Notes under the pieces: generated by a model | Told to the model about the DNA's origin: nothing | The model's input: the letters and a program-made list of their open reading frames with translations, nothing else | Databases searched by the model: none | Program-made: the position numbers and the translations under genes | Source of the DNA: a virus | Direction: 5' to 3' (one strand) | Length of the DNA stretch: 64,000 nucleotides | Virus record (IMG/VR): IMGVR_UViG_3300042569_001787 | Coordinates: 28,751 to 92,750 of that record | Part shown: positions 1 through 64,000 of the stretch, piece after piece | Layout: every line of letters starts with the position of its first letter | How positions within the stretch are numbered: the stretch's first letter is position 1

Positions 1-48
1 GGGACAGTTCAATATCAAGGCAATAGAGCTAATGAGATTATTAAAGCC

Positions 49-1188
49 ATGGAAACAAATAGTTGGACAAAAGGTAGATTACCGGCAGAACAAGCGGGAA
101 TCGAAATTAACTTGCAAACATCACCAATTGATACCGAAACAAAACAACCTAAATACGCGGGTGAATTTAAATCGCCATTTTACATGTATAAATTATACAG
201 TGATATGTCACCATCTGAGGTTTTAACTAATATGAAAACTCAAGTTGAAAAAGCTAAGACAGACTATAGTAAAAATAGTTGTAGAAAAACTATCAACAAT
301 TATTATGACATTATGTCTAAGGGTGGTTTGAATATGTCTCAACAAGAGATTAACGTTTTCAAACCAACTGTTGCAACATGTATTGCTAATCACAAAACAT
401 CTTTTGGTGGTAATATGACAGATAAAATGAATAATATTTGGAACGCAAAACCTGTAAACGGATTAACTTTTGAAGTAAAAAGTTCTATCCAACAAAAAGC
501 TCAAAACGAATCTAAAGAAAATAAATTAAAAAATATAATTAGAGAAAATTTAGTTAGTCTATCTAACTCAAAAAAAAAAGCATTATTAGGTGAACAAAAT
601 ATTATAACAACAAGATATTCTATTATTAAAGAAAGTGGTAAACCTAAAAATAGAACTCAGAAAAAAAAATTAACAGATGAATTAATTTCAGAAACATTTT
701 ATTTAAATTCTCAAGGATTTAACAATAAATTAATTAATGAAGAATTTTTAGACGTTATTAAAGGTTTATTTGGAAATGCTGGTGAAGGTGTATTTAATTA
801 TATTAAAGAAAGATTTGCGACATTTATTGTTACTAAATTAACACCAATGGACCCTAATGGATGGGCGGCAAACATACTAATTACAGCAGTTGGTAACATT
901 CCAATTGGAGATTATATGACAGGTAAAGTATTTAGTTGTGATTATATAAGTGATGTTTTATCTAAGTCAGTTGCTGAAGGAGCATTAAGAAAAGTACAAT
1001 ACGAGAAAGCAATGGGGGGACCATTATATGACATATTAAGAAATGCGATTGTTGAAACGTTAGAAGATACAAAATTTGGTTCGGCAATTGAAAACGCAAT
1101 TGGTGATTTGGTTTGTCCTTTATTAGGAGGAATTAAAGAAAAAATGAATTTAGCGTCAGACGCTATAAAAGATAAAGCACTAAGTTAA
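49..1188 (+). CDS. Hypothetical protein, probably virion-associated (may begin before the window)
   Basis: 379-aa ORF with 'KLKNIIREN' and 'LINE/LISE' motifs like other late proteins here. Confidence 0.6.
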   Translation: METNSWTKGRLPAEQAGIEINLQTSPIDTETKQPKYAGEFKSPFYMYKLYSDMSPSEVLTNMKTQVEKAKTDYSKNSCRKTINNYYDIMSKGGLNMSQQEINVFKPTVATCIANHKTSFGGNMTDKMNNIWNAKPVNGLTFEVKSSIQQKAQNESKENKLKNIIRENLVSLSNSKKKALLGEQNIITTRYSIIKESGKPKNRTQKKKLTDELISETFYLNSQGFNNKLINEEFLDVIKGLFGNAGEGVFNYIKERFATFIVTKLTPMDPNGWAANILITAVGNIPIGDYMTGKVFSCDYISDVLSKSVAEGALRKVQYEKAMGGPLYDILRNAIVETLEDTKFGSAIENAIGDLVCPLLGGIKEKMNLASDAIKDKALS

Positions 1189-1203
1189 TTAGTCTTTAAC
1201 TAA

Positions 1204-1298
1204 CCTTCGGAATAAATTCCGAAAGGGATAAACCATCTAAAAGAAAGGGGGGATGTTCCAAATCTAACAAAGAGGTGTCGTGAGACACCTTTTTGTTT
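1204..1298 (+). ncRNA. Candidate small RNA or 3'UTR element: hairpin, 16S-tail complement, terminator
   Basis: Hairpin ccttcggaa-taaa-ttccgaaagg (1204-1226); AGAAAGGGGGGATGTTCCA (1242-1260); terminator aggtgtc-gtga-gacacct followed by T run. Confidence 0.5.
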
Positions 1299-1410
1299 TT
1301 TTCATATTATTGATTTAAAAATAATTCTACGGTATACTTATAGTAAGAATTATAATTAAATGAATAATCTCTATTGATTGTGATGATAAAATATTTACAA
1401 TTATTTACTA

Positions 1411-2112
1411 ATGGAGAATAATGAAAAATACGACTTTTGTATTGTTATTACAACATATGAAAGAGAAGATATGTTAAAACAATTATTGGAAGATATTTTT
1501 AAATACACCGAATATAAAATGTATGTGGTCGTGTTTGATGATGGGAGTAAGAGAACTTACGATTTAAGCAAATACGATGTAAAATATATTAAATACGTAA
1601 AAAATAATGGGTTAAAAAATCTTTGGAGAGTGATAAATGATGCCTTTAAATTTATCGGAAAAATAGACGCAAAATATTACTTTTATTTACAAGATGATTT
1701 AAGATTAAAAGAAAATTTTTTTGAAGAAAGTATTAGGATTTTTGAAAAAATTGATGATGATAAAAAAATTTGTTTGGAATTAAGAACGGACCAAAGAACT
1801 ACAAGACCCAATTGGACAGCAATTGAACCAAAAATTATTGATGAATATATACATACTCAATGGGTTGAGCTAGATTTTATATGTAAATACAATTTTTTTG
1901 AGGCCCTTAATTTTAAAATAAACCCAATACCTATGTCAAGATGGGATAAAAATCCGCATATTAGTAGTGGTGTTGGACAACAGATTAGTGTTAGATTATC
2001 TGAAAAAGGGTTAAATATGTATCACGTTATTAATACCTTGACAACTCACGGTGACCACGAATCTGTATTATTACCCGAACTTAGAAAAAATGAAAAATTA
2101 CTCGCAATATAA
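1411..2112 (+). CDS. Glycosyltransferase family 2-like
   Basis: VITTYER, VFDDGS and YLQDD GT-A motifs. Confidence 0.8.
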   Translation: MENNEKYDFCIVITTYEREDMLKQLLEDIFKYTEYKMYVVVFDDGSKRTYDLSKYDVKYIKYVKNNGLKNLWRVINDAFKFIGKIDAKYYFYLQDDLRLKENFFEESIRIFEKIDDDKKICLELRTDQRTTRPNWTAIEPKIIDEYIHTQWVELDFICKYNFFEALNFKINPIPMSRWDKNPHISSGVGQQISVRLSEKGLNMYHVINTLTTHGDHESVLLPELRKNEKLLAI

Positions 2113-2699
2113 TGAATATAAAAACTTATATAATAAACCTTGAACGAAGAACGGATAGGTTAAACGAATTAAAAATACCCTTTAACTACGAATTTTTTGT
2201 TGCGACAGATGGTATAAAAGTGTTTGATAGTGATGTTTACAGTAGAAAAGAATTGGCTCACTTAGGTTGTAAAGATAGTCATAAACGATTATTGTCTAAA
2301 ATATATGATGATGGGTTAGAACACTGTTTAGTTTTTGAAGATGATGTTGAATTGTGTGAAAATTTTGAAGTTAAATTAAATGAAATAATTGAAGAACTAC
2401 CAAAAGATTGGGATATAGTTTATTTAGGAGGATGGAACCTTGGAGATAAGAAACCATACTCAACTAAATTAGATATTGCCGAAAAAATTTACACTACCCA
2501 TTCTTATCTAATAAGACGTAAATTTATTCCAAAATTACTTGAAGAACTTGATACTAATGAATGTGAAAAAGTTGATGTTGTTTTTAGTGTTTTACAAGAA
2601 CAAAATAAATGTTTTATTACGTCACCTATTTTGTGTTGGCAAAGGGAAGGATTTAGTGATATTCAAAATAAAATAACTAATAATATACATTTATTATGA
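2112..2699 (+). CDS. Glycosyltransferase family 25 (LPS-biosynthesis type)
   Basis: YIINLERRTDR, GCKDSH, VFEDD signature. Confidence 0.85.
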   Translation: MNIKTYIINLERRTDRLNELKIPFNYEFFVATDGIKVFDSDVYSRKELAHLGCKDSHKRLLSKIYDDGLEHCLVFEDDVELCENFEVKLNEIIEELPKDWDIVYLGGWNLGDKKPYSTKLDIAEKIYTTHSYLIRRKFIPKLLEELDTNECEKVDVVFSVLQEQNKCFITSPILCWQREGFSDIQNKITNNIHLL

Positions 2700-3307
2700 T
2701 AATAACCTTTTATAATGCTAAGATAAACCAATCAGTGGTTACAAACCAAAAGAGAGTTTTTGAACATTTTAATATCGAATTAAATCAAATTGAATGCGGT
2801 CAATGGATTGGTCACGGAAAAGTAATAGATAAATATCTTAGAGAATGTAATCAAGATTGGGAATATCTGATATTATTTGATATTGACAGTATACCCCTCA
2901 ATGAAAAAATAATACCTGAAACTATTGAATGGATTAAGAATAACCACGGATTATTTTCTGTTGCACAAAAAGCTAGTCATATTAAAGATTCTATAGTTTA
3001 TGCGGGTCCTTGTTTTTTAGGGTTTAGTAGAGAAACCTACGAATTAATGGGCCGACCATCTTTTGACAAAACGTATCGTTCAGATTGTGCTGGTGAACTA
3101 ACTTATTTTGCAATTGATAAAGGATTTGAAGTTAAATTAATGTACCCATCAAGTGTTGAGGAACCAAGGTGGGATTTAGAAGATGGTGTTAAATTTGGGT
3201 TTGGTACTACTTATGAAAACAATATTTACCACTCGTTTGAATCACGATTTCACAATATTGATATGTTTATAAATAAATGTGAAAAAGTTTTGAATAATAA
3301 TGGATAA
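2696..3307 (+). CDS. Putative GT-A fold nucleotide-sugar transferase
   Basis: LFDIDSIP DxD motif, located in GT operon. Confidence 0.55.
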   Translation: MIITFYNAKINQSVVTNQKRVFEHFNIELNQIECGQWIGHGKVIDKYLRECNQDWEYLILFDIDSIPLNEKIIPETIEWIKNNHGLFSVAQKASHIKDSIVYAGPCFLGFSRETYELMGRPSFDKTYRSDCAGELTYFAIDKGFEVKLMYPSSVEEPRWDLEDGVKFGFGTTYENNIYHSFESRFHNIDMFINKCEKVLNNNG

Positions 3308-5036
3308 GATAATTTATAATATCGCCAGTTATAAAAGAGGTGATACGTTAATTAATACAATACAATCAATTTATAATCAATGTGATATTATCAACGTTGC
3401 CCTTAATGATTATGATGAAATACCTGTTGAATTATACGATAAAAAAATAAATTTGTTTATTACGGATAATGACAGAGGGGATGCGTATAAATTTTATAAA
3501 TTAATGGATTCTGATGGTTATTATTTTACAATAGATGACGATTTGATTTACCCTGAAAACTATACTAAATATATGGTTGACAAGGTTAATCAATATAATA
3601 GGAAGTCGATTATTACTTTACACGCACGAACTTTTAACTCATTCCCCATTAATAGTTATTATAATAGTAAATCATCTGTTTATCATTTTAAAAAATCATT
3701 GGATAAAGACCGTAAAGTACAATTTGGTGGTACTGGAGTAATGTGTTTTCACACTGATTTATTTAAAGTTCCTATTGAGTATTTTGATAAACCAAATATG
3801 GCAGATGTGTGGGTTGGTAAATACGCTAAAGAAAATAATATTGAAATTACATGTGTAGAACATAATGGAGGGTTTGTTAAACAACAAGATATTGATAGTA
3901 GTATATACAAAACTGGTTTGAAAAATGATGATATACAAACAAAATTAACTAACGAGTGTTATATAGATAAGGAAATTTCAATGAAATTAGTAATAGTATC
4001 AACGTTTTGGAATTCCGAAAAATTTGTTTCGGATTGTATTAAATCTTTAAAAAACCAATATTACACAAATTTTGTGTCATATATGATTGATGATATGTCG
4101 ACCGACAAATCATATGATGTTGCCAAAAAAGAAATTGGTGATGATGAACGTTTTATTCTTATAAAAAACACAGAAAAAAAATATAAAACCAAAAATTTTA
4201 TAGATGTTATTCGTAATAACAAAAATATTGATTCGAACGATGTTATTATTGAATTGGATGGGGATGACCAATTAATTGATAATTTTGTGTTAGGTTTAAT
4301 TAATAAAATTTACACTGACCCTAATATTTGGATTTGTGGTTCTAAATGGAGAGATAAAAAGGGTGGCACCATGAAGTATGGTAGAGCAAATGCGGATAAC
4401 CCTAGACGTACTAGTTGGAACTTTTCTCACATGAGAACTTATCGAGCATTTTTATTCAGAATGATAAAAGATGCTGATTTAAGATACAATGGGCAATATT
4501 TTAAAGCGGCAGTAGATTTAGGCATTGGGATACCTATGTTAGAAATGTCAGGTAATGAACATTATTATTTCTTAGATGAGGTAACCTATCTTTACACATG
4601 GCACAACCATCAATCCTATTCTAAAAATAGTTCTTTTGGAGATTCTAAATTACAAGGTCTTACCGCAAAACATATATACCAATTACCTGTTTATAAAAAA
4701 TTAATTATCGAGAAAGGTTACGATGAGATAAAAATTAATGTTGAAAACGTCCCGACATCAAAAGAGTTAATTAATAATTTATTAACTGATAAACCACTCA
4801 GCCCAAAGGTGTCTTCATTTAACTATGACTTAATTAATCAAATTATTCTTAACAAAAACGTGTATAACCCCAAAAATCATATTAAACCTATTAGGGAGAA
4901 TATTCCGTTAGACAGGAACAAATTAATTGAGATTAAAAAAGGTTCCATTGCCGACGAAGCAAGAAAGTCCTTAACAAAAACATTTAATAAGGTAAATAAG
5001 ACGCCAAATATTTTTGGAGGTAAAAAAAGAATGTAA
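3300..5036 (+). CDS. Tandem double GT2 glycosyltransferase
   Basis: Two GT-A domains (FTIDDDLIYP; IDDMSTD...ELDGDD). Confidence 0.8.
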   Translation: MDKIIYNIASYKRGDTLINTIQSIYNQCDIINVALNDYDEIPVELYDKKINLFITDNDRGDAYKFYKLMDSDGYYFTIDDDLIYPENYTKYMVDKVNQYNRKSIITLHARTFNSFPINSYYNSKSSVYHFKKSLDKDRKVQFGGTGVMCFHTDLFKVPIEYFDKPNMADVWVGKYAKENNIEITCVEHNGGFVKQQDIDSSIYKTGLKNDDIQTKLTNECYIDKEISMKLVIVSTFWNSEKFVSDCIKSLKNQYYTNFVSYMIDDMSTDKSYDVAKKEIGDDERFILIKNTEKKYKTKNFIDVIRNNKNIDSNDVIIELDGDDQLIDNFVLGLINKIYTDPNIWICGSKWRDKKGGTMKYGRANADNPRRTSWNFSHMRTYRAFLFRMIKDADLRYNGQYFKAAVDLGIGIPMLEMSGNEHYYFLDEVTYLYTWHNHQSYSKNSSFGDSKLQGLTAKHIYQLPVYKKLIIEKGYDEIKINVENVPTSKELINNLLTDKPLSPKVSSFNYDLINQIILNKNVYNPKNHIKPIRENIPLDRNKLIEIKKGSIADEARKSLTKTFNKVNKTPNIFGGKKRM

Positions 5037-5101
5037 TCCCTTTTTGACTATTTTATAATTTATATTATCTTTATACTATAAATTAAAAAGATTTAACTTA
5101 C

Positions 5102-5175
5102 GGCTTCGTAGCTCAATTGGACAGAGCAACACACTTCTAATGTGTAGGTTACTGGTTCGAATCCAGTCGAGGTCA
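5102..5175 (+). tRNA. tRNA-Arg(TCT)
   Basis: Acceptor ggcttcg/cgaggtc, anticodon loop c-t-TCT-aa, GGTTCGAATCC T-arm. Confidence 0.93.
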
Positions 5176-5189
5176 CTAAAATTTATTAT

Positions 5190-5441
5190 ATGGGAAGACA
5201 TGACAATATCTTAGAACAAGAACACAACGAGTTTGTTAATAGCGAACTATTTTGTCAAATGATTACGGAAAAAATAGAAAATTCACATTTTCATAAATAT
5301 GATGGTATAACACCTGAAGGGTTTTTACTTATACCCGAACAAACCTTAGAAAGGTTGAAAGATTTTGAAACTTGGAAAGAGTGGAAAAATAATCCATCAA
5401 TTTTAAAAAAAATGATGATTGACGATTTAAAAAATGAATAA
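5190..5441 (+). CDS. Hypothetical protein
   Basis: 83-aa ORF. Confidence 0.55.
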   Translation: MGRHDNILEQEHNEFVNSELFCQMITEKIENSHFHKYDGITPEGFLLIPEQTLERLKDFETWKEWKNNPSILKKMMIDDLKNE

Positions 5442-5479
5442 TTTTTTTGTAGATTAAAAAAAAATAGTACATTTGTGGT

Positions 5480-6187
5480 ATGAAATATTCAGCACTTAAA
5501 GACATCGTTTATATTGGTTTGATGGTTTTTGTTATCGGAGGAACCAATGAGTATTTGGAAAAATACGACTATAGTTATGACAAAGTAATGGGTTCTTTGG
5601 AGTCTGAGGCAAAAAGACTTGACAAAGTTTACGGTTATGACAAGAACTATTCAAAAGAAGAAGAGGTTAAAATTACTGATTCAAAACAACCATCTTCAAC
5701 TGAAGTTAGTTCTGACCGAGTAATCAACATCCACGGTTTTGGTAAATATACTCAAAGTGACCTTTATACAATCAAAGAAGGTGTTGAAAACTTCTACGGT
5801 ATCCGTTGTGTCATCTCTGAAAGTGTTGAGTCAGATGATTTTTACTATGACAATAACACTAACGTATTATTAGCGTACAAAGTATTAACATTATCTGTTG
5901 GTAAATCAAATATGAATATGTATGTTACTGACGAACCATTATGTAATGAAAATTCTAATGATTTGATTAGTGGACACGCAAGAATTAATTGTGACGGCTC
6001 TGTTATCAGTACTAAAGAAATGAGAAACAACAATCACTATAATAATACTAGTTTAGTTCATACTGCGGTACACGAATTAGGACATAACTTTGGGTTATCT
6101 CACTGTAATAACCAATCTTGTATCATGAAATCTCACGGTTTAGACACTAAAGAGTTCTGTAATGAGTGTAAATTAAAAATTAATTAG
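5480..6187 (+). CDS. Membrane-anchored zinc metalloprotease (archaemetzincin/M54-like)
   Basis: N-terminal hydrophobic segment; HELGHNFGLSHC..CIM and C-terminal CxxC. Confidence 0.8.
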   Translation: MKYSALKDIVYIGLMVFVIGGTNEYLEKYDYSYDKVMGSLESEAKRLDKVYGYDKNYSKEEEVKITDSKQPSSTEVSSDRVINIHGFGKYTQSDLYTIKEGVENFYGIRCVISESVESDDFYYDNNTNVLLAYKVLTLSVGKSNMNMYVTDEPLCNENSNDLISGHARINCDGSVISTKEMRNNNHYNNTSLVHTAVHELGHNFGLSHCNNQSCIMKSHGLDTKEFCNECKLKIN

Positions 6188-6212
6188 TGATAATTTTTTT
6201 ACATCAATAAAC

Positions 6213-6241
6213 AAAAAAAGGGGGATAATTCCCCCTTTTTT
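6213..6241. terminator. Bidirectional intrinsic terminator
   Basis: aaaaaaaggggga-taat-tcccccttttt between convergent genes. Confidence 0.75.
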
Positions 6242-6262
6242 CTTTGATTTGGTATTTATCAA

Positions 6263-6427
6263 CTATTTCTTTTTAGAAATAATTGACCACACACCACCTA
6301 CAAGTGTAACCGCTGCTCCGATAAGTTCTTGTACTGATGAATCAGTTGCAAGACCTTTCATAATCAGGATACCACCTACAAAAGTAAGTGCGTGTCTAAC
6401 GATACCTTGGATTTGTTCTTTAGTCAT
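6263..6427 (-). CDS. Small two-TM membrane protein, holin-like (54 aa, not in ORF track)
   Basis: MTKEQIQGIVRHALTFVGGILIMKGLATDSSVQELIGAAVTLVGGVWSIISKKK; TATTTAT motif upstream on the minus strand. Confidence 0.7.
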   Translation of the reverse strand: MTKEQIQGIVRHALTFVGGILIMKGLATDSSVQELIGAAVTLVGGVWSIISKKK

Positions 6428-6484
6428 TTTTAATGTTGATTAAAGGTTTATGCCAGACTATAAATATCAAAAAAATAGTAAAAC

Positions 6485-6520
6485 AGTCTTTTGGTCTAAT
6501 GGTAGGACCCGTGGTTTTGG
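6485..6520 (+). pseudogene. 5' half remnant of a tRNA-Gln(TTG)
   Basis: agtcttt-tg-gtctaatggtaggac-c-cgtgg-tt-TTG-g, then abrupt AT-rich sequence with no T-arm. Confidence 0.5.
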
Positions 6521-6606
6521 GTTAAAAGATAAAAATTTTAATTTATTAGTTTAATATTTTTCGCACAAGTAGACTCCGATTACAAAATTTTTTGTATCTT
6601 TACAAT

Positions 6607-7101
6607 ATGAAAGACTCACTACCATATTGTAATACAGAAAAAGCGATTAAAGGTTATGAAGAATCCCAAATTGCGAAAAATGAAAAAAATGATTGTGTTG
6701 TAAGAGCATTCGCATCTTGTTTTGATGTGTCTTACAATTATGCTCACGGATACGTTAGAGATAACTTTGGTCGTAATAACCGTCAAGGAACTTATGGTAC
6801 TGTAAATAAAATGACCAAACTTGCGGAGAATAGAACTCAAATAAATTACAAAAAAGTTAAATGTGTTGGTAAATTAAACAATTACAATAGACGCACATTA
6901 GAATATACCGTTAACGTAAAGGGTGAAAAGGTTAACCGTAAAATGACTGTTGGTACTTTTACAAAACAAAACCCTGTTGGGACATTTTTTATGTTAGTTA
7001 GTCGTCACGCTTTCACAATTAAAGATGGTGTTGTGATTGGTAACTATGAAGATTCAACCAAGAAAAAACGTATATTGTTTTATGCGTTTGAAGTAAAATA
7101 A
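6607..7101 (+). CDS. Hypothetical early protein (possible Cys-His hydrolase)
   Basis: ATG 4 nt after TATCTTTA promoter box; NDCVVRA...RHA motifs. Confidence 0.6.
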   Translation: MKDSLPYCNTEKAIKGYEESQIAKNEKNDCVVRAFASCFDVSYNYAHGYVRDNFGRNNRQGTYGTVNKMTKLAENRTQINYKKVKCVGKLNNYNRRTLEYTVNVKGEKVNRKMTVGTFTKQNPVGTFFMLVSRHAFTIKDGVVIGNYEDSTKKKRILFYAFEVK

Positions 7102-7158
7102 TAAAAAATATTTTACAAATTGTTTGGCAAATCAAAAGTGATTATATATCTTTGTGAT

Positions 7159-7359
7159 ATGGAAATAACAATTAACATACCCAATAGTGTTCTTAATAGA
7201 ATGAAAGAACTCAAAATTACAGACGAAAATATTCAAAAAGAAATGGTAATTGATTTTATCAACGACTCTTTGGACTCACATTACGCCAACGGAATGTTTG
7301 ATAAATTCAGAAAATGGACATTAAAAAATGATAATTTTGAAGTTTATTTGGTAGATTAA
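7159..7359 (+). CDS. Hypothetical early protein
   Basis: In-frame ATG 4 nt after TATCTTTG. Confidence 0.55.
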   Translation: MEITINIPNSVLNRMKELKITDENIQKEMVIDFINDSLDSHYANGMFDKFRKWTLKNDNFEVYLVD

Positions 7360-7452
7360 AAAAAGTTTGTATCTTTGTAAGGCAAACAACGGGGGTAGGA
7401 AGTGAGAGGTTGATGTCCTACTCCCGTAAAGAAAGAAGAAGTTCATTGACAT
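7347..7452 (+). promoter_or_regulatory. Bacteroidota-type promoter, leader hairpin and boxA-like site of the tRNA operon
   Basis: TTTG 7347, TATCTTTG 7370-7377, hairpin cgggggtagga/tcctactcccg, GTTCATTGACAT 7441-7452. Confidence 0.65.
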
Positions 7453-7459
7453 TAAAATA

Positions 7460-7552
7460 TTGTGGTGGTAAGAAACGGGAAACTTGTAAAGTACATTAAC
7501 CTGTTGACATAAGATGGTGAAACGAGAGTGTGTGTCAGCTACTTAACTGCAA
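7460..7552 (+). ncRNA. Unassigned structured RNA at the head of the tRNA operon
   Basis: Ends pair (ttgtggt..taag / ctta-actgcaa); inner stem gttgacata/tgtgtcagc; no ORF. Confidence 0.4.
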
Positions 7553-7558
7553 ATAAAT

Positions 7559-7632
7559 GGTAACTATAGCTCAGTTGGTAGAGCAAAGGTTTGTGGTACC
7601 TTGTGCCATGGGTTCAATTCCCATTAGTTACC
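7559..7632 (+). tRNA. tRNA-His(GTG)
   Basis: Encoded G-1 and C73, anticodon loop tt-GTG-gt, canonical D and T arms. Confidence 0.93.
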
Positions 7633-7644
7633 CAAAAAAAATAT

Positions 7645-7718
7645 AGTTAATTAGCTCAGTTGGTTAGAGCAATTCCCTGATACGGAATAGGTCATTGGTT
7701 CGAGTCCAATATTAACTA
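7645..7718 (+). tRNA. tRNA-Ile(GAT)
   Basis: Acceptor agttaat/attaact, anticodon loop ct-GAT-ac. Confidence 0.93.
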
Positions 7719-7723
7719 CATAT

Positions 7724-7796
7724 CGCGGGATGTGGAAATTGGTCATCCGCTCGGTCTCATAAGCCGAGATTACAGGTTCGAGCCCTGTTCCCGCAA
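7724..7796 (+). tRNA. tRNA-fMet(CAT), initiator type
   Basis: cgcggga/tcccgca with C1:A72 mismatch; anticodon loop ct-CAT-aa. Confidence 0.88.
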
Positions 7797-7804
7797 CAAC
7801 AAAA

Positions 7805-7864
7805 GGGTAGAATATTCGTAAGGGCCTTTCCTGAAAGATGGCTAGCTAGGCCCGTGTCTACCCT
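7805..7864 (+). ncRNA. Unassigned 60-nt structured RNA between tRNAs
   Basis: Outer stem agggtaga/tctaccct, inner stem gggcct/aggccc. Confidence 0.45.
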
Positions 7865-7871
7865 GATTTTT

Positions 7872-7943
7872 GGTCCCATCGACTATCGGTTAGGTCGTCA
7901 GGTTTTCATCCTGGAAAGTCGGGTTCGATTCCCGGTGGGACTA
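7872..7943 (+). tRNA. tRNA-Glu(TTC)
   Basis: Acceptor ggtccca/tgggact, anticodon loop tt-TTC-at. Confidence 0.93.
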
Positions 7944-8056
7944 CTATAGCCAACCAAGCTTTACTACGATAAGGGTTCATACCTTGACTTTACTAAATAA
8001 ACGCTTAATAGAACAAAGTACAAGTTCAGAGTGAGGAGCGGGTCTCACAAACTTTT

Positions 8057-8129
8057 GGTCCCGTGGTTGAATGGTTACAATTCCACCCTGTCACGGTGCG
8101 AGATACGGGTTCGAATCCCGTCGGGACCG
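8057..8129 (+). tRNA. tRNA-Asp(GTC)
   Basis: Acceptor ggtcccg/cgggacc, anticodon loop ct-GTC-ac. Confidence 0.93.
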
Positions 8130-8152
8130 CAAAATAATGAATAATAACTATT

Positions 8153-8308
8153 ATGAAAAAATTTAGATTGCCACGAAAGATTAAAAAAAAATTAAAAAAT
8201 AATTTATACACCTATCCAAAAAGTGAAAGAAATACTTACTTAATTGCTTGGCCATATAAATACGAAAAAGATTATATTGCATACAAAAAAGGATTGTTAA
8301 GAAGTTAG
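8153..8308 (+). CDS. Small basic hypothetical protein (51 aa, not in ORF track)
   Basis: MKKFRLPRKIKKKLKNNLYTYP...; read manually. Confidence 0.5.
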   Translation: MKKFRLPRKIKKKLKNNLYTYPKSERNTYLIAWPYKYEKDYIAYKKGLLRS

Positions 8309-8389
8309 CGATAATAATCAGAACCCTTGGTAGTTTTGTTTTTTAATAAAAAAATAGTATCTTTGTACCTTAATTAAAAATAATGTGTA

Positions 8390-8899
8390 ATGAATATATT
8401 TTTTTTAGACGAGAATCCTACATTATCAGCTCAATATCATGTTGACAAACACGTAGTTAAAATGATTTTGGAAACCGCTCAGTTATTGTGTGGTGTTCAT
8501 CACATGACCGTACATGATAAAATACATGATACCGGCCAAGTACCGTACAAGTTATCACATAAAAACCACCCATGTTCTATTTGGTGTCGCGAGTCATTAT
8601 CAAATTATTTGTATTTGTGTGAGTTGGGTTTGGAATTAAGTAAAGAATACACTTACCGATACGGTAAACGACATAAATCTCAAGATGTAATTGAATGGTG
8701 TTTGATTAATAAACCAAACATCCCTGATATTGAATTTACAGACCCAGCTAAGGCGATGCCTGATGAGTTTAAAGTTGATTCTGTTGTAGAATCTTACAGA
8801 AATTATTACATGGGGGCTAAATCTAATTTAGCAGCTTGGAAAAACAGAGAAAAACCTTTTTGGTTTGAAAAAAAAGAATTAACTTTGGAATATGATTAA
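8390..8899 (+). CDS. Pyrimidine-dimer DNA glycosylase/endonuclease V family protein
   Basis: MNIFFLD...DKHVVKMILETAQLL, HKNHPC..W, EYTYRYGKRH, AMPD..K signature. Confidence 0.8.
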   Translation: MNIFFLDENPTLSAQYHVDKHVVKMILETAQLLCGVHHMTVHDKIHDTGQVPYKLSHKNHPCSIWCRESLSNYLYLCELGLELSKEYTYRYGKRHKSQDVIEWCLINKPNIPDIEFTDPAKAMPDEFKVDSVVESYRNYYMGAKSNLAAWKNREKPFWFEKKELTLEYD

Positions 8900-8916
8900 A
8901 ATACGGTTGTAAGATA

Positions 8917-9132
8917 ATGGCTTGTAAAGAATGTCCTTGGGTTATAAGGAATAAACATAATGACATGATTGTGGAGTTTTCCAAAAAAATGGATAAACCC
9001 CACAACTGTCATATAAAAAACGGAGGAAAAAACCTTTGGAGTACAACAGAAAAAAATAAATGTGATGGAAGAAAAGAATACGAAGAAAGTATTATACAGG
9101 ATTTAACCACCGATAAATTTAAAAAACTATAA
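8917..9132 (+). CDS. Small Cys/His (Zn-binding-like) protein
   Basis: CKECPW...HNCH...C. Confidence 0.55.
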   Translation: MACKECPWVIRNKHNDMIVEFSKKMDKPHNCHIKNGGKNLWSTTEKNKCDGRKEYEESIIQDLTTDKFKKL

Positions 9133-9194
9133 AACACGACTTAAAATCGTGTTTTTTTGGTTATCATAATATTTATTATAAAAATATATTATTT

Positions 9195-9800
9195 ATGTCC
9201 ACAGAAGTTATTGTTGCGTTTATATCAGGCGTATTAGGTCCTATTATTCTTTTATATACAAAGAACAAATTAGAGAAAAAAAAAGAAATGCCTGACATGG
9301 TTAAAGAAACACTACTAGTTAGTGAATTAATTACAACAAAAATTGAACATATTAAAGAAGAATTTAAAGCGGACAGAGTTTGGATAACACAATTTCATAA
9401 TGGAGGTCACTTTTACCCGACAGGTAAATCAATGGCAAAATTCAGTGTCATTTATGAGACGGTTTCCCAAAATACAAATTCAATTCAATCAAATTTTCAA
9501 AACATTCCTGTTAATTTATTTAGTAAGTCTATCAATTATTTACTGGAAAATGATGTAATTCAAATTCACGATTATAAAGACGAATCTGTCGCAACTCACG
9601 GTTTAAAATATATTGCGGAAGATACAGGATGTAAATCAGGGTATTTATTTTCAATAAAAACAATTGATAATAAGTTTATTGGGACCTTAGGGTTAGATTT
9701 TTCAAAAAGAAAAACAAAACTTGATGTGGAGATGATAAATCACTTACAAGTTCACGCAACTTCAATTGGTGGAGTTCTTATGGGTCACCTAAATGGTTAA
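9195..9800 (+). CDS. N-terminal TM plus GAF-like domain protein (possible T4 gpT-type holin)
   Basis: TM helix at residues 4-22; ADRVWITQFHNG...IGTLGLDF GAF-like pattern; upstream of PG peptidases. Confidence 0.55.
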   Translation: MSTEVIVAFISGVLGPIILLYTKNKLEKKKEMPDMVKETLLVSELITTKIEHIKEEFKADRVWITQFHNGGHFYPTGKSMAKFSVIYETVSQNTNSIQSNFQNIPVNLFSKSINYLLENDVIQIHDYKDESVATHGLKYIAEDTGCKSGYLFSIKTIDNKFIGTLGLDFSKRKTKLDVEMINHLQVHATSIGGVLMGHLNG

Positions 9801-9829
9801 CAAACCTAAATCTCTTTATATTTATTAAG

Positions 9830-11041
9830 ATGAGAAGTTATATTAACGAGAAGCCCGAATCGGTCCAACCTTTAAAATATAGTAATGTTAATTTTAAACA
9901 AATTGGTCACGGTAATCCCGCCTCTGATAAAATAAACCCATCTTTATTAATGGACGTAAATTTAGCAGCTAAAAACGCTAATGTTATGGCCAGTGTAACA
10001 ACCGCAGTTTCAGGACATAAAAAAGGTACTAGACATGAGCTTGGTTTGGCGGTTGATTTGGCAATGTTTGATAATAAAGGTTACGGTAGTAAAGAAAGTG
10101 CTCAAAAAAAAGGTATTTACGATAAAATTGAAAAATTTGTTAGAACCCTAGAATCTATGGGGTATAAAGTAAATTCTGAACGAGGTAACGATAAAGCCGT
10201 TTTATGGTTTGGATTCCCAAATCATCATCATCATGTTCATGTATCAAGAAAATCTGATAATGGTACGTCTACAGGGAGTGATACTCAATCTACAAATTTT
10301 AAAAACTTACCTGAAAAAATTAAATCCTCGATAAATAAATTAAAAACAAAGTATGGTATTAACATTACTCAATCACATATTGATAAAGAATTTAAACAAG
10401 AAGGTAATATACAACCAGATAATGGAGGGATTAATAACGAAGCTAAGAAAAGTATTGAAAAATTAATAAAAGATTGTAAAAAAGCAAACCCTAAAATTCG
10501 GTTTCCCGACGGTATTGTTTCTGATTATAGAAGTTATGATGACCAAGTAGATAATTTTGGAAAAAAAGCTAAAGATAGGGGTGTTGATGACACACAAAAG
10601 TATAACACAATTCCTGGTTTTTCTCAACACCACACAGGAAAGGCCTTTGACATATTTAGTACTGAACCTAGTTGGTGGGATACAAATTCAGGGGTTAAAA
10701 ATTGGGTTGCGGATAATTGTAAAAAATATGGGTTTAAGGTAACTTACAATGTTGATGGGGTACTTAGAAAAAAAGAACCTTGGCATTTATTCTATATTGG
10801 TAATGAATCAATCACAACAACGTCTAATTCAACTAACGATTCAACCTCTAACTCAACTTCTATCTCAACTAATGATTTGACTAATGATTTGACTAATGAT
10901 TTGACTAATGATTCATCACAAAGTAACGACGTTATCCAAAAATTTTTAAGCCCATTGTTAGGTTCTTTAGGGTTTAAAGAAGGTGAGGAACCAACCAATA
11001 AATTGATTGAGGATATTAAAAGAATTAAAAATTTATTATAA
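9830..11041 (+). CDS. Peptidoglycan peptidase with two M15-type domains (second VanY/M15B-like)
   Basis: RHELGLAVD...HHHHVH; SDYRSY, SQHHTGKAFDI, EPWH. Confidence 0.8.
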   Translation: MRSYINEKPESVQPLKYSNVNFKQIGHGNPASDKINPSLLMDVNLAAKNANVMASVTTAVSGHKKGTRHELGLAVDLAMFDNKGYGSKESAQKKGIYDKIEKFVRTLESMGYKVNSERGNDKAVLWFGFPNHHHHVHVSRKSDNGTSTGSDTQSTNFKNLPEKIKSSINKLKTKYGINITQSHIDKEFKQEGNIQPDNGGINNEAKKSIEKLIKDCKKANPKIRFPDGIVSDYRSYDDQVDNFGKKAKDRGVDDTQKYNTIPGFSQHHTGKAFDIFSTEPSWWDTNSGVKNWVADNCKKYGFKVTYNVDGVLRKKEPWHLFYIGNESITTTSNSTNDSTSNSTSISTNDLTNDLTNDLTNDSSQSNDVIQKFLSPLLGSLGFKEGEEPTNKLIEDIKRIKNLL

Positions 11042-11733
11042 TGGAAAAATTTATTAACCCAGCCCCGTATGGTAATATGAAATCATCTATGATGTCAAAA
11101 TCTGTTGATTTAATTGCATACCCAAATTCAAAATTAATAAATCCGTATGACGGTGTTATTATTTTTGACAGAACACCTTCTTGTGAAAATTTTATTAAAA
11201 TTAAACATGAGTTTAATGGTGATGATATATATTCCGAATTTTGTAATGTCGGTAAATCATTTGTTTCACCAGGCGATAGAATAAAACAAGGTCAAATTAT
11301 TGGGTATTTCACTGACGATAGAATTAGTTACTCAATAAAAAACAATGATGATAAAAAATTAGACGTATCAACATATCTAAAAGGGGTTGGTCCTAAAAAA
11401 GAAGAGCCTAAAAAAGAAGAACCTAAAAAAGAAGAACCTAAAAAAGAAGACCCTAAAAAAGAAGACCCTAAAAAAAATAAACCAATACAAGATGACCCTA
11501 AACTTGATAATGACCCTAAACTTGATATTGGAAATAAAAATGTTGGGTCTGGTAATGTTTTCTTAGACACATTATTATCCCCATTTTCAATTGCCAATGA
11601 TATTACCAAAGGTGTCGGTAAAAACATCAAAGGTGTCGGTAAAAACATTAAGACAGCTTTCAAAGAAGATTATGGTAATAATAAAAGACTTGTCGAACAA
11701 ATAGATAAGATTAAAAAAATTATAAATAATTAA
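11041..11733 (+). CDS. Degenerate M23-fold protein with KKEEP repeats
   Basis: NPYDGVI..IKH..VSPGDRIKQGQIIG scaffold lacking the HxH zinc ligands. Confidence 0.6.
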   Translation: MEKFINPAPYGNMKSSMMSKSVDLIAYPNSKLINPYDGVIIFDRTPSCENFIKIKHEFNGDDIYSEFCNVGKSFVSPGDRIKQGQIIGYFTDDRISYSIKNNDDKKLDVSTYLKGVGPKKEEPKKEEPKKEEPKKEDPKKEDPKKNKPIQDDPKLDNDPKLDIGNKNVGSGNVFLDTLLSPFSIANDITKGVGKNIKGVGKNIKTAFKEDYGNNKRLVEQIDKIKKIINN

Positions 11734-11776
11734 ACAATCCCCCTTTTTTAGGGGGTTTTTTTTCTTTAAAAAAAAA

Positions 11777-12000
11777 TTTAGTAAATCAAAAAAGTTTACT
11801 TATCTTTGTACAACAAAAGAGATAGATAACAATTCAGATACAAATCTTAAAAAAAAAATAAAAAAAGATTTGGTAAATCGAAAAAGTTTACTTATCTTTG
11901 TACAACAAAAGAGATAGATAACGATTCAGATACAAATCTTTAAAAAAAATAAAAAAAGATTTGGTAAATTGAAAAAGTTTACTTATCTTTGTAAAACAAA
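11777..12000 (+). repeat. About 2.5 tandem copies of a 91-92 bp unit, each carrying a Bacteroidota promoter
   Basis: TATCTTTG at 11801, 11893 and 11984, each preceded by ttt(a/g)gtaaat..aaaaagtttact. Confidence 0.9.
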
Positions 12001-12017
12001 TCGGAAGAGTCCGAAAC

Positions 12018-12029
12018 GTTCTTTGAAAT
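12018..12029 (+). promoter_or_regulatory. boxA-like antitermination site
   Basis: GTTCTTTGAAAT, resembling rRNA-operon boxA. Confidence 0.55.
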
Positions 12030-12069
12030 ATTATTATCCATTACAACACTTCGGTGTTGTATAAAAGAT

Positions 12070-12877
12070 AATCGGCCGTATATGGTCGTTAAATAAACCT
12101 CGAAAGGGGGATAAAGTGAAATCATCGTGTTAATGGTTTTGCGGTTCGGGTAACCGAACTCGAGTATACAAGTGGGATATCAGTGAGCCTGTAGTACCGA
12201 GGATAACTTCGTAGGGAAATGGAAAACTGAACGGGCAATGTGGATTGTCAGTTTGAGGTGGGAACACCAATAAGAATAACCCATAGGGGCCAAGTGAGAA
12301 GTGTACTCCAAATACACAATTGCGGGTCCCAATATAAGAGGTGACTTAAAACCGAAGGGATAAAACCTGAAGGTAAGATAGAGAACGAGTGGTGTCGCTA
12401 ATATCCTTACCACAGACCCACCAAGGTCTTGGTACGAAGTAATCTTAAAATATGAGAGTGGGGACACTCTACCGAGTAGAAAAGTATCTTGTTGTTCAAA
12501 AGACAACGAGGCTTAAGACGGACCTCTACTTGGAATCATCCACAACACATAACTTATACTAAATTTAAGTAAAACTAAAATAACTATAAGCAAAAGTGTT
12601 CGTCAGGTTTTGATGAAAGTCGCCTACATAGTCATGAGTTGTTCATGGCATACCGAGACCGCAAGTCAACGTATATTGTTACCAAAAACCTCTAAGGAGT
12701 CGAATCCTAAGTCAGTTCGCAAGATTGAGGAGAGTAGAGTAGTAATAGAGTAGTTAAAACCTTAAGAAGTGATTGGTCTAACCAATCGGCGATGAGGATT
12801 ACCATTCAAAAGATGGTGGAAATGAAGGGAAACAATAATCCTTCTAAAGATTCTCACAAAACGGTGTATTCTCAGCC
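12070..12877 (+). ncRNA. Large structured ncRNA, GOLLD-like
   Basis: ~810 nt with no credible ORF, raised GC, many hairpins with GNRA-type loops, two halves joined by an AT-rich linker (~12545-12590), strong promoters upstream and terminator downstream; family name from size, context and recalled motifs only. Confidence 0.65.
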
Positions 12878-13019
12878 CTTTTTAAAATTACCCAATATAT
12901 AGAATACGATTTTTAATCAAACCTCAATAATCTTGGGGTTTTTTTATTTTAAAAAAAGTTTTGTAATTTAATTTATGTGTATAAAAAAACCCCACCTTTT
13001 TAAGATGAGGTTTAATTAG

Positions 13020-13406
13020 TGGAGGTAGAGGGGTTCGAACCCTCGTGTTGTACACCTTACCTATTAAGGACTACACGCTTAGGATAACATTTTCTAATGT
13101 TCCAAAAATAGTTAGTTCGTTCTTCACCATCGTAAACTAACAACCAATGGATGACTCAATTTTGGGTTCAGTCATTTTTCCACCCTTGTAAAGACTTCTG
13201 TTCCTAGGTTGTATGTCCACCGACCCGTATGGTTGTTTCCTATATGTTAGGCAACTACCGCAGCGTCTTCACGGATTAATCCGATTGTCGCCATTTTGTT
13301 TAAAACGTTTCCGTTTACTGTTTACATCCGTAGATTTAAGTGAAAGGATACATCTCACTGCGTGCCCCGAATAACTAACAATGCCAGTCAATTCCAAGTT
13401 ACCCCC
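13020..13406 (-). ncRNA. ssrA: tmRNA
   Basis: 5' GGGGGUAACUUGGAAUUGAC; 3' T-arm GAGGGUUCGAACCCCUC-UACCUCCA with G3.U70; tag frame 13312-13247 GNVLNKMATIGLIREDAAVVA*. Confidence 0.92.
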
Positions 13407-13408
13407 AT

Positions 13409-13440
13409 ATTTTAAAGAACTTATTTCTTGTACAAAGATA
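13409..13440 (-). promoter_or_regulatory. Promoter and boxA-like site for tmRNA
   Basis: Minus-strand TATCTTTG (13433-13440) then GTTCTTTAAAAT (13409-13420). Confidence 0.65.
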
Positions 13441-13494
13441 GTAAAGTCTTATTAATTACCAAACTATTTTATATTTATATGTAAATAAATATTT

Positions 13495-14859
13495 GTGAAA
13501 GATTCAAAAAATGCTAAAATAATATTTGAAAACGAGTATGTTGTATTTGTACAGGTGTTCAACAAGAACGCGGCCACATATTACGGACCTCCAAAAGTTA
13601 CTGAATTATATGACCGAGATTTTAGTCATGGTGAATTATTTTTTGCCGTAAGTAAATTTAATCCTGGCCCTGAATATATATATACACTATACAAACCTAC
13701 AGACGGTGAACTTGAATACTATTCAGGTATTGAATTAAAACTTGAAAGTTACGATAACATCACATTTAAGTATCCGTACTTAAAACCCTATGTCCAAGAT
13801 ATTAGAGGAAATAGTGAAATATATGATTTGTTATTGAAAATTAAAAATGGTCAAAAGGTAAATAACTGGGACGCTAATAACTTTGACCCAATCGTATATG
13901 ACATCAAATTTAATGAACAAACACCGGGTAAGAGTAGAGTTAAATTAAAATTTGACAATTATGAGGATTATTGGAAATTATTTGACCTATCTGATGGAGA
14001 TATTTGGTTTGCAAATTACGTATATTCTAATTATGAGTCCTACGATTTTGAAAGTGGAGATTTTGTTGATGAGGATTGGAAAAGAGGTTATTTATTACGT
14101 GAATTAAATGATGAAAACCTAATTAAATTAAAAGAAATTTTAAAAATACTATCACCAGAACTTTCACAATTACGAAATGATGAAGAATGGGAAAAATCGT
14201 CTAGTTTATTATTAACAACATTTGAACGTGAATCTCAGGAAATTATGTCTGATTGGTTGTCAGAAAGAAATAACTGTAAAGAACGAGGTGCCCGTAAGAT
14301 GATGGAAGACGACTGTTGTAATTTTTTCCAAAATTATGGAATATTCAATATGGGAAATTGTTTTTATAGTTATGTGACGACAGTATCGGTGTTATTATCT
14401 TTATATTCAATGACGGGAGAAAGACATTTAACGGTTAGTGAGGTTTTAAGTGATATTGGACATAAATCAGGCAATATTGGTGGATGGGAAGAATATTCTT
14501 ATGAACAAGATTGTATTGATTTTGATGATGAATCATTTAATCGTACTTGTGGTTGGCAATTAGATAATATGTTTACTAAACTTGAAGACTCTGACGAATT
14601 TGAGGATATTAAAAAATTCTCAGATAATGCGTCAAAAATTTTAAGTAAGTACGATATGGAAACTAATTACAAATTACCCAAAGACGAATCAAGAAATTTT
14701 AAAATAGTTAAAATGAACCCAAAAACAAATAAAGTCCATGTTGTGGTTTCATTAAAAGGTGGGTATCGTGGAGAAGAAAGAAGTTATGATTTTGAAGACT
14801 TTGACCAACTTTTACATCAATCGGAATTATTTGAAAATAAATTTGTCAAAGTCAAGTAA
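13495..14859 (+). CDS. Hypothetical protein
   Basis: 454-aa ORF with TATTTAT motif upstream. Confidence 0.7.
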   Translation: MKDSKNAKIIFENEYVVFVQVFNKNAATYYGPPKVTELYDRDFSHGELFFAVSKFNPGPEYIYTLYKPTDGELEYYSGIELKLESYDNITFKYPYLKPYVQDIRGNSEIYDLLLKIKNGQKVNNWDANNFDPIVYDIKFNEQTPGKSRVKLKFDNYEDYWKLFDLSDGDIWFANYVYSNYESYDFESGDFVDEDWKRGYLLRELNDENLIKLKEILKILSPELSQLRNDEEWEKSSSLLLTTFERESQEIMSDWLSERNNCKERGARKMMEDDCCNFFQNYGIFNMGNCFYSYVTTVSVLLSLYSMTGERHLTVSEVLSDIGHKSGNIGGWEEYSYEQDCIDFDDESFNRTCGWQLDNMFTKLEDSDEFEDIKKFSDNASKILSKYDMETNYKLPKDESRNFKIVKMNPKTNKVHVVVSLKGGYRGEERSYDFEDFDQLLHQSELFENKFVKVK

Positions 14860-14877
14860 TTTACTTATCTTTGGCCT

Positions 14878-15708
14878 ATGGAGAGAAACTATCAATTACT
14901 AAAGGACGTTTTGTCGGTCCCAACAAAGACATATAAGGAAGACCGAATGATTGAGTTTTTAGTTAATTGGTTAACTGAAAACCAAATACCATTTCAAGTT
15001 GACAAACACCGAAACATTTACGCAACTAAAACATCTCAGGATATTACTGAAGATTTCTTTTTCCCGTGTGTTATTGCCCATACTGACACCGTACATCAAT
15101 TAGATGTTATAAACGTCAAAGAAATGGAATTACCTAACGCTCAGGGAGTAATTAAACCATCTTTAAAAGCGTTCAACGATTTAGGACAATCAACAGGAAT
15201 TGGTGGTGATGATAAATGTGGCGTTTATGCATGTTTAGAATTATTAAAAGAATTACCAAATCTTAAAGCAGCATTTTTTGTTTCTGAAGAAACAGGTTGT
15301 CACGGTTCAAAACAAGCCGATAAAGATTTCTTCAAGAACGTAGGGTACGGAATTCAATTTGATGCACCTGAGAATTGGATGGTTAGTGAGTTCTGTATGG
15401 GTGTTCAGTTATTTGGTAGAGACACCGAGTTTTTTAAATCGTGTGATGAGGTATTAACCGAAACATTTAATCCTGACAGAAAATATCAGTCTCACCCATA
15501 TACCGATGTTTACGCATTGAAGAATACATTTGACTTCTCATGTATTAACTTCTCAATTGGGTACTATGATTACCACACAAGAGAAGAATATGTGGTTATT
15601 GAGGATGTTTATAACGGAATTAAAACGGGTAAAGAATTAATTGAAAAATTGGGTAACGTAAAATACCCATTCAAATCAAAACCACGATACAGTTATTTAT
15701 TTGACTAA
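14878..15708 (+). CDS. M20/M28-family zinc peptidase
   Basis: AHTDTV, GGDDKCG, SEETG and YHT..E motifs. Confidence 0.85.
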   Translation: MERNYQLLKDVLSVPTKTYKEDRMIEFLVNWLTENQIPFQVDKHRNIYATKTSQDITEDFFFPCVIAHTDTVHQLDVINVKEMELPNAQGVIKPSLKAFNDLGQSTGIGGDDKCGVYACLELLKELPNLKAAFFVSEETGCHGSKQADKDFFKNVGYGIQFDAPENWMVSEFCMGVQLFGRDTEFFKSCDEVLTETFNPDRKYQSHPYTDVYALKNTFDFSCINFSIGYYDYHTREEYVVIEDVYNGIKTGKELIEKLGNVKYPFKSKPRYSYLFD

Positions 15709-15906
15709 AAAAACTCCTACGTCATTAATTTTAAGCTCATTTTACCTTTATTTCAAGCTCATTTTTTATTAAAATTGAACGATAAAGTTATTAAAATTGA
15801 ACGATAAAGTTAATCATTATGAGCTCTATTTTACTATTTGAATCTCAAATTCAAAACGTATAATGTGGAGTTATTTTTTACTTATTAATGAACATAAAAA
15901 AAGGGG

Positions 15907-17949
15907 TTATTCAACCCCTTTTCTTTTTCGTGTAACTTTCTTCACTTCTTTAAATTTAACATCCCCATTTTCACTAATTAACGTATATTTAGTGTTTTCT
16001 TGAATGTTACTCTTAAGAACTTCTTCCGATATAAAGTCTTCAATTTTATCTTGAATAGCCCTTTTCAATGGACGAGCCCCATACATGTCATCAAACCCAA
16101 CCTCAGAAATCATATCGACAAGTGAGTCATCAAATATTATATTATATTTAAGACCCGTTAATCTTTCTGATAAGACACTCAACTCAAGTTTAACAATTTT
16201 TTTAACATCTTCTTTCACTAATGAATTAAAAATAATGACTTCATCAATACGGTTTAAAAATTCAGGGGCAAAAAACTTCTTAAGCTCTTTCTTCAAAACT
16301 TCTCTTTTTTGTTCTTCTTCAACGTAAGAACTTGAGCTAGTTTTAAACCCTACTCCAGCACCAAAATCTTGTAGTTTCTTAACCCCAACATTTGATGTCA
16401 TAATAATAATACAGTTTTTGAAATTAATCTTTCTTCCCATACCATCAGTTAGATGACCGTCATCCAACACTTGTAATAATGTTGAGAATATGTCTTTGTT
16501 TGCTTTTTCAATCTCATCAAACAAAATTACTGAGTAAGGTTTGTTTTTAACTTGTTCGGTTAATTGTCCTCCTTCATCATAACCAACATATCCTGGAGGT
16601 GCTCCAATTAATCTTGAGATACTATGTTTTTCTTGATATTCAGACATATCTACACGAATCATATTTTCCTGACTACCAAACATTTGTTTTGCTAATTGTT
16701 TTGCTAAGTAGGTTTTACCCACACCTGTTGAACCAAGAAAAATAAATGAACCAATTGGTTTATTAGGGTCTTTGATGCCTAATCTGTTTCGTCTGATTGA
16801 CTTAGCGATTTTCATAACCGCCTCAGATTGCCCAATAACTTTATCAGATAAGTTTGCCTCCATTTCAGACAATAATTTAGTTTCATCCGCATTTAGTTTA
16901 CTGATAGGGATTTTGGTCATATTTGAAACAACCTCATAAACCAATTCAATAGAAACTTCTTTCTTCTTAACTAAAAGTTCATCTTCAAATTTTTTCTTCT
17001 CAACATCTAATTTATTAAGAATACGTTTTTCTTTATCACGTAAATTTGCAGCTTCTTCGTAATTTTGTTTTTTAACAACATCAAGTTTTTCAATTTTAAC
17101 ATCTGTGGCCGCTTGTTTTAATTTTTCAATAATCTCAGGCATTTTAATTTCAACCTGACATCTTGCACCAACCTCATCAATAATATCAAACGCTTTATCA
17201 GGGAACTCTCTATCCGTGATATATCTTGCGGCCAAATCAACACACACAGAAAGTACTTCATCAGTATAGGATACCTTATGGAATGTTTCGTACTTATCTT
17301 TAACATTTTTAAGAATCTCTAATGTTTCTTCTTTTGTTGAAGCGTCAACAATAACTTTTTGGAAACGTCTTTCTAACGCTCCATCCTTCTCAAAGTTTTT
17401 ACGATACTCATCAAGAGTTGTAGCACCAACACATTGAATTTCTCCACGAGCAAGTGCTGGTTTAAAGATATTTGACGCATCTAAAGAACCTGATGAATTA
17501 CCCGCCCCAACTATAGTGTGAATCTCATCAATAAACACAATGATATTTGGGGCGTTTTGTAATTCCTCAATAATTACTTTCATACGTTCCTCAAACTGAC
17601 CACGATATTTTGTACCCGCAACTATTGAAGTCATATCCAACGATACAATTCTTTTATCCATTAAATTTCTTGGACATTCGCCGTTAAAAATTTTAATTGC
17701 CAATCCTTCTACAATTGCAGTTTTACCACAACCAGGCTCACCAATAATAATAGGGTTGTTTTTCTTTCTACGAGAAAGAATTTGGGCAATCCTCGTAATT
17801 TCTCTCTCTCTACCAACAACAGGGTCTAATTTACCTTGTTCGGCTAATTTAATTAAATCTCTACTGAAGTTATCCAACACAGGTGTTGAAGAGTCAGATA
17901 TTGATTTAGGTGGGTTATTCTTCCCCCCGTTGTCCACAGATTCTATCAT
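15907..17949 (-). CDS. clpC: ClpC-type AAA+ unfoldase lacking the N-terminal repeat domain
   Basis: Two AAA modules (GEPGCGKT, GSTGVGKT), UVR-like middle domain, VGF ClpP-docking loop; starts almost at 'LDNFSRDL'. Confidence 0.9.
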   Translation of the reverse strand: MIESVDNGGKNNPPKSISDSSTPVLDNFSRDLIKLAEQGKLDPVVGREREITRIAQILSRRKKNNPIIIGEPGCGKTAIVEGLAIKIFNGECPRNLMDKRIVSLDMTSIVAGTKYRGQFEERMKVIIEELQNAPNIIVFIDEIHTIVGAGNSSGSLDASNIFKPALARGEIQCVGATTLDEYRKNFEKDGALERRFQKVIVDASTKEETLEILKNVKDKYETFHKVSYTDEVLSVCVDLAARYITDREFPDKAFDIIDEVGARCQVEIKMPEIIEKLKQAATDVKIEKLDVVKKQNYEEAANLRDKEKRILNKLDVEKKKFEDELLVKKKEVSIELVYEVVSNMTKIPISKLNADETKLLSEMEANLSDKVIGQSEAVMKIAKSIRRNRLGIKDPNKPIGSFIFLGSTGVGKTYLAKQLAKQMFGSQENMIRVDMSEYQEKHSISRLIGAPPGYVGYDEGGQLTEQVKNKPYSVILFDEIEKANKDIFSTLLQVLDDGHLTDGMGRKINFKNCIIIMTSNVGVKKLQDFGAGVGFKTSSSSYVEEEQKREVLKKELKKFFAPEFLNRIDEVIIFNSLVKEDVKKIVKLELSVLSERLTGLKYNIIFDDSLVDMISEVGFDDMYGARPLKRAIQDKIEDFISEEVLKSNIQENTKYTLISENGDVKFKEVKKVTRKRKGVE

Positions 17950-18059
17950 ATTTTGTTTTTAGTTAATTATAAGGATTAATTTTGTATTTTCAACTACAGG
18001 AACAAAGGTAAGAAAAATATCTAAATTAAAAAATTTAATTTTTGGTTATATTTATGAAT

Positions 18060-18395
18060 ATGATAAAACACTATACCAAATATATTGAGACTCTTGGTGC
18101 CGACGAAGAACTTATAGAAACCTATAAGAATCTTAGACAGGCCTTTCAAAGAGAAGGATGGTCAGAAAAAGATTTAAAAAGCCCACCATACTACCCTCAA
18201 GATATTATGAAGAACCTTCAAAGGTTTAGTAGTTTACATTCAAAATTATTCCAAGAATTAAAAAGTTTTTTTCCTGATATTGACCACAATGAATTTGTTG
18301 ATTATCTTAGGGGTAAATTACAAATAATAGATTCAGAAACACCTTTACAAAATGGCAGTAAAAAAAGAAGAGATAATCGGGACGAAGATTATTAA
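18060..18395 (+). CDS. Hypothetical protein
   Basis: In-frame ATG 4 nt after TATTTAT. Confidence 0.55.
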   Translation: MIKHYTKYIETLGADEELIETYKNLRQAFQREGWSEKDLKSPPYYPQDIMKNLQRFSSLHSKLFQELKSFFPDIDHNEFVDYLRGKLQIIDSETPLQNGSKKRRDNRDEDY

Positions 18396-18594
18396 TGAGA
18401 TTGACTCAAGTAACTTAGTAAAAACTGAGTACGACACCGAAACCAAATTAATGGTGGTGGAATTTAAAAACGGTATGAAATATCAATATGATGCGGTACC
18501 TCATGAGGTTTACACAAGATTTAGAATGAATGAATCACAAGGTAAATTTTTTAACACAGAAATTTCTAAAAAATTCAAATATACTAAACTTTAA
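18352..18594 (+). CDS. KTSC domain protein
   Basis: SSNL...YD...VEFKNG.KYQY..VP.....ESQGKFFN. Confidence 0.85.
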   Translation: MAVKKEEIIGTKIINEIDSSNLVKTEYDTETKLMVVEFKNGMKYQYDAVPHEVYTRFRMNESQGKFFNTEISKKFKYTKL

Positions 18595-18624
18595 TTATTA
18601 TCAATATTCGACTATTTATTATTA

Positions 18625-19950
18625 ATGGGCGATTTAAAAAGTATATTAACTAGTTTTCAGGTGCAAGAGGAATTAAACCCTAAAATTTGGGATGATTCTT
18701 TAAAAAAAATGTCACCTAAAGTTAGGTCACGTCTACTTCAGATTGCTTATGAGTTTATAGAGTTTTTAAAAGTAGATATTGTTGTATCAGATGTTATAAT
18801 GATTGGGTCTCTTGTTAACTATAATTGGTCAAAATATTCAGATATAGATTTACATATTGTTGTAAATTTTAATCAATTTTCTGAAAACACCAAAGATTTG
18901 TATTTAGAATTTTTTGATTTGAAAAAAATTATTTTTAACCAAAAACATAATATAAATATGTTTGGGTATGATGTTGAGTGTTTTGTTCAAGATGAAAACA
19001 CAGAAGCATTTAGTAGTGGGGTATACTCGGTTTTATTTGATAAATGGGAAAACAAACCTAAAAAAGAAAATATTAAAATTGACCTTGAATTGATTAAAAA
19101 CAAATCAAAAAAATGGATGAGAATTATTGATGGGGTTATTGAAAATGTTAAAGATGAGTCTATTGACGAGGCTAAACAAATAATTGACAAATACAAGAAA
19201 AAACTTAAAAAGTATAGAACTTGTGGGTTAGAAGAGGGTGGTGAATATTCGGATGAAAATTTAGTTTTCAAAGTCCTAAGAAGAAATGGGTATATTGAAA
19301 AGTTATATCAATATAAAGATAATTATATTGATAAAAAATTATCCCTGAAGGAATCATCCACCAATATCGGAGGTAATTTTAAAACTGATTTAGAAAACGG
19401 GCCAAAAAATCACGGTAGTAGAAAATTAGGTAATTGGCAATCAGATAACGCTTGGGATATTTTCGCACCTCCCAATACAGTTGTTAATTCATATACTAAC
19501 GGTACTGTTACTAAAATTAGAGATACTGGAAAAAATTCTGGAAAAATTTTTGGAACACAAGTATCAATTAAAGGTGATGAGGGATTTCCCAATATTTTCT
19601 ACACTCACGTTAAAAATGTAAAACTAAAAATTGGTGATACTATTAAAGTTGGTGATTACATTGGGGTTATTTCTGAATGGATTGGTCATGACACAATGAC
19701 TCATGTACACATAGGTTTACCTTATGGTGAACATATAAGAAGTTTATTAAAAAATTCTGGAAAAATTTTTACTAATAAAACAAGTACTGACTATAATGTT
19801 GATAGTAATAACGATAAAAAAAATTCCGAGAATCCTGTCATTACCAAAGGTAGTGAAGAAAATACGGTTATTACCAAAGATATTAAAGGAAAGGATGAAG
19901 AAGTTAATAGTTGGTTAGCCCCATTATTGGCGGCATTAGGATTTAAATAA
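18625..19950 (+). CDS. Pol-beta-superfamily nucleotidyltransferase fused to an M23 peptidase
   Basis: IGSLVNYNWSKYSDIDLH...DVE; C-terminal AWDIF..GTV..YTHV..KVGDYIG..HVH. Confidence 0.78.
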   Translation: MGDLKSILTSFQVQEELNPKIWDDSLKKMSPKVRSRLLQIAYEFIEFLKVDIVVSDVIMIGSLVNYNWSKYSDIDLHIVVNFNQFSENTKDLYLEFFDLKKIIFNQKHNINMFGYDVECFVQDENTEAFSSGVYSVLFDKWENKPKKENIKIDLELIKNKSKKWMRIIDGVIENVKDESIDEAKQIIDKYKKKLKKYRTCGLEEGGEYSDENLVFKVLRRNGYIEKLYQYKDNYIDKKLSLKESSTNIGGNFKTDLENGPKNHGSRKLGNWQSDNAWDIFAPPNTVVNSYTNGTVTKIRDTGKNSGKIFGTQVSIKGDEGFPNIFYTHVKNVKLKIGDTIKVGDYIGVISEWIGHDTMTHVHIGLPYGEHIRSLLKNSGKIFTNKTSTDYNVDSNNDKKNSENPVITKGSEENTVITKDIKGKDEEVNSWLAPLLAALGFK

Positions 19951-20032
19951 ATGACTGAATTATGTTAGAACGATAACATTTTTGATTCTGAATATATTTA
20001 TAATATAAATTAATTTTAAAAAAAACAAAATA

Positions 20033-21340
20033 ATGGGAAACTTAAAACCAATCGGAAGTGAAAAATTACAAGGTATGGACAAAATCAACCGTATCATTGA
20101 GATTTCTAGATATAATGAAAATATGCCGATAGCTGTAAATGAAGATAAATCAATCGAGTATATAAAGACTTTATCTGACGGAAACAATTATCAAATTGTT
20201 AAAGAAAAAAACGGATATGTGATTAAAAAAACACTAGCCGAATCTGCGGGTAAAAATGATTACTTAGAACCAATGAAAAATAGAAAATACTATTCTTCTT
20301 ATTCACAAGCATTCAAACGCCTTAACTTAATTGCTAAAGAAGTTAATGTTAACGAAGGGTATGAATCAAATGTTTCATTATTTGGTGAGAGTGATGTAGA
20401 TGAAAAAGCGGCAACAAAATACATTTTAAAAATGGGGGAAACTAAGGAACAAACAGCTCCTGCTCCTGCACCTGCTCCCGCACCTGCACCTGCTCCCGCA
20501 CCTGCTCCCGCACCTGCTCCCGCACCGACAGATGACTTAGGTATGGAGGACAATTTAGGTATGGAAGAACCTGAAGGTGAAGAAATGGAACAACCTGAAG
20601 AGGATGAAGTTATAACATTAAAAGTTATTCAAAAATTGACAGGTAAATTAGCTCAGAAATTAAGAGCGTTCCAAGACTCTCAAGAAGATGAAGAACCAAT
20701 GACCTCTAAAGACATTAAATATGTTGTTAATTCTATATTATCGGCATTAAATTTAGAATCTTTAGACGAAGAAGATAAAGAAGATATCTTAAATAAACTT
20801 GAAGGTGCTGAAGATGACGAAGAATTTGGTGGTGAAGAAATGGATATGGAAGAACCTGACGGTGAAGAAATAGGTATTGAAGAGCCTACCGGTGAAATGT
20901 CTGAAAGTGATTTTGATATGGACGACCAAGAATTTGATGATAATTTATATGGTGAAGGTGGATATGAAGAAGAAGGTGGATATGAAGAAGTTGGTGAAGG
21001 ACATAACCATTACTCAAAAATTAAAGGTGTTAATCCAAAACATGGTAAACACATGGAAGATGTTATTGAAGGACTTTTTACCGAATCTAAAATTGATAAT
21101 ATATTAAAAAAATACTTTAAAATTGAGGAAAACGAAAAGAATTTAATTAAAGAAAATAAATTAAAAACTATTAGTAAAATTAAAACTGTTTCTGAAAGTA
21201 TTTCTCAAGAAGTTGCATCAACTAAGTTAGTGTCTAAATATCCTAACGCAAAACTTGTTGGAAAAACAAACCACAAAAATTTAGTGTTTGAAATGAACAA
21301 TAAACAATTTCGAGTTACTGTTAAAGGTCAGATACTATAA
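20033..21340 (+). CDS. Acidic head-associated protein with (PA)n linker
   Basis: PA repeat, D/E-rich tracts, late motif upstream. Confidence 0.6.
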   Translation: MGNLKPIGSEKLQGMDKINRIIEISRYNENMPIAVNEDKSIEYIKTLSDGNNYQIVKEKNGYVIKKTLAESAGKNDYLEPMKNRKYYSSYSQAFKRLNLIAKEVNVNEGYESNVSLFGESDVDEKAATKYILKMGETKEQTAPAPAPAPAPAPAPAPAPAPAPAPTDDLGMEDNLGMEEPEGEEMEQPEEDEVITLKVIQKLTGKLAQKLRAFQDSQEDEEPMTSKDIKYVVNSILSALNLESLDEEDKEDILNKLEGAEDDEEFGGEEMDMEEPDGEEIGIEEPTGEMSESDFDMDDQEFDDNLYGEGGYEEEGGYEEVGEGHNHYSKIKGVNPKHGKHMEDVIEGLFTESKIDNILKKYFKIEENEKNLIKENKLKTISKIKTVSESISQEVASTKLVSKYPNAKLVGKTNHKNLVFEMNNKQFRVTVKGQIL

Positions 21341-21750
21341 TGATTTATTTAATATATGTTAATGAATTAGGTCCTAATTATAAGGGTGATAACATATATG
21401 AATTTATATTTTCTGATAATTTAGAAAATATATGGGGGGAAAACTGGGAATCAAAACCGTCTAACGGTTACCCACTACCACCTGATTTAGAATTCATACG
21501 AAAAGTAGGGACTCTAAAAAATGACCAAGTTACATTATCAGTAATCCAAAATTCTGATAACTTCTCAATGTTGGATTCTATGGATGGTGTAATTGCTTTA
21601 GCTTGGGAGAATGAGAGTGACGAGGTTGATTTTGACCGTCAAAAAAGATTAGTGTTTAAATTCGGTGACGAAGAGGCCACAGTCAAAGATAAATTATATG
21701 AACGTGATATCGTTTTAGAATTTGAAAAAAAGGTTGTCTATGAAAACTAA
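21340..21750 (+). CDS. Hypothetical protein
   Basis: 136-aa ORF coupled to neighbours. Confidence 0.65.
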   Translation: MIYLIYVNELGPNYKGDNIYEFIFSDNLENIWGENWESKPSNGYPLPPDLEFIRKVGTLKNDQVTLSVIQNSDNFSMLDSMDGVIALAWENESDEVDFDRQKRLVFKFGDEEATVKDKLYERDIVLEFEKKVVYEN

Positions 21751-22669
21751 CCAAAAACAATTAAGATTAATACAACACGGGTTGAAAGCGTCCACTGTCA
21801 CTAGATTAAGTGAATCACAAGTGGATATTTTGTTTAACAGACTTAATGAGTCTAAAAAAGAAAATAAAGAACAAGTTACTAAAACTACTGAACCTGCTAA
21901 AGAAATTGTTACTATAGGGGCTCAAGGAGGCGATTTACCAAATAACCCAACAGGGAAGGGATATAAAGTTGAAAAGAAACCTGATGGTACTATGAAAGCA
22001 ACTCCCATGGAGACTGAGATGACAGAAGACACTGATTCTGAGATGAATTGGTTAATGAAAGGTGATACTCAAGACCCAGTTCAAAAAGGACCTACAGGTG
22101 ACGGTGACCCTGATTCATTACAAGAATATAAAACTCTTGCGGAAAAATTTGAGTCTAAAAAACAACAAAAATATTTCTTTTCTAAATGTGGTGATGGTAA
22201 AACAAAAGAACAAAAGAAATGGTGTAAAATGGCAGAAGAATTCGCTGACAAAACAAACTTTAAAAAGTTACCTGAAAAGAAAAAAACAGAAACAAAAGAA
22301 AGTGGTTTAAATAATTTAGTTAATAAAGTTTCTGCGGCATATGCGGGTGGTGTAAAAAATAAGTTGAATTCCATGTCTCCAAGCGTTACCTTTGGTGAAA
22401 ATGAAATAGAAAAAAAAATTATGAAACTAGTTGAAAAACATATTACACCAAAAATGACTAAAAGGGAATTCCTTAATTTAGTTAAAGAACAAGGCCCTAA
22501 AACGGCTCCATCAACACCAGGGGTTAGACCTGATGTTGATACCCCAACAAGACCATCAAAACCTGGAACACCATACCTACCTAAACCAGGCGTTAAACCT
22601 GCACCTAAAGCCAAACAAAAGGTACCAAGTTGGTTGTCATTTAAATCATTAGGAATTAAATTAAAGTAA
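21740..22669 (+). CDS. Hypothetical virion-associated protein
   Basis: ORF with many LxE motifs and a Pro-rich tail; start placed at the in-frame ATG. Confidence 0.6.
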   Translation: MKTNQKQLRLIQHGLKASTVTRLSESQVDILFNRLNESKKENKEQVTKTTEPAKEIVTIGAQGGDLPNNPTGKGYKVEKKPDGTMKATPMETEMTEDTDSEMNWLMKGDTQDPVQKGPTGDGDPDSLQEYKTLAEKFESKKQQKYFFSKCGDGKTKEQKKWCKMAEEFADKTNFKKLPEKKKTETKESGLNNLVNKVSAAYAGGVKNKLNSMSPSVTFGENEIEKKIMKLVEKHITPKMTKREFLNLVKEQGPKTAPSTPGVRPDVDTPTRPSKPGTPYLPKPGVKPAPKAKQKVPSWLSFKSLGIKLK

Positions 22670-22673
22670 GAAA

Positions 22674-23990
22674 ATGAGTCTAAATCCAAATACAGAAAAA
22701 AACCTAAAAGTTAAAAAATTTTTAGAAAAAAAATTAGTTAGTGAAGGGTTAACTAATAATGAACGTAGTCTTTTAAGTGAGTTAAAAAATAACTTAAAAG
22801 AAGCACCTATTGATTATGAAGGGCCTGAAAGAATGGAACCTAATATTGAAAGAAAAATTACGTCAAAAGAGACGCCTTACAATAACTTTCCTGCAATCCC
22901 TAAAATGGATAAGGATTATATTGAATTAATATCATCAAAAAGATTTAAAGATTCTGTAGATAAAGTTAGAAGAGCCATGGGTGACACCAGAGTAATCCAA
23001 GGGGGTAATCCATTAAATAATTTAATGATGACCGCGATGCAATCGTTACAAACAGTTGTATCAATTCAAATGGAAAACAAAGAAGTTTTAGAACAACTTG
23101 CCGTTGATTTAGTTATTAAAGAGATGGGTATTCCTGAAGGAGCAATGCAGTTTGACGCTAAATTAGTTATGAGACCTATGGGTGCGGCAGAAGGAATGAA
23201 AGAAGAACCTGAAATGCCTAGCGAAGAAGAAATCGAAGAGTTTATGGGTGACGCCGAAACATTTGATTTAGAAAGAGCTAAAAGAAGATTTATTAACTCA
23301 CTTATTCAAGGTGCGGCGTTTAAAGGCGGTCACATGTTTAATTTAGTTTCAAGAGAACTTAATGATATTGACTCTAGATTAATGAATTTATATACCGTGT
23401 CACAATCTTTAATGGAACACGCATATTGGTTATTCCCTGATATGGAAGGAATGGCTGGTGGCGGTGGTGGTCAAATGGGACAATCAGAAGTTGATACCGA
23501 AACTGACCCACCAACAGTTAAAGCAAGAGCAATGACATTCCCGCTTTTAATTCATGAATTAGTTAAAGGTATTTACGAAATATTTGGTACTCACGGTTTA
23601 CCTGATGACCCAAAACAACAAGAAATGATTATGAGTGCTGAAGATACTTTACCGGCAGAAATTTGGGATTCTCGATTAGGTCCAATTTTTTGGGAAAAAT
23701 TCTTACAAGCTTATCCAATCGAATTGTTTGATGAAGATATGAAACACATCCAACATTACTTATTTATGAGATTTTCTAAATTAAATGCTGAAGAATTTTT
23801 TAGAGTCGCTAAACTTATACTTTCAGGTGACCCACAAGGAACTCAATTTATTCAGAGGATGGTTAATGAAATTGTTACTGAATTGAAAGAATATGACGCG
23901 GAAGAAGCGTTGAGTGGCGGTGACGATGAAGATGACGATGAAGGATTTGATGATTTCTTAAATGGACTAGGATTATCGAGACCAAAATAA
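22674..23990 (+). CDS. Hypothetical protein upstream of terminase
   Basis: 438-aa ORF. Confidence 0.7.
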   Translation: MSLNPNTEKNLKVKKFLEKKLVSEGLTNNERSLLSELKNNLKEAPIDYEGPERMEPNIERKITSKETPYNNFPAIPKMDKDYIELISSKRFKDSVDKVRRAMGDTRVIQGGNPLNNLMMTAMQSLQTVVSIQMENKEVLEQLAVDLVIKEMGIPEGAMQFDAKLVMRPMGAAEGMKEEPEMPSEEEIEEFMGDAETFDLERAKRRFINSLIQGAAFKGGHMFNLVSRELNDIDSRLMNLYTVSQSLMEHAYWLFPDMEGMAGGGGGQMGQSEVDTETDPPTVKARAMTFPLLIHELVKGIYEIFGTHGLPDDPKQQEMIMSAEDTLPAEIWDSRLGPIFWEKFLQAYPIELFDEDMKHIQHYLFMRFSKLNAEEFFRVAKLILSGDPQGTQFIQRMVNEIVTELKEYDAEEALSGGDDEDDDEGFDDFLNGLGLSRPK

Positions 23991-23996
23991 TGAAAC

Positions 23997-25766
23997 ATGT
24001 TAAATTTATCCAAAGAACAGGTACTAATCGAGTACGTAAAATGTCATAAGGATGTAAAATACGCGTTAAGAACTTATCTACAAACCTACGACAATACAGT
24101 TTCTAAATACGTACCATTAGAATTATTTCCTGACCAAGCATCATTACTTGAAGATTACGAGAATTATAACGAAAACATCGCCCTAAAATATCGACAAGCG
24201 GGAGTATCTACAGTTACCGCCGCTTGGGCTTCGATGAAACTTTCTTTTGCTAAAAAAAATAAACCCGAAAAAGTTCTTATAATTGCTAATAAACTTGATA
24301 CGTCATTAGAAATGGCGAACAAGATTAGAGCCTTTGTTGGTCAATGGCCAAGTTGGGTTGGGGTTGACTTTGCAGTTGAAAAAAACTCACAAAAACATTA
24401 TAAATTAAATAACGGTAGTGAGGTTAAAGCCGTTGCAACATCTAAAGATGCCTTACGTGGATTTACTCCTACAATACTTGTATTTGATGAGGCGGCGTTT
24501 ATCGAGGCCGACAGTGATTTTTGGGCGGCTTGTATGGCGTCCCTATCTACAGGAGGTAAAGTAATTGTAGTCTCAACGCCAAATGGTTATGACCGAATTT
24601 ATTATGAAATATACGACCAAGCATTAAGAAACATGAATGACTTTAGGATTACTGAAATGTATTGGTTTCGTGACCCTCGTTATACAAAAGATTTATATTT
24701 AGTTAAAACCGAGGATATGATTCACTATCTTTTAAATAAAGAAGAGTACAGTGAAAAAGATATACTTAGTTGGTCACATATACCAGCATCCGAAAGAGAT
24801 TATAGTGAACTAAAAAAATTAATGGACCAAGGTTATAAACCTTGTTCTTCTTGGTTTGAGGCGATGGTTAAGAAATTAAAATATGATAAACGTAAAGTAT
24901 CTCAGGAGTTGGAATGTAACTTCTTAGGTTCAGGTGATAACGTATTTGATTCTAAAATGTTACAAACTATTAGAGAAAATTCTATTACAGAACCCAAGAA
25001 TAAAATGATGGGTAATGCTTTATGGATTTGGAAAGAACCTGTTGTTGGTCATAAATACATTATGGGGGTTGACGTATCTCGTGGGGATAGTGAAGATTTT
25101 AGCTCCTTTCAAATTATTGATTTTGATGAGAGAGAACAGGTTGCGGAATATGTTGGTAAATTACCACCAGATACTATGGCGGAAATTTGTTATAAATGGG
25201 CCAACATGTATTCATGTTTTATTGTAATTGATATTACAGGTGGGATGGGTGTTTCCACATCAAGAAAATTACAGGAAATGGGTTACAAAGACTTATATGT
25301 TGATGGTGTCGATACGGCTAATAAGTGGAAATACGATGCCAAGGCACATGAAAAAATACCAGGGATTAACTTTAACAATAAAAGGGTTCAAATTATCGCG
25401 TCATTTGAAGAGGGGGTGAGACATGGATTTAAAATTTATAGTTCAAGACTTTTTAATGAAATGAATACGTTCATCTACATTAATGGCCGTCCTGACCACC
25501 AAAAAGGACATCATGACGATTTAATTATGTCGGTGGCTATGGCAACTTACGTTGCCGAGTCTTCATTTAGTAATTTGACTAAGGTTGTTGAGCACACTAA
25601 AGCGATGATTGAGGCTTGGGCGGTTAATAATAATGACCAAACATCAAAAAAATTAGAATTTAATCCTGTTATACCGCACATGTCTGAAAGAATTAATCAG
25701 TATAACAGTCAGAACATGTCTAGAGAAGATTATCAAAAGTATGGTTGGTTATTTGGCGTTAGATAA
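23997..25766 (+). CDS. terL: Terminase large subunit (T4 gp17-like)
   Basis: KYRQAGVST Walker A, LVFDEAAF Walker B, VSTPNG, GVDVSRG nuclease motif, HDDL. Confidence 0.95.
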   Translation: MLNLSKEQVLIEYVKCHKDVKYALRTYLQTYDNTVSKYVPLELFPDQASLLEDYENYNENIALKYRQAGVSTVTAAWASMKLSFAKKNKPEKVLIIANKLDTSLEMANKIRAFVGQWPSWVGVDFAVEKNSQKHYKLNNGSEVKAVATSKDALRGFTPTILVFDEAAFIEADSDFWAACMASLSTGGKVIVVSTPNGYDRIYYEIYDQALRNMNDFRITEMYWFRDPRYTKDLYLVKTEDMIHYLLNKEEYSEKDILSWSHIPASERDYSELKKLMDQGYKPCSSWFEAMVKKLKYDKRKVSQELECNFLGSGDNVFDSKMLQTIRENSITEPKNKMMGNALWIWKEPVVGHKYIMGVDVSRGDSEDFSSFQIIDFDEREQVAEYVGKLPPDTMAEICYKWANMYSCFIVIDITGGMGVSTSRKLQEMGYKDLYVDGVDTANKWKYDAKAHEKIPGINFNNKRVQIIASFEEGVRHGFKIYSSRLFNEMNTFIYINGRPDHQKGHHDDLIMSVAMATYVAESSFSNLTKVVEHTKAMIEAWAVNNNDQTSKKLEFNPVIPHMSERINQYNSQNMSREDYQKYGWLFGVR

Positions 25767-25787
25767 TATTTATTAATAAAACATCAC

Positions 25788-25943
25788 ATGGGATTAACTT
25801 CTAGAAAAAAATCGGGGAATAAGATTAATGGTAGTAAATTAAACGTGCCTGGTCAGGGTATTAGTAATGTTAAACCTGGTGGTGATAATAAAATAAACCA
25901 ACAAAAAGGTGACCCTAACAGAAAAAAAGGTAATCAAAATTAA
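25788..25943 (+). CDS. Small basic protein (51 aa, not in ORF track)
   Basis: MGLTSRKKSGNKINGSKLNVPGQG...; TATTTAT upstream. Confidence 0.5.
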   Translation: MGLTSRKKSGNKINGSKLNVPGQGISNVKPGGDNKINQQKGDPNRKKGNQN

Positions 25944-25980
25944 CTATTTAATTATAGATAATTAGAATTAAATTTATTAT

Positions 25981-27804
25981 ATGGAAAATAATCAAAATAA
26001 TCAATTTACAGTTTGGCAGAGGTTATCCCAAGCTTTTGGGCCTAACGCCCTGTTAAATCAAGATTATCCAACATATAATTTAGACAAGACTGAGTTATTA
26101 AAAACATCATCAAAACAGGAATACGAAAGAGAAAAACTACAAGCTCAACAAACGTTTTACTTAGCCAATCAATGGACAAAAATTGAGAGTAACTTATATA
26201 CTCAAGCGGTTTATTATGAACCAACAAGATTAGCATCATTCTATGATTACGAATCTATGGAATATACTCCCGAAATTTCGGCGGCTTTAGATATCTACGG
26301 TGAAGAATCAACAACTGTTGACCAAAATGGATACATGTTACAAATTTATTCAGAATCTAAACGTATTAAATCAATCTTAATTGATTTATTTAATAATGTT
26401 TTAGACATCAATACTAATTTACCAATGTGGACAAGAAATACCGCAAAATACGGTGATAATTTCGTTTATCTAAAATTAGACGCCGAGAAAGGTATTGTTG
26501 GTTGTATGCAATTACCAAATATTGAGATTGAACGACTTGAAAGAGGTATGGCGGCAAAATCTGCAAACGTTGAGGAACCCGTAGAAAACAAAGGTTTAAG
26601 ATTTAAGTGGAAAGCTAAAGACATGGAATTTAATTCATGGGAAATTGCTCACTTTAGATTATTAGGTGATGATAGAAAATTACCTTATGGTACTTCTATG
26701 TTAGAAAAAGCAAGACGTATTTGGAAACAATTATTATTGTCGGAAGACGCAATGTTAATCTATCGAACTTCAAGAGCACCTGAAAGACGTGTATTTAAAG
26801 TTTTTGTTGGTAACATGGACGATAAAGATGTTGAGTCATATGTACAACGTGTTGCAAACAAATTTAAACGTAGTCAGGTGGTTGATAGTCAATCAGGTAA
26901 TGTTGATATGAGATTTAACCAAATGGCGGTTGACCAAGATTATTTTATTCCTGTTCGTGACCAAGCAGCGCCAAATCCAATTGATACTTTACCTGGAGCT
27001 CAGAACCTTTCTGAAATTGCTGATATTGAATACATCCAAAAGAAATTATTAACCGCACTTCGGGTACCTAAGGCGTTTTTAGGGTTTGAGGAAGTAGTTG
27101 GTGATGGTAAGAATTTATCATTACAAGACATCCGTTTTGCAAGAACAATTAATAGAATTCAAAAATCTATGATTGCAGAAATGAATAAAATCGCTATCAT
27201 ACATTTATTCTTATTAGGTTTTGAAGATGAATTATCAAACTTTACCTTAGGATTAACTAATCCATCAACACAAGCCGATTTATTAAAAATTGATGTTTGG
27301 AAAGAAAAAGTTTTATTATACAAAGATGCTGTAACGGCAATCGAGGGTATTGCACCAGTGTCAGTGACTTGGGCTAAGAAACATGTACTAGGATTCTCGG
27401 ATGAAGAAATTAAATTAGATTTGCAACAACAACGTGTTGAAAAAGCCGTTGGGGCAGAATTAACTAATACCGCAACTATTATCAACCATACAGGAGTATT
27501 TGATAATATTGACAAATTATATGGTGTTAAATCAGGCTCAACTCAAAATGTGGGGGCGACCCCACCACCTTTAGGAGGATTAGGAGGTCCTGAAGATACT
27601 GGCGGAGGAGCACCACCACCACCTCCAGGTCCTGAAATAGGTGGTGACGCGGGGATAACACCTGAGTCATTTAAACGTGATAATTTATCAATTTTATTAG
27701 AAAGTGATAACTTAACAGAGTCAGATTCATTTATTGATTTATCTAAAGCAAGAAATTCTTTAGGTGAAATAGAGAAAGAATTAAACAAAATTCTAAAAGA
27801 TTGA
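25981..27804 (+). CDS. Portal protein (T4 gp20-like)
   Basis: EDAMLIYRTSRAPERRVF..VGNM, DYFIP, IDTLPG, ALRVP. Confidence 0.95.
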   Translation: MENNQNNQFTVWQRLSQAFGPNALLNQDYPTYNLDKTELLKTSSKQEYEREKLQAQQTFYLANQWTKIESNLYTQAVYYEPTRLASFYDYESMEYTPEISAALDIYGEESTTVDQNGYMLQIYSESKRIKSILIDLFNNVLDINTNLPMWTRNTAKYGDNFVYLKLDAEKGIVGCMQLPNIEIERLERGMAAKSANVEEPVENKGLRFKWKAKDMEFNSWEIAHFRLLGDDRKLPYGTSMLEKARRIWKQLLLSEDAMLIYRTSRAPERRVFKVFVGNMDDKDVESYVQRVANKFKRSQVVDSQSGNVDMRFNQMAVDQDYFIPVRDQAAPNPIDTLPGAQNLSEIADIEYIQKKLLTALRVPKAFLGFEEVVGDGKNLSLQDIRFARTINRIQKSMIAEMNKIAIIHLFLLGFEDELSNFTLGLTNPSTQADLLKIDVWKEKVLLYKDAVTAIEGIAPVSVTWAKKHVLGFSDEEIKLDLQQQRVEKAVGAELTNTATIINHTGVFDNIDKLYGVKSGSTQNVGATPPPLGGLGGPEDTGGGAPPPPPGPEIGGDAGITPESFKRDNLSILLESDNLTESDSFIDLSKARNSLGEIEKELNKILKD

Positions 27805-27823
27805 TATTTATAAATAAAAAGAG

Positions 27824-28543
27824 ATGACAAATTTTGGAATAATTAAATCAAAGATTGAAGATGTGTTATTAGAGTCATATAAAAATGACACATTTAAAGA
27901 AGAATTCAAAAAATTTAAAAAGTTAGTTTTAGAAAATAAAAAGATACGCAAACTTTTTTATTTGTATGATGATTTATCTTCTAATAAAGGATTGGCAGAA
28001 TCTATTGTTGACGATTATGTGAATGAATGTATTACCATTTATGAAAATACCATTAATAAAATACAAGAGTCGGATATTACCCCACTAAAGTTATGGGTTA
28101 AAAATTCTAAAGTTGTTAATCAGTATAATAATATTGATAATTTATTCTCAAGAGATATTTTAACAATTGAATCAAGAATAACAAGTAAAAAACTTATTTC
28201 TGAAACTATTAAGAAATTACCTATCAAGAAAACAGACACCGTTCAAATTCCGTTAACCTCTATGGTAAACATTGCAAATAAAACAATCTCAAATTTTATT
28301 GAGTCATTGAGTGAGTCAGATAAAAAAGAATTAACAAAATTTTTATCTGAAGATGATGTTACTTTAAATCAAAAATTTGATAATGTTAAAGAAAGTGTTG
28401 TGAATAAATTAACTGAAATGAAAAATAATAATAAGGACAAGTCAACTCAAATAAGAATTGATGAAACTCTTGATAAAGTAATATCAGAAAAATACGACAA
28501 GTTAACTTATTTCAAACTTAAAAGTTTGAATGAGAATCTTTAA
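27824..28543 (+). CDS. Hypothetical head-module protein
   Basis: 239-aa helical ORF after the portal gene. Confidence 0.65.
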   Translation: MTNFGIIKSKIEDVLLESYKNDTFKEEFKKFKKLVLENKKIRKLFYLYDDLSSNKGLAESIVDDYVNECITIYENTINKIQESDITPLKLWVKNSKVVNQYNNIDNLFSRDILTIESRITSKKLISETIKKLPIKKTDTVQIPLTSMVNIANKTISNFIESLSESDKKELTKFLSEDDVTLNQKFDNVKESVVNKLTEMKNNNKDKSTQIRIDETLDKVISEKYDKLTYFKLKSLNENL

Positions 28544-28734
28544 TCATTGTTTGATTTATATTTTTTTTGTACGTATTTTGCTTTTGAAATTTCATTTCTC
28601 CTTTTAACGGATTTTTTTTGGAATTCTTTTCTCTCGTTTAATTCTCTACTTTGTCTTGTCTTTATAACTTTACTTTTGTAAATTTTTAACGCTTTTTCAA
28701 GAGTTACATTCTTTCCTACTTTTACTATTAACAT
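28540..28734 (-). CDS. rpsU: Ribosomal protein bS21
   Basis: MLIVKV...LEKALKIYKSKV...ELNERKEFQKKSVKRR matches the bS21 pattern. Confidence 0.9.
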   Translation of the reverse strand: MLIVKVGKNVTLEKALKIYKSKVIKTRQSRELNERKEFQKKSVKRRNEISKAKYVQKKYKSNND

Positions 28735-28821
28735 ATTTTTTTGAGTTTATATTTATTTTGACTATTGCTGTAAATATACCTATTTTTCTAAAAACAATAA
28801 ACTTAAAAATTATGAAATTTA

Positions 28822-29292
28822 ATGAAAAAGGGGAAAACCTCACATATTCACGGATTCAACACCGCCAAAATAATATATGGAACAGTTGATTCGATGAATT
28901 TTAAGTCACTCTATCTTAACATCCAAACATGGGTGGAACCGACCACAGAGTGTCAAAATTGGTCACGGACAGTTCTTAATATGAACAGAGCCATAAAACA
29001 TTCAATCTACGAATCCTTAGATAAAGAGTTATTTGATGATAAATTTATAGTGGATTTAGATTTAAGGTCCAGCGGACTAAATCAAGGTAAAAAATCTTTT
29101 ATGAATTTAGAGATTAATTTCTTTTTGAATCATGAAGGGCATGACTTTAAATCAAAAGAAATTAAAGAGTCTCTTAAAGATATTACTACTAGAATTTTTT
29201 ACGAAAACTTTATAGGTAACAATTACTTTAACTTTTATCTAACTAAAAAAATCAAAACAAACGATGAGATGCTACAATTAGAGAATGTTTAA
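28822..29292 (+). CDS. Hypothetical protein divergent from bS21
   Basis: 156-aa ORF. Confidence 0.65.
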   Translation: MKKGKTSHIHGFNTAKIIYGTVDSMNFKSLYLNIQTWVEPTTECQNWSRTVLNMNRAIKHSIYESLDKELFDDKFIVDLDLRSSGLNQGKKSFMNLEINFFLNHEGHDFKSKEIKESLKDITTRIFYENFIGNNYFNFYLTKKIKTNDEMLQLENV

Positions 29293-29321
29293 TATTTATA
29301 TAAAACCTTTGGTGGTTATAA

Positions 29322-30077
29322 ATGAAAATTTGTGGTAAAAAAATGGATAATTTAAAAATTAATATTAATAACGAGTTGAATAAAAAATCAATTCTTGTTG
29401 AATACGATGCGGGATATATTAATCCAAATGACAATCGTAACGAAAAGTTAATTAGAGAATCTAAAGGTAATATGTTAGACCATTCTAAACCATTTGAATT
29501 TTATGCGGTATTACAAAAATATAACACCCCAAATAGAAATGGTAGAATATATCCTGAACGTATTTTAAAAAGAGAAGCGGAAAACTATAAAAAAATGATA
29601 GAAAAAGGTACAGCTCTTTCAGAGTTAAATCATCCTGAATCATCATTAATTGACTTAGATAGAGTATCTCACGCAATAAATGAAATATGGTGGGAAGGAC
29701 CTATATTAATGGGTAAGATACAATTACTCACTTCACCAGGATTCCACGAAAGAGGTATTGTATCAACTAAAGGAGATTTGGCGGCTAACTACCTAAGACA
29801 AGGTGTTACCTTAGGAATTTCTTCAAGAGGGGTGGGTTCCCTTAAAAAAGTTGGTGAACAGAATGAAGTACAAGAAGATTTTGAATTAATCTGTTTTGAC
29901 TTAGTATCATCACCATCAACACCTGGAGCATACTTATTCCAAAATCCTGAAGATAGATTTAACTTTGATGAGAACTTGGAAGAAGAGAAAAAAATGTCGG
30001 TAGAAAGAAATGTTGGTGAAAATGGTAACAAATCACTTGACTTAATGAGAAAATTAACCGATTATTTAGGAAATTAA
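29322..30077 (+). CDS. Prohead protease (T4 gp21-like)
   Basis: NRNGRIYP, ELNHP, VSH, GISSRGVGS, FDLVSSPSTPGA. Confidence 0.93.
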   Translation: MKICGKKMDNLKININNELNKKSILVEYDAGYINPNDNRNEKLIRESKGNMLDHSKPFEFYAVLQKYNTPNRNGRIYPERILKREAENYKKMIEKGTALSELNHPESSLIDLDRVSHAINEIWWEGPILMGKIQLLTSPGFHERGIVSTKGDLAANYLRQGVTLGISSRGVGSLKKVGEQNEVQEDFELICFDLVSSPSTPGAYLFQNPEDRFNFDENLEEEKKMSVERNVGENGNKSLDLMRKLTDYLGN

Positions 30078-30090
30078 AAAAATTTATAAC

Positions 30091-30300
30091 ATGGACGAAA
30101 AGTATTTTATTGCAAAAATCACAACCGATATGATTGATGAAAAATCGGGAAAACTTAAAAAATTAAGAGAAGAAAAATTAGTAAAAGGTTATAACCCTAC
30201 TGATGTTGAGGCCAAAGTAACTAAAGTTTACGAAAACTACACACAGGATTGGAGATTAACGGCAATTGTTGAAAGTAAAATTGATGAGGTGATAGAATAA
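30091..30300 (+). CDS. Small protein, DUF4494-like
   Basis: YFIAKI...GKLKKLREEKLV...TDVEAKV pattern. Confidence 0.5.
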   Translation: MDEKYFIAKITTDMIDEKSGKLKKLREEKLVKGYNPTDVEAKVTKVYENYTQDWRLTAIVESKIDEVIE

Positions 30301-30324
30301 AATTTTCACATTTCGATAATAATA

Positions 30325-30350
30325 AAAAGGGGGCATTAGTCCCCTTTTTT
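30325..30350 (+). terminator. Intrinsic terminator
   Basis: aaaaggggg-cattagt-ccccttttt. Confidence 0.7.
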
Positions 30351-30464
30351 GTTTTTTTTAAAAATGACACTATTTATAATAAATTAAAAACCAATTATTA
30401 AATTAGTTTAATTAAAACTTTTTTAACATTGGGGATATTTATATAGTAAATTAAAAACATACAA

Positions 30465-32018
30465 ATGGCAAAAGAAAAATCTTTAGTTGAAGAAGCAATC
30501 ATCCAAATGAAAAATTTAGAGGATGCAGTTGCTGAAAATGCAAAAGGAATACTTGCTTCAACTATGAAGCAAGAAATCAAAGAACTAGTAAAAGAGTCTC
30601 TGACTGAACAAGAAGATGAGATTGAAACAGACATTGAAATGGACGAACCTGAAATGGAAGACGATATGTCTGACGAAGAAGGGTTGGACTTGGATATGGA
30701 TAATTTAGATATGGATGATGAAGATTCTATGGATGATGAAGATTCTATGGATGACGACGAAACTATTGACCTTACTGACGTTGATGACGAGGATGAAATC
30801 TTACGTGTATTCAGCTTAATGGGTCCTGAAGATAATATCGTGGTTACCAAAGATAATTCAGGTAATATCAATCTTAAAGATTCTGAAAAAGAGTATATGA
30901 TTGTCGGAGAAGGTGACGAATACCTTGATGAAACAGAAATGTTCGAAATGGATGATATGTCAGATTTTGGCATGGAAGACGAAGACGAAGACGAAGACGA
31001 CATTAATAGCATCATCGATAAAGTATTTAACACTAACGAAGAAGAAGAAATGGATTTTGGAATGAACGAACCTAAAATGGACAGTGAAGAAATTGTTTAT
31101 GAAATAGAATTTGACGGAGATGAAACTGATTTTACCGGAGAGGGTAGTTACGACGAAGAAGAAGAAATGGACAGTGAAGAAATTGTTTATGAAATTGACT
31201 TTGACGGAGACGAAATTGAATTTGACGGAGATGAATTTGAATTTAACGAAGAAGGAGACGGTGAAGAAGACATGGGTCTATACGACGATGATGAACCTGT
31301 AATGGAATCTAAAAAAATGTCAATCAAACCTAAAGGTGTCGGAATTGGAAATCCAAATAAGAAAAAAATATATTCAAACAAACCTAACCAAGAAGGTGGT
31401 TTTAAAACTGTAAAAAGAACAGTTAATAAAACCATGGGTACTGGTAAAGCAAAATTTGAATATAAAGACGGTGAAAATCTTGACGGTGATATGAAAACTG
31501 TTAAAAAGGTTGAAACCAAAGAAGCATCAAGAACTTTAGGAAGTGGTTCTAATTTTAGAACTGGCGGTTTACCAAAACCAAGAGCTCATTCAAAATTTAA
31601 CACGGCAATCCAAAAAGAAAGTATTGATAACAGAGAATTACAAGTTCTTAGAGAAAAAAATGAAGAATACAGAAAAGCACTTAACATTTTTAGAAATAAA
31701 TTAAACGAAGTTGCAGTGTTCAACTCAAACTTAGCATACGCTACACGTTTGTTCACAGAACATTCAACATCAAAACAAGAAAAGATTAATATCTTAAGAC
31801 GTTTTGATAGTGTTGAAACTATTAAAGAATCTAAAAACTTGTATAAGACATTAAAAGATAACCTTTCGTCTAAGACAAATCAACCAATGAATGAGTCAAT
31901 TGAAAGAACTATTCAAAGTTCTCCATCGACAGGGTCATCGGCTAATTTGATTGAGTCTAAAACATATGAAAATCCTCAGTTCTTAAGAATGAAAGATTTA
32001 ATGTCAAAATTAAAATAA
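30465..32018 (+). CDS. Prohead scaffold/core protein
   Basis: Very acidic, coiled-coil C-terminus, immediately upstream of the major capsid gene. Confidence 0.78.
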   Translation: MAKEKSLVEEAIIQMKNLEDAVAENAKGILASTMKQEIKELVKESLTEQEDEIETDIEMDEPEMEDDMSDEEGLDLDMDNLDMDDEDSMDDEDSMDDDETIDLTDVDDEDEILRVFSLMGPEDNIVVTKDNSGNINLKDSEKEYMIVGEGDEYLDETEMFEMDDMSDFGMEDEDEDEDDINSIIDKVFNTNEEEEMDFGMNEPKMDSEEIVYEIEFDGDETDFTGEGSYDEEEEMDSEEIVYEIDFDGDEIEFDGDEFEFNEEGDGEEDMGLYDDDEPVMESKKMSIKPKGVGIGNPNKKKIYSNKPNQEGGFKTVKRTVNKTMGTGKAKFEYKDGENLDGDMKTVKKVETKEASRTLGSGSNFRTGGLPKPRAHSKFNTAIQKESIDNRELQVLREKNEEYRKALNIFRNKLNEVAVFNSNLAYATRLFTEHSTSKQEKINILRRFDSVETIKESKNLYKTLKDNLSSKTNQPMNESIERTIQSSPSTGSSANLIESKTYENPQFLRMKDLMSKLK

Positions 32019-32056
32019 AATAAAATAAACTAAAAAAAAAATAAAAAACCAAAAAA

Positions 32057-33907
32057 ATGGGAGCATTATTAGAATCAGGTCTTGTTGGTAACATCGGGTT
32101 AAAACACCTTAAAGTTATCAAAGAAGATACAATTAACAAATGGGATAAATTAGGATTCCTAGAAGGCCTTAAAGGTCACCTAAAAGAAAACGTAGCTCAA
32201 TTATATGAGAACCAAGCGTCTTTCTTAATTAACGAAGCAACGTCTGACGGGTCTTCAGGTTCATTTGAAACTGTTGTATTCCCTATCGTAAGACGTGTAT
32301 TCTCTAAATTATTAGCGAATGACATCGTATCAGTACAAGCTATGAACTTACCAATCGGTAAATTATTCTACTTTGTACCTAAAATTCAAGGTTATTCAGG
32401 TGGTACTAACACTCAATGGAGTGATGTATCTTCAGGAGACCACTACGCACCACTAGGAGCACCAAACGGACCAACATCTCAAAATGCAGGTTACACAGGA
32501 GCTGGAGCGGTAAGTAAAAACCTTTATGACTTATTCTACGAAGGAACTGAACCAGGTTTAGACCCAGCAGGTTTATTCGATTATTCAAAAGGTCGTTGGT
32601 CAGCAATCACTGCTACAACCTCAATCCAAAAATGGACTAACGGTTTATTAGTTGATGCTAATATTTCAGGTGATACTGTAGGTGATGCAACTATCCCTTC
32701 AGGTAACACAAGAAAAGTTATCGTTAAAATGTGTGGTTTTGCTGATACAGGTGCAGGTAAATTAATCGGACCTGATGGTAATGAAATGGATACAGAATCT
32801 TTCTTATCTGATTTAATTATCTTCACAGGTGCAGGTTTATCTGTTTCTGCAACAAACCCATGTCCAGTATCAACAGGAGCTTTATTGTTCAGAGTTGTTA
32901 CTCAACAATATGGTAAAGGTATCGTTTCTTACGGTAGCACTACTCAAACTACTTGGCCATCAACTGGTAACGGTGGTTCATTCAAAAATATCTGTTCTGC
33001 AGATGGATGTATCTACTTAGAAGTTGATTTATCTTGTCCAGTATGTGCTGATTGTGATTCTACATCTTTAGATGGTTACACAGGTACTACTATTACTCAA
33101 GCGACTTCAGGAACATCATTATACGCAGCGTTTAGACGTTATGAAGAATTAGAATTTGAAGACAAAATCGGTGAGGTTTCTTTCGACTTAGATTCAGTTA
33201 CTGTATCTGTTACAGAAAGAAAATTAAGAGCACAATGGTCTCCTGAGTTAGCTCAAGACGTTGCTGCATTCCACAACATCGATGCTGAAGCTGAATTAAC
33301 AGCTTTATTGTCTGAACAAGTTGCGGCTGAAATTGACCGTGAAATCTTAAGAGATTTACGTAAAGGAGCTGCATGGAACTTACGTTGGGATTACAACGGA
33401 TGGAGAAGAATTTCTCAAACAACATCTTATACTCAAAAAGATTGGAATCAAACATTAATTACTGCAATTAACCAATTGTCAGCACAAATCCACAAATCAA
33501 CTTTGAGAGGTGGAGCTAACTGGATTGTAGTTTCTTCTGAGATTTCAGCTATTTTTGATGATTTAGAGTACTTCCACGTATCTAACGCATCTCCTGAGCA
33601 AGACCAGTATAACATGGGTATTGAAAGAGTTGGTACTCTTGCAGGACGTTACCAAGTTTACCGTGACCCTTACTTCCCAGCTAACACAGTGTTAGTAGGA
33701 CACAAAGGAACATCATTGTTAGACACAGGTTACATCTACGCACCGTATGTACCTCTACAATTAACACCTACAATGTACAATCCGTTCAACTTTACTCCGA
33801 TAAAAGGAATAATGACAAGATACGCGAAAAAAATGGTAAATAATCGCTTTTACGGAAGAATTACTGTAGATGGTGTTAGAACATTCGATTTAAGAGAATT
33901 GAGATAA
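32057..33907 (+). CDS. Major capsid protein (T4 gp23-like)
   Basis: VQAMNLPIG, RKLRAQWSPELAQD, EIDREI, YAPYVPL, GIMTRY. Confidence 0.96.
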   Translation: MGALLESGLVGNIGLKHLKVIKEDTINKWDKLGFLEGLKGHLKENVAQLYENQASFLINEATSDGSSGSFETVVFPIVRRVFSKLLANDIVSVQAMNLPIGKLFYFVPKIQGYSGGTNTQWSDVSSGDHYAPLGAPNGPTSQNAGYTGAGAVSKNLYDLFYEGTEPGLDPAGLFDYSKGRWSAITATTSIQKWTNGLLVDANISGDTVGDATIPSGNTRKVIVKMCGFADTGAGKLIGPDGNEMDTESFLSDLIIFTGAGLSVSATNPCPVSTGALLFRVVTQQYGKGIVSYGSTTQTTWPSTGNGGSFKNICSADGCIYLEVDLSCPVCADCDSTSLDGYTGTTITQATSGTSLYAAFRRYEELEFEDKIGEVSFDLDSVTVSVTERKLRAQWSPELAQDVAAFHNIDAEAELTALLSEQVAAEIDREILRDLRKGAAWNLRWDYNGWRRISQTTSYTQKDWNQTLITAINQLSAQIHKSTLRGGANWIVVSSEISAIFDDLEYFHVSNASPEQDQYNMGIERVGTLAGRYQVYRDPYFPANTVLVGHKGTSLLDTGYIYAPYVPLQLTPTMYNPFNFTPIKGIMTRYAKKMVNNRFYGRITVDGVRTFDLRELR

Positions 33908-33930
33908 TCAAAATCTTAAAGAATAACACT

Positions 33931-33959
33931 AAAAGGGACAATTTATTGTCCCTTTTTTT
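33931..33959 (+). terminator. Terminator after the major capsid gene
   Basis: aaaagggacaa-ttta-ttgtcccttttttt. Confidence 0.8.
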
Positions 33960-34012
33960 ATGCTCCCACATTAACTATATGTTTTTTGGTCAAATAACTT
34001 ATATTTATTTAT

Positions 34013-34693
34013 ATGAGAAAAATAGAATTAACCGAATTTCAAGTTAAAGAAATAATAAAGTTATACACTGAAGATTTATTAGGCTCCCCCACTATTAGTG
34101 AAAAATTAAAAATACATAAAACAATTGTTTTAAACACATTAAGAAGTAATGGTATTATTCTTGGTCCGTCAGGTAGAAGAAATATTGGTGGTAAAAAAGT
34201 TGCTGATAAAAAATGGAGAGATTCTAATAAAGAGTATATGTCTAATAAATCCAAAACTTGGTATGAACAAAATAAAGAACATCGTAAAGAATATCTTAAA
34301 GAATACCGAGAAAACAATGTTGATAAAATTCGTCAAATAAAACGTGATTACGAAAGAAATCGTAAAGCGAGAGACCCCCTCTATAAACTAATCAGTAATT
34401 TCAGAACTGCTATTTACACCGTATTAAAAGAAAGTAATGTGGATAAATACGGACATTACTTTGACATATTACAATACACTCCTGAACAACTAATATCCCA
34501 TTTAGAAAATAAATTTACAGATAAGATGTCTTGGGATAATTATGGTGAATGGCATGTTGACCATAAATTGCCTATAACTTATTTTAATATCTCTGAAATG
34601 GGAGATGAAGAGTTTATGAGATGTTGGTCCTTAGATAACCTACAACCAATGTGGGGTATTGAAAATATTCGTAAATCAAATAAAACGGAATAA
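34013..34693 (+). CDS. HNH-type (homing) endonuclease
   Basis: N-terminal HTH-like segment; WHVDHKLP...NLQPMW..EN.RK. Confidence 0.75.
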   Translation: MRKIELTEFQVKEIIKLYTEDLLGSPTISEKLKIHKTIVLNTLRSNGIILGPSGRRNIGGKKVADKKWRDSNKEYMSNKSKTWYEQNKEHRKEYLKEYRENNVDKIRQIKRDYERNRKARDPLYKLISNFRTAIYTVLKESNVDKYGHYFDILQYTPEQLISHLENKFTDKMSWDNYGEWHVDHKLPITYFNISEMGDEEFMRCWSLDNLQPMWGIENIRKSNKTE

Positions 34694-34813
34694 GATAAAG
34701 GATACAAGAAATTGTTTCTTTTTTTTATATTATAAAAAAATATTAATAAGTTATTTAAACACCAATTACTGTATAATTAAAAATTTTGAGATATTTATTA
34801 ATAAAGAAATATT

Positions 34814-35392
34814 ATGAATAGATTTAATTTAAATACTGAAGAAAGAAATAGGATTTTAAATTTACATGAAAGTGTTAGAGAGAAAACTATTAAAAAAATT
34901 ATTTCAGAGGCGGGTCCATATGAAGATGGGGAAATCCCTGTTCCTAATACAGGAACAACTGTCCCTACTACAGGAACAACTGCGACTCCTGGTACACCCG
35001 CAGGTCCAGGTCTTTCTGGATTTAATGCTGATTCAGATGGTGATGGTTCCCCTGATTATTTACAAGCGCAAAATCCGCAAGATAAATCTGCATTAACACC
35101 TGCGACTCCTGGTAAAACAAACTACTCGGCTAGTGATATTCAAACTTATTTAAAAACTAAAGGACATAATTTGGGTACATCAGGACCAAAGAAAGATGGT
35201 GTTGATGGTAAAATAGGTCCTAAAACTATTGCTGCGATAATTGCGGCGTTAGGAATAACAACAAATGTTGCACCTGTTGGGGCACCTGTTGGAGCACCTG
35301 TTGGAGCACCTGTTGGAGCACCTGTTGTGGCAAAAACAAATAATTCGTCGTCACAGACATCAGGGGGTGGTGACCCATCAACTGATGCTTAA
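34814..35392 (+). CDS. Virion protein with peptidoglycan-binding motif
   Basis: IQTYL...DGVDGKIGPKT; DSDGDGSPD Ca-binding-like motif; APVG repeats. Confidence 0.65.
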   Translation: MNRFNLNTEERNRILNLHESVREKTIKKIISEAGPYEDGEIPVPNTGTTVPTTGTTATPGTPAGPGLSGFNADSDGDGSPDYLQAQNPQDKSALTPATPGKTNYSASDIQTYLKTKGHNLGTSGPKKDGVDGKIGPKTIAAIIAALGITTNVAPVGAPVGAPVGAPVGAPVVAKTNNSSSQTSGGGDPSTDA

Positions 35393-35622
35393 TCTTTTGT
35401 TTCGTCTTTAATTACTTGTTTTGACATAACTCTAATTGCCCTTGACACAACTTCAGACTCACCTAAAGAATACACACCATCGTGGTACGCTTTCTTAACT
35501 GCCTGTATTAATATGTATGATGCGTTGTCTTTATCCATAGACTGTAGTAACACATCTAAATGGTCTTCAGTTAGTAGTGGTATTGTGTCGAATAGTTTTC
35601 CAAATAATTGTTGTTCTTCCAT
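35389..35622 (-). CDS. Hypothetical protein
   Basis: 77-aa ORF. Confidence 0.55.
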   Translation of the reverse strand: MEEQQLFGKLFDTIPLLTEDHLDVLLQSMDKDNASYILIQAVKKAYHDGVYSLGESEVVSRAIRVMSKQVIKDETKD

Positions 35623-35670
35623 TGTGATAATATCTTTTTTTGATGTATTTATAAGTATATTAAAAATTCT

Positions 35671-36150
35671 ATGCTAAATCAATTAATAAAGAAAATATTG
35701 CTCGAAGCAACTTCTGATAGTAGTGGTGGTAGAGGGTCCTATGTTTCACCTTTACAACTTGGTATTAGGAAATTTAGTAAAGAGTCGTTACAACCATTTA
35801 CAACACCCGTATCAAAGTATATTAATACTGAGTTGGAATACGATAGTTATGACGGTAAGATGAGTACTCCTAACAAAAAAATTAAAAAGATGGAAAATAA
35901 AGCAAAAAAGATTTCTAACTATATTAAAAATAACCCTATGTCAACATTTAGTGATGACGATGGGAATAATATTAATCAAACTCCTGGTGGTAAAAAAAGT
36001 ATTGTACCAATTACAACATTAAAAGAATGGATTGAAATAAAAAAAGATACTGTGGTTGTTGGTGAAAAAAAAGTAATTAAACTTAACGAAAATGATTTAA
36101 TAAAAATTGTTAAACGAGTTTTAACAGAACAAACTGCACCTATGATTTAG
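35671..36150 (+). CDS. Hypothetical virion-associated protein
   Basis: LIKKILLE and LNENDLIKIVKRVLTEQ motifs; late motif upstream. Confidence 0.6.
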   Translation: MLNQLIKKILLEATSDSSGGRGSYVSPLQLGIRKFSKESLQPFTTPVSKYINTELEYDSYDGKMSTPNKKIKKMENKAKKISNYIKNNPMSTFSDDDGNNINQTPGGKKSIVPITTLKEWIEIKKDTVVVGEKKVIKLNENDLIKIVKRVLTEQTAPMI

Positions 36151-36165
36151 TTTATTAGGTTTTTG

Positions 36166-36561
36166 TTATATTTTTTCTAAAATTTTTTTAATAGAATATT
36201 TGATATTAGAAGTAATTTCTTTTTCAAATTTATTACGTCTTGACTCAACTTCTGAATCAAATAAAGTAACTACAGAATTCCACGAATTATCTCCTAATAT
36301 TACAGTGTACGAATAAACGTGGTTGATTATTTTTACGCTATAATTTTCTAAAATTACGAAAATTTGGTCTTCTTCGTTTTTAATATAACGTTTGTTTGAG
36401 ATTGGGGTTAACAATAAAACAGTTTCATTTTTTTTTATTAATTTTTCACAAATAGAAACACAATCTTTTTCGTATGTAGTAATTTTTGGGGTTGAAGACC
36501 GATAGAATTTAATATATTGTTTTTGGATTAATCGTTTTAATTTGTGAATAATTTGTTTCAT
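36166..36561 (-). CDS. Hypothetical protein
   Basis: 131-aa ORF. Confidence 0.55.
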   Translation of the reverse strand: MKQIIHKLKRLIQKQYIKFYRSSTPKITTYEKDCVSICEKLIKKNETVLLLTPISNKRYIKNEEDQIFVILENYSVKIINHVYSYTVILGDNSWNSVVTLFDSEVESRRNKFEKEITSNIKYSIKKILEKI

Positions 36562-36633
36562 AATCTTATATTAGTATTTATTTACAAATATAATGATATT
36601 ATTTAAATAAAAAAATTAATTATATATTTTTTT

Positions 36634-37116
36634 TTAACAATAAGCTCCCGAACAATGTGTTTCACCATCAAGACCTTTCATTTTTCCTTTACATACTTGA
36701 ATAGCGTGACCATTAGCATAAGCACTTGGATATACGTCATATGTTGCCTTTGCAGATGCAATACCTCTTGCACAAAGGGGTGTACCTGTTTTTTTACGAC
36801 CCTCCATCATGGCCATATCTTTATCATCAATAGACATAGATAATTCCATACCGTCTTTTTTGGTTTCATTCATTAAGAAATCAAACACTTGGTCTAAGTT
36901 ATTTTTAGATTCTGCGATATGGTCTTGAGCCCAGTCATGTCCATTTTCTAAAATAGATTCAACCATATCATGGTCTAAATCTAATAACAAATCACATTGT
37001 CTTCTCATTTGTTCTAAATTACTAAAAAACATGTATCTTTGAGATTCTTGTTCACTTAATACTTTTTTAATAAGTTTAGTTAAGTGTGTTTCATTAAGTT
37101 TAACTATCTGTTTCAT
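36634..37116 (-). CDS. Hypothetical virion-associated protein
   Basis: KLNETHLTKLIKKVLSEQ leader; YPSAYAN motif. Confidence 0.6.
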   Translation of the reverse strand: MKQIVKLNETHLTKLIKKVLSEQESQRYMFFSNLEQMRRQCDLLLDLDHDMVESILENGHDWAQDHIAESKNNLDQVFDFLMNETKKDGMELSMSIDDKDMAMMEGRKKTGTPLCARGIASAKATYDVYPSAYANGHAIQVCKGKMKGLDGETHCSGAYC

Positions 37117-37117
37117 A

Positions 37118-37729
37118 TTAACTATTTAATCCGTTACCACCGATAAGAACCGCGTTCATTTGAACTACTTCTTGGCCCGCACTATTTATATAGGTTGGAT
37201 GTAGTGGAATTATTGTAATTACCGAATTGTCACATACTTCTTGACATATAGTGGATTCAGTGTTGGCACTTATTGGCGGTGGTGATACACAATCTTCACA
37301 ATTTGAAAAAGGTCCTGAAACGTAATAATAATTTGTTTCACCCGAATTAGTTAACCCATCAAAAGTTACGCAAAATGGTGTTCCACGACCAAATTGTATT
37401 TCATAAGTAACACCTGTTGTAGGAGCACCAAAGTAACTACAAAAGTTAGTTGCTTCTATATTAATTTCTTCTTCTGTACCACATCGTATAAACTTAAAAT
37501 TTAAAGTCTCCTCTGATGATAGAATACCAGTTAAACACGCACAACAATCGTCATATAGTTGAAGAAAGTATATATTTAGAGTTTCAGCACTCAATGTTAC
37601 TGCCCCAACAGTACCACAAAATGGAGTCTCGCTAATACCGAACTCTACTGTGGCTCCTAACGTTAACGTTGCTGCAGAAATAATGTATACATCATTAGTT
37701 ACACATTCATTTATAATATAATTTGGCAT
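37118..37729 (-). CDS. Cys-rich structural protein with an internal duplication
   Basis: Two TPFC-containing units. Confidence 0.55.
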   Translation of the reverse strand: MPNYIINECVTNDVYIISAATLTLGATVEFGISETPFCGTVGAVTLSAETLNIYFLQLYDDCCACLTGILSSEETLNFKFIRCGTEEEINIEATNFCSYFGAPTTGVTYEIQFGRGTPFCVTFDGLTNSGETNYYYVSGPFSNCEDCVSPPPISANTESTICQEVCDNSVITIIPLHPTYINSAGQEVVQMNAVLIGGNGLNS

Positions 37730-37797
37730 AGCTTTATTTTTTTACTTTTTATTCATTATTTGAAACTTTATCGTTCTTTTATTTTATAAATATCTTA

Positions 37798-39282
37798 TTA
37801 ATCCAAATATTTCATATTAACGACTTGGAATTTAACTTGTCGTTTGTATGTATTTATCTCTCCGCTACTATCCACCTTAATATCTATGTAATACTCGTTA
37901 GGTATTTTATCTCTAGTATCAAATATAAAATAGTATTCGTTTGGTGTTCTGTTAATTTTAGTCCAATCTTGAACCTCAACTTCTGTCTGACCTTCTCTAA
38001 CATAGACTCTATAATAAGCACTAACATTTTGTAAAAGTTTTTGAGTTGTGTAAGCTTGTTTTATGATAACACCAACTTTTCTAATGTCGGTATTATATAT
38101 TTTTTCATCTTGTTTGATACCATAAAAATCAAATCCATATAATTTTGGGTCGACAGAATTAGTACCAATTTGAATTGAATTTTTTAATGGTTGTATTGTG
38201 AATTCATTAAATGATTGAGGTAATGGGAAACCATTGTAATTTAAGTTATACCATTTATCGGTAAACATACATGGTGTTTGATACCCAATAAGTGGTGGTA
38301 TAATAACTTCATAAACACCTTTAGTTCTTTGGCAGGTAGTTAATCCTGTTAATCCGGCAATTTCAGTCCCCGAAGAATCCATAATAGTAACATTTGGATT
38401 GTTGTCTAAATTGATTGGGTTACCATTATCAAACAAGTACAAATAAAGTTTATTTGTCTTACCTAAAGAGAATAAATTTCTATCGTCTTCAATAAGGTCG
38501 TTATAGTTTGTTTCTAAAAACGGTTCGTAAAATGTTTGAGTATGTCTTGTAAAAAATTGAGTTTCATAGGTATCAGTAAGTCCCGATAAGTTTTCAACCT
38601 GAGGTTTGTAAGCAATTCCCCATCCAGTTACATTAGTTAATGAACCGTCAATAATTGAATTTATTTCGCTAGTCATATCAAAACTAACATTCTCATTACC
38701 AAACTCAAAGTGTTGTACGTCAACAATAGTTATTGCCGAATAATTGACCCCCGTACCTGTTGCGGTATTTGTGTTGTCATATATTCCTGGTTCTGTCCAA
38801 ACCCCAATGGTTGTTGTTTGAAACCAATTTGATGGTCTATCAGAGAAGTTCTTATCAAAGTCACTATAATCGTAGATTAAGTCGGCAAAATCATAACCAA
38901 CACCCTCATCCCAAATTTGTGGGGTTAGTGGGTCATTATTGATATAAGGAATTCTAAATAATATTAAATCAAATGATGTTGCTCTTTTTCTACCTTGAGA
39001 TGTTGAGGTATTTAATAACTCAATATCAAAGGTTGAGGTATTCACCATTCTTAAAGTGTGGACAATTGTGTCGGTACAAGTTGTTGAAATTGTGCCGTCA
39101 GTTATTTTCTGAAATAGTAGTGAAAGGTCTAAATCGAATATGAATCTACTATACCCACTAGGGTATTGAGACACTGCGGTAGAACCATAAAATAATTCCG
39201 TAACTGGATTTCTACCAGTATTGGTGAAACTGTTGGATATGATAGTATTGTTCTTGCTAAAGTAGGAGTTGTTAATTGACAT
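37798..39282 (-). CDS. Putative tail/baseplate structural protein
   Basis: Beta-rich composition, WDEGVGYD, late motif upstream. Confidence 0.55.
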   Translation of the reverse strand: MSINNSYFSKNNTIISNSFTNTGRNPVTELFYGSTAVSQYPSGYSRFIFDLDLSLLFQKITDGTISTTCTDTIVHTLRMVNTSTFDIELLNTSTSQGRKRATSFDLILFRIPYINNDPLTPQIWDEGVGYDFADLIYDYSDFDKNFSDRPSNWFQTTTIGVWTEPGIYDNTNTATGTGVNYSAITIVDVQHFEFGNENVSFDMTSEINSIIDGSLTNVTGWGIAYKPQVENLSGLTDTYETQFFTRHTQTFYEPFLETNYNDLIEDDRNLFSLGKTNKLYLYLFDNGNPINLDNNPNVTIMDSSGTEIAGLTGLTTCQRTKGVYEVIIPPLIGYQTPCMFTDKWYNLNYNGFPLPQSFNEFTIQPLKNSIQIGTNSVDPKLYGFDFYGIKQDEKIYNTDIRKVGVIIKQAYTTQKLLQNVSAYYRVYVREGQTEVEVQDWTKINRTPNEYYFIFDTRDKIPNEYYIDIKVDSSGEINTYKRQVKFQVVNMKYLD

Positions 39283-39304
39283 TTAAGTGTTTTACTTATA
39301 AATA

Positions 39305-40885
39305 TCAATTAATTCGGATATTTTGATTTAAGATGGTATTTTCTGCGTCAGCAAGAATTGCATTAATTTCTGCGGCGGTTTGTCCATTACCTGCAGCAAC
39401 CGGAATAGGTGGTGCCGTGGCAACAGGATGTACGTGTCCAGTAACAAATGAAAATATTTTTCTAAGTAGTGACATTAACTCATCACCCCTTGTTGTTGGA
39501 TATGTTTTACTATAAATACTACTTTCGTCACCAACAAATTTATCTTGTGGTATACCATATAAAGTTTGACTTAAACTAATTTTACCTTTAGGTCCTGTAG
39601 AGTCTTGTGATAGTAAATAAATTTTTTGGGACCCTAAAATACCATAGGATACATCTGAAGGAACAAACTCGGATGGTGTAACTTTTTCAATCTTAATATC
39701 CCCTTGAGGGCCAATAACAGCAGTACCATTTTTGTTTTCCCAAACTAAAAACCACCCACTATTAATTAATCCCATATTTAATTTAATTTTACTATAAAAC
39801 TTAACATAATTAGTTAATTCCGCAACATCATTTACAACTTGTGATGGCGAGAATTTAGTACCTTTTTGATATGTTAATTTTGATGGTGTAACTACAAAAG
39901 GGAATATTTGGTCTTGGGGTATATTACGTAATTGATTATTAACAATATAATTAGGTAAGTCAATAAAATTTTTAAAAACTCCATCACAGAATTTATTAAT
40001 TAAACTTAATGAATCGTTAAAATTTGTGGCGGTAAATTTAACCTCTTCAATAGGACCACTATAATCAGTACCAACGCTTAAATTAACAATAGTATCGGAT
40101 TTAAAATTTTTACTATTAACTCGTTGACTAGGAATTACATTATATAAACCAACAGACCCATTAAAGACATTCTGAGTATTTTCTAAATTTTCAATATCCC
40201 AAATTATTATTTTTTTAACCACCTTAACATTTTCAATTAATCTAGTTTGGGTTTCTTGAGGTAATAAAAGTTTTTGTTGAGTAAAATTTGAAAGTTGTAA
40301 GAATGACCTCAAGGTATTACCAACAGGTATTTGGGTTGTACTTAATACTTTTGTTTTACCCGCTCTAATTAAAACCTCATTTTCTTTAACAACAACATCG
40401 GCAGAACCACGGCCTAATAATGCGTTATCGCCTGGTTCAGGAAATACGCCATAACTATCTTTGTTACGATATTGTCCTTCACTATTTTTAATTGAGATAC
40501 CTTGTTTAATTCTATCACCAGACGCTAAAAATTTCTTAGAACCTTGGTAATATTCAAAAGGTGTTGTCATTGGTGATGAAAACGGACCTTGAATATAGAA
40601 TTGGTTTTGAAAGTTAAATTTTTTATTTTGGTATATAATGTGTACGTACTCATTTTTTTTTGGTACTTGGCTAAAATAAAAAGGTAATAATGGTAAGAAG
40701 ATTAATGGGTCTTTTGATGTCCATTTATCAATCTTCTCATTCCAATTGGGAACTGATGCTATAATATCGGTATATGTTTGAGTTTCAGGTATGACTCTAA
40801 GTCTACCTAACATCATCGGGTCTTCGTTATCATAAACAATTCCCGGAAATATAATTTGATGTATGTTAGATTCGTCTATTTTCAT
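39305..40885 (-). CDS. Baseplate hub/spike protein (gp5/VgrG OB-fold-like)
   Basis: [18 protein letters not shown]-terminus; HVH near the C-terminus. Confidence 0.65.
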
Positions 40886-41097
40886 TATTTACTAGTTCTG
40901 TTTTGATATTCTTTAAGAATAGTATTGTAAGTTAATTCTAATTTATCTAAATGTTCGGTCATTTTAATAACGGCGTCTTTGGTAAATTTAAAATCTTCTT
41001 GAATAAAATCCATAACAAAAGTCAAATCTTTATTTGAGTGTGATTTGTAATCTTTTATTATTTTTATGGCTTTTTCTGATTGTTCTTTTTTCGTCAT
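40885..41097 (-). CDS. Hypothetical protein
   Basis: 70-aa ORF coupled to neighbours. Confidence 0.55.
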
Positions 41098-41099
41098 AA

Positions 41100-43007
41100 T
41101 TACATTTTTTTACCAAAAGAACTCGCAGGAACTGTCAGACCTGCTGGGGTCATTGTTAATGCCCCTACCGCAATTTGTACCTTACCATTTTCCGCCTCTT
41201 CCGAAGCCATAGCTTTCATCTGTCCTAACATTTTTAAAACATCTAAATTAGGACTTCCGTCAGGCATTGGTCCTGTTGGAATACCAAGTTTTTGCATTTC
41301 CTCAATAGCCCCAATAAATGCTCGAGTTTCAGAATACCCTCCCGCAAATTGAGAAGCAAATAATAGAGGTAATGGTATATCACCACCCCAACCTGTTCCC
41401 GCAATTTTTAACAACCACAGAATTTCATCAATAACACTTTTACATTTACGCCAATCTGAAATAAACTGAGCGACAATAATGATAAGTTGGATTAATTTTA
41501 AAATTATAATAATTCGTTTATCCAATTTTTCTCTGGCAACGTCTTGGATTACCGATTGTATTAAATTCAAAATATCTTTTTTAATTAGATAAAAAAGTTC
41601 TTTAACAAATAACGCTCCAATTTTTGATATTAAATTTATAAAAAACTTTTTAAAGGTTTTCATAAAATCAACAAATGAATTAACACCATCAACAAATGTT
41701 TGACCTATTGACTTTAACATTACAAATATTGGTAATAATATTTTTGGAGATAGTAGAGCGGCGGCAATTCCTTGAACAATTAATTTAAGGAAGTTTAAAT
41801 CTACCGCGGCTTTAATATTACCCTGAATAGCAAATCCTTGCCATTCGGGATTATTAATTAACGTTTGAGTTAACGCATCCGCAGCATCAACTAAGTCCTT
41901 ATCCTCAATAAAATTTAATGTACCTAAATCATTTAGAATATCATCATAATTAACCGGTAATTTAACATTACCACAATCTTCAAATTCAACCACACCATTT
42001 TTAATGTTAGTAACTCTTTGGTCTATATTACGTAAATCAATATCTGTGAATTCAAAAAATGACTCATCAATATCGTCTAATTCCGCCAATTTTGCAATAC
42101 CACTAACATCAATTTCTTTTTTATTGTCAAAACATAAACCTAAAACCCTTTGGATTATCATCATAAATTTACTAGTATCTTCGGCTTGAGCAACACCAAC
42201 ATTAGCACTAATAGATATCGCCCCGCTTAATGACTCCATAATATTTGCCATAATATTTGTAAACTCAACAACCTTAATTGTTCTATAATAATCCGCTAAA
42301 AAAGTACCAACCTTATTAATACTACCTATTCTATTTGCAAGAGTTACCTTAAACCAATGTCCTGTCTCACCTAAAGCGTTTATAGTAACGTATTGAATAT
42401 CAAATAATGCTTGTCCTGATTGACCAATATATTGTGCTCCATTATCGGTTGAATAAGGGTTACCACTTTGTATTCTTTCATATAATTCTTTATTCATTGA
42501 GAATGGATAAAGTTGTATTGCAATTGGGTTTTTTTCGTATAAGACTTTTCCATCTTTACTTGCAGGTACTTTCTTTAATAGATTGATTAAATCTATTGAA
42601 CTTACTTTGACATAGATTACCTGTGCGGCATATGTTTGTTGTTGGTCACAGCCAACAGCGTTTATTGCTTCTTCCTGAAGAATTTCGATGATTTGAGGTT
42701 CAATATTCTTAATAGTTCTAATTAATGTTTTTTTAACGTAACTAATTGTACTAGCACCTTTACCGCCAGTAAGGTTATTAATGTCTAATAATTGTTCAAA
42801 TTGATTTTTGATTTCTTTTTGAAATCTTTTAGTTTGTTCTTTAACTTTATCTAAAGATTCTGTAACGTTTTCTTTTGCAGTATCAAAAGACTCTCCGGCA
42901 GTTTTAGAGGTGGTGTCATATTGAGATTTTAAATCTTTGTATGAGGTTGTTGCCGAAATCTTTTTTTGAGCGGATTTATAATCAACCCCTAAATCTAATG
43001 AGCCCAT
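41100..43007 (-). CDS. Hypothetical structural protein
   Basis: 635-aa ORF with hydrophobic helices. Confidence 0.65.
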   Translation of the reverse strand: MGSLDLGVDYKSAQKKISATTSYKDLKSQYDTTSKTAGESFDTAKENVTESLDKVKEQTKRFQKEIKNQFEQLLDINNLTGGKGASTISYVKKTLIRTIKNIEPQIIEILQEEAINAVGCDQQQTYAAQVIYVKVSSIDLINLLKKVPASKDGKVLYEKNPIAIQLYPFSMNKELYERIQSGNPYSTDNGAQYIGQSGQALFDIQYVTINALGETGHWFKVTLANRIGSINKVGTFLADYYRTIKVVEFTNIMANIMESLSGAISISANVGVAQAEDTSKFMMIIQRVLGLCFDNKKEIDVSGIAKLAELDDIDESFFEFTDIDLRNIDQRVTNIKNGVVEFEDCGNVKLPVNYDDILNDLGTLNFIEDKDLVDAADALTQTLINNPEWQGFAIQGNIKAAVDLNFLKLIVQGIAAALLSPKILLPIFVMLKSIGQTFVDGVNSFVDFMKTFKKFFINLISKIGALFVKELFYLIKKDILNLIQSVIQDVAREKLDKRIIIILKLIQLIIIVAQFISDWRKCKSVIDEILWLLKIAGTGWGGDIPLPLLFASQFAGGYSETRAFIGAIEEMQKLGIPTGPMPDGSPNLDVLKMLGQMKAMASEEAENGKVQIAVGALTMTPAGLTVPASSFGKKM

Positions 43008-43012
43008 TTTAG

Positions 43013-43390
43013 TTAGTTTTTCATTTTGTAAGACCCATCAGGTTTAGATGCGTCTTTTTGTATTAAATTTTCTAATAAATCATCATCCACACCTAAATCA
43101 GTAATTGAGAAACCACCACTTCCTGCGGAGTTAGACTTTTCCCACATAGTAGATTGTAGTTTAGATAATGTTAATTTTTTTTCAACACAGTCGTTAATAA
43201 TTTTTTGTTGTTTTTCAATAACAGGGCCTATTAGAGTCATATCCTCAGGTTCTTTCATCATTGTCAACATTTTATTTTGTATTCTAATAGCCGTGTTTCT
43301 TTGTTCAACAAGTTCATTATAAATTTCTTGCATCAAAGATAACATTGACTCCTTAGTTAAATTAATTTCTTTTTTTTGCGGTCTTCCCAT
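43013..43390 (-). CDS. Coiled-coil hypothetical protein
   Basis: ATG 4 nt after TATTTAT. Confidence 0.6.
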   Translation of the reverse strand: MGRPQKKEINLTKESMLSLMQEIYNELVEQRNTAIRIQNKMLTMMKEPEDMTLIGPVIEKQQKIINDCVEKKLTLSKLQSTMWEKSNSAGSGGFSITDLGVDDDLLENLIQKDASKPDGSYKMKN

Positions 43391-43415
43391 TACAATAAAT
43401 ATTAACTATAAAATT

Positions 43416-44165
43416 TTATTTAACCATATTTTGTACTAAAGTATAATACATCGATTTGTATTTCTTCATTGACCCCCTAATTTCTTTGGTTGACAAATTT
43501 GTCATTTCCCTTAATGAAAGTAGTATTATATTTTTATTAAATTTATTATTATCATTACCAATAAAAATAGATTCATAGTTCTCAAAAAGGTCATGTAATG
43601 CATACCCTAATTTGACTTCATTATCCGATAAATTTTCATTTTTTAAAAAATTGTCTAACTCAAGTAAAAAGTTTTTGATTACTTTTTCTGAGTCAATACC
43701 TTCTTTTTCAATACTGTACGAAAAGTTGGGGTTATTTTCCAAACTTGTGGAAATATCCTCATATGATATTTTTCGGTTAGTTTCTTTTTGGTCCTTAATG
43801 ATTTGCCCCATAAGATAGTTCTTACAGATTGTACCAAAATATGAATAAGCTTTTTTCTCCCTAGAGGGTTTAAACTTTTCAATTTTTGTCATTAAGAATG
43901 AGTGAGTGTCTACATGTATATCCGTAAAGTCCATGTCTTTTCTATATAATTTGTATCTTCGTATTATTGAAGATATCATCTTATCTAAAGGTTTTTTTAA
44001 AAAATCGTTATAAATTTTATTTCTTTCTTCGTAAGTTGTTGCTTCTAAAAATCTAACAACGGCCAACTCTTCTGGAACATCAAAATAATTTAATTGTTTA
44101 GGTTTTCTACCTTTCTTCTTTAACTCAACATTTGTATCTCCTGTTAAATTAATAATTTCTGTCAT
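43416..44165 (-). CDS. Late-transcription sigma factor (T4 gp55-like)
   Basis: Region-2-like KIEKFKPSREKKAYSYFGTICKNYL. Confidence 0.7.
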   Translation of the reverse strand: MTEIINLTGDTNVELKKKGRKPKQLNYFDVPEELAVVRFLEATTYEERNKIYNDFLKKPLDKMISSIIRRYKLYRKDMDFTDIHVDTHSFLMTKIEKFKPSREKKAYSYFGTICKNYLMGQIIKDQKETNRKISYEDISTSLENNPNFSYSIEKEGIDSEKVIKNFLLELDNFLKNENLSDNEVKLGYALHDLFENYESIFIGNDNNKFNKNIILLSLREMTNLSTKEIRGSMKKYKSMYYTLVQNMVK

Positions 44166-44989
44166 TAAACTGTTTGTGGTTCATACTTTATGGCTCTGTC
44201 ATTAATAAAAAAGTATTCTTTTTTGGCAGAGTCAATCCAAAATCTTACTTCGTCTTCTGTTAATCTATCGTCGCCATTTTTATAATTCCAAAAAATAGAA
44301 CCATCTCTCAGGTTAGTGTGTTTATAACCAATCTTAGGTATTGACATAAATTTAACTGAATTATGTGTCATTCTTAAGAAGAATTCGTAACCAAATGTTA
44401 ATTTGAATGAGGATTTAATTAAACCAAAATCAATAAACGATGATGTTTTAATTACCATACCAGAAATTTGAAAATTTTGATATTCTAATAAAGTTTCATT
44501 AGTTAAAATACCCATTTCAGGTGTGAAGTTTGCCGCAAATGTCGCTTCATTAGTAAATCCAGCAAATTTACCTGTTTGGTCTGTATCAACAACAATAGGT
44601 AAGAACGCGTCAACATCTGAATACGCATTAGAGTAAACCTCAACGTTTTTGAACCAAATGCTCGAATACTCATCATCAAACTCAAATAGAGAAACCCATT
44701 TAGATTTTGCGGACCTTACACCGTAATTTATTTGTGATGCGTAGTTTGCATCTTTTGTCCACTCAACTTTAATAACGTTTAAAGTTCCAAAATCAAATTG
44801 ATTGATATAATCAACAATATACGTTTCGTTAGTGTGAACGATAATTAATTCATTGATACCAACTTTTTGATTTTTTAATGACTCAATACATTTTTCAAAG
44901 TATTCAGTAAATCCGTTTGCTTTTCCTGACTTAATTGGTAAAATAACCGATACGTCAAATTTTTGTGTGTTTTCCATATTATTCTTCAA
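44165..44989 (-). CDS. GT2 glycosyltransferase
   Basis: VSVILPI, INYGV, FEFDDE. Confidence 0.75.
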   Translation of the reverse strand: MKNNMENTQKFDVSVILPIKSGKANGFTEYFEKCIESLKNQKVGINELIIVHTNETYIVDYINQFDFGTLNVIKVEWTKDANYASQINYGVRSAKSKWVSLFEFDDEYSSIWFKNVEVYSNAYSDVDAFLPIVVDTDQTGKFAGFTNEATFAANFTPEMGILTNETLLEYQNFQISGMVIKTSSFIDFGLIKSSFKLTFGYEFFLRMTHNSVKFMSIPKIGYKHTNLRDGSIFWNYKNGDDRLTEDEVRFWIDSAKKEYFFINDRAIKYEPQTV

Positions 44990-46043
44990 TAATTTCTAGT
45001 TTAGTTAATTGTTCTTCAAATGAAGTAAGTCTTGTGTTAACGTAATTGTTAAATAACTTTACAGAAACCTCATCGAATTCTTTTTTTGTTGATAAATTCT
45101 CAACAGTTTTAATCATTTCCTCATATAAATTAGGGTTAACATTGTCCTCTAACCAATTTTGTAGGAAGTCCGCAACGAAATCTACCATTTGATTCTTATT
45201 GTTAATCCAAATACCATTATTCTCTGACATCCAAGGGGGTAGTAAGTTTGGTGTTAAACCTAAGACAGGAACTCCACAAGTCATTGACTCTAATGGGAAT
45301 GTACCATAAGCACTTTTGTCATCAATCCATACAGATAAGAAACTTTCTTTTAATGCTTTAGCAAATTCTTCTTCAGATAAACCTCTCATATCTCTAAAAG
45401 TGACCCATCTATATTGTGGGAATTTTATATAGAAAGATTTAATTAAATTAACGGAATCTCTTTGTTCTCTTGAATGAACCGCAATGATTGGTTTTGGGGG
45501 TAATGTTTGTTTGGTGAATGATTCTGAAATAAACGGTCTTAAAATATCATAAGAAATACCTTTCATTAAATTTTCTAAAAACTCCATTTGAGATTCTGAT
45601 GTGGTAATACATTTGTAAAACCCTAATTGTGACCAAGATTGTCCTGGTTGCAAGGTTTCCAATACGTGGTCATAAGCTTGACATAGTACAATTTTACCAC
45701 AAGGCAATTTAGAAATTTGACTCATCACAAATCCGTATAATTCAGGAATAACAATAAAGTCTTCAGGTGAAACTTCTAAGTTTTCGCCTTCGATTGATTT
45801 ATGGGGTAATGATGTCATGTATGATTCCCCTAACCATCCTGATACGCCAGTGTAGTCAGGTTTCTCATGTAAAATGATTGGGTTATACCCTTCATTTAAT
45901 AATGACATCCCTAAATTATAGATGTAAGCAATTGATGATTTGGCGTTACCCTTAGTATCCTGAACTAAAAGATAGATTCTTGATTTCTTATCTTTCATGT
46001 TTTGGATTGACTGTTCTAATTTTGAAATTTGTTCTTTATTCAT
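44979..46043 (-). CDS. GT-B (GT4-like) glycosyltransferase
   Basis: YGTFPLESMTCGVPV motif. Confidence 0.7.
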   Translation of the reverse strand: MNKEQISKLEQSIQNMKDKKSRIYLLVQDTKGNAKSSIAYIYNLGMSLLNEGYNPIILHEKPDYTGVSGWLGESYMTSLPHKSIEGENLEVSPEDFIVIPELYGFVMSQISKLPCGKIVLCQAYDHVLETLQPGQSWSQLGFYKCITTSESQMEFLENLMKGISYDILRPFISESFTKQTLPPKPIIAVHSREQRDSVNLIKSFYIKFPQYRWVTFRDMRGLSEEEFAKALKESFLSVWIDDKSAYGTFPLESMTCGVPVLGLTPNLLPPWMSENNGIWINNKNQMVDFVADFLQNWLEDNVNPNLYEEMIKTVENLSTKKEFDEVSVKLFNNYVNTRLTSFEEQLTKLEIIEE

Positions 46044-46047
46044 GGTA

Positions 46048-46323
46048 TTAGTATTTGTTTAGTAATTTTTTATTTAAAAGTGTGTTAAACGCTAATTTAA
46101 ATGGTATTGATATTTCTGAACCTTTACCTGCTAAGGTTTCATCAATTTCATCTGTGACATCCATAATCACTTCTAACATTAGTTTAATTGTTTCGTATTT
46201 TACTATATTAATTTGTGTACTCTCAGTTTCGCCAGAAGACGATAATGAATCTTGATTTATTTGAATGTATTCGTCAATCTTGTCTAAATCCAAATAGTAA
46301 TGTTCTCCTAATATTTTTAACAT
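46048..46323 (-). CDS. Hypothetical protein
   Basis: 91-aa ORF. Confidence 0.55.
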   Translation of the reverse strand: MLKILGEHYYLDLDKIDEYIQINQDSLSSSGETESTQINIVKYETIKLMLEVIMDVTDEIDETLAGKGSEISIPFKLAFNTLLNKKLLNKY

Positions 46324-46925
46324 TATAAAATAGTTTTTAATTTATCTTTTAATTCTTTGATTGTGTTTATTGTGTGTTCCGACTTAACATTATTATTATA
46401 AATTGTTTCATATTTAATTAATATCTTATCTGATGGATGGTCTAATAATAATGCAGGATTTGCGGTAAGTAAAACATCAATTTCATTCCACATGGAGTTA
46501 ATTGTTGAATTACTATAAAATTTTACTTTTTCCACTAAACAACCAAATTTTGATAGGAAGAATAATGAGGCTGGTTTTGATTTACCTATCTCATCGGAAA
46601 CAATTAATAAATCGTGATTGTCCCTTAAGTTAACATATATTTCATTTAAATCGTTAAATGTTGAATACTCTGATGACTGTGAATGACCAAACACTTCCAT
46701 TGGGAATTCTTCATACAGAAATGTGAATAATTCATCATCAGATTGAAAGGTGAAATGACTTCTAAGGTCCAAACTTGTTACGGGAAGATTTATCTCATAT
46801 TTAAAGGAATCCTCATCTTCAAGACCGTCCGTTTTATCTATCATATATTTTTGATAGGTTTGTTCTATTTTATCCAATGTGTTTCGTAGAACTCCATTAA
46901 TTTCTATACCTATTCTCATATACAT
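46323..46925 (-). CDS. HAD-fold 5'(3')-deoxynucleotidase-like protein with degenerate motif I
   Basis: IGIEINGVL in place of IxxDxDGVL. Confidence 0.5.
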   Translation of the reverse strand: MYMRIGIEINGVLRNTLDKIEQTYQKYMIDKTDGLEDEDSFKYEINLPVTSLDLRSHFTFQSDDELFTFLYEEFPMEVFGHSQSSEYSTFNDLNEIYVNLRDNHDLLIVSDEIGKSKPASLFFLSKFGCLVEKVKFYSNSTINSMWNEIDVLLTANPALLLDHPSDKILIKYETIYNNNVKSEHTINTIKELKDKLKTIL

Positions 46926-46993
46926 AAAAAAATATGTAAAAAACCCAATAAGTAAATTAAATTAAATTTATACTTATTGGGTTAATAATAATT

Positions 46994-47731
46994 TTAGTTT
47001 TCGTATCTTTTTAAGATTTTACTTATTAAAGGATTTCTAACAACATCTTCGTGGTTGAATTCAAATGTTCCGATGTCATCTAAATTTTGAAACTTTTGTA
47101 GTGCGTCCCATAAACCTGTTTGAGTTTTGTCTTTATGTCGGTCAAATTGTTCTAAGTCACCTGAAAGGAAGAACTTAGAATTAAACCCAATTCTTGTCAA
47201 TAGTAATTTCATTTGACTTGGAGTTGAGTTCTGAGCCTCCTCAAACAATAGAATTGAATTGTCAATATTCATACCTCTCATGTACGCTAACGCAAAAACT
47301 TCAATTGCCTCAATTTCTTTTAATTTTTCTCTAGCTTCTTTACCAATAATTTTATTTAATAAATAATACGATGGGAAAATATAAGGGTCTAATTTTTCTT
47401 CAACATTGCCAGGAAGTGACCCTAATTTTTCTTCTGCTTCAACCGCAGGTCTTACGATAATAATTTTTTCATAAGGTGTTGTTGGGTCTGACAATAAGTC
47501 CACCGCAGCTTTCATGGCAATATAACTTTTACCAACACCAGCAGGTCCTGAACAAATAGTAATTTGACTATTAGTTAAAATGTCATAATACTTTTTTTGA
47601 TTTACGCTTAAAAACTTTTCTTTAGTTTTTCTTTTAATAATCTGACTAATTAAGTCTTTTTTACTCACCGGTTTATTGGTGGTCTCCGGAGTGGGGGTTA
47701 TTGTTGGTTTTCTTTTTCGTTGTTCAGCCAT
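46994..47731 (-). CDS. phoH: PhoH-family ATPase
   Basis: GPAGVGKS, RPAVEAEEKLGSLPG, AYMRG, EEAQN, GDLEQ. Confidence 0.93.
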   Translation of the reverse strand: MAEQRKRKPTITPTPETTNKPVSKKDLISQIIKRKTKEKFLSVNQKKYYDILTNSQITICSGPAGVGKSYIAMKAAVDLLSDPTTPYEKIIIVRPAVEAEEKLGSLPGNVEEKLDPYIFPSYYLLNKIIGKEAREKLKEIEAIEVFALAYMRGMNIDNSILLFEEAQNSTPSQMKLLLTRIGFNSKFFLSGDLEQFDRHKDKTQTGLWDALQKFQNLDDIGTFEFNHEDVVRNPLISKILKRYEN

Positions 47732-47817
47732 AGTTAAATTGTTATTGGGTATCTTAATCGGTTATATATTGATAAATTCATTATACCATTACTTTAATTA
47801 TTAATCATTTGTGTAAA

Positions 47818-49329
47818 TTACTGTAGTACTGGTATGTATTTTTTTAATTTATCATAATTTTTATTAACAAACGGCACTAATCCATTTTGATAGTCGTTCT
47901 TTAATTCTATGTCATTTGATTGTTGAACCCCCCTTGTTTGGCTTTCATAATGGTAAGCAACTGAATTACCATCAATTAAATTTTCAAAACCTAAGGATAG
48001 ACATTTTAAATTTAATTCAACATCTTCAAAACAAGATTGGTAGACCTCATTAAAATAACCGCATTTTTCAAACATTGTTTTTCTAATCATTAGTAATGCC
48101 GCTGTTGAACCTACTACCTTGGATATGTTTGTATAATATCCGTAGTATGTACGTAACCCAATATGAGTTGCTTGTAGTCTTTTTAATTTGTCCACAAAAA
48201 CAGTAATCCCATTATGTTGTACTGTGTTATTTTCGTAATGTAATCGACACCCAACGGTTCCAGTTTTATTGGTGTCTTTGAATATCTTTAACATGTTATA
48301 TATTACATTATTCAGTATTTTAATATCGTTATTACAAAATAAAATAAATTCATACTCATTAGGTATATGGTTTGTAACCACATCATTATTTATTTTTGCA
48401 AAATTGTAATAATCATATTCAATTAAAGTGATGTTATTATTATTACTAATTAACTCTTTTAATTTTGTTTTACTATCATCAGAGGAGCCAGTGTCGGCGA
48501 TAAAAATATGGAAAAGAGTGGGGTTACAATGTTCGTAAAATGATTCAACGCAATTTTGGATTAATTCAAACTTATCTTTTGTTGGGATAATAATTGCAAC
48601 TTTACCAATATTTTTAATTGGTTTTTCAATTACTTTAGGAACGTAAACACTGTTAGGTTTTAAATCTAATGGTAATATAGACAAGAATTTCTCTAAAAAT
48701 TTAACCTTACTTTCAAAAAATTCGTTATTCGGTTGTCCTACAGATTCATGTGTGATGTCAAAAGAAAACGTAACACCAATCTTAACATTTTCAATATAAT
48801 TACTTAAACAAAACGGATGGTCATAAAAGTGAAATTTCCCAATCGTTTCGTCAAACGTGTTTTTAATTTTTGTTTTGTCGAATGACATAAATAACCCATC
48901 AATAGTTACAACAGGTATCAGTTGAGGTATTTTTGCAGAATATTTGTTAATCCATTTATTTTGACCTACAGGGTGGTGATAAACATGACCAACCATAGTT
49001 GTTCTCATTTCCTCCCAGTATACCCCTGATTCAGGGAAATAACATGACCCCGCCTTACCAATAATTCCATAGTCAGGATTATTTTCAAAATCACTAACTA
49101 GTTTCTTACCCCAATTTTTTTCTAATTTAATGTCGTTATGACAACAAACAACAATATCATATATAGATTGTGATATACCTTTGTTATATACCTCAGCCAA
49201 ACTATACTGATTATTGTTTTGAAATTCTAATATCTGTACATTTTTTAACCCAACAGTTTGTAACAAATGTTGTTTAAATTTGTTATTATATGTTTCGTCT
49301 TTATGGGTTGAATATATTATTGTTATCAT
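47818..49329 (-). CDS. Two-domain GT2 glycosyltransferase
   Basis: CCHNDI; IIIPTK, DTGS, CNND, FEDVE. Confidence 0.82.
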   Translation of the reverse strand: MITIIYSTHKDETYNNKFKQHLLQTVGLKNVQILEFQNNNQYSLAEVYNKGISQSIYDIVVCCHNDIKLEKNWGKKLVSDFENNPDYGIIGKAGSCYFPESGVYWEEMRTTMVGHVYHHPVGQNKWINKYSAKIPQLIPVVTIDGLFMSFDKTKIKNTFDETIGKFHFYDHPFCLSNYIENVKIGVTFSFDITHESVGQPNNEFFESKVKFLEKFLSILPLDLKPNSVYVPKVIEKPIKNIGKVAIIIPTKDKFELIQNCVESFYEHCNPTLFHIFIADTGSSDDSKTKLKELISNNNNITLIEYDYYNFAKINNDVVTNHIPNEYEFILFCNNDIKILNNVIYNMLKIFKDTNKTGTVGCRLHYENNTVQHNGITVFVDKLKRLQATHIGLRTYYGYYTNISKVVGSTAALLMIRKTMFEKCGYFNEVYQSCFEDVELNLKCLSLGFENLIDGNSVAYHYESQTRGVQQSNDIELKNDYQNGLVPFVNKNYDKLKKYIPVLQ

Positions 49330-49335
49330 ATATGG

Positions 49336-49878
49336 TTATCTCAATAAATTATAGATGGATAATGGTTTATTAAAGTGTGTTTTAGTTAATGATTTGTTAT
49401 AACATTCTTTTGCAAAATGCCCATCAGCATCATACTTGTTTATAAAAAATCGACTAACCCCAACAGTATTTCTTGAAATAATAAAATTGTGACTATCAAT
49501 CTGTCTAACATCTATTACTTTACCAACAAGTCTTGTGGTTCCATCTTTGTTTAATTGTATAAATGAAATAAAGTCAGAATTACAATTCTTAATTGTTTCC
49601 CATAATTCAGGATGTACTGAGGTGTCATCATCATTAAAGTATATATAACCATCATCAATTATGTTTAAAGCATAATTTCGTTGGGCATGACCAACTACAC
49701 TACCTTTTTCTCTATATAAATGTGGCTCACAATTTAATGGGATTAATTCCTTTTTTGGTAGTTCATCCATATCAAAGACAACAATCCATCTATAATTTTC
49801 TTTTGGTATATTAATAGTTTCACTAATTACATGTAGATTCTCAGGTCTACTACACGGTGTAATAATATTTAAAAACAT
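49336..49878 (-). CDS. GT-A glycosyltransferase
   Basis: IITP, RNYAL, YFNDDD. Confidence 0.7.
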   Translation of the reverse strand: MFLNIITPCSRPENLHVISETINIPKENYRWIVVFDMDELPKKELIPLNCEPHLYREKGSVVGHAQRNYALNIIDDGYIYFNDDDTSVHPELWETIKNCNSDFISFIQLNKDGTTRLVGKVIDVRQIDSHNFIISRNTVGVSRFFINKYDADGHFAKECYNKSLTKTHFNKPLSIYNLLR

Positions 49879-49880
49879 TG

Positions 49881-50444
49881 TTAATTAATTTTAATTACCC
49901 AACTAGTATCTTGGAACGTTTTATTTGGTTCACCCAATTTTTCTTTAATTGATTGGACCACCCCACTCCATACAGGATGAAAATCATGACCACCAATAAA
50001 ACCACCTTTAACAATTAATGGTTTATAATTATCAATATCTTTATTTACTTGGGCATAAGTGTGAATACCATCAATATAAATAAAATCAAAACTTTCATTA
50101 ATTAATTCATTAATTGCGTCATCAGATGTTTGTTTGATTAAACGGATATTACTGAATGTTTTAGTATTTGATATAAATTCTTCGTATACCTTATTTAAAT
50201 CCATATGATAACAAGTTATATCATTTAAGTCATAATCATTAAGAAATGGGTCTATTGAGATAACTTCTTTAAAATGTTTCGCAAATATTTTAGTAGACTC
50301 ACCAGCATACGAACCAATCTCAACCATTCTCATTTTAGTAGTATCCCCAAATTCATTCAGATATTGTATTAAATCCATTAAACCTTTGGTGTAATGCTCA
50401 TCTCTCATTACATATAGTTTATTAATTTTTTCTTTATTTACCAT
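49881..50444 (-). CDS. Class I SAM methyltransferase (Methyltransf_24-like)
   Basis: VEIGSYAGES, FIYIDGIHTY, GHDF. Confidence 0.85.
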   Translation of the reverse strand: MVNKEKINKLYVMRDEHYTKGLMDLIQYLNEFGDTTKMRMVEIGSYAGESTKIFAKHFKEVISIDPFLNDYDLNDITCYHMDLNKVYEEFISNTKTFSNIRLIKQTSDDAINELINESFDFIYIDGIHTYAQVNKDIDNYKPLIVKGGFIGGHDFHPVWSGVVQSIKEKLGEPNKTFQDTSWVIKIN

Positions 50445-51061
50445 TTTTTTAAATTTGTAAAATTTTTATGAGGGTAAATAGAACCATTGGTGTAGTTATT
50501 AAAACTACTTAGAATTCTATTTGGGTGTTCATTAATATGTTCAGAGTCTTTTATAAAAATAGAAACATAATCCGACCATATATCCATTTCTTTATCACTA
50601 GTGTAGAGCTCAAGAACCTCACAATTATACCCATTACGTTTACCCCAATTAGACATGGCGTTTCCACTATCAGGAAAAAATCTCCAGCAGTCAACAGGAT
50701 ATCTATGAAAATCCCCGTTTGATGGTGCGTTTAAATAAAAAAGACCTGAAGGTTTCAGAACCCTCATAATTTCCAAAAAATTCAACCAAAAAAATTCACT
50801 ATGTTCAAAACAAGATGAACTAATAACATAATCAAAAGAGTTATCTCCAAAAGGTAAGACATATTGGTCTTCAAGTACGACATCAACACCAGGTCCTGAG
50901 CCTAAATCAACCCCAATATATTCCATATTTTCAGGGGATAATGAACGGATGTTAAACCCTCCAATATAAGAACCAATTTCTAATATTTTACCCGAATCTT
51001 TTTTATTATAAATGTAATTCGTAAAAAATCTTTTTGAGTTATCTTCAGCAGTTTTGTGCAT
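50438..51061 (-). CDS. Class I SAM methyltransferase
   Basis: LEIGS, SFDYVISSSCFEH, RVLKPSG, HRYPVDCWRF. Confidence 0.85.
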   Translation of the reverse strand: MHKTAEDNSKRFFTNYIYNKKDSGKILEIGSYIGGFNIRSLSPENMEYIGVDLGSGPGVDVVLEDQYVLPFGDNSFDYVISSSCFEHSEFFWLNFLEIMRVLKPSGLFYLNAPSNGDFHRYPVDCWRFFPDSGNAMSNWGKRNGYNCEVLELYTSDKEMDIWSDYVSIFIKDSEHINEHPNRILSSFNNYTNGSIYPHKNFTNLKKW

Positions 51062-51069
51062 AATATTAA

Positions 51070-51672
51070 TTATATACCTGTAGAACCAAATCCGTTATCG
51101 TTTCTATCTTTTTTGGTCACTTCATTTTTTTCATCTAAATAAACCCAACCACCATTAACTACGGGGCATAAAACTGCTTGAGCAACTTTCATACCTTTAG
51201 TAATTGTAAAAGGTTCTTTATTTGTGTTGAATATAATCACTTTTACTTCACCTGTGTATCCATTATCCACTGTTCCTGGTGAGTTTAAACACATTAAACC
51301 TTGATTAATTGCCAATCCACTTTTAGACCTAACTTGGATTTCATAACCATCTTTAATATCAAACGATAGTCCAGTTGGGACTAACCCTCTACCAAGACCT
51401 TCAATTGTCACATCTTCAACTGAATATAAATCAAAGCCAGAATCACTTGCGTAATTATAACTTGGTGTAACCGCATCAAGATGTAGTTTCGTAAATCCTA
51501 AATCCAGTTTAGGTTTATAGTTTTTCATATCAACTTCTAATTGTTTGACATCAATACCAAACTCGTCAAGTATTTGATTATAGTCAATATCATCATTTTC
51601 TGGCGTTGATAACATTAATTTTAACTCTTCCGCTTTTTTCTTTAAAAAATCTAAATCAAATTCTTCTGTCAT
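51070..51672 (-). CDS. dut: dUTPase
   Basis: SGFDL, RSKSGL, GTVDNGYTGE, AQ, GFGSTG. Confidence 0.93.
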   Translation of the reverse strand: MTEEFDLDFLKKKAEELKLMLSTPENDDIDYNQILDEFGIDVKQLEVDMKNYKPKLDLGFTKLHLDAVTPSYNYASDSGFDLYSVEDVTIEGLGRGLVPTGLSFDIKDGYEIQVRSKSGLAINQGLMCLNSPGTVDNGYTGEVKVIIFNTNKEPFTITKGMKVAQAVLCPVVNGGWVYLDEKNEVTKKDRNDNGFGSTGI

Positions 51673-52391
51673 TATTTAAGTTCTTTTAATTTTTTTATCA
51701 CCTCAATTAATACGTTAACATCTCGTTCGCAGTATTCTGAGATTTCTTTTAATTTTCCGTGATTCCAATATGAATCGTGTACTTTATCACCAGTAATTTC
51801 GCCCTCTTTTGAAGATGGAACATCCATTGACGCACACATTAAGTCTAATGAACCAATTGCAGTGTAAGCACCGTATTGCCAAATTTCTTTAGTGTCAATA
51901 GCCTTAATTTCCCATGGTTTTGTATCGTATGATGGTAGAATTGATGGTGGAAGTAATCCATTAATAATCATTCTTTTGGCAATCATCGGAATATCAAAAT
52001 TCTTTAAATTATGACCACACAAAAAGAAATCCAATTTTCCGCAACGGTCCAATAATTTCTGACAATCACGTAATAATTGTTTCTCATCATCACCAAAAAA
52101 GGTTTGCTTTTTAACTTCACCATTATCCATAACAAAGGCGACACTAACACATACAATCTTTGCAAATTCGGGAACCAATGAGGTTCTTGTTGAAAATATA
52201 ATATTTTGTCTTTCATCTTCATTTTCTCCCTTAGTTGAGTCTTCGGGGAATCGTTTTAAAAACCAATCTAAATACTTATCAAATTGATGTGCAATCTCGG
52301 GATGATTTTTAACACAAGTGTCAAAGTCTTTTTCAATCCCAACGGTTTCTATGTCAAGAAACAAAATTTTAGTAATAGGTATTTTAATCAT
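51672..52391 (-). CDS. PolB-like 3'-5' exonuclease (DEDD)
   Basis: LDIET, GHNLKNFDIP, YCERDV. Confidence 0.85.
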   Translation of the reverse strand: MIKIPITKILFLDIETVGIEKDFDTCVKNHPEIAHQFDKYLDWFLKRFPEDSTKGENEDERQNIIFSTRTSLVPEFAKIVCVSVAFVMDNGEVKKQTFFGDDEKQLLRDCQKLLDRCGKLDFFLCGHNLKNFDIPMIAKRMIINGLLPPSILPSYDTKPWEIKAIDTKEIWQYGAYTAIGSLDLMCASMDVPSSKEGEITGDKVHDSYWNHGKLKEISEYCERDVNVLIEVIKKLKELK

Positions 52392-52842
52392 TTGTATCTA
52401 AATTTTTTATTATTTCAGGATTTTGTTTTAATGTTTGTATTGTGATTAAATCTTTAATTTTAGTTGTTGACCAATTGTGAGACCTTGTAGTGTAAACGAC
52501 ATTAACTGGTAGATGGTCTCCTGTAAATCGTTTACCAATATAATCGTCACCCAAAATTCTAACATCAGGTTTAAAAAACTCAATTAGTTTTACTAAATCT
52601 TCTTCAGTTTGATATGTCACAACGTCATCAACATATTTTATTGACATCAAAGTTTTATATCTTTCATATAATGGAACGACTGGTTTATACTTTGTAAATC
52701 TTGTTTCGGACGGGTCTCTTTGTAAAAAAACCATAAAGTAATCACAATGTTCTTTTGCCGCCTCAAAAGTGTAAATATAACCTGGGTGTAGTAAATCAAA
52801 ATTACCTGCGGTGAACCCAACTTTACCTTTTTTATTATACAT
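52384..52842 (-). CDS. Cytidylyltransferase (TagD/RfaE-like)
   Basis: GNFDLLHPG, LGDDY, STTKIK. Confidence 0.85.
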   Translation of the reverse strand: MYNKKGKVGFTAGNFDLLHPGYIYTFEAAKEHCDYFMVFLQRDPSETRFTKYKPVVPLYERYKTLMSIKYVDDVVTYQTEEDLVKLIEFFKPDVRILGDDYIGKRFTGDHLPVNVVYTTRSHNWSTTKIKDLITIQTLKQNPEIIKNLDTND

Positions 52843-52847
52843 ATTAT

Positions 52848-54068
52848 TTATTTAATTAATGATTTATAAAATTCTGCTCTATCTTTAGTTACGTTATTTA
52901 AATCGTATTTGTCTTTAACTGTTTCATATAATCTTTCCCCCATATCAGTAATTAAATTAGGGTTTTGGATTAACTTTTTAATATGTTTAGACCAATCACT
53001 ATGATTTCTATGTTCAGGAACTAACATTGCGTTACCATCAACAAAATTACCATTTTTTAAACAATGTTTCAAGTCAATTGTATAAGGACCAATTTCTGAA
53101 GCAATTAACGCTTTCTTATAAAATCCTGCCTCAATAACTTTTAATTGGGATTTCATTCTATTAAAGATGTGATTTTTAATTGGTGATAAAGAAATATCAA
53201 GCTTTGAATAATTCATTGCGTAAGATGTTACAGGTTTAGTCCATACTCTGACATATGGTAATTCTTTGTTAGAAACATAATCACCTTCTTTATATTCTAT
53301 TAAAAATTTTTTATAATCTTCATCCACTAAATTATAGTTGTTTGTAAAAATTTCTTCATATTTTGACCATACAGTTTCATGAGGTAAAATATCTCTACGT
53401 TTTTGTTCACCTGTTTGCGGATTAATTTCAGTAACACTACCTCTAGTGTCAAAACCACAAATAACATATTGAATTTTGTTATTAATTTCAGAACCGTTTT
53501 TTTGTGTAAAACCTTGTAATAACATTAAGTCATGTAAGTGAGATGAACCACCTAACCACCCAACTCTGATTCTATCTGATTTGACAGTCGGTTGATTAAA
53601 TTGAGGTTCTTTTGGGTTAATTGCGTTAGGGAATACAACAACGTTCTTATTAAATTTTATAATTTCATTTGCAAAAATATCCGTTGTTGTCATAACATAA
53701 TCGGCTTCTTTTAAATTTGCAACAATTTTTTCGTTAATTTTTTGTTGTACAATTATTTGATGAATAGGATGTTCTTTTGTCGGTAACCAATAATCATCAA
53801 TATCAACAATGACAATAACCCCAATTGATTTTAAATTTCTAATAATATTAGGTGTATTATCGTAGTTACTTCCAATATTTCTATGTACGTGTACAATTTG
53901 GTATTTACTCCAATAACTCGGGTCACCAATTCTTGGTTCGTAGTCAATGTCTACGTGAAAGTCATCGGGATATAGATTTTGTAAGTGTACGTGGGGGTCG
54001 ACCGAGCGAAATTTCCCAACACCACTTTTATCACTTGGTAGTACTAAAACATTAATTTTTTCTTTCAT
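52848..54068 (-). CDS. GT-B (GT4-like) glycosyltransferase
   Basis: DIDDYW, PNAI, VGWLGG..H, FNRMKSQLKVIEAG. Confidence 0.8.
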   Translation of the reverse strand: MKEKINVLVLPSDKSGVGKFRSVDPHVHLQNLYPDDFHVDIDYEPRIGDPSYWSKYQIVHVHRNIGSNYDNTPNIIRNLKSIGVIVIVDIDDYWLPTKEHPIHQIIVQQKINEKIVANLKEADYVMTTTDIFANEIIKFNKNVVVFPNAINPKEPQFNQPTVKSDRIRVGWLGGSSHLHDLMLLQGFTQKNGSEINNKIQYVICGFDTRGSVTEINPQTGEQKRRDILPHETVWSKYEEIFTNNYNLVDEDYKKFLIEYKEGDYVSNKELPYVRVWTKPVTSYAMNYSKLDISLSPIKNHIFNRMKSQLKVIEAGFYKKALIASEIGPYTIDLKHCLKNGNFVDGNAMLVPEHRNHSDWSKHIKKLIQNPNLITDMGERLYETVKDKYDLNNVTKDRAEFYKSLIK

Positions 54069-54129
54069 ATTATAAAATTCTCTAAAAAATATAATAAGAA
54101 ATTAAAGAAATATCAACCGTATTAAAATA

Positions 54130-54163
54130 AAAAAACCCCTCATAACTATGTGGGGGTTTTTTA
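54130..54163. terminator. Intrinsic terminator
   Basis: aaaaaacccctcata-ac-tatgtgggggtttttt. Confidence 0.65.
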
Positions 54164-54181
54164 TTTAATGTAAACTTCTCT

Positions 54182-54766
54182 TTAAGCTATTTTTTTTATC
54201 TTAGTAACCTTACCTTCAAATATATGTTTACCTACCTTAAAGGAAAATATTTCATTTGATTTTTGGGTGGATTCGGCAATTAATCCATTTTCTTGTAACA
54301 CTTCTTCAACAACTTCTCTTAATAATTCTTTTAAAGTTGATAAATCTTGAGTTGGTATTGATTGTTCTACCATTCTATTTGGTTGATGACCTTTTGGACT
54401 TCCTTTAGCATCAAGATTCATTAATCTAGACGCTTTATCAATCAAATCATTAGATAATGACGGCCCCGCCATTGAGTTTGGTTGATTGATGGGGTGTTCT
54501 ATCATTAATCTTTTAATCTCATCAGGTAATTTAGAAGACATTACCCTATCTTTAGTTATTGGTTGTTGATGTGATGGGGATGATTGAGTAACTGATTCCT
54601 GCATAAATTCTTGTGGTAAATTATATTTAGCTTGTGGAGCTTCATAATTTTCTACCGTTGGACTTGTCATATTTAAATTATTACCCGCCCTTGGGGTGTT
54701 ATTATGCTTATCCATAATAGCTTTAGATATCATTAATTTTTCTATTAAGTCGTTTTCGTTTGTCAT
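54182..54766 (-). CDS. Hypothetical protein
   Basis: 194-aa ORF. Confidence 0.6.
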   Translation of the reverse strand: MTNENDLIEKLMISKAIMDKHNNTPRAGNNLNMTSPTVENYEAPQAKYNLPQEFMQESVTQSSPSHQQPITKDRVMSSKLPDEIKRLMIEHPINQPNSMAGPSLSNDLIDKASRLMNLDAKGSPKGHQPNRMVEQSIPTQDLSTLKELLREVVEEVLQENGLIAESTQKSNEIFSFKVGKHIFEGKVTKIKKIA

Positions 54767-54787
54767 ATCTTATATTATTGGAGGTTG

Positions 54788-55171
54788 TTAATTAAACACT
54801 GCGTTAATAATAATTCTATTCATGCTTTTGTCCCCTGATGGATTATACCCTGGTTTAGACGATTCAAATTTTTCTCCCGTTGGTTTAAATGATAATATTT
54901 TATCAACTCTGAATAATCTCCACCCTGGTAAAGGTTGTTCTCCCTTATATGCGGTATGAGAAGACCCTTCATTATCCCAAGCTCTTAAAACAGGATTATC
55001 TGACTTACTATACCCAAGACAAACAGGTTCAATTTCTCTTAACCCTCTACCACCTGGTTCATCACCATCATAGTAAATTACTATCTTATCTCTTTTTTTT
55101 ATAGCATCAACGATTGAATCAATCGACGCTACTTCTAAAATAAGGGATTTAACTGTATTGTAAAGTTTCAT
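54788..55171 (-). CDS. Stand-alone WYL-domain protein
   Basis: AIKKRDKIVIYY...REIEP...LRAW...WRLFRVDKI. Confidence 0.8.
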   Translation of the reverse strand: MKLYNTVKSLILEVASIDSIVDAIKKRDKIVIYYDGDEPGGRGLREIEPVCLGYSKSDNPVLRAWDNEGSSHTAYKGEQPLPGWRLFRVDKILSFKPTGEKFESSKPGYNPSGDKSMNRIIINAVFN

Positions 55172-55464
55172 TACGCACTTGGTGTAGTGTATGGTGAGTT
55201 AGGTTTAAATTCATTAATAACTATCTCAGCCTTTCGTTCTAAGATGTCTTGAATTGCTCCCGCACCTTGATTATAAACATCTAAAAATCCTCCAGTACCT
55301 TTACCTTGAGCATCGCCATCAGCGATAGCGTCAGGATTAACTGCCGAATATTGGTTTGTTGGTTTATAATCGTTCTTTGGGAATAACTTTGCTCTTTCCA
55401 TGTCAGCGATTGATGACAAGTCATTTTTAGGTTGTTCAAACACAATTGGGTCTATTGTTGCCAT
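55171..55464 (-). CDS. Hypothetical protein
   Basis: 97-aa ORF. Confidence 0.6.
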   Translation of the reverse strand: MATIDPIVFEQPKNDLSSIADMERAKLFPKNDYKPTNQYSAVNPDAIADGDAQGKGTGGFLDVYNQGAGAIQDILERKAEIVINEFKPNSPYTTPSA

Positions 55465-55465
55465 A

Positions 55466-55936
55466 TTATATTATTTTTTTAATTAAATTGTTTATTCTGA
55501 TTAGATTCTCCATAATAGCGGTGTCATATTTATCAACAGTTGCTTTATGACTTTTACTTGGTCTATTAATTGTTGTCATGTCATTTTTTTCATGTGGCTG
55601 AATAAATTGATTAGGTAAAACCTCAGATTTATTCTTTTTAGTATTGTATACATTATCTCTCATTGAAGTTAAAGTATTGTGAACCCAATTCTTAACATAA
55701 TGGCCACCATTCAATATATAAGATAAATCATTTTCATCACCCTCAAACTTATCAAACCAATTTTTCATTCGTTTTAATTGTTGATATGTAACCTCACGAC
55801 TATCTCTTAGTTCTTTGTTTCTCTTATAACCCTCAACACTTTCGTCAGCACCTCCTGCGGCATCATGGCACTGTTGTAAATAACTTACAACCTCCTCAGG
55901 TAGGGAAAATTTATTTCCGTATAAGTCTTTATTCAT
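55466..55936 (-). CDS. Hypothetical protein
   Basis: 156-aa ORF; C-terminal IMENLIRINNLI. Confidence 0.6.
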   Translation of the reverse strand: MNKDLYGNKFSLPEEVVSYLQQCHDAAGGADESVEGYKRNKELRDSREVTYQQLKRMKNWFDKFEGDENDLSYILNGGHYVKNWVHNTLTSMRDNVYNTKKNKSEVLPNQFIQPHEKNDMTTINRPSKSHKATVDKYDTAIMENLIRINNLIKKII

Positions 55937-56765
55937 TTGATTTTAATATGTTAATTAATTTAGAAATACTGATACCTTCTTTATCCGCTAATTTTTTAAT
56001 TGATTGTAAATTTTTAACTAATATCTTACTAACGCTTTCATCACGTTTTACAACGTCTGAACTATCTTTAGATTTCTTAGTTAAGATATCCTCAACCATT
56101 TTAATCATTTTTTCTTTTTGTTGTTCTTCAATACTATCTTTTTCAGAAAGTCTTTGTTTTAATTTGCCATTAACTTTTTTAGCTTTAGGTAATTTACCAA
56201 ATTCTTTCGCTCTTTGTACCGGGTTCTCTACACCCATTTTTTTCAATATATTTACCGTTTGTTTAAAATCTTTCCCTTCGGTCTCAACATACCCAAAGGC
56301 TTCTGAATAATCCACCTCAGAAACAATATTTTCTTTTTTGTCTTCACTCTCACCATAATAAACACGGTAACCTCTTGTTACAGGGTCATTAGTTGTTCTA
56401 GCCATAACAACAGTCTGGTCCATTGTTTTTCTTGGTGAAAGGGTTAAATTTATTAAAGGAATTTTTGAACTTAACATTGTTCCATCAGAATCAACTAACT
56501 CTCCAATCTCACCTGAAGATTTTTTTACATCTTTTAATTTATCCTCAATATCTTTTGTTGTTTGTTTTTCTTTTGAGTTTAAAACATTATATACAACATC
56601 TTTAACTTTTTTTGCATCTTTTTTATCGAAGTCTATTTTTTTGTCTTTTTTTCTAGATTCACTTAAAGTGTTAGCAATAGAATAGTATAAGGAGATTTGG
56701 TTACCCCTATCTTTTAGAAAGAAGTAATAATTATTACTGTAGTATTCTTTGTTAAAATTTATCAT
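55929..56765 (-). CDS. Hypothetical protein
   Basis: 278-aa ORF; late motif upstream. Confidence 0.6.
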   Translation of the reverse strand: MINFNKEYYSNNYYFFLKDRGNQISLYYSIANTLSESRKKDKKIDFDKKDAKKVKDVVYNVLNSKEKQTTKDIEDKLKDVKKSSGEIGELVDSDGTMLSSKIPLINLTLSPRKTMDQTVVMARTTNDPVTRGYRVYYGESEDKKENIVSEVDYSEAFGYVETEGKDFKQTVNILKKMGVENPVQRAKEFGKLPKAKKVNGKLKQRLSEKDSIEEQQKEKMIKMVEDILTKKSKDSSDVVKRDESVSKILVKNLQSIKKLADKEGISISKLINILKSNE

Positions 56766-56815
56766 AACATATTTTTCAATAAATACTTCGATTTGGAGTA
56801 TTTATCATAAAAAAG

Positions 56816-59800
56816 ATGGCAAGTCAAAATATAAATCAGTATTATCGTCCAAATTGGTCTCTAAAACTTAATTTAGACTCTAGTGATATGTCTTTGACCT
56901 CAGATGAACAAGACTACAATCAAGAAGTTGTTTTCTCACCATATTTGATTGCTCAAACATATGGAGACAGACTCCCGATTTATTTTGACATTAACAATCC
57001 TTTAAGTGTTCAAAATCAAACACTTTTGTATAAACAATACAATAATAATAATATTTTTGTATCTCAAAATTATTACAATCCAAATAATGAAGATTTAACT
57101 TGTTATTCATCATCAACATCATGTGATATTGGGTTAACAGGTATTGATAATGGATTAGTCGACCAAATGACCGGTGAAACGATAACATTTACTAAAGGAT
57201 TATACTCTGATTATTTGAAATTTAATAGAATGTACTATGACCGAAGACTTAAGTTACACCAAGTTACAGGTCACACTATGTCACCTAATGTAAGATTTTC
57301 AGGGTTCAATAAAACCGTGTTATACGAAGTTGTTAGTAAATCAAGCCCTTTTGAAGGTAGGTACCACGAATTATACGGTGGGTTTTATCAAGGATTTTAT
57401 AAGTTATTTGGGTTTGATTATGAAGTTTTCCCTGAAAGAATGAATAAAGGGTGGTCGGTTGAGATGGTGTTAAAACCAAGATTATTCAACGAACACACTC
57501 CATTACCAAATGAAACAACTCTTAATGAAATTTATCCAAATAATAAAAATACTTTTTTTTATTTTGGGACTAGGGCTGAAAATAAATTTTATCACCATGC
57601 AAGTGGTAGCCCATTATGTTTTTCAGGTTATAATAGAGTTACATCAGGTTTAACTGAACTACAAACATGTGCATGTTGTAATAGAACAATTACGGATAGT
57701 AGATGTATTTTTGTTTATCCACCTAGGTCAGTGAATAATATCCATGACCCTCACGTTAATTATGGTTGTGGTAGTTGTAAGGGAGACCCACAAAAAAAAA
57801 TTACGTGTGGTTGTGATTGTAATTTAGACCCATGTGAAACTTGTGGATGGGAGTGTCAAACACACGTATGTAGTACGGTTATTGAACCAACCCCAACACC
57901 TTCACCAACGCCAACCCCAATACCTGATTGTGAACTACCACCTGTTTGCTCACCATCATGTGATGTTTGTACACCAACCACGACTTGTTATAATTGTAAT
58001 ACAGGATTTACCTCAATTGAAAATACTTGTGAGACAAACCCAATATATGATTCTATGTCAAACGCGTTATCTTTTAGATTATGTGGTGACCCAAAAAACC
58101 CTGGTATTGGTGTTAGAATGTTAAAATTTACGGGAGATTGTGTTACTACAGGCTCTTGTGAAACAAGTGGAATTACTTACACTACAGGACACACTATTGT
58201 TGATTATTGTACACCACCAATTTATCCTACATGTTTATTAGAGAATCCTGCGTGGTTAGATGAGGAACATTGGTTCCAAGTAGACGCGGTATGGGAAAGA
58301 TATACATGGTTAGATACTTGCGATTTATGGTATCGAGGAGGACTTGGTGATATAACTGAAAAACTTTATTTAGAGTCACTAGCCAATAATGCATCGTCAT
58401 TAATAACTGTACCATACACACAAATTGACTGTAAACCATCAGAACAAATCGAACTGGTCAGGTTAAATGAAAAATGGTTAATTGATAAATTATACAGAAA
58501 CGGAAGACTTAAAATTTATGTTAATGGTAAGTTATTCCATACTATAGAAAATTTTGAGGAAATCATCCCAAGAGGATTAGATACTGACAAAGAAAAACAA
58601 GTTGGGGTTCCGTTTAATATATCGTGGGGTGGGGGTACTCAAGGACTTAGAGAAAATTTAACTTTTTCATCAATAACACAACCTTACGGACCATATATAC
58701 AAGACCCTGAAAATTTCCCAATTAATGATTTATCAGGAACAACATTTAGTGGATTAAAAACTAATATATTAATTGAGCAAAATTTTGCGGGAACTTTTGA
58801 TGGTGCTATTTCACAATTTAGAATGTATGTTACCCCGTTATCGGCACCTGAGGTAAAACACAACTTTAATTTATTAAAAAATATTTTCAGAATGTTTAAT
58901 CCTGATTGTCCTGACTGCTCAACATCGGTTTGTTTACCTAACGACTTTACCTACAAAATATCCGATGAGACAACCACAACAACCACCACGGCAAATTTAA
59001 CAACAACAACTACAACCTCAAATTTAACAACAACAACTACAACCACATATTCACCAACAACAACTACAACCACATATTCACCAACAACAACTACAACCAC
59101 ATATTCGCAAACTCCAACACCAACAAAACAACCATCGGTAAGCTGGCCCCCAACTTCAACACCAACACCAACACCTACACCTACACCTACGGTTTATACA
59201 CCTGGAGAGTGTATTCGTTTTATTGATGATTTTACGGATTGTACTGGTACAATTGCATTACCATCAAATATAAGTCCTTCAACTCAGATTAATGGTAAAT
59301 CATCATATTATTTTACTTATTTTGCTCTCGCCCCACCCACCGTATTAATGAGGATTTCTTGGGATAATATAAATAATTATTGGATTTTAGAGGATATGTC
59401 CACATATTATCCATTACCTAACCCACTCGCATATCTTCCTATAAATAGTCTTACACCAATTGGGGGAACGAATCAATGGCTACCACTACCAAATATTATA
59501 GGTAGTTGTCTATATGGAGGCGGTGTAGGAATACAGAATATAAATTTTCTGACGTATACGGTTATTGGAGATTGTTCATCTTGTTGCAAAACATTCCAAT
59601 TATATAGTGGATTTGGACCTGGAACTGGTTCAACGTATCAAATTTTATATTGTGATAATACTGTTGAAGTTATTGATGTACCATTATATGTTACCATAAC
59701 TTATAAATGTGCAATCAACGTAATTAAACTTAATGGTGGTGGAACTGTAACAGTTGTTGATATCAATTGTGATTGTGACCCAAATAATCTAACTTTATTT

Positions 59801-60457
59801 AATGAGCAAAAATTAGGTAGAATATTTATTGAGGACAAAAGAGATAACAAATATTTAATTCAAGATAAATTAACAATACCTAAAACAACTATAACTAAAA
59901 AAGAATGGGATGGTAATGTTTGGTGGGGTAATCAAGGCAACACACCGCAATGTGTTGGTTATGCTTGGGCACATTGGATTTGTGATGGGCCAATAACTCA
60001 TAGAGGAGCTTTACCAATAATCCAACCATCGTTGATTTATCGTGAAGCTCAAAAGGTTGATGAATGGCCGGGTGAAAGGTATAACGGTACGTCTGTTAGA
60101 GGTGGTGCAAAATATCTAATGAGTTCAGGTAAAATATCATCATACTTATGGGCGTTTGATATTAACACACTAATTAATACTGTGTTAAATGTTGGACCAG
60201 TCGTTGTTGGAACCAATTGGTATTATAATATGTTTTTTCCTAATAAAAATGGTTTAATTCGTTTAAGTGGACATATTGCGGGAGGACACGCTTATGTTAT
60301 TAATGGAGTGAACACCATCACAAAACAATTTAGAATTAAAAATAGTTGGGGGAAAGCTTGGGGAGTTTCAGGACATGCCTATATAAGTTTTTCAGATATG
60401 AAAAGACTAATAATAGAAAGGGGTGAAATCTGTTTAGCAATAGAGAAACCTTTCTAA
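56816..60457 (+). CDS. Large Cys-rich virion protein with LamG-like elements, Thr/Pro tracts and a C-terminal papain-like (C1) protease
   Basis: LKIYVNG...FDGAISQFRMY; poly-T and PT repeats; NQGNTPQCVGYA, GGHAY, KNSWG. Confidence 0.75.
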   Translation: MASQNINQYYRPNWSLKLNLDSSDMSLTSDEQDYNQEVVFSPYLIAQTYGDRLPIYFDINNPLSVQNQTLLYKQYNNNNIFVSQNYYNPNNEDLTCYSSSTSCDIGLTGIDNGLVDQMTGETITFTKGLYSDYLKFNRMYYDRRLKLHQVTGHTMSPNVRFSGFNKTVLYEVVSKSSPFEGRYHELYGGFYQGFYKLFGFDYEVFPERMNKGWSVEMVLKPRLFNEHTPLPNETTLNEIYPNNKNTFFYFGTRAENKFYHHASGSPLCFSGYNRVTSGLTELQTCACCNRTITDSRCIFVYPPRSVNNIHDPHVNYGCGSCKGDPQKKITCGCDCNLDPCETCGWECQTHVCSTVIEPTPTPSPTPTPIPDCELPPVCSPSCDVCTPTTTCYNCNTGFTSIENTCETNPIYDSMSNALSFRLCGDPKNPGIGVRMLKFTGDCVTTGSCETSGITYTTGHTIVDYCTPPIYPTCLLENPAWLDEEHWFQVDAVWERYTWLDTCDLWYRGGLGDITEKLYLESLANNASSLITVPYTQIDCKPSEQIELVRLNEKWLIDKLYRNGRLKIYVNGKLFHTIENFEEIIPRGLDTDKEKQVGVPFNISWGGGTQGLRENLTFSSITQPYGPYIQDPENFPINDLSGTTFSGLKTNILIEQNFAGTFDGAISQFRMYVTPLSAPEVKHNFNLLKNIFRMFNPDCPDCSTSVCLPNDFTYKISDETTTTTTTANLTTTTTTSNLTTTTTTTYSPTTTTTTYSPTTTTTTYSQTPTPTKQPSVSWPPTSTPTPTPTPTPTVYTPGECIRFIDDFTDCTGTIALPSNISPSTQINGKSSYYFTYFALAPPTVLMRISWDNINNYWILEDMSTYYPLPNPLAYLPINSLTPIGGTNQWLPLPNIIGSCLYGGGVGIQNINFLTYTVIGDCSSCCKTFQLYSGFGPGTGSTYQILYCDNTVEVIDVPLYVTITYKCAINVIKLNGGGTVTVVDINCDCDPNNLTLFNEQKLGRIFIEDKRDNKYLIQDKLTIPKTTITKKEWDGNVWWGNQGNTPQCVGYAWAHWICDGPITHRGALPIIQPSLIYREAQKVDEWPGERYNGTSVRGGAKYLMSSGKISSYLWAFDINTLINTVLNVGPVVVGTNWYYNMFFPNKNGLIRLSGHIAGGHAYVINGVNTITKQFRIKNSWGKAWGVSGHAYISFSDMKRLIIERGEICLAIEKPF

Positions 60458-60612
60458 TTACAACGTTAACCTTCGTTCCTTGTTAGACACCAATATTATC
60501 ATAAGAATTTAAACTAACAAAAAAACTAAAGATATAAATAAAATCCTCCGAAGTTTTGGGGGATTTTTTGTTTTATAAAAGAGTTAAAGTAAACACCAAC
60601 TATTTATTCAAT

Positions 60613-60921
60613 ATGACGCAAATTGAGATTACTGGAGTTTTTGGAGTTACATTACCGTATAATTTATATGTATGTGATGTCTATGGTAATCAATGTGTTT
60701 TGTTGGCAACTGTTAACGTTTCTGTACCACCCGCAATATCAATGTTACTACCTACACAATTTGATTCGGCGCCATCTGTTGGTGTTAAAATTATTGATTT
60801 TTTGGGGTGTGAGAAGTTTGGAATAATTTATTGTGGTTTAATCACATCTCTTAGTGATTACCAAAATGGGGAATCTTTTATTTTTATGGATGCAAATATT
60901 TATACAGTTGAAACCCAATAA
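60613..60921 (+). CDS. Small structural protein
   Basis: In-frame ATG 5 nt after TATTTAT; PYNLYVCD. Confidence 0.55.
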   Translation: MTQIEITGVFGVTLPYNLYVCDVYGNQCVLLATVNVSVPPAISMLLPTQFDSAPSVGVKIIDFLGCEKFGIIYCGLITSLSDYQNGESFIFMDANIYTVETQ

Positions 60922-60968
60922 AAACCAAATTATAAAAATATTCATATTTATACATATAGACTAATAAG

Positions 60969-61205
60969 ATGCCGAATTATCAAAGACTGACCAAAAGACC
61001 CCAATCACTGATAGTATCGCCAGATGACATTGCACACATTGTTATTACGGGAGATACATTACAAAATCCTGCAAGTTCGTCATACAAATCAAGTATACAA
61101 CAAATTGTGTATGAGTTATTACTTGGTGGTTTATTGGTTATTAGTGGTCAAAATATTTTTTCAGGAATTAATGGTGCGTTAAGAATAAGTGAGACTAATA
61201 TATGA
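60969..61205 (+). CDS. Hypothetical protein
   Basis: 78-aa ORF; late motif upstream. Confidence 0.5.
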
Positions 61206-62620
61206 ACGAAACAATTGTAATATCTAGTGCCAATTATGATGGTCAAATTGTTAATGTCGTATTTAAACCTGACAACAGTATGGATGCGATTAATTTAGGT
61301 GATGTATTATTACCTTTTTTATTTGAACCCGACTTATTAATACCCCCAAGAGAAATTTATGGGACTTACACTATTTTATCGGTTAATTCAGACTGTCCTA
61401 ACTTCTTATCTGTTGCTAGACCAACACCGACACCAACACCGACACCAACAAATACACCAACAAGTACACCGACGGTAACGCCAACAAATACTCCAACACC
61501 AACTTTAGACCCATGTAAGGTTCCGACTCCAACCCCAACAGTTACCCCCACACCAACCAATACTCCAACCAATACCCCAACACCAAGTGCAACTTGTACA
61601 AATCCTTGTGGTTGTCCTAAACCAAGTAAAACTCCAAGACCAACCCCAACTTCAACTCCTACTCCAACATATAACCCTTGTGCAACATCTACACCAACAC
61701 CAACACAAACACCAACAGTAACACCAACGCCTGTAACACCTACGCCGACACCAACAGTAACACCAACGCCTGTAACACCTACACCAACAAAAACACCAAC
61801 AAATACTCCTACACCAACAAAAACACCAACAAATACTCCTACCCCAACAAATACATCAACACCAGGATTATCACCAACCCCAACCCCAACTAACACCCCA
61901 ACACCTACATCAACCACAACTAACACCCCAACACCTACATCAACCTTAACACCAACTCCTACGCCAACAGTACCTCCAATATTTGCTTATGTGGTCCCTG
62001 AACCTCAAGACAATGGTGATTCATCAACATCGGTGTATAAATTAGGTAGTTATATGTATTACTTAAGTGATGGTGTTACTATAGATACTAATGTTGATTG
62101 GTATGGGTATAGTAGTGGTGGATGGGCAGACCCAACAAACCCTTACTATAGTTATATGATGGATAAGTATATTTCTTACTCAGGATTTACTTTAGGTTCT
62201 GATGGTAATTTTATGACACCAGTATCATCATTTAATGGATTGATTAAACAATCCCCTGGTGTAGGTACAGACGGATATGGATGTTCAATTAACCAATATA
62301 CATTTGAAACTATTACAATTAGTACTTTAAATATAAACCCTAATGAATATTATTTTTATTCTGTGTGGATACCATTATCGGGTGTTGGGGGTGTTATGAA
62401 TAATATGACAATAGGTGTTGGATATATGTCATACCCTTGCAGTTTTGACCTTTTATTAACTCCGGCAACAACAATTTCAACTACTGACATTACAGTAACT
62501 TCAGGGGCGGCAATTCCTGCGGGAGTTTACCGTGTATTATATTGTTCCGTATCAACTTTATTACCACCATCCACACCATCAACAAATAATTTTTATTTCA
62601 AAGGGGAGACTAAAAGTTAA
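61202..62620 (+). CDS. Mucin-like Pro/Thr-repeat structural protein
   Basis: About 185 aa of PTPT repeats between globular ends. Confidence 0.7.
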
Positions 62621-62649
62621 TTTTCAAATAATTATAATAAAAAAGATTT

Positions 62650-64000
62650 ATGCCGTTTCCATATAAAAATCCATTAAACGCTCAACTTTTAATAGGGCCT
62701 TATACTGTCGCTAGAAATTCAGTACAAGGCACAGATTACAGTGTGCTTGGTATTGGTGGATGGATGGAAGTTGCTAATCTTAGAGACCTTTCATTAACTT
62801 TTGCGGGGATTGGGTTACAAACTTTATCTGCGAATACAATACCAATCAATATATACATTGGTAATGGAACACCATTTAACCCATCATACATTAATTTAAA
62901 TTCGGACAATTTTTCATCAGGAAGAAGAAGAATTGGTATGATTGCTTATGTTAATGAAACAGGATTAGCATATCAATATCAGATTGATAATTATGAATCA
63001 CTATGGAACGCAGCTACAGGCGCAACAGGTACGGTTACATTTAACCCTTATGACACCCAAGTTAAAAATAATAGTGTTGCAGGTCAAAATTTTATAAATG
63101 CGTGGACAGGTTCAACTATTGAAGGGGTATCAGGAACTACAAGAACAAATGCTAGATGGAGAATATTTCCTGAAGATTGTTGTTTAACAGGGGGAACTTA
63201 TTTTTCGGCAACTAGTCAATTAGATTTATATAATAGTGATGGTACTACGGTAGTTGTTACAGGTATTACCGCATCAGGGGGTGGTTCAGGAACTTCAGGT
63301 TCAAGTGGGACATCTGGCTCAAGTGGTTCTTCAGGAACTAGTGGAACATCTGGCTCAAGTGGAAGTTCAGGTTCAAGTGGTGATAGTGGTTCTTCAGGAA
63401 CTAGCGGAACATCAGGTTCAAGTGGCTCAAGCGGAAGTTCAGGGAATGACGGTTCTTCAGGAACTAGCGGAACATCAGGGTCTAGTGGTATTAGTGGGGT
63501 GAACGGTTCTTCAGGAACTAGCGGAACATCAGGTTCAAGTGGTTCTTCAGGAGATAGTGGTTCTTCAGGAACTAGCGGAACATCAGGTTCAAGCGGAAGT
63601 TCAGGTTCTTCAGGAACAAGTGGCTCAAGCGGAAGTTCAGGAAATGACGGTTCTTCAGGAACTAGCGGTTCTTCAGGAACTAGCGGAACATCAGGCTCAA
63701 GCGGTTCTTCAGGTGATAGTGGTTCTTCAGGAACTAGCGGAACATCAGGCTCAAGTGGAAGTTCAGGTTCTTCAGGAACAAGTGGCTCAAGCGGAAGTTC
63801 AGGAAATGACGGTTCTTCAGGAACTAGCGGAACATCAGGCTCAAGTGGAAGTTCAGGTTCAAGTGGTGATAGTGGTTCTTCAGGAACAAGTGGCTCAAGC
63901 GGAAGTTCAGGAAATGACGGTTCTTCAGGAACTAGCGGAACATCAGGCTCAAGTGGAAGTTCAGGTTCAAGTGGTGATAGTGGTTCTTCAGGAACTAGCG
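62650..64000 (+). CDS. Tail-fibre-like protein with collagen-like (G-S/T-S)n repeat, truncated by the window end
   Basis: ATG at 62650 (MPFPYKNPLN...), open to the end; SGTSGSSG repeats from ~63285. Confidence 0.8.
   Translation, partial: MPFPYKNPLNAQLLIGPYTVARNSVQGTDYSVLGIGGWMEVANLRDLSLTFAGIGLQTLSANTIPINIYIGNGTPFNPSYINLNSDNFSSGRRRIGMIAYVNETGLAYQYQIDNYESLWNAATGATGTVTFNPYDTQVKNNSVAGQNFINAWTGSTIEGVSGTTRTNARWRIFPEDCCLTGGTYFSATSQLDLYNSDGTTVVVTGITASGGGSGTSGSSGTSGSSGSSGTSGTSGSSGSSGSSGDSGSSGTSGTSGSSGSSGSSGNDGSSGTSGTSGSSGISGVNGSSGTSGTSGSSGSSGDSGSSGTSGTSGSSGSSGSSGTSGSSGSSGNDGSSGTSGSSGTSGTSGSSGSSGDSGSSGTSGTSGSSGSSGSSGTSGSSGSSGNDGSSGTSGTSGSSGSSGSSGDSGSSGTSGSSGSSGNDGSSGTSGTSGSSGSSGSSGDSGSSGTS

Follow-up and report, generated by a model that had tools for sequence, protein, structure and literature searches.

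Decoy and sponge RNAs include CsrB and RsmZ for CsrA, 6S RNA for RNA polymerase, and the anti-sRNA sponges, and we know of no natural decoy for the rRNA tail of the 30S subunit. Hairpins that sequester an SD are familiar from translational riboswitches and RNA thermometers.

The system with which we compare our locus most closely is the extended SD of rpsU, which belongs to bS21 autoregulation in the Flavobacteriales and other Bacteroidia and for which we rely on four papers (PMC7797042, PMC9976891, PMC13000453, PMC13000457). Ribosomes of the Bacteroidia sequester the anti-SD (ASD), and in ribosomes without bS21 initiation favours the extended SD of rpsU (PMC9976891). The 13-bp SD-ASD helix includes a G.U pair and excludes bS21 (PMC13000457), and single mismatches in the rpsU SD abolish initiation (PMC13000453). 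Phages that encode their own bS21 are predicted to infect Bacteroidetes (PMC9723584), and the authors of PMC9976891 speculated that rpsU autoregulation might counter replacement by phage bS21.

The cassette and its fold

The window, by which we mean the whole stretch of DNA analysed (64,000 nucleotides), makes up the final 64 kb of an IMG/VR virus record of 92,750 bases, which is about 32% complete and has 31.7% G+C. The phage fits the bS21-encoding phages of freshwater Bacteroidetes in PMC9723584. A preliminary description of this DNA had pointed to a non-coding cassette in which a complement of the 16S rRNA 3' tail lies single-stranded between a hairpin and a strong terminator. The features of this part of the window are the following.

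1 to 1188, + strand, 3' part of a conserved 577-aa phage gene that starts 545 nt before the window (ORF analysis)
1204 to 1226, + strand, P1 hairpin, with a core stem of 1206-1212 with 1217-1223 and an invariant UA in the loop (folding)
1225 to 1259, + strand, P2 hairpin, GGGAUA (1225-1230) with UGUUCC (1254-1259) (minimum-free-energy fold)
1242 to 1260, + strand, complement of the 3'-terminal 17 nt of Bacteroidota 16S rRNA (duplex prediction)
1262 to 1266, + strand, linker AUCUA from P2 to the terminator, nearly invariant in the 53 distinct sequences
1266 to 1302, + strand, intrinsic terminator, with a 14-bp stem in which an A tract pairs with a U tract, closed by a tetraloop and followed by a U tail

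The cassette as we define it (1197-1302, about 100 nt) consists of P1, P2 with its invariant GAAAGGGG loop, and the terminator. Folding bore out the hairpin at 1204-1226 and the 14-bp terminator with its U tract at 1266-1302, both proposed earlier. The terminator has the G+C-containing stem-loop followed by a U tract of an intrinsic terminator (1266-1297 plus the tail) and is bidirectional in form. Within P2, the fold places inner pairs between CC (1233-1234) and GG (1250-1251) across a two-purine internal loop; these bases are invariant in the alignment, and their pairing is a prediction only. The A-rich terminal loop of P2 contains the invariant AACCA (1231-1235) and GAAAGGGG (1243-1250). 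The probability of being unpaired is 0.76 for AGAAAG, 0.46 for the G run and 0.26 for the 3' strand of P2. The earlier claim of a single-stranded tract therefore stands for AGAAAG, which is mostly unpaired, and fails for UGUUCC (1254-1259), which pairs with GGGAUA (1225-1230) and covaries with it. AGAAAG could serve as a toehold, the rest of the tract being partly held in P2.

Two coding explanations were rejected. The sole ORF that overlaps the tract is ATG TTC CAA ATC TAA, as had been noted; its ATG at 1254 is adjacent to the G run and starts a frame of just four codons. This ATG is absent in most relatives and the indels of the loop are not multiples of three, arguing against a mini-ORF or leader peptide and for the earlier view that the tract is non-coding and serves no gene. 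Read-through of the upstream stop codon was likewise set aside: the frame is open through the cassette in relative L006, a second stop follows after four codons in the window, and the arrangement is not conserved. A pseudoknot between the P1 loop and AUCUA was also rejected, as it shows no covariation.

Conservation and covariation

We found 53 distinct versions of the cassette. Searched with a covariance model, five phage records, including two complete genomes (321 and 322 kb), each gave a single strong copy; the remaining matches of the model are terminators, and additional copies in the phage were therefore rejected. In 151 Flavobacteriales genomes the same model found no cassette and returned one false match, a plain terminator, so that a host-encoded homologue was rejected as well. 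A search of 1150-1340 against Rfam 15 at gathering thresholds returned no family, the best E-values being 0.46-0.58 (about 20 bits against cut-offs of 56-60). There was no DNA or protein match among GenBank phages, and we found no earlier description of the cassette in the literature. Three contigs from ENA labelled as marine metagenome (L206, L209 and L218) carry the gene and the cassette, so the family is not confined to lakes.

The preliminary description had looked to conservation and covariation in relatives as a check on the layout, and both were found. In the alignment of 53 distinct sequences, pairing holds in 96.4% of cells, and compensatory change was seen in 20 of the 25 pairs; the sequences are related by descent, so such counts are not counts of independent events. 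The alignment was fitted to the structure model, and an independent MAFFT alignment of 16 sequences agrees with it. Not one of 500 shuffles did as well, and slid controls did not come close. All five core pairs of P1 have compensatory changes. P2 has changes on both sides in four of six pairs, with 91% of cells paired over the 53 sequences; examples are GGAAUA/UAUUCC, GGUAUU/AAUACC, GGGAUU/AAUUCC and GGAAUA/UGUUCC, and GUG...CAC in the L030 group. The terminator covaries in 11 of 14 pairs, with A-U/G.U alternations that fit only an RNA of the + strand. The invariant blocks across the 53 sequences are the UA of the P1 loop, AACCA, GAAAGGGG and AUCUA. Judged from these alignments, it is well supported that the cassette represents a new structured RNA family, specific to one lineage of jumbo phages, whatever its function may be.

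Position and transcription

Every locus with sufficient flank has the cassette directly after the stop codon of the same gene family, that of the 577-aa protein. The core of P1 starts 6-19 nt past the stop codon in 51 of the 53 loci, usually 8-10 nt past it. The 577-aa protein has homologues, the most distant at about 30% identity, on numerous contigs of viral or metagenome origin; a pattern scan added more diverged loci, and in some of them only its N-terminal or middle part is recognisable. Pfam, PHROG and Atlas gave no assignment for this protein, the AlphaFold model is poor (pLDDT 62.8), and Foldseek found no match.

Beyond the terminator the relatives differ: many have a convergent HNH-like gene there, and L003 and L038-L043 have other sequence. 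The cassette is therefore part of the upstream gene's 3' end. The HNH-endonuclease-like gene ends just past the terminator in most relatives (for example L006:4300-4600 and L009:4330-4630) and is missing from the window and from L003, which suggests a mobile insertion beside a conserved terminator. In the window, the cassette is followed by these genes.

1411 to 5036, + strand, a run of four genes directly 3' of the cassette, three of the four with glycosyltransferase domains (GT2, GT25, GT2)
5102 to 8130, + strand, a cluster of six tRNA genes (Arg, His, Ile, Met, Glu, Asp)

The variable downstream sequence bears on the possibility that the RNA is a cis-acting switch, either a riboswitch or an antiterminator of the put/EAR type, that governs read-through of its own terminator by way of competing P1-extension and P2 pairings. 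CC (1204-1205) and GG (1225-1226) can indeed lengthen P1 in competition with P2, the two pairings are mutually exclusive, and an invariant loop sequence adjoins the terminator. However, there is no conserved downstream sequence to regulate, no strand of P1 or P2 competes for the terminator stem, no Rfam riboswitch matches, and the extension of P1, present in the alifold consensus, shows no covariation. We regard a switch of this kind as very improbable.

The motif (G)TATTTAT recurs 5-20 nt 5' of many start codons, on both strands and over the whole record. It probably serves as a promoter specific to the phage and differs from the host-type TAnnTTTG that stands ahead of the RNA genes.

Upstream of window positions -3393, 9830, 18625 and 34013, examples of (G)TATTTAT

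The gene for the 577-aa protein is the last in a run of three genes, and a TATTTAT motif lies ahead of the run. TAnnTTTG was found within 100 nt 5' of the cassette in only one of the 53 loci, and there is no TATTTAT before the cassette in the window; on these grounds a promoter of its own was rejected. We infer that the cassette ends a three-gene transcript that starts behind TATTTAT. Lake-water RNA libraries (assembled Logan contigs) contain pieces of the upstream ORF, and one such contig, from a close strain, starts at 787 and continues past the stop codon and P1 as far as 1250. It is weakly compatible with co-transcription, as contigs of this kind show no ends, strand or level and DNA carry-over is possible. 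The best explanation of the locus is that 1197-1302 forms the structured 3' end of a phage mRNA, in a family found in bS21-encoding jumbo phages of the Bacteroidota. The non-coding character proposed earlier remains; the cassette is an element of a 3' UTR, 6-19 nt behind a stop codon, rather than a free-standing gene.

An element of this kind might also yield a small RNA derived from the 3' UTR, or a sponge, whose purine tract pairs with some other phage or host RNA, for example a phage RNA resembling the 16S tail. Its architecture would suit such a role, with a seed in a loop followed by a terminator, and the terminator, lying directly behind the stop codon, is common to the RNA and the mRNA. 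Yet the record contains no 16S-tail-like sequence within three mismatches, weak evidence given that it is 32% complete, the best non-self partners are ordinary C5U6 terminators and not outliers, and TAnnTTTG is absent within 100 nt upstream in 52 of the 53 loci. A partner RNA or mimic of the 16S tail within the record was rejected for the first two of these reasons, and we think a small RNA or sponge quite unlikely. The best non-self partner (-33.4) is at 6208-6245, a perfect bidirectional terminator (A7 G5 - ATAATT - C5 T6) followed by GGTATTTATC; it takes this rank because of its generic C5U6 content.

Complementarity to the 3' end of 16S rRNA

The 19-mer AGAAAGGGGGGATGTTCCA lies at 1242-1260, where the preliminary description had placed it. 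RNAduplex reproduced, with an energy of -24.3 kcal/mol, the geometry proposed for its pairing with UGGAACACCUCCUUUCU: 10 bp (one of them G.U) and then 7 bp, separated by a 2-nt bulge. The complement was said to be 17 bp long, and 17 nt do pair, although in the window they are bulged and not contiguous. The tail sequence given there is correct: GCGGCTGGAACACCTCCTTTCT matched more than 120 genome contigs, almost all of them from the Bacteroidota and nearly all from the Flavobacteriales, Bacteroidales and Cytophagales. In the record, 1242-1260 is the best partner of the 17-nt tail (the next best has -19.5), and it ranks third with a free tail of 13 nt. The value of -24.3 was reached by 2 of 33 dinucleotide shuffles of the record, and the 9-mer GAAAGGRGG occurs at control frequency in these phage genomes. 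The 16S match seen from the window alone is thus marginal and not convincing, and the evidence that it exceeds chance comes from its conservation in relatives.

Paired with the 17-nt tail, 36 distinct cores have duplex energies of -13.2 to -29.8 kcal/mol, with a median of -20.9. The strongest are L283 and L276, in which AGAAAGGGGGUGUUCC(A/G) forms 17 contiguous pairs, one of them G.U (-29.8). L303 carries GGGGAGGUGUUC, also given as GGAGGUGUUC, L273 and L249 retain GGGGUGUU(C), and the L030 group retains GUUC after a one-base bulge. None of 5000 shuffled tails matched the value of L283, the window or the consensus. The fit is poorer by about 5 kcal/mol for an E. coli-type tail, and within an 8-kb rrn locus of a Flavobacterium the 16S tail is the best partner of the cassette. 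After the cost of opening P2, the net gain on cofolding has a median of -14.6 kcal/mol. One clade (L227, L238, L041, L235 and L039) has a complement of only 9 nt, AGAAAGGGG, at about -13 kcal/mol, and 47 of 5000 shuffled tails did equally well in its control; the 3' strand of P2 in this clade tracks its own 5' strand instead of the 16S rRNA. In some clades this strand (AAUACC, AAUUCU) matches its intramolecular partner rather than the 16S rRNA. The part of the complement that is universal in the cassettes is only AGAAAGGGG(G), and the core is GGGG in all 53 versions and GGAGG in none. Taken together, the alignments and duplex predictions suggest that the complement of the 16S tail is mostly conserved across clades and specific to the real order of the tail.

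These observations must be weighed against a simpler account, in which the cassette is a structured module for stability or termination of the 3' UTR, its loops dock an RNA-binding protein of phage or host or make tertiary contacts, and the likeness to an SD is inherited or incidental. The fixed place right after the stop codon and the strong bidirectional terminator at the end are what such a module would have. P2, with its inner CC/GG pairs, engages the G run and UAUUCC, so that intramolecular pairing explains part of the G run and of the 3' extension; AACCA, AUCUA and the UA of the P1 loop are invariant and have no role in pairing with the ASD; selection purely for pairing with the ASD does not predict a core that is always GGGG; and the clade with the 9-nt complement keeps the entire structure. 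All of these count against reading the tract as a decoy for the ASD. On the other hand, a match of 15-17 nt to the very end of 16S rRNA is hard to obtain by accident, given the shuffled tails and the ranking within the rrn locus. The diverged L273 and L303 retain UGUUC despite its weak pairing with their own 5' strand, and a plain stabiliser needs no loop that stays invariant at about 30% protein identity. We hold this simpler account to be possible, if on the doubtful side.

bS21 and host rpsU

A link to a phage bS21 had been proposed, and the phage does encode one, in a gene without an SD.

28540 to 28734, - strand, phage bS21 gene, 64 aa, Tyr54 kept (PF01165, 36.6 bits)

The region upstream of this gene is A-rich, and the cassette is 27 kb away. 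The rest of the record is similar: GGAG, GAGG or GGAGG occurs in the 20 nt before the start of none of the 97 long ORFs of the 92.7-kb record, in agreement with the earlier remark that the phage genes lack an SD, and upstream regions are A-rich. Of the contigs with a cassette, all 14 that are at least about 60 kb long contain bS21, both complete genomes among them; the four cassette contigs without it are fragments, 14-21% complete. In the three genomes compared, the distance between cassette and bS21 is 27-30 kb. This co-occurrence is consistent with a functional link, although it could reflect shared ancestry only.

The cassette resembles the extended SD of rpsU in several respects. Both have a long complement of the 16S 3' tail, of 9-13 bp including a G.U pair in rpsU and of 9-17 nt with a G.U in the cassette, and the tract shows the at least 9 contiguous pairs, below about -13 kcal/mol, that characterise the rpsU type. 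Energies are similar by one method, which differs from the free_scan of the papers: two Flavobacterium rpsU leaders, GAGAGGAGGTGT and GAAAGGAGGTGT, gave -21.5 and -22.6, compared with the median of -20.9 for the cassette. Each is the sole such site in a genome otherwise without SDs, and each is tied to the biology of bS21.

The differences are as clear. No start codon or ORF of the rpsU kind stands behind the cassette tract, and a terminator follows within about 10 nt instead. The cassette sits in the 3' UTR of a different phage gene, and 27 kb separate it from the bS21 gene of the phage, itself without an SD. Its core is a G run (GGGGG) in place of GGAGG, its tract is embedded in a conserved hairpin with additional invariant blocks, and its complement reaches further 5' along the 16S rRNA in most clades. 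Because single mismatches in the rpsU SD abolish initiation (PMC13000453), the bulged or mismatched versions of the cassette may bind poorly.

The rpsU genes of a Crocinitomicaceae MAG (L166) and a Cytophagaceae MAG (L164) have no extended SD (-4.3 and -6.2 kcal/mol, respectively), and in hosts of this type a decoy would therefore have no rpsU target.

The other two kinds of RNA regulator offer partial parallels. Like decoy and sponge RNAs, the cassette is non-coding and displays the binding site of a normal ligand without the productive context, the binding in this case being predicted. Unlike the known decoys, it would target the rRNA tail of a 30S subunit, it has a single site, and it is made as the 3' end of an mRNA. 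As in hairpins that sequester an SD, an SD-like tract is partly paired with sequence upstream (GGGAUA..CC with GG..UGUUCC), leaving a toehold in the loop. Unlike those hairpins, the cassette has no regulated ORF downstream and no known ligand, and it stands at a 3' end.

Other RNAs in the window

The window also contains a GOLLD RNA (Rfam match at 12472-12878, 324 bits), preceded by three tandem repeats of about 65 nt, the whole region being 11760-12878. Each repeat bears a promoter of the Bacteroidota type (TTTAC...TATCTTTG), and the structured 5' part of the GOLLD RNA seems to begin near 12000. A phage tmRNA is convergent with it.

13017 to 13406, - strand, phage tmRNA

Within the 5' region of the GOLLD RNA, AAACCTCGAAAGGGGGAT (12096-12113) is similar to the P2 loop of the cassette (AAACC...GAAAGGGGGAT) and is the second-best partner in the record of the last 10 nt of 16S rRNA (-14.9). 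It may simply be a CCUC-GAAA-GGGG hairpin.

Possible function

With these comparisons in hand, we give about even chances to the reading that the cassette is a mimic of the extended SD of host rpsU, one that lacks a start codon and would bind 16S tails left uncovered by bS21. From this model we infer, and purely so, an action as decoy or sensor on 30S subunits. The unpaired AGAAAG of the P2 loop would nucleate on the 3'-terminal CUUUCU of the 16S rRNA, outside the bS21/bS18/bS6 pocket. Pairing would then extend into GGGG and, for most clades, on into U(G/A)UUC(C), and would displace the weaker P2 stem. With no start codon behind the tract and an RNA that ends in a terminator, the 30S subunit would be held unproductively. 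The phage might benefit if the decoy competed with host rpsU mRNA for 30S subunits free of bS21, blunting the re-synthesis of host bS21, and its own bS21 mRNA, which has no SD, would be unaffected. Measured against the preliminary description as a whole, the observation has been partly confirmed and its interpretation is partly supported.

A bolder version would make the RNA an active exchange factor, stripping host bS21 from mature ribosomes so that phage bS21 fills the site. Toehold pairing with the 16S tail would lead to a helix of at least 15 bp, beyond the 13-bp rpsU helix that excludes bS21, and abundant phage bS21 could occupy the empty site once the RNA departs. The spacing from the stop codon and the competing P1-extension and P2 pairings might link translation of the upstream late gene with exposure of the site. 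We consider active exchange unlikely.

How phage bS21 enters host ribosomes is a question that both PMC9723584 and PMC9976891 raise. The only known natural user of the hidden ASD of the Bacteroidia is the mRNA of host rpsU, by way of ribosomes that lack bS21. If the reading as a start-less rpsU mimic is true, the cassette would be the first candidate for a natural decoy of the 16S tail.

Follow-up and report, generated by a model that had tools for sequence, protein, structure and literature searches.

Translation-related genes and an rpsU Shine-Dalgarno-like small RNA in a freshwater Bacteroidota phage

Freshwater phages that encode the ribosomal protein bS21 form a published clade (Chen 2022, PMC9723584). 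The phage described here has in common with them a genome of ~300 kb and ~30% GC, a reverse-strand bS21 gene between hypothetical genes and beside TerL, portal, prohead protease and MCP, retention of Tyr54 in bS21, glycosyltransferase and Clp/chaperone genes, and a tRNA number that varies (5-25). Earlier work has suggested that bS21 serves to hijack ribosomes, both in this clade (PMC9723584) and in huge phages generally (PMC7162821). The translation suites of huge phages (Al-Shayeb 2020, PMC7162821; Mizuno 2019, PMC6375957) likewise hold bS21, tRNAs, tmRNA and SmpB, and redirection of host translation has been proposed for them; unlike in those suites, the host here is Shine-Dalgarno (SD)-blind and the phage has an RNA mimic of the single host SD. 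The text of Chen 2022 (PMC9723584) makes no mention of tmRNA, SmpB, GOLLD, an initiator tRNA, leaderless promoters or a small RNA. On the host side, Flavobacteriales carry an extended SD on rpsU, the sole strong SD in an SD-less genome and complementary to 16S nt 1534-1544 and beyond (Jha 2021, PMC7797042; McNutt 2023, PMC9976891). In flavobacteria such an SD is found on rpsU only, and it is read by bS21-free ribosomes (PMC9976891). Bacteroidia ribosomes otherwise hide the anti-Shine-Dalgarno tail, and the sole job known for it so far is to sense bS21 shortage through the rpsU leader.

Phage clade, host and features of the window

The window analysed here is a 64,000-nt stretch (positions 28,751 to 92,750) of the 92.7-kb virus record IMGVR_UViG_3300042569_001787. 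It is assigned to the published freshwater bS21-phage clade, and its host to Bacteroidota, on the basis of the portal and terminase with the adjacent reverse-strand bS21 (as in PMC9723584), the TAHHTTTG host-type promoters that occur in the window, and a Bacteroidota-type 16S end, a 19-mer whose matches lie almost only in Bacteroidota. The gene order is that of the clade: two hypothetical genes flank a reverse-strand bS21, which lies at most five genes from TerL, portal and head genes; bS21 adjoins the portal in 28 of the 30 portal relatives. The explanation that we favour, and consider on balance probable when its parts are taken jointly, is that the window represents about one fifth of a ~300-kb myophage of freshwater Bacteroidota with Flavobacteriia-type hosts, that its genes acting on host translation, each in its own way, make up a loose toolkit and are transcribed and inherited separately, and that its small RNA serves as a decoy. 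The preliminary description had instead read the locus as an integrated ribosome-takeover system, and each part that it named was found in the window, the leaderless mRNAs as a prediction (Table 1).

Table 1. Positions of the translation-related and neighbouring features in the window
Feature	Position	Strand	Basis or remark
Three-hairpin small RNA, rpsU SD mimic	1194..1304	+	Fold, covariation, 16S complementarity
tRNA-Arg(TCT)	5102..5176	+	ARAGORN; Rfam 70.4 bits
Host-type promoter TACATTTG, 4 nt, ATG of 235-aa metallopeptidase-like gene	5440..5482	+	Predicted leaderless mRNA
Host-type promoter TATCTTTG, 4 nt, ATG of 66-aa ORF	7120..7161	+	Predicted leaderless mRNA
tRNA cluster His, Ile, Met(CAT), Glu, Asp	7560..8130	+	Host-type promoter ~7360
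Initiator-type tRNA-Met(CAT)	7724..7797	+	Alignment with 4 Flavobacterium initiator tRNA genes
92-bp tandem repeat, 2.6 copies	11767..12000	+	TTATCTTTG host-type promoter per copy, upstream of GOLLD
GOLLD RNA	11996..12950	+	Rfam RF02032; Rfam-conserved 3' domain 12472-12878
tmRNA, 21-codon tag GNVLNKMATIGLIREDAAVVA*	13017..13406	-	Rfam RF00023
Host-type promoter TATCTTTG, 4 nt, ATG of 276-aa M20/M28-like peptidase	14845..14880	+	Predicted leaderless mRNA
ClpC-type double-AAA+ unfoldase without N-terminal domain	15907..17949	-	Pfam and ClpC alignment
Large terminase and T4-type portal	23997..27804	+	Conserved head module framing bS21
bS21, 64 aa	28540..28734	-	Pfam Ribosomal_S21 (PF01165); inside head module

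The small RNA and the host rpsU leader

The predicted small RNA begins a few nucleotides past the stop codon of a 577-aa gene and is composed, in order, of a P1 hairpin, a P2 hairpin that closes the purine loop UAAAAGAAAGGGGGG, and an intrinsic terminator, with a fold energy of -37.3 kcal/mol (z -5.9). It has no match in Rfam at E<=1. One strong copy per genome is present in 17 related records (model R1), always directly 3' of homologues of the 577-aa gene (27-87% identical), and the loop is nearly invariant. Across 30 distinct sequences, 18 of the 26 base pairs have changed on both sides, which none of 500 shuffles reached; P1 and the terminator covary strongly, P2 modestly. None of the RNA contigs examined covered 1194-1304.

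The stretch AGAAAGGGGGG-AU-GUUCCA of the small RNA is computed to pair with GCUGGAACACCUCCUUUCU at -24.5 kcal/mol. No other site in the record pairs as well with the 16S tail, yet shuffles reach -22.9 kcal/mol; as the complementarity thus exceeds chance only marginally in a single genome, its weight comes from conservation and not from chance statistics. The RNA is complementary to the Bacteroidota 16S 3' end over AGAAAGGGGGU (11 bp with one G.U; 17 in some members), and its match to 16S nt 1534-1544 is at least 11 nt long, as in an extended SD. Computed duplexes with the 16S tail span -18 to -30 kcal/mol for the small RNAs compared with -19 to -23 for host rpsU leaders, and 16S nucleotides 1528-1530, which lie in helix 45, may not be free to pair. 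The computed pairing and the conservation in relatives together bear out the 16S-tail-complementary RNA of the preliminary description.

The loop reads AAAGAAAGGGGGU, a near-perfect match to the extended SD of Flavobacterium rpsU (AAAGAAAGGGGGU(G)U; PMC7797042, PMC9976891). Two host leaders, UUAAAGAAAGGGGGUGU and GAAAGGGGGUGA, contain the same G.U-forming GGGGG as the phage loop, while a third reads GGAGG and a second phage subfamily of the small RNA GGGAGG. Unlike the rpsU leader described in these studies, the RNA is phage-encoded, its motif lies in a hairpin loop before a terminator, its complementarity reaches up to 17 nt versus 13, and neither a start codon nor an ORF follows the motif. 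No AUG, GUG or UUG is conserved 5-12 nt downstream of it, and the AUG present in the window (MFQI*) is absent in relatives. Because no start codon opens an ORF downstream, we regard the RNA as a mimic rather than a leader.

The match to the host leaders lends specific support to a putative link between the small RNA and host bS21 autoregulation, which is the only specific mechanistic link among the parts and is new to print. From the sequence comparison, a decoy role is plausible. By displaying the host rpsU extended SD with no start codon behind it, the RNA would most likely bind the 16S 3' tail that is free in bS21-deficient 30S subunits and so interfere with the loop that resupplies host bS21, whereas the phage bS21 mRNA, which has no SD, would still be translated. 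Such a role resembles that of sRNA sponges and decoys, e.g. CrfA of Caulobacter (PMC12559287), in that a non-coding RNA titrates a base-pairing partner, but the proposed partner here is the 16S rRNA 3' tail and not an sRNA or mRNA. A clade that combines its own bS21 with a start-less copy of the rpsU leader presents a concrete and testable route by which a virus could break the feedback on a ribosomal protein. Such a phage-host contest was anticipated, but not found, by McNutt et al. (PMC9976891).

The constant attachment of the RNA to the 3' end of one gene could also mean that it is merely a structured 3' UTR and terminator cassette serving to stabilise or end the upstream mRNA, its SD likeness being a by-product of an A-tract and G-run design. 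Similar strings, GAUAAA..CCA..A-rich..GGGG, lie ahead of two plain terminators of this genome, which fits such a design, as does the weak energy statistic in a single genome. However, the G-run is not paired with a C-run but lies in a loop closed by the separately covarying P2, ahead of a separate terminator. Moreover, ~40 nt of unpaired sequence are nearly invariant while the neighbouring protein falls to 27% identity, and the match extends to UUCCA opposite 16S UGGAA and includes the host-specific GGGGG form of the rpsU SD. We therefore consider the cassette unlikely. It is less probable still that the RNA is a cis-acting sensor, in which a docked bS21-free 30S subunit covers the 5' half of the terminator, 12-15 nt further downstream, so that transcription continues into the next genes. 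The mimic does sit immediately upstream of an intrinsic terminator and within the 30S footprint, but the downstream genes vary among relatives (the GT2 gene of the window is unmatched in the other 17 loci) and no alternative antiterminator pairing was seen.

Counting against the decoy that we prefer, the RNA does not depend on the phage bS21, since a 261-kb relative (G033) retains it without bS21.

Also against the decoy, the two plain terminators mentioned above bear purine-tract and G-run motifs of the form GAUAAA..CCA..AAAAGGGG, and the loop may on that account derive from terminator architecture.

Other translation parts and their inheritance

The phage bS21 matches its Pfam profile at 37.5 bits (E 1.9e-9; cut-off 27) and is 41-43% identical to three Flavobacterium bS21 proteins. 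It keeps Tyr54 (KAKY54VQ versus KAAY54IQ in the hosts), the aromatic position that stacks on A1534 and holds the anti-Shine-Dalgarno tail (PMC7797042, PMC9723584). No SD precedes the bS21 gene, nor any other phage gene.

Promoters abut start codons in several places. TAHHTTTG-N4-ATG occurs at 5480, 7159 and 14878, with a spacing that, given a -7 element whose G sits at -5 (Baez 2019, PMC6847099), places the predicted transcription start on the A of ATG. In 10 of 66 genes, ATTTAT(T) lies 2-5 nt upstream of the ATG. The RNA runs consisted of contigs only, and the leaderless call rests on promoter geometry. Thus the leaderless mRNAs claimed earlier have the right promoter placement, exact for three genes, and their leaderless state is a prediction from sequence.

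The tRNA cluster is absent from close relatives, and RNA-seq contigs span 7374-7643 in its region. Its tRNA-Met(CAT) has the acceptor stem and T arm of a Flavobacterium initiator with a divergent D arm. It carries a 1:72 mismatch, C1xA72 (C1xU72 in the host initiator), and a purine 11:pyrimidine 24 pair (G11:C24). In the anticodon stem G29-C41 and G30-C40 are followed by U31.G39, whereas the hosts have all three G-C pairs, so the tRNA is an initiator of atypical kind, as had been described.

The tmRNA scores 72.1 bits in Rfam (gathering score 47), though ARAGORN does not detect it. Its acceptor stem, GGGGGUA/UACCUCC, includes a G3.U70 pair, and it has its own host-type promoter at ~13420-13445; RNA contigs span 13019-13370. 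The tag frame GNVLNKMATIGLIREDAAVVA* is conserved in seven relatives. Among the eight phage tmRNAs a frame of 21-23 codons is held, with conservative substitutions and a terminal stop codon, and the tag differs from the host tags GENNYALAA and GEGNYALAA. The covariance score and the conserved frame establish the tmRNA that had been claimed. SmpB is not on this fragment, which covers 32% of the genome, but is encoded by all five large relatives, including two complete genomes, ~97 kb from the tmRNA in G031 and ~100 kb away in the complete genomes. This phage clade, abundant in lakes, thus possesses both partners of trans-translation together with a tag of its own.

The ClpC-type unfoldase aligns with residues ~152-805 of S. 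aureus and B. subtilis ClpC (E 1e-222) and contains the Pfam domains AAA, AAA_lid_9, UVR, AAA_2 and ClpB_D2-small. It shares two AAA+ rings, a UVR-type M domain and a VGF ClpP-docking loop (GVGF, within GAGVGF) with Firmicutes ClpC (PDB 6em8, 3j3s). Unlike those proteins, it is without the N domain that binds MecA, McsB and arginine phosphate: Clp_N gave no match and the alignment begins at ClpC residue 152. The ClpC of the preliminary description is therefore present with its N domain missing, and no phage ClpP was found in the two complete relatives.

Every part exists and has to do with translation, but integration into a coordinated programme is not supported. The parts are spread over six or more separate transcription units, encoded on both strands within 27 kb and interleaved with glycosyltransferases, peptidases, terminase and portal. 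They do co-occur across relatives, but solely within one vertically related clade, so that the co-occurrence is not independent evidence, and within this clade they are separable. The 261-kb relative lacks bS21, with no gene between the homologues of p239 and p156, where bS21 sits in the window, yet keeps tmRNA, GOLLD, ClpC and the small RNA; a 94%-identical relative (G004) has no tRNAs at all; and in G023 the tmRNA is present without GOLLD. Since the parts are scattered and inherited separately, we describe them as a loose toolkit and not one machine. In this toolkit, a bS21 paralogue with Tyr54 would hold the anti-Shine-Dalgarno tail, the tmRNA with SmpB encoded elsewhere would add a phage-specific 21-residue tag, and a ClpC-type unfoldase would act without an adaptor-binding N domain, alongside tRNAs that vary in number and, in this phage, include an initiator, a highly expressed GOLLD, and promoters so placed that several mRNAs should begin at AUG.

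In the takeover originally proposed, bS21 would act with the 16S-complementary RNA, the initiator tRNA and leaderless mRNAs to reprogramme initiation, and host products would be cleared by tmRNA together with ClpC. Every part does concern initiation or rescue within 27 kb, and several belong to the core of the clade. The phage also combines a private initiator tRNA with mRNAs predicted to be leaderless, and a tag unlike that of the host makes a private degradation route conceivable. Nevertheless, we find this scheme improbable, given parts that come apart in relatives, lie on both strands under their own promoters amid unrelated genes, and co-occur through vertical inheritance in one clade, a distant SmpB, and complete genomes without ClpP. 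In E. coli, leaderless translation is reportedly favoured by ribosomes without bS21 (Kaberdina 2009), and an extra supply of bS21 would not fit with this. Another form of cooperation is conceivable but doubtful: the rpsU-SD decoy would capture the freed 16S tail of bS21-deficient 30S subunits and disable host bS21 resupply, phage bS21 made from an SD-less mRNA would progressively replace the host protein, and the altered ribosomes, private initiator tRNA and AUG-first mRNAs would together favour phage messages. If true, no other viral RNA is known to work by pairing with the anti-Shine-Dalgarno tail of rRNA, and the decoy would be the first. The value of the finding lies in the parts list and the bS21-mimic link rather than in one integrated system.

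The GOLLD RNA

GOLLD, which lies beside the tmRNA, was overlooked in the preliminary description. It scores 324.3 bits (gathering score 150) and is full length over model positions 1-416; its 5' domain and ends are predictions that rely on the last copy of the promoter and on a hairpin resembling a terminator. Like the GOLLD RNAs of Weinberg 2009 (RF02032), as far as they are described where cited in PMC6582537, it is phage-borne, adjoins tRNA-type genes and is highly expressed. It differs from that description in being convergent with the tmRNA gene, as in all 16 GOLLD-holding records of the clade, and in being driven, in the window, by three tandem promoter copies. RNA-library contigs cover 12083-12281, 12257-12789 and 12455-12883 at depths of ~475-1165, compared with 2-25 over the neighbouring genes. 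With this very highly expressed copy, GOLLD gains a host-virus system related to culturable Flavobacterium.

A conserved small RNA and the host rpsU leader

The 16S tail sequence was taken from two sources: Jha 2021 (PMC7797042), where AGAAAGGAGGU served as SD oligo and ACCUCCUUUCU represents the tail, and the 19-mer GCUGGAACACCUCCUUUCU, which occurs in more than 120 genomes, nearly all Bacteroidota. Some tails have a variant anti-SD, such as UCUCA in Chryseobacterium. The preliminary description had named a 16S-tail-complementary RNA, and this is borne out. Across the record, the tail finds its strongest complement between a hairpin and the terminator of a predicted three-hairpin small RNA, located just past the end of a 577-aa reading frame, after its stop codon (see table). 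None of the RNA-library contigs listed spans 1194-1304, which is neutral as to whether the small RNA is expressed. Judged from this genome alone, the complementarity energy is marginal, and related purine strings are also present at two plain terminators in the genome. With a covariance model of the RNA, each of 17 related records, both complete genomes included, gave a single strong copy. In these the RNA is invariably found 3' of homologues of the same protein (27-87% identity), and about 40 nt of it are nearly invariant. Using pattern scans of IMG/VR, we observed two main subfamilies with the loops GGGGG and GGGAGG, together with a minor third variant. Among 30 distinct sequences, 18 of the 26 pairs are altered on both sides, a figure reached by none of 500 shuffles, with slid controls giving at most 9; covariation is strong in P1 and the terminator and modest in P2. 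The RNA has no match in Rfam. The 577-aa gene could be placed in neither a Pfam nor a PHROG family; all its homologues are annotated as hypothetical, its Atlas scores are at most 0.80 and its AlphaFold model is poor (pLDDT 57, pTM 0.28).

The phage loop, (A/U)UAAAGAAAGGGGGU(A/G)U, was compared with the rpsU leaders of Flavobacterium sp. LB2P74 (...CUUAAAGAAAGGGGGUGUCUAUAUUAUG), F. laiguense (GAAAGGGGGUGA) and a third Flavobacterium (GAAAGGAGGUGU). The comparison identifies the loop as the host rpsU Shine-Dalgarno, including the G that meets U1537 as a G.U pair. Beyond the loop, a conserved start codon is absent among the relatives compared. In Flavobacteria, rpsU is essentially the sole SD-bearing gene and is read by bS21-lacking ribosomes with a free tail, and McNutt et al. 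speculated that this rpsU loop would counter bS21-exchanging phages (PMC9976891). The most economical reading of the sequences is that the small RNA would serve as a decoy, capturing bS21-lacking subunits whose 16S tail is free. Caution about the link to bS21 comes from one related phage record, G033, which retains the small RNA despite the absence of bS21.

No candidate for a further copy or a partner of this rpsU mimic was upheld. A mimic-like string at 56691-56720 is part of a coding region and has neither promoter nor terminator close by. The best sites for an antisense partner in the 92.7-kb record are terminator halves (see table). An element upstream of the window, with three hairpins between convergent genes and kept in 7 relatives, was the best syntenic candidate and was not confirmed as a partner: its own and cross duplex energies with the mimic are equal (-21.3 versus -20.8) and its changes are compensated within its own hairpin. 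This element, which contains the invariant ACGGUCCUAAA, works as a terminator in both directions. A partner may lie at another locus.

Immediately past the small RNA, at 1411-5036, are four genes, three of which encode glycosyltransferases (GT2, GT25, GT2). This glycosyltransferase-rich block is not kept 3' of the small RNA in relatives.

Locations of features (window positions unless a record or sequence piece is named)
Feature	Location	Strand	Remark
Three-hairpin small RNA	1194-1304	+	
Strongest 16S-tail complement	1239-1262		
Initiator-type tRNA(CAT)	7724-7797	+	
92-bp repeat, 2.6 copies	11767-12000		upstream of GOLLD
GOLLD conserved domain	12472-12878	+	324 bits
tmRNA	13017-13406	-	
ClpC	15907-17949	-	
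bS21	28540-28734	-	
Best antisense site	6203-6232	-	terminator half
Best antisense site	11731-11760	+	terminator half
Best antisense site	genome 17441-17470	-	terminator half
Upstream three-hairpin element	G000:C1:17430-17535		source record
ClpP gene	G033:C1:252736-253263		192 bits
Split ClpC gene	L086:13208-16966		piece from G023
393-aa ORF within split ClpC gene	L086:15423-16604		piece from G023
tRNA or tRNA-like gene 3' of GOLLD	L085:11266-11338		piece from G022; initiator-like tRNA-Met, A1xA72, two G-C pairs
tRNA or tRNA-like gene 3' of GOLLD	G032:98942-99014		related record
tRNA or tRNA-like gene 3' of GOLLD	G035:72140-72212		related record
tRNA-like gene 3' of GOLLD	L383:6415-6488		piece from LR756502.1; odd anticodon loop

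bS21 and the organization of the region

The window covers bases 28751-92750 of its source, an IMG/VR virus record 92.7 kb long and 32% complete by CheckV. It has a GC content of about 30% and encodes a T4-type large terminase and a portal. At least 595 portal relatives are present in IMG/VR, the best 80 of these being 79-100% identical; in a Megablast against GenBank phages, the sole match was a 66-nt GOLLD fragment. The bS21 gene (64 aa, reverse strand) is flanked by two hypothetical genes directly past the portal. Its product scores above the Pfam cut-off and retains Tyr54, and its identity with the bS21 of Flavobacterium is 41-43%, which upholds the bS21 assignment; the mRNA leader is A-rich and without an SD. 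This arrangement of bS21 and head genes is that of the freshwater Bacteroidetes phages of Chen et al. 2022, who described the same bS21-portal layout in five clades of 293-331 kb and proposed that phage bS21 takes the place of the host protein in ribosomes during late infection (PMC9723584). More generally, Al-Shayeb et al. 2020 proposed that huge phages redirect translation via bS21, tRNAs, tmRNA and SmpB (PMC7162821). The general idea of a bS21-based ribosome takeover is already published for this phage clade. As far as our literature searches show, the rpsU-mimic RNA, the tmRNA that has a private tag and is accompanied by SmpB, the ClpC lacking its N domain, GOLLD and the AUG-abutting promoters are unpublished.

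The preliminary description had suggested that bS21, the 16S-complementary RNA, the initiator tRNA, tmRNA with ClpC and apparently leaderless mRNAs form one coordinated takeover programme. The observation itself is confirmed, the leaderless mRNAs as a prediction; the interpretation is partly supported. Among 30 portal relatives, GOLLD, tmRNA, ClpC and bS21 are found wherever the contig reaches the syntenic site, yet this co-presence is vertical inheritance and not independent co-occurrence, and in the informative cases the parts do come apart. In G033 (261 kb, 89% complete) only 82 nt separate the homologues of the window's two bS21-flanking genes, with ClpC, tmRNA, GOLLD and the small RNA all retained and ClpP additional; G004, whose portal is 94% identical, is devoid of tRNA genes over 92 kb; and G023 carries tmRNA without GOLLD. 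In the window, each part comes with a promoter of its own; both strands are used, and glycosyltransferases, cell-wall peptidases and head genes are interspersed among the parts. Based on these separate promoters, the use of both strands, the unrelated genes between and the separability of the parts, we regard the region as a toolkit in which bS21 and the rpsU mimic make up the one plausible functional pair.

tmRNA, ClpC, initiator tRNA and GOLLD

The tmRNA, the ClpC unfoldase and the atypical initiator tRNA each stood up to scrutiny. The Rfam score of the tmRNA is 72 bits, its acceptor stem contains a G3.U70 pair, and its tag frame, GNVLNKMATIGLIREDAAVVA*, is preserved with conservative changes in eight phage tmRNAs. 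As ARAGORN misses 7 of these 8, that of the window included, the assignment relies on the Infernal match and the conserved tag frame. Host tags in the three Flavobacterium genomes checked are GENNYALAA and GEGNYALAA, the third call being apparently misframed; the phage tag is thus twice as long, with a different ending, REDAAVVA. SmpB is encoded in two complete relatives and three further large relatives; in G031 some 97 kb separate it from the tmRNA.

The phage ClpC (680 aa) aligns to ClpC residues ~152-805 (E 1e-222) and has the UVR motif and GVGF loop, but lacks the N domain. ClpP was not found in the two complete, bS21-bearing relatives; the bS21-less G033 encodes one (see table). In G023 and G029 the ClpC gene is split near codon 56-75 by a 393-aa ORF, possibly an inserted intein, intron or homing endonuclease.

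The window's tRNA(CAT) has its acceptor stem and T arm in common with the Flavobacterium initiator, and differs in its C1xA72 (host C1xU72), in a U31.G39 replacing the third G-C pair, and in its D arm. BLAST against five relatives gave no match to it; a distinct initiator-like tRNA is found in other relatives instead, directly 3' of GOLLD. Between a promoter at ~7360 and tRNA-His, about 180 nt (7374-7560) are rich in G-runs and hairpins and spanned by RNA-library contigs at a depth of 25-31; this stretch may be the long, structured leader of the tRNAs or else an additional non-coding RNA.

GOLLD RNA was missing from the preliminary description. Each copy of the 92-bp unit upstream contains a complete host-type promoter (TTTAC..TTATCTTTG), suggesting that GOLLD is driven by three tandem promoters. 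In two lake metatranscriptomes, contig depths were ~475-1165 for GOLLD, ~30-160 for tmRNA and 2-25 for neighbouring genes, which, being contig depths, give only a qualitative hint of expression above the neighbours. A tRNA or tRNA-like gene begins 10-17 nt past the GOLLD 3' end in several relatives, as it does in LR756502.1, an unrelated phage of 642 kb, and ARAGORN reports long tRNA-like shapes within the GOLLD 5' half in G010, G013 and G024. Adjacency of GOLLD and tmRNA was rejected as a general rule, since in LR756502.1 GOLLD is followed by a tRNA-like gene, with no tmRNA within 6 kb.

Predicted leaderless mRNAs

Bacteroidota-type promoters (TTTG / TAHHTTTG) are found upstream of the tRNA array, GOLLD and tmRNA. 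Baez et al. 2019 (PMC6847099) assign the G of TAHHTTTG to -5, with transcription beginning 4-5 nt further on; of the F. johnsoniae leaders, 87% are longer than 10 nt by their account. In the window, TAHHTTTG is followed by exactly 4 nt and ATG at three real ORFs (235, 66 and 276 aa), whose ATGs are at 5480, 7159 and 14878, and a fourth case at 6607, TATCTTTA, has the same spacing. A second motif, ATTTAT(T), ends 2-5 nt 5' of the ATG in 10 of 66 genes, the portal included, against ~0.4 expected by chance. This motif resembles a late promoter placed right against the start codon; alternatively, it could be an A/U-rich initiation context. Leaderless mRNAs in the window are a well-founded prediction from these spacings. 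At 6203-6427 (-), a holin-like ORF of 54 aa, which has two hydrophobic segments, lies behind a late-type ATTTAT motif, and its 3' UTR, GAUAAAUACCAAAUCAAAGAAAAAAGGGGG..CCCCCUUUUUUU, resembles the mimic RNA yet folds as a plain terminator.

Follow-up and report, generated by a model that had tools for sequence, protein, structure and literature searches.

Genes and features of the locus

We analyzed a 64,000-nt stretch of viral DNA (positions 28,751 to 92,750 of IMG/VR virus record IMGVR_UViG_3300042569_001787), referred to here as the window. It carries one gene for a large RNA of the GOLLD family, preceded by tandem promoters and followed ~140 nt downstream by a convergent tmRNA gene (Table 1). 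Six tRNA genes lie 4-7 kb upstream of GOLLD, and cell-wall peptidases and a ClpC-like ATPase are encoded beside the RNA genes. The record comprises 92,750 bases, including genes for a portal protein and a major head protein. CheckV rates it 32% complete, which suggests a genome of ~290 kb. Thus, both the association with phage and tRNA genes and the convergence with tmRNA, claimed in a preliminary description made from the sequence, were borne out.

Table 1. Coordinates of the RNA genes, control elements and other features discussed in the text
Feature	Position	Strand	Remarks
tRNA genes (six)	5102-8130
boxA-like element, GTTCATTGACA	7441-7451	+	after promoter of tRNA operon
Three tandem copies of 92-nt unit	11767-12000	+	period 92, 2.6 copies, 94% matches
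-7 boxes, TATCTTTG	11801-11808, 11893-11900, 11984-11991	+	Bacteroidota-type promoters, one per unit
Predicted GOLLD leader	11997-12073	+	hairpin at 12001-12014; boxA-like element; UUCG-capped hairpin at ~12043-12062
boxA-like element, GTTCTTTGAAA	12018-12028	+	GOLLD leader, between two hairpins
GOLLD RNA	12074-12878	+	805 nt
GOLLD 5' domain	12074-12471	+	398 nt, ~20 helices; invariant stretch AAACCUCGAAAGGGGGAUAAAGUG; conserved GAAA loop
First hairpin of Rfam model, read as P14	12472-12532	+	Rfam alignment positions 1-61; loop UCAAAAG with A-run
Variable linker, J13/15	12533-12602	+	70 nt, 74% A+T, 49% A
Core of conserved 3' domain	12603-12878	+	Rfam alignment positions 137-416
Terminator-like hairpin and T-run	12919-12949	+	~40 nt past GOLLD 3' end; terminator scan
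tmRNA terminator	13013-12987	-	terminator scan
Phage tmRNA	13017-13406	-	RF00023, 72.1 bits, cut-off 47
boxA-like element, GTTCTTTAAAA	13410-13420	-	after tmRNA promoter
tmRNA promoter	13433-13463	-	Bacteroidota-type pattern
ClpC/ClpB-like double AAA+ ATPase	15907-17949	-	59% identity to Flavobacteriales proteins
boxA-like element, GTTCTTTAACA	41597-41607	+	fourth match in the window

The closest bacterial matches of the ATPase are proteins of Crocinitomicaceae and Phaeocystidibacter, a likeness that is either a clue to the host or the mark of a gene acquired from it. Judging from sequence, the phage probably infects Bacteroidota, with hosts resembling Flavobacteriales. The tmRNA was missed by ARAGORN and found by Rfam at 72 bits. 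Its acceptor stem contains a G3:U pair, and the gene, which reads ...UACCUCCACUA, does not encode CCA.

Identity and extent of the RNA

A scan of the whole window with Rfam covariance models matched GOLLD (RF02032) at 12472-12878 on the plus strand, with a score of 324.3 bits and an E-value of 4e-92. The match runs end to end (model positions 1-416 of 416) and scores more than twice the curated gathering cut-off of 150 bits, in agreement with the GOLLD-like identity first proposed. There is one copy in the 92.7-kb record. Models for ROOL, RNase P and group I/II introns had no match, either in the whole window at gathering score or in 11700-13500 at E ≤1. This permissive scan of 11700-13500 returned GOLLD and the tmRNA, and otherwise noise at terminators.

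The Rfam model describes only the conserved 3' half of GOLLD, and hence the start of the RNA, placed at 12070 in the preliminary description, depends on the 5' half. We set the RNA at 12074-12878 because the conserved paired region begins at 12074. The ~810-nt structured non-coding RNA reported for 12070-12877 is thereby confirmed with slightly shifted ends, on the evidence of the Rfam match, covariation, folding energy and G+C content. The RNA consists of the 398-nt 5' domain, the 61-nt P14 hairpin, the 70-nt linker and a 276-nt 3' core. None of 20 shuffled sequences folds as well (z = -2.97), and the G+C content is 41%, versus 32% for the window. In size and architecture the RNA agrees with RF02032 (~700-850 nt, in which a variable linker connects a 5' domain of lower conservation to the 3' domain). 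It also agrees in location, lying in a virus record with portal and head genes and having tRNAs and a tmRNA nearby. The locus is a genuine GOLLD copy and an ordinary member of a known family whose cages have been published.

The 5' domain is conserved in structure

A blastn search of 12000-12900 against database phages found two genomes deposited as 'uncultured phage', LR756502 (642 kb) and LR745206 (635 kb), which align from ~12081 on, through both GOLLD halves. An invariant 24-nt stretch common to the three sequences, AAACCTCGAAAGRGGGATAAAGTG (window 12095), is present in 36 IMG/VR contigs. Thirteen of these were scanned with Rfam, and all 13 carry GOLLD. We searched 112 further loci (among the matches listed) with an nhmmer profile of the 5' domain, which in 97 of them lies directly before the 3' domain, the two abutting within ~4 nt. 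Nearly all the remaining loci among those listed are cut by the end of the contig. Homologs of the 5' domain thus occur in >100 IMG/VR phage contigs, besides the two database phages.

We then assessed base-pairing in an alignment of 17 non-redundant sequences, 62-100% identical to the window. RNAalifold predicts 191 pairs for the whole RNA, with compensatory changes in 115 of them. Taken separately, the 5' domain has 115 predicted pairs, arranged in 20 helices. Here, 96.7% of alignment cells are paired, compared to 81% in shuffled alignments and ~40% when partners are slid. Pairs changed on both sides number 64 of 115, compared to 44 in shuffles and 8-20 when slid, and the covariation score is 0.534, compared to 0.224 and 0.07-0.12, respectively. 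Because the pairs come from a prediction on this very alignment, they are somewhat favored in these comparisons, yet the margin is large. Compensatory changes occur throughout the 3' core as well. RNAalifold also paired the extreme 5' end with alignment columns 831-833; we dropped these long-range pairs because they do not vary.

These data bear on two alternatives. One, the fallback of the preliminary description, is a new class of large ncRNA that merely resembles GOLLD. The first 400 nt indeed have no catalogue match of their own, the Rfam model covering the 3' half only. But the 3' half fits the GOLLD model over its full length, with a score more than double the cut-off, and in the 97 loci mentioned above this 5' domain is again followed by the 3' domain of GOLLD. 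Moreover, published GOLLD RNAs are likewise built of a variable 5' domain followed by a conserved 3' domain (10.1101/2024.12.08.627333, PMC12990946). We reject a new class, for which the chance is now minimal. The other alternative is that a minus-strand ORF at 12180-12506 encodes a protein, and that the RNA-like features are incidental. A frame of 108 aa is open there, yet it is not conserved as a gene: among 17 relatives, the longest frames do not agree in strand, reading frame or position. Substitutions track base-pairing rather than codons, and the covariance model matches the plus strand. That this ORF accounts for the locus is next to impossible.

The linker and candidate bridging loops of the 3' half

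In the hairpin read as P14, all 17 aligned sequences have CAAAA in the loop, which is also conserved among the variants listed for 93 full-length copies, and the stem carries compensatory changes. Within the 3' core, a long-range helix joins 12603-12612 to ~12749-12763. Two neighboring hairpins are enclosed by one helix; we read the first, with the loop GUCGAA, as P21a and the second, with the loop UUCGCAAGA, as P21b. Among relatives, the loop at the P21a position alternates between GUCGAA and CGCAAG, and the loop at the P21b position has a GC core. Thus, candidate bridge loops (UCAAAAG, GUCGAA/CGCAAG, the GC core and GAAA) stand at the places expected, with helix names taken from the text of published descriptions. 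The helix-by-helix numbering (P14, P21a and P21b) is assigned by analogy and should be read as provisional.

The linker had been called short, AT-rich and free of an embedded tRNA. All of this holds: neither ARAGORN nor Rfam found a tRNA in 12533-12602. As a distinctive trait, the claim fails. The linker is the norm for the environmental clade, because its counterpart in the Rfam consensus has ~75 unpaired positions and 93 relatives are alike in this respect.

At the 5' flank of the linker, 12537-12542 reads AUCCAC, which is conserved (AUCUAC in some relatives) and complementary to an invariant GUGGA(U) at 12816-12821. A tertiary or transient pairing may be formed by these segments, as their sequences would permit. 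As a candidate helix the pairing is unsupported, with only a one-sided C-to-U change and no compensatory change seen. AUCCAU, similar to the linker motif, occurs in the leader (window 12034-12039) of 49 of 95 loci among the matches listed.

Presence in lake RNA libraries

We compared 11700-13500 with sequencing runs from lakes. Its sampled words are 88-97% present in 14 lake-water DNA runs versus 41-45% in six lake metatranscriptome runs. Four lake RNA runs yielded zero-difference contigs at 12270-12480, 12371-12465, 12451-12853, 12519-12797 and 12768-12876, and tmRNA contigs at 13014-13398. Hence the exact GOLLD sequence is present in four lake RNA libraries, as contigs only. Such assembled contigs reveal neither the strand nor the ends nor the level of an RNA, and DNA may be carried over into RNA libraries. 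At that level of evidence, the exact-match contigs agree with the expression as a stable RNA that is expected of RF02032. The preliminary description was to be abandoned if there were no covariance-model hit, no covariation and no expression; what we found is a match, covariation and presence in metatranscriptome libraries.

Word depths of the contigs run into the hundreds on GOLLD and amount to 9-55 on the tmRNA and 3-5 on the leader, values that cannot rank the genes. As evidence on the predicted transcribed leader, its depth of only 3-5 is a weak hint. No contig of the four runs falls on 11700-11880, 12920-12980 or 13408-13500, an absence that proves nothing. Contigs of two RNA runs stop at 12875/12876 and one continues into unlike sequence; the stops are at most a weak hint of the GOLLD 3' end. 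One contig of 396 nt and word depth 54.5, from metatranscriptome run X17, joins 13014 back to 13379. This corresponds to a circular tmRNA path of 366 nt, leading from just past the 3' end to 27 nt inside the 5' end. It could reflect a circularized or permuted RNA or a chimeric assembly, and was seen in one run only.

Might the copy be silent or decaying, with library matches that come from contaminating DNA or from GOLLDs of other phages? Contigs cannot prove transcription, and many others in the RNA runs are GOLLD variants of co-occurring phages (90-95% identity class, with loose ends). Yet several contigs match with zero differences over 95-403 nt, and the RNA runs contain under half of the words, versus nearly all in the DNA runs. 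The promoters, the terminator and all conserved helices are intact. We consider a silent copy highly improbable.

The contigs also raise the question of whether GOLLD is 12472-12878 only, with the preceding 400 nt forming a separate RNA or a long leader outside the mature molecule. In all four RNA runs contigs break at 12451-12480, and none extends 31 nt into both domains. But an identical break in every run, with a 30-nt overlap of contigs, is what an assembly-graph branch point among co-occurring variants gives. The domains abut within ~4 nt in the 97 loci described above (among the matches listed), scans for the promoter pattern and for terminators found neither between the two domains, and the solved GOLLDs are single chains that contain both (10.1101/2024.12.08.627333, PMC12990946). 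A division into two RNAs is accordingly very unlikely. The locus is almost certainly a stand-alone GOLLD gene of the full two-domain, 'environmental' type, in a large uncultured freshwater phage.

Relatives in other phages

A search pattern for the 3' core (GTGGA-N7-GGAAA-NN-ATAATC-N5-AAAG) matched at least 119 IMG/VR contigs, several of them 260-345 kb in length. Among the matches listed, we obtained 93 distinct full-length copies of 778-845 nt (median 802). With lengths of only 778-845 nt, none of these 93 can fit a tRNA in the linker. All 15 relatives scanned with Rfam exceeded the GOLLD cut-off, at 270-327 bits. In the closest relatives (L039, L021, L031 and L029) the convergence of GOLLD and tmRNA is kept, and in more distant ones (L004, L006, L017, L019 and L038) GOLLD lies within arrays of at least 20 tRNAs. 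Either setting is already familiar for GOLLD genes.

The two database genomes, LR756502 and LR745206, are among the largest phage genomes in the database. GOLLD lies at 434.3-435.1 kb of LR756502.1 (L002; 275 bits) and at 420.4-421.3 kb of LR745206.1 (L003; 287 bits), and both were deposited without annotation of it. In LR756502.1, ~10 nt separate the GOLLD 3' end from the start of a tRNA, an arrangement suggesting that the 3' end of this GOLLD is set by tRNA processing. We found no literature linking GOLLD with huge phages in the library searched.

In prokaryotes, the 5' motif had no exact match among 185,579 species genomes. The 3' pattern had two matches in prokaryote genomes, one spurious and the other in a contig of a Saprospiraceae MAG (CAZNNX010000034.1; L256). 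In this contig, positions 645-753 correspond to the terminal ~110 nt of a 3' domain resembling that of GOLLD (E 5e-21). The match is limited to this 3'-most part although the contig extends 640 nt further upstream. Either a GOLLD fragment or a divergent GOLLD may be present in this Bacteroidota MAG. These scans of prokaryote genomes gave no prophage link of GOLLD to a host.

The control region resembles that of rRNA operons

Each copy of the 92-nt unit upstream of GOLLD carries one -7 box. The -33 box is TTTG in two of the three copies and TTTA in the first, and matches to the Bacteroidota-type promoter pattern TTTG-N17-21-TAnnTTTG precede GOLLD at 11869-11900 and 11960-11991. This pattern occurs 16 times in the window, versus 5.1 expected. 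Close relatives have two or three promoter copies. Having three promoters is a local trait of this phage group, because most loci of the wider family have one box within 200 nt.

Bacteroidota-type promoters of all three stable-RNA units, namely the tRNA operon, GOLLD and the tmRNA, are shortly followed by boxA-like motifs. The four matches in the window compare to 1.55 expected, a count that is not significant alone (9 of 100 shuffles reach it). Across loci, a motif of the form GTTC[AT]TT[AGT]A[ACT] was found in the 200 nt before GOLLD in 89 of 95 distinct cases among the matches listed, whereas control windows from the same loci contain it in 33 of 950 (3.5%). Its flanks and its distance to the RNA vary among loci. 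The published boxA consensus, GYTCTTTAANA, is gamma-proteobacterial (PMC5725501); against this gamma-proteobacterial consensus, GTTCTTTGAAA of the GOLLD leader fits at 10 of 11 positions and GTTCTTTAAAA of the tmRNA leader fits fully. With the pattern used, the motif is found in 6 of 10 16S leaders of Flavobacteriales and absent from the other four. In Phaeocystidibacter luteus it is present as GTTCTTTAACA / GAAGTTCTTTAACATATTGCG, 115 nt before 16S and behind three tandem TAnnTTTG boxes. Motifs of the AACGTTCTTTAACATA type also stand directly before single tRNAs in the arrays of at least 20 tRNAs of the five distant relatives (L004, L006, L017, L019 and L038).

Leaders of bacterial rRNA operons have tandem promoters followed by boxA, and undergo antitermination by Nus factors (PMC5725501, PMC6614797). 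The GOLLD gene is laid out likewise, with an element of the GTTCTTTGAAA type. The likeness is confined to the control region of GOLLD, whose product is not rRNA; at the level of sequence it is real. From this likeness we infer that the GOLLD leader may depend on Nus factors. The preliminary description had the region 'expressed like an rRNA'. This is partly supported: tandem promoters and a boxA-like leader are there in the sequence, and their function is presumed. The conserved boxA-like leader is possibly a new detail of the locus, and the only one.

Comparison with known GOLLD RNAs and ROOL

The env-38 GOLLD RNA is 833 nt long and forms a D7 14-mer cage, as solved by cryo-EM (Kretsch et al., 10.1101/2024.12.08.627333; PDB 9MEE, listed in PMC12990946). 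Residues 1-420 form the caps and 421-833 the rings, and the linker is disordered inside the cage. The GAAA loop L11a is conserved, the A-run loop L14 makes an A-minor bridge, and L21a and L21b are self-pairing bridge loops, with the central dinucleotide of L21a alternating between GC and CG (10.1101/2024.12.08.627333). The RNA studied here resembles env-38 in having a ~400-nt 5' domain followed by the 3' domain, in length (805 versus 833 nt) and in its unstructured linker. By description, it has candidate counterparts of the A-run loop of P14, of the hairpins P21a and P21b with CG/GC loop cores, and of the GAAA loop. These loop features, together with the 805-nt length, fit the env-38 type. 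Both RNAs are of environmental origin and adjoin tRNA-type genes. Whereas env-38 is marine and lies downstream of tRNA-Met, the window copy is from a lake phage, with tandem promoters of its own and a convergent tmRNA.

The GOLLD RNA of Streptococcus agalactiae (listed as PDB 9L0R) is 700 nt long, forms a 12-mer and lacks P9, P11a-c and P21b (PMC12990946, a 2026 review, which also names the GOLLD linker J13/15). Our RNA shares with the GOLLDs of S. agalactiae and of a Lactobacillus brevis prophage the Rfam family, the conserved 3' domain and the association with phages or prophages. The host phylum is different. The window RNA is closer to env-38 than to the S. agalactiae form because it has two hairpins at the P21a/b positions and is ~100 nt longer than the latter.

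Mycobacterial GOLLD genes reportedly lie inside tRNA arrays, and their J13/15 linker contains a tRNA or pseudo-tRNA (PMC6582537; Morgado et al. 2020, cited in PMC12990946). Linkage to horizontally moving tRNA clusters is the common ground; more distant relatives of the window copy also lie in tRNA arrays. In contrast, the window linker is 70 nt and tRNA-free, and none of 93 relatives among the matches listed is long enough to hold a tRNA there. ROOL (RF03087), which forms an octameric cage, is similar in being a large phage-borne RNA found near tRNAs and in belonging to the RNA-only cage families. It is unrelated in sequence and fold, with no match at E ≤1.

Proposed mechanism and implications

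The arrangement of the locus suggests how the RNA may be made. Host RNA polymerase would start at the three tandem TTTG/TAnnTTTG promoters. The boxA-like element in the ~75-nt leader would then recruit a NusB/NusE complex for antitermination and folding, as in rRNA operons. The leader would be removed afterwards, and transcription would end at the predicted terminator downstream of the RNA. By analogy to solved relatives, the mature RNA is expected to self-assemble, free of protein, into a closed dihedral cage. This would most likely be a 14-mer like that of env-38, with 5' domains as caps, 3' domains as rings and the linker pointing inward; both cage and stoichiometry are extrapolated from two solved relatives.

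GOLLD has been reported to pull down ribosomes. Because of this, and because the promoter and boxA design is common to the tRNA operon and the tmRNA, we suggest with low confidence that GOLLD plays a role in the takeover of translation by the phage, for example by holding or shielding ribosomes, tRNAs or other components.

The window copy itself adds little, because the GOLLD family, its link to phages and its cage structure are already published. What the relatives add is breadth. Among large freshwater phages, full-length GOLLD of the env-38-like form is very common, with at least 119 IMG/VR contigs (several >250 kb). It also occurs in two database phage genomes of 635-642 kb whose records lack GOLLD annotation, and env-38-like GOLLD sequence is present in lake metatranscriptomes.

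A tentative extension, toward which we remain somewhat skeptical, is that GOLLD genes of Bacteroidota phages are mimics of rRNA operons, in which a conserved boxA, of the same type as in the 16S leader of the host, would let the Nus complex transcribe the cage RNA and fold it during transcription, as it does rRNA. If true, this would place GOLLD in one co-regulated stable-RNA module of the phage, aimed at the translation apparatus, and would give the GOLLD class a concrete dependency on the host. A functional boxA would tie the production and folding of GOLLD to the Nus machinery and to the tRNA and tmRNA genes of the phage.
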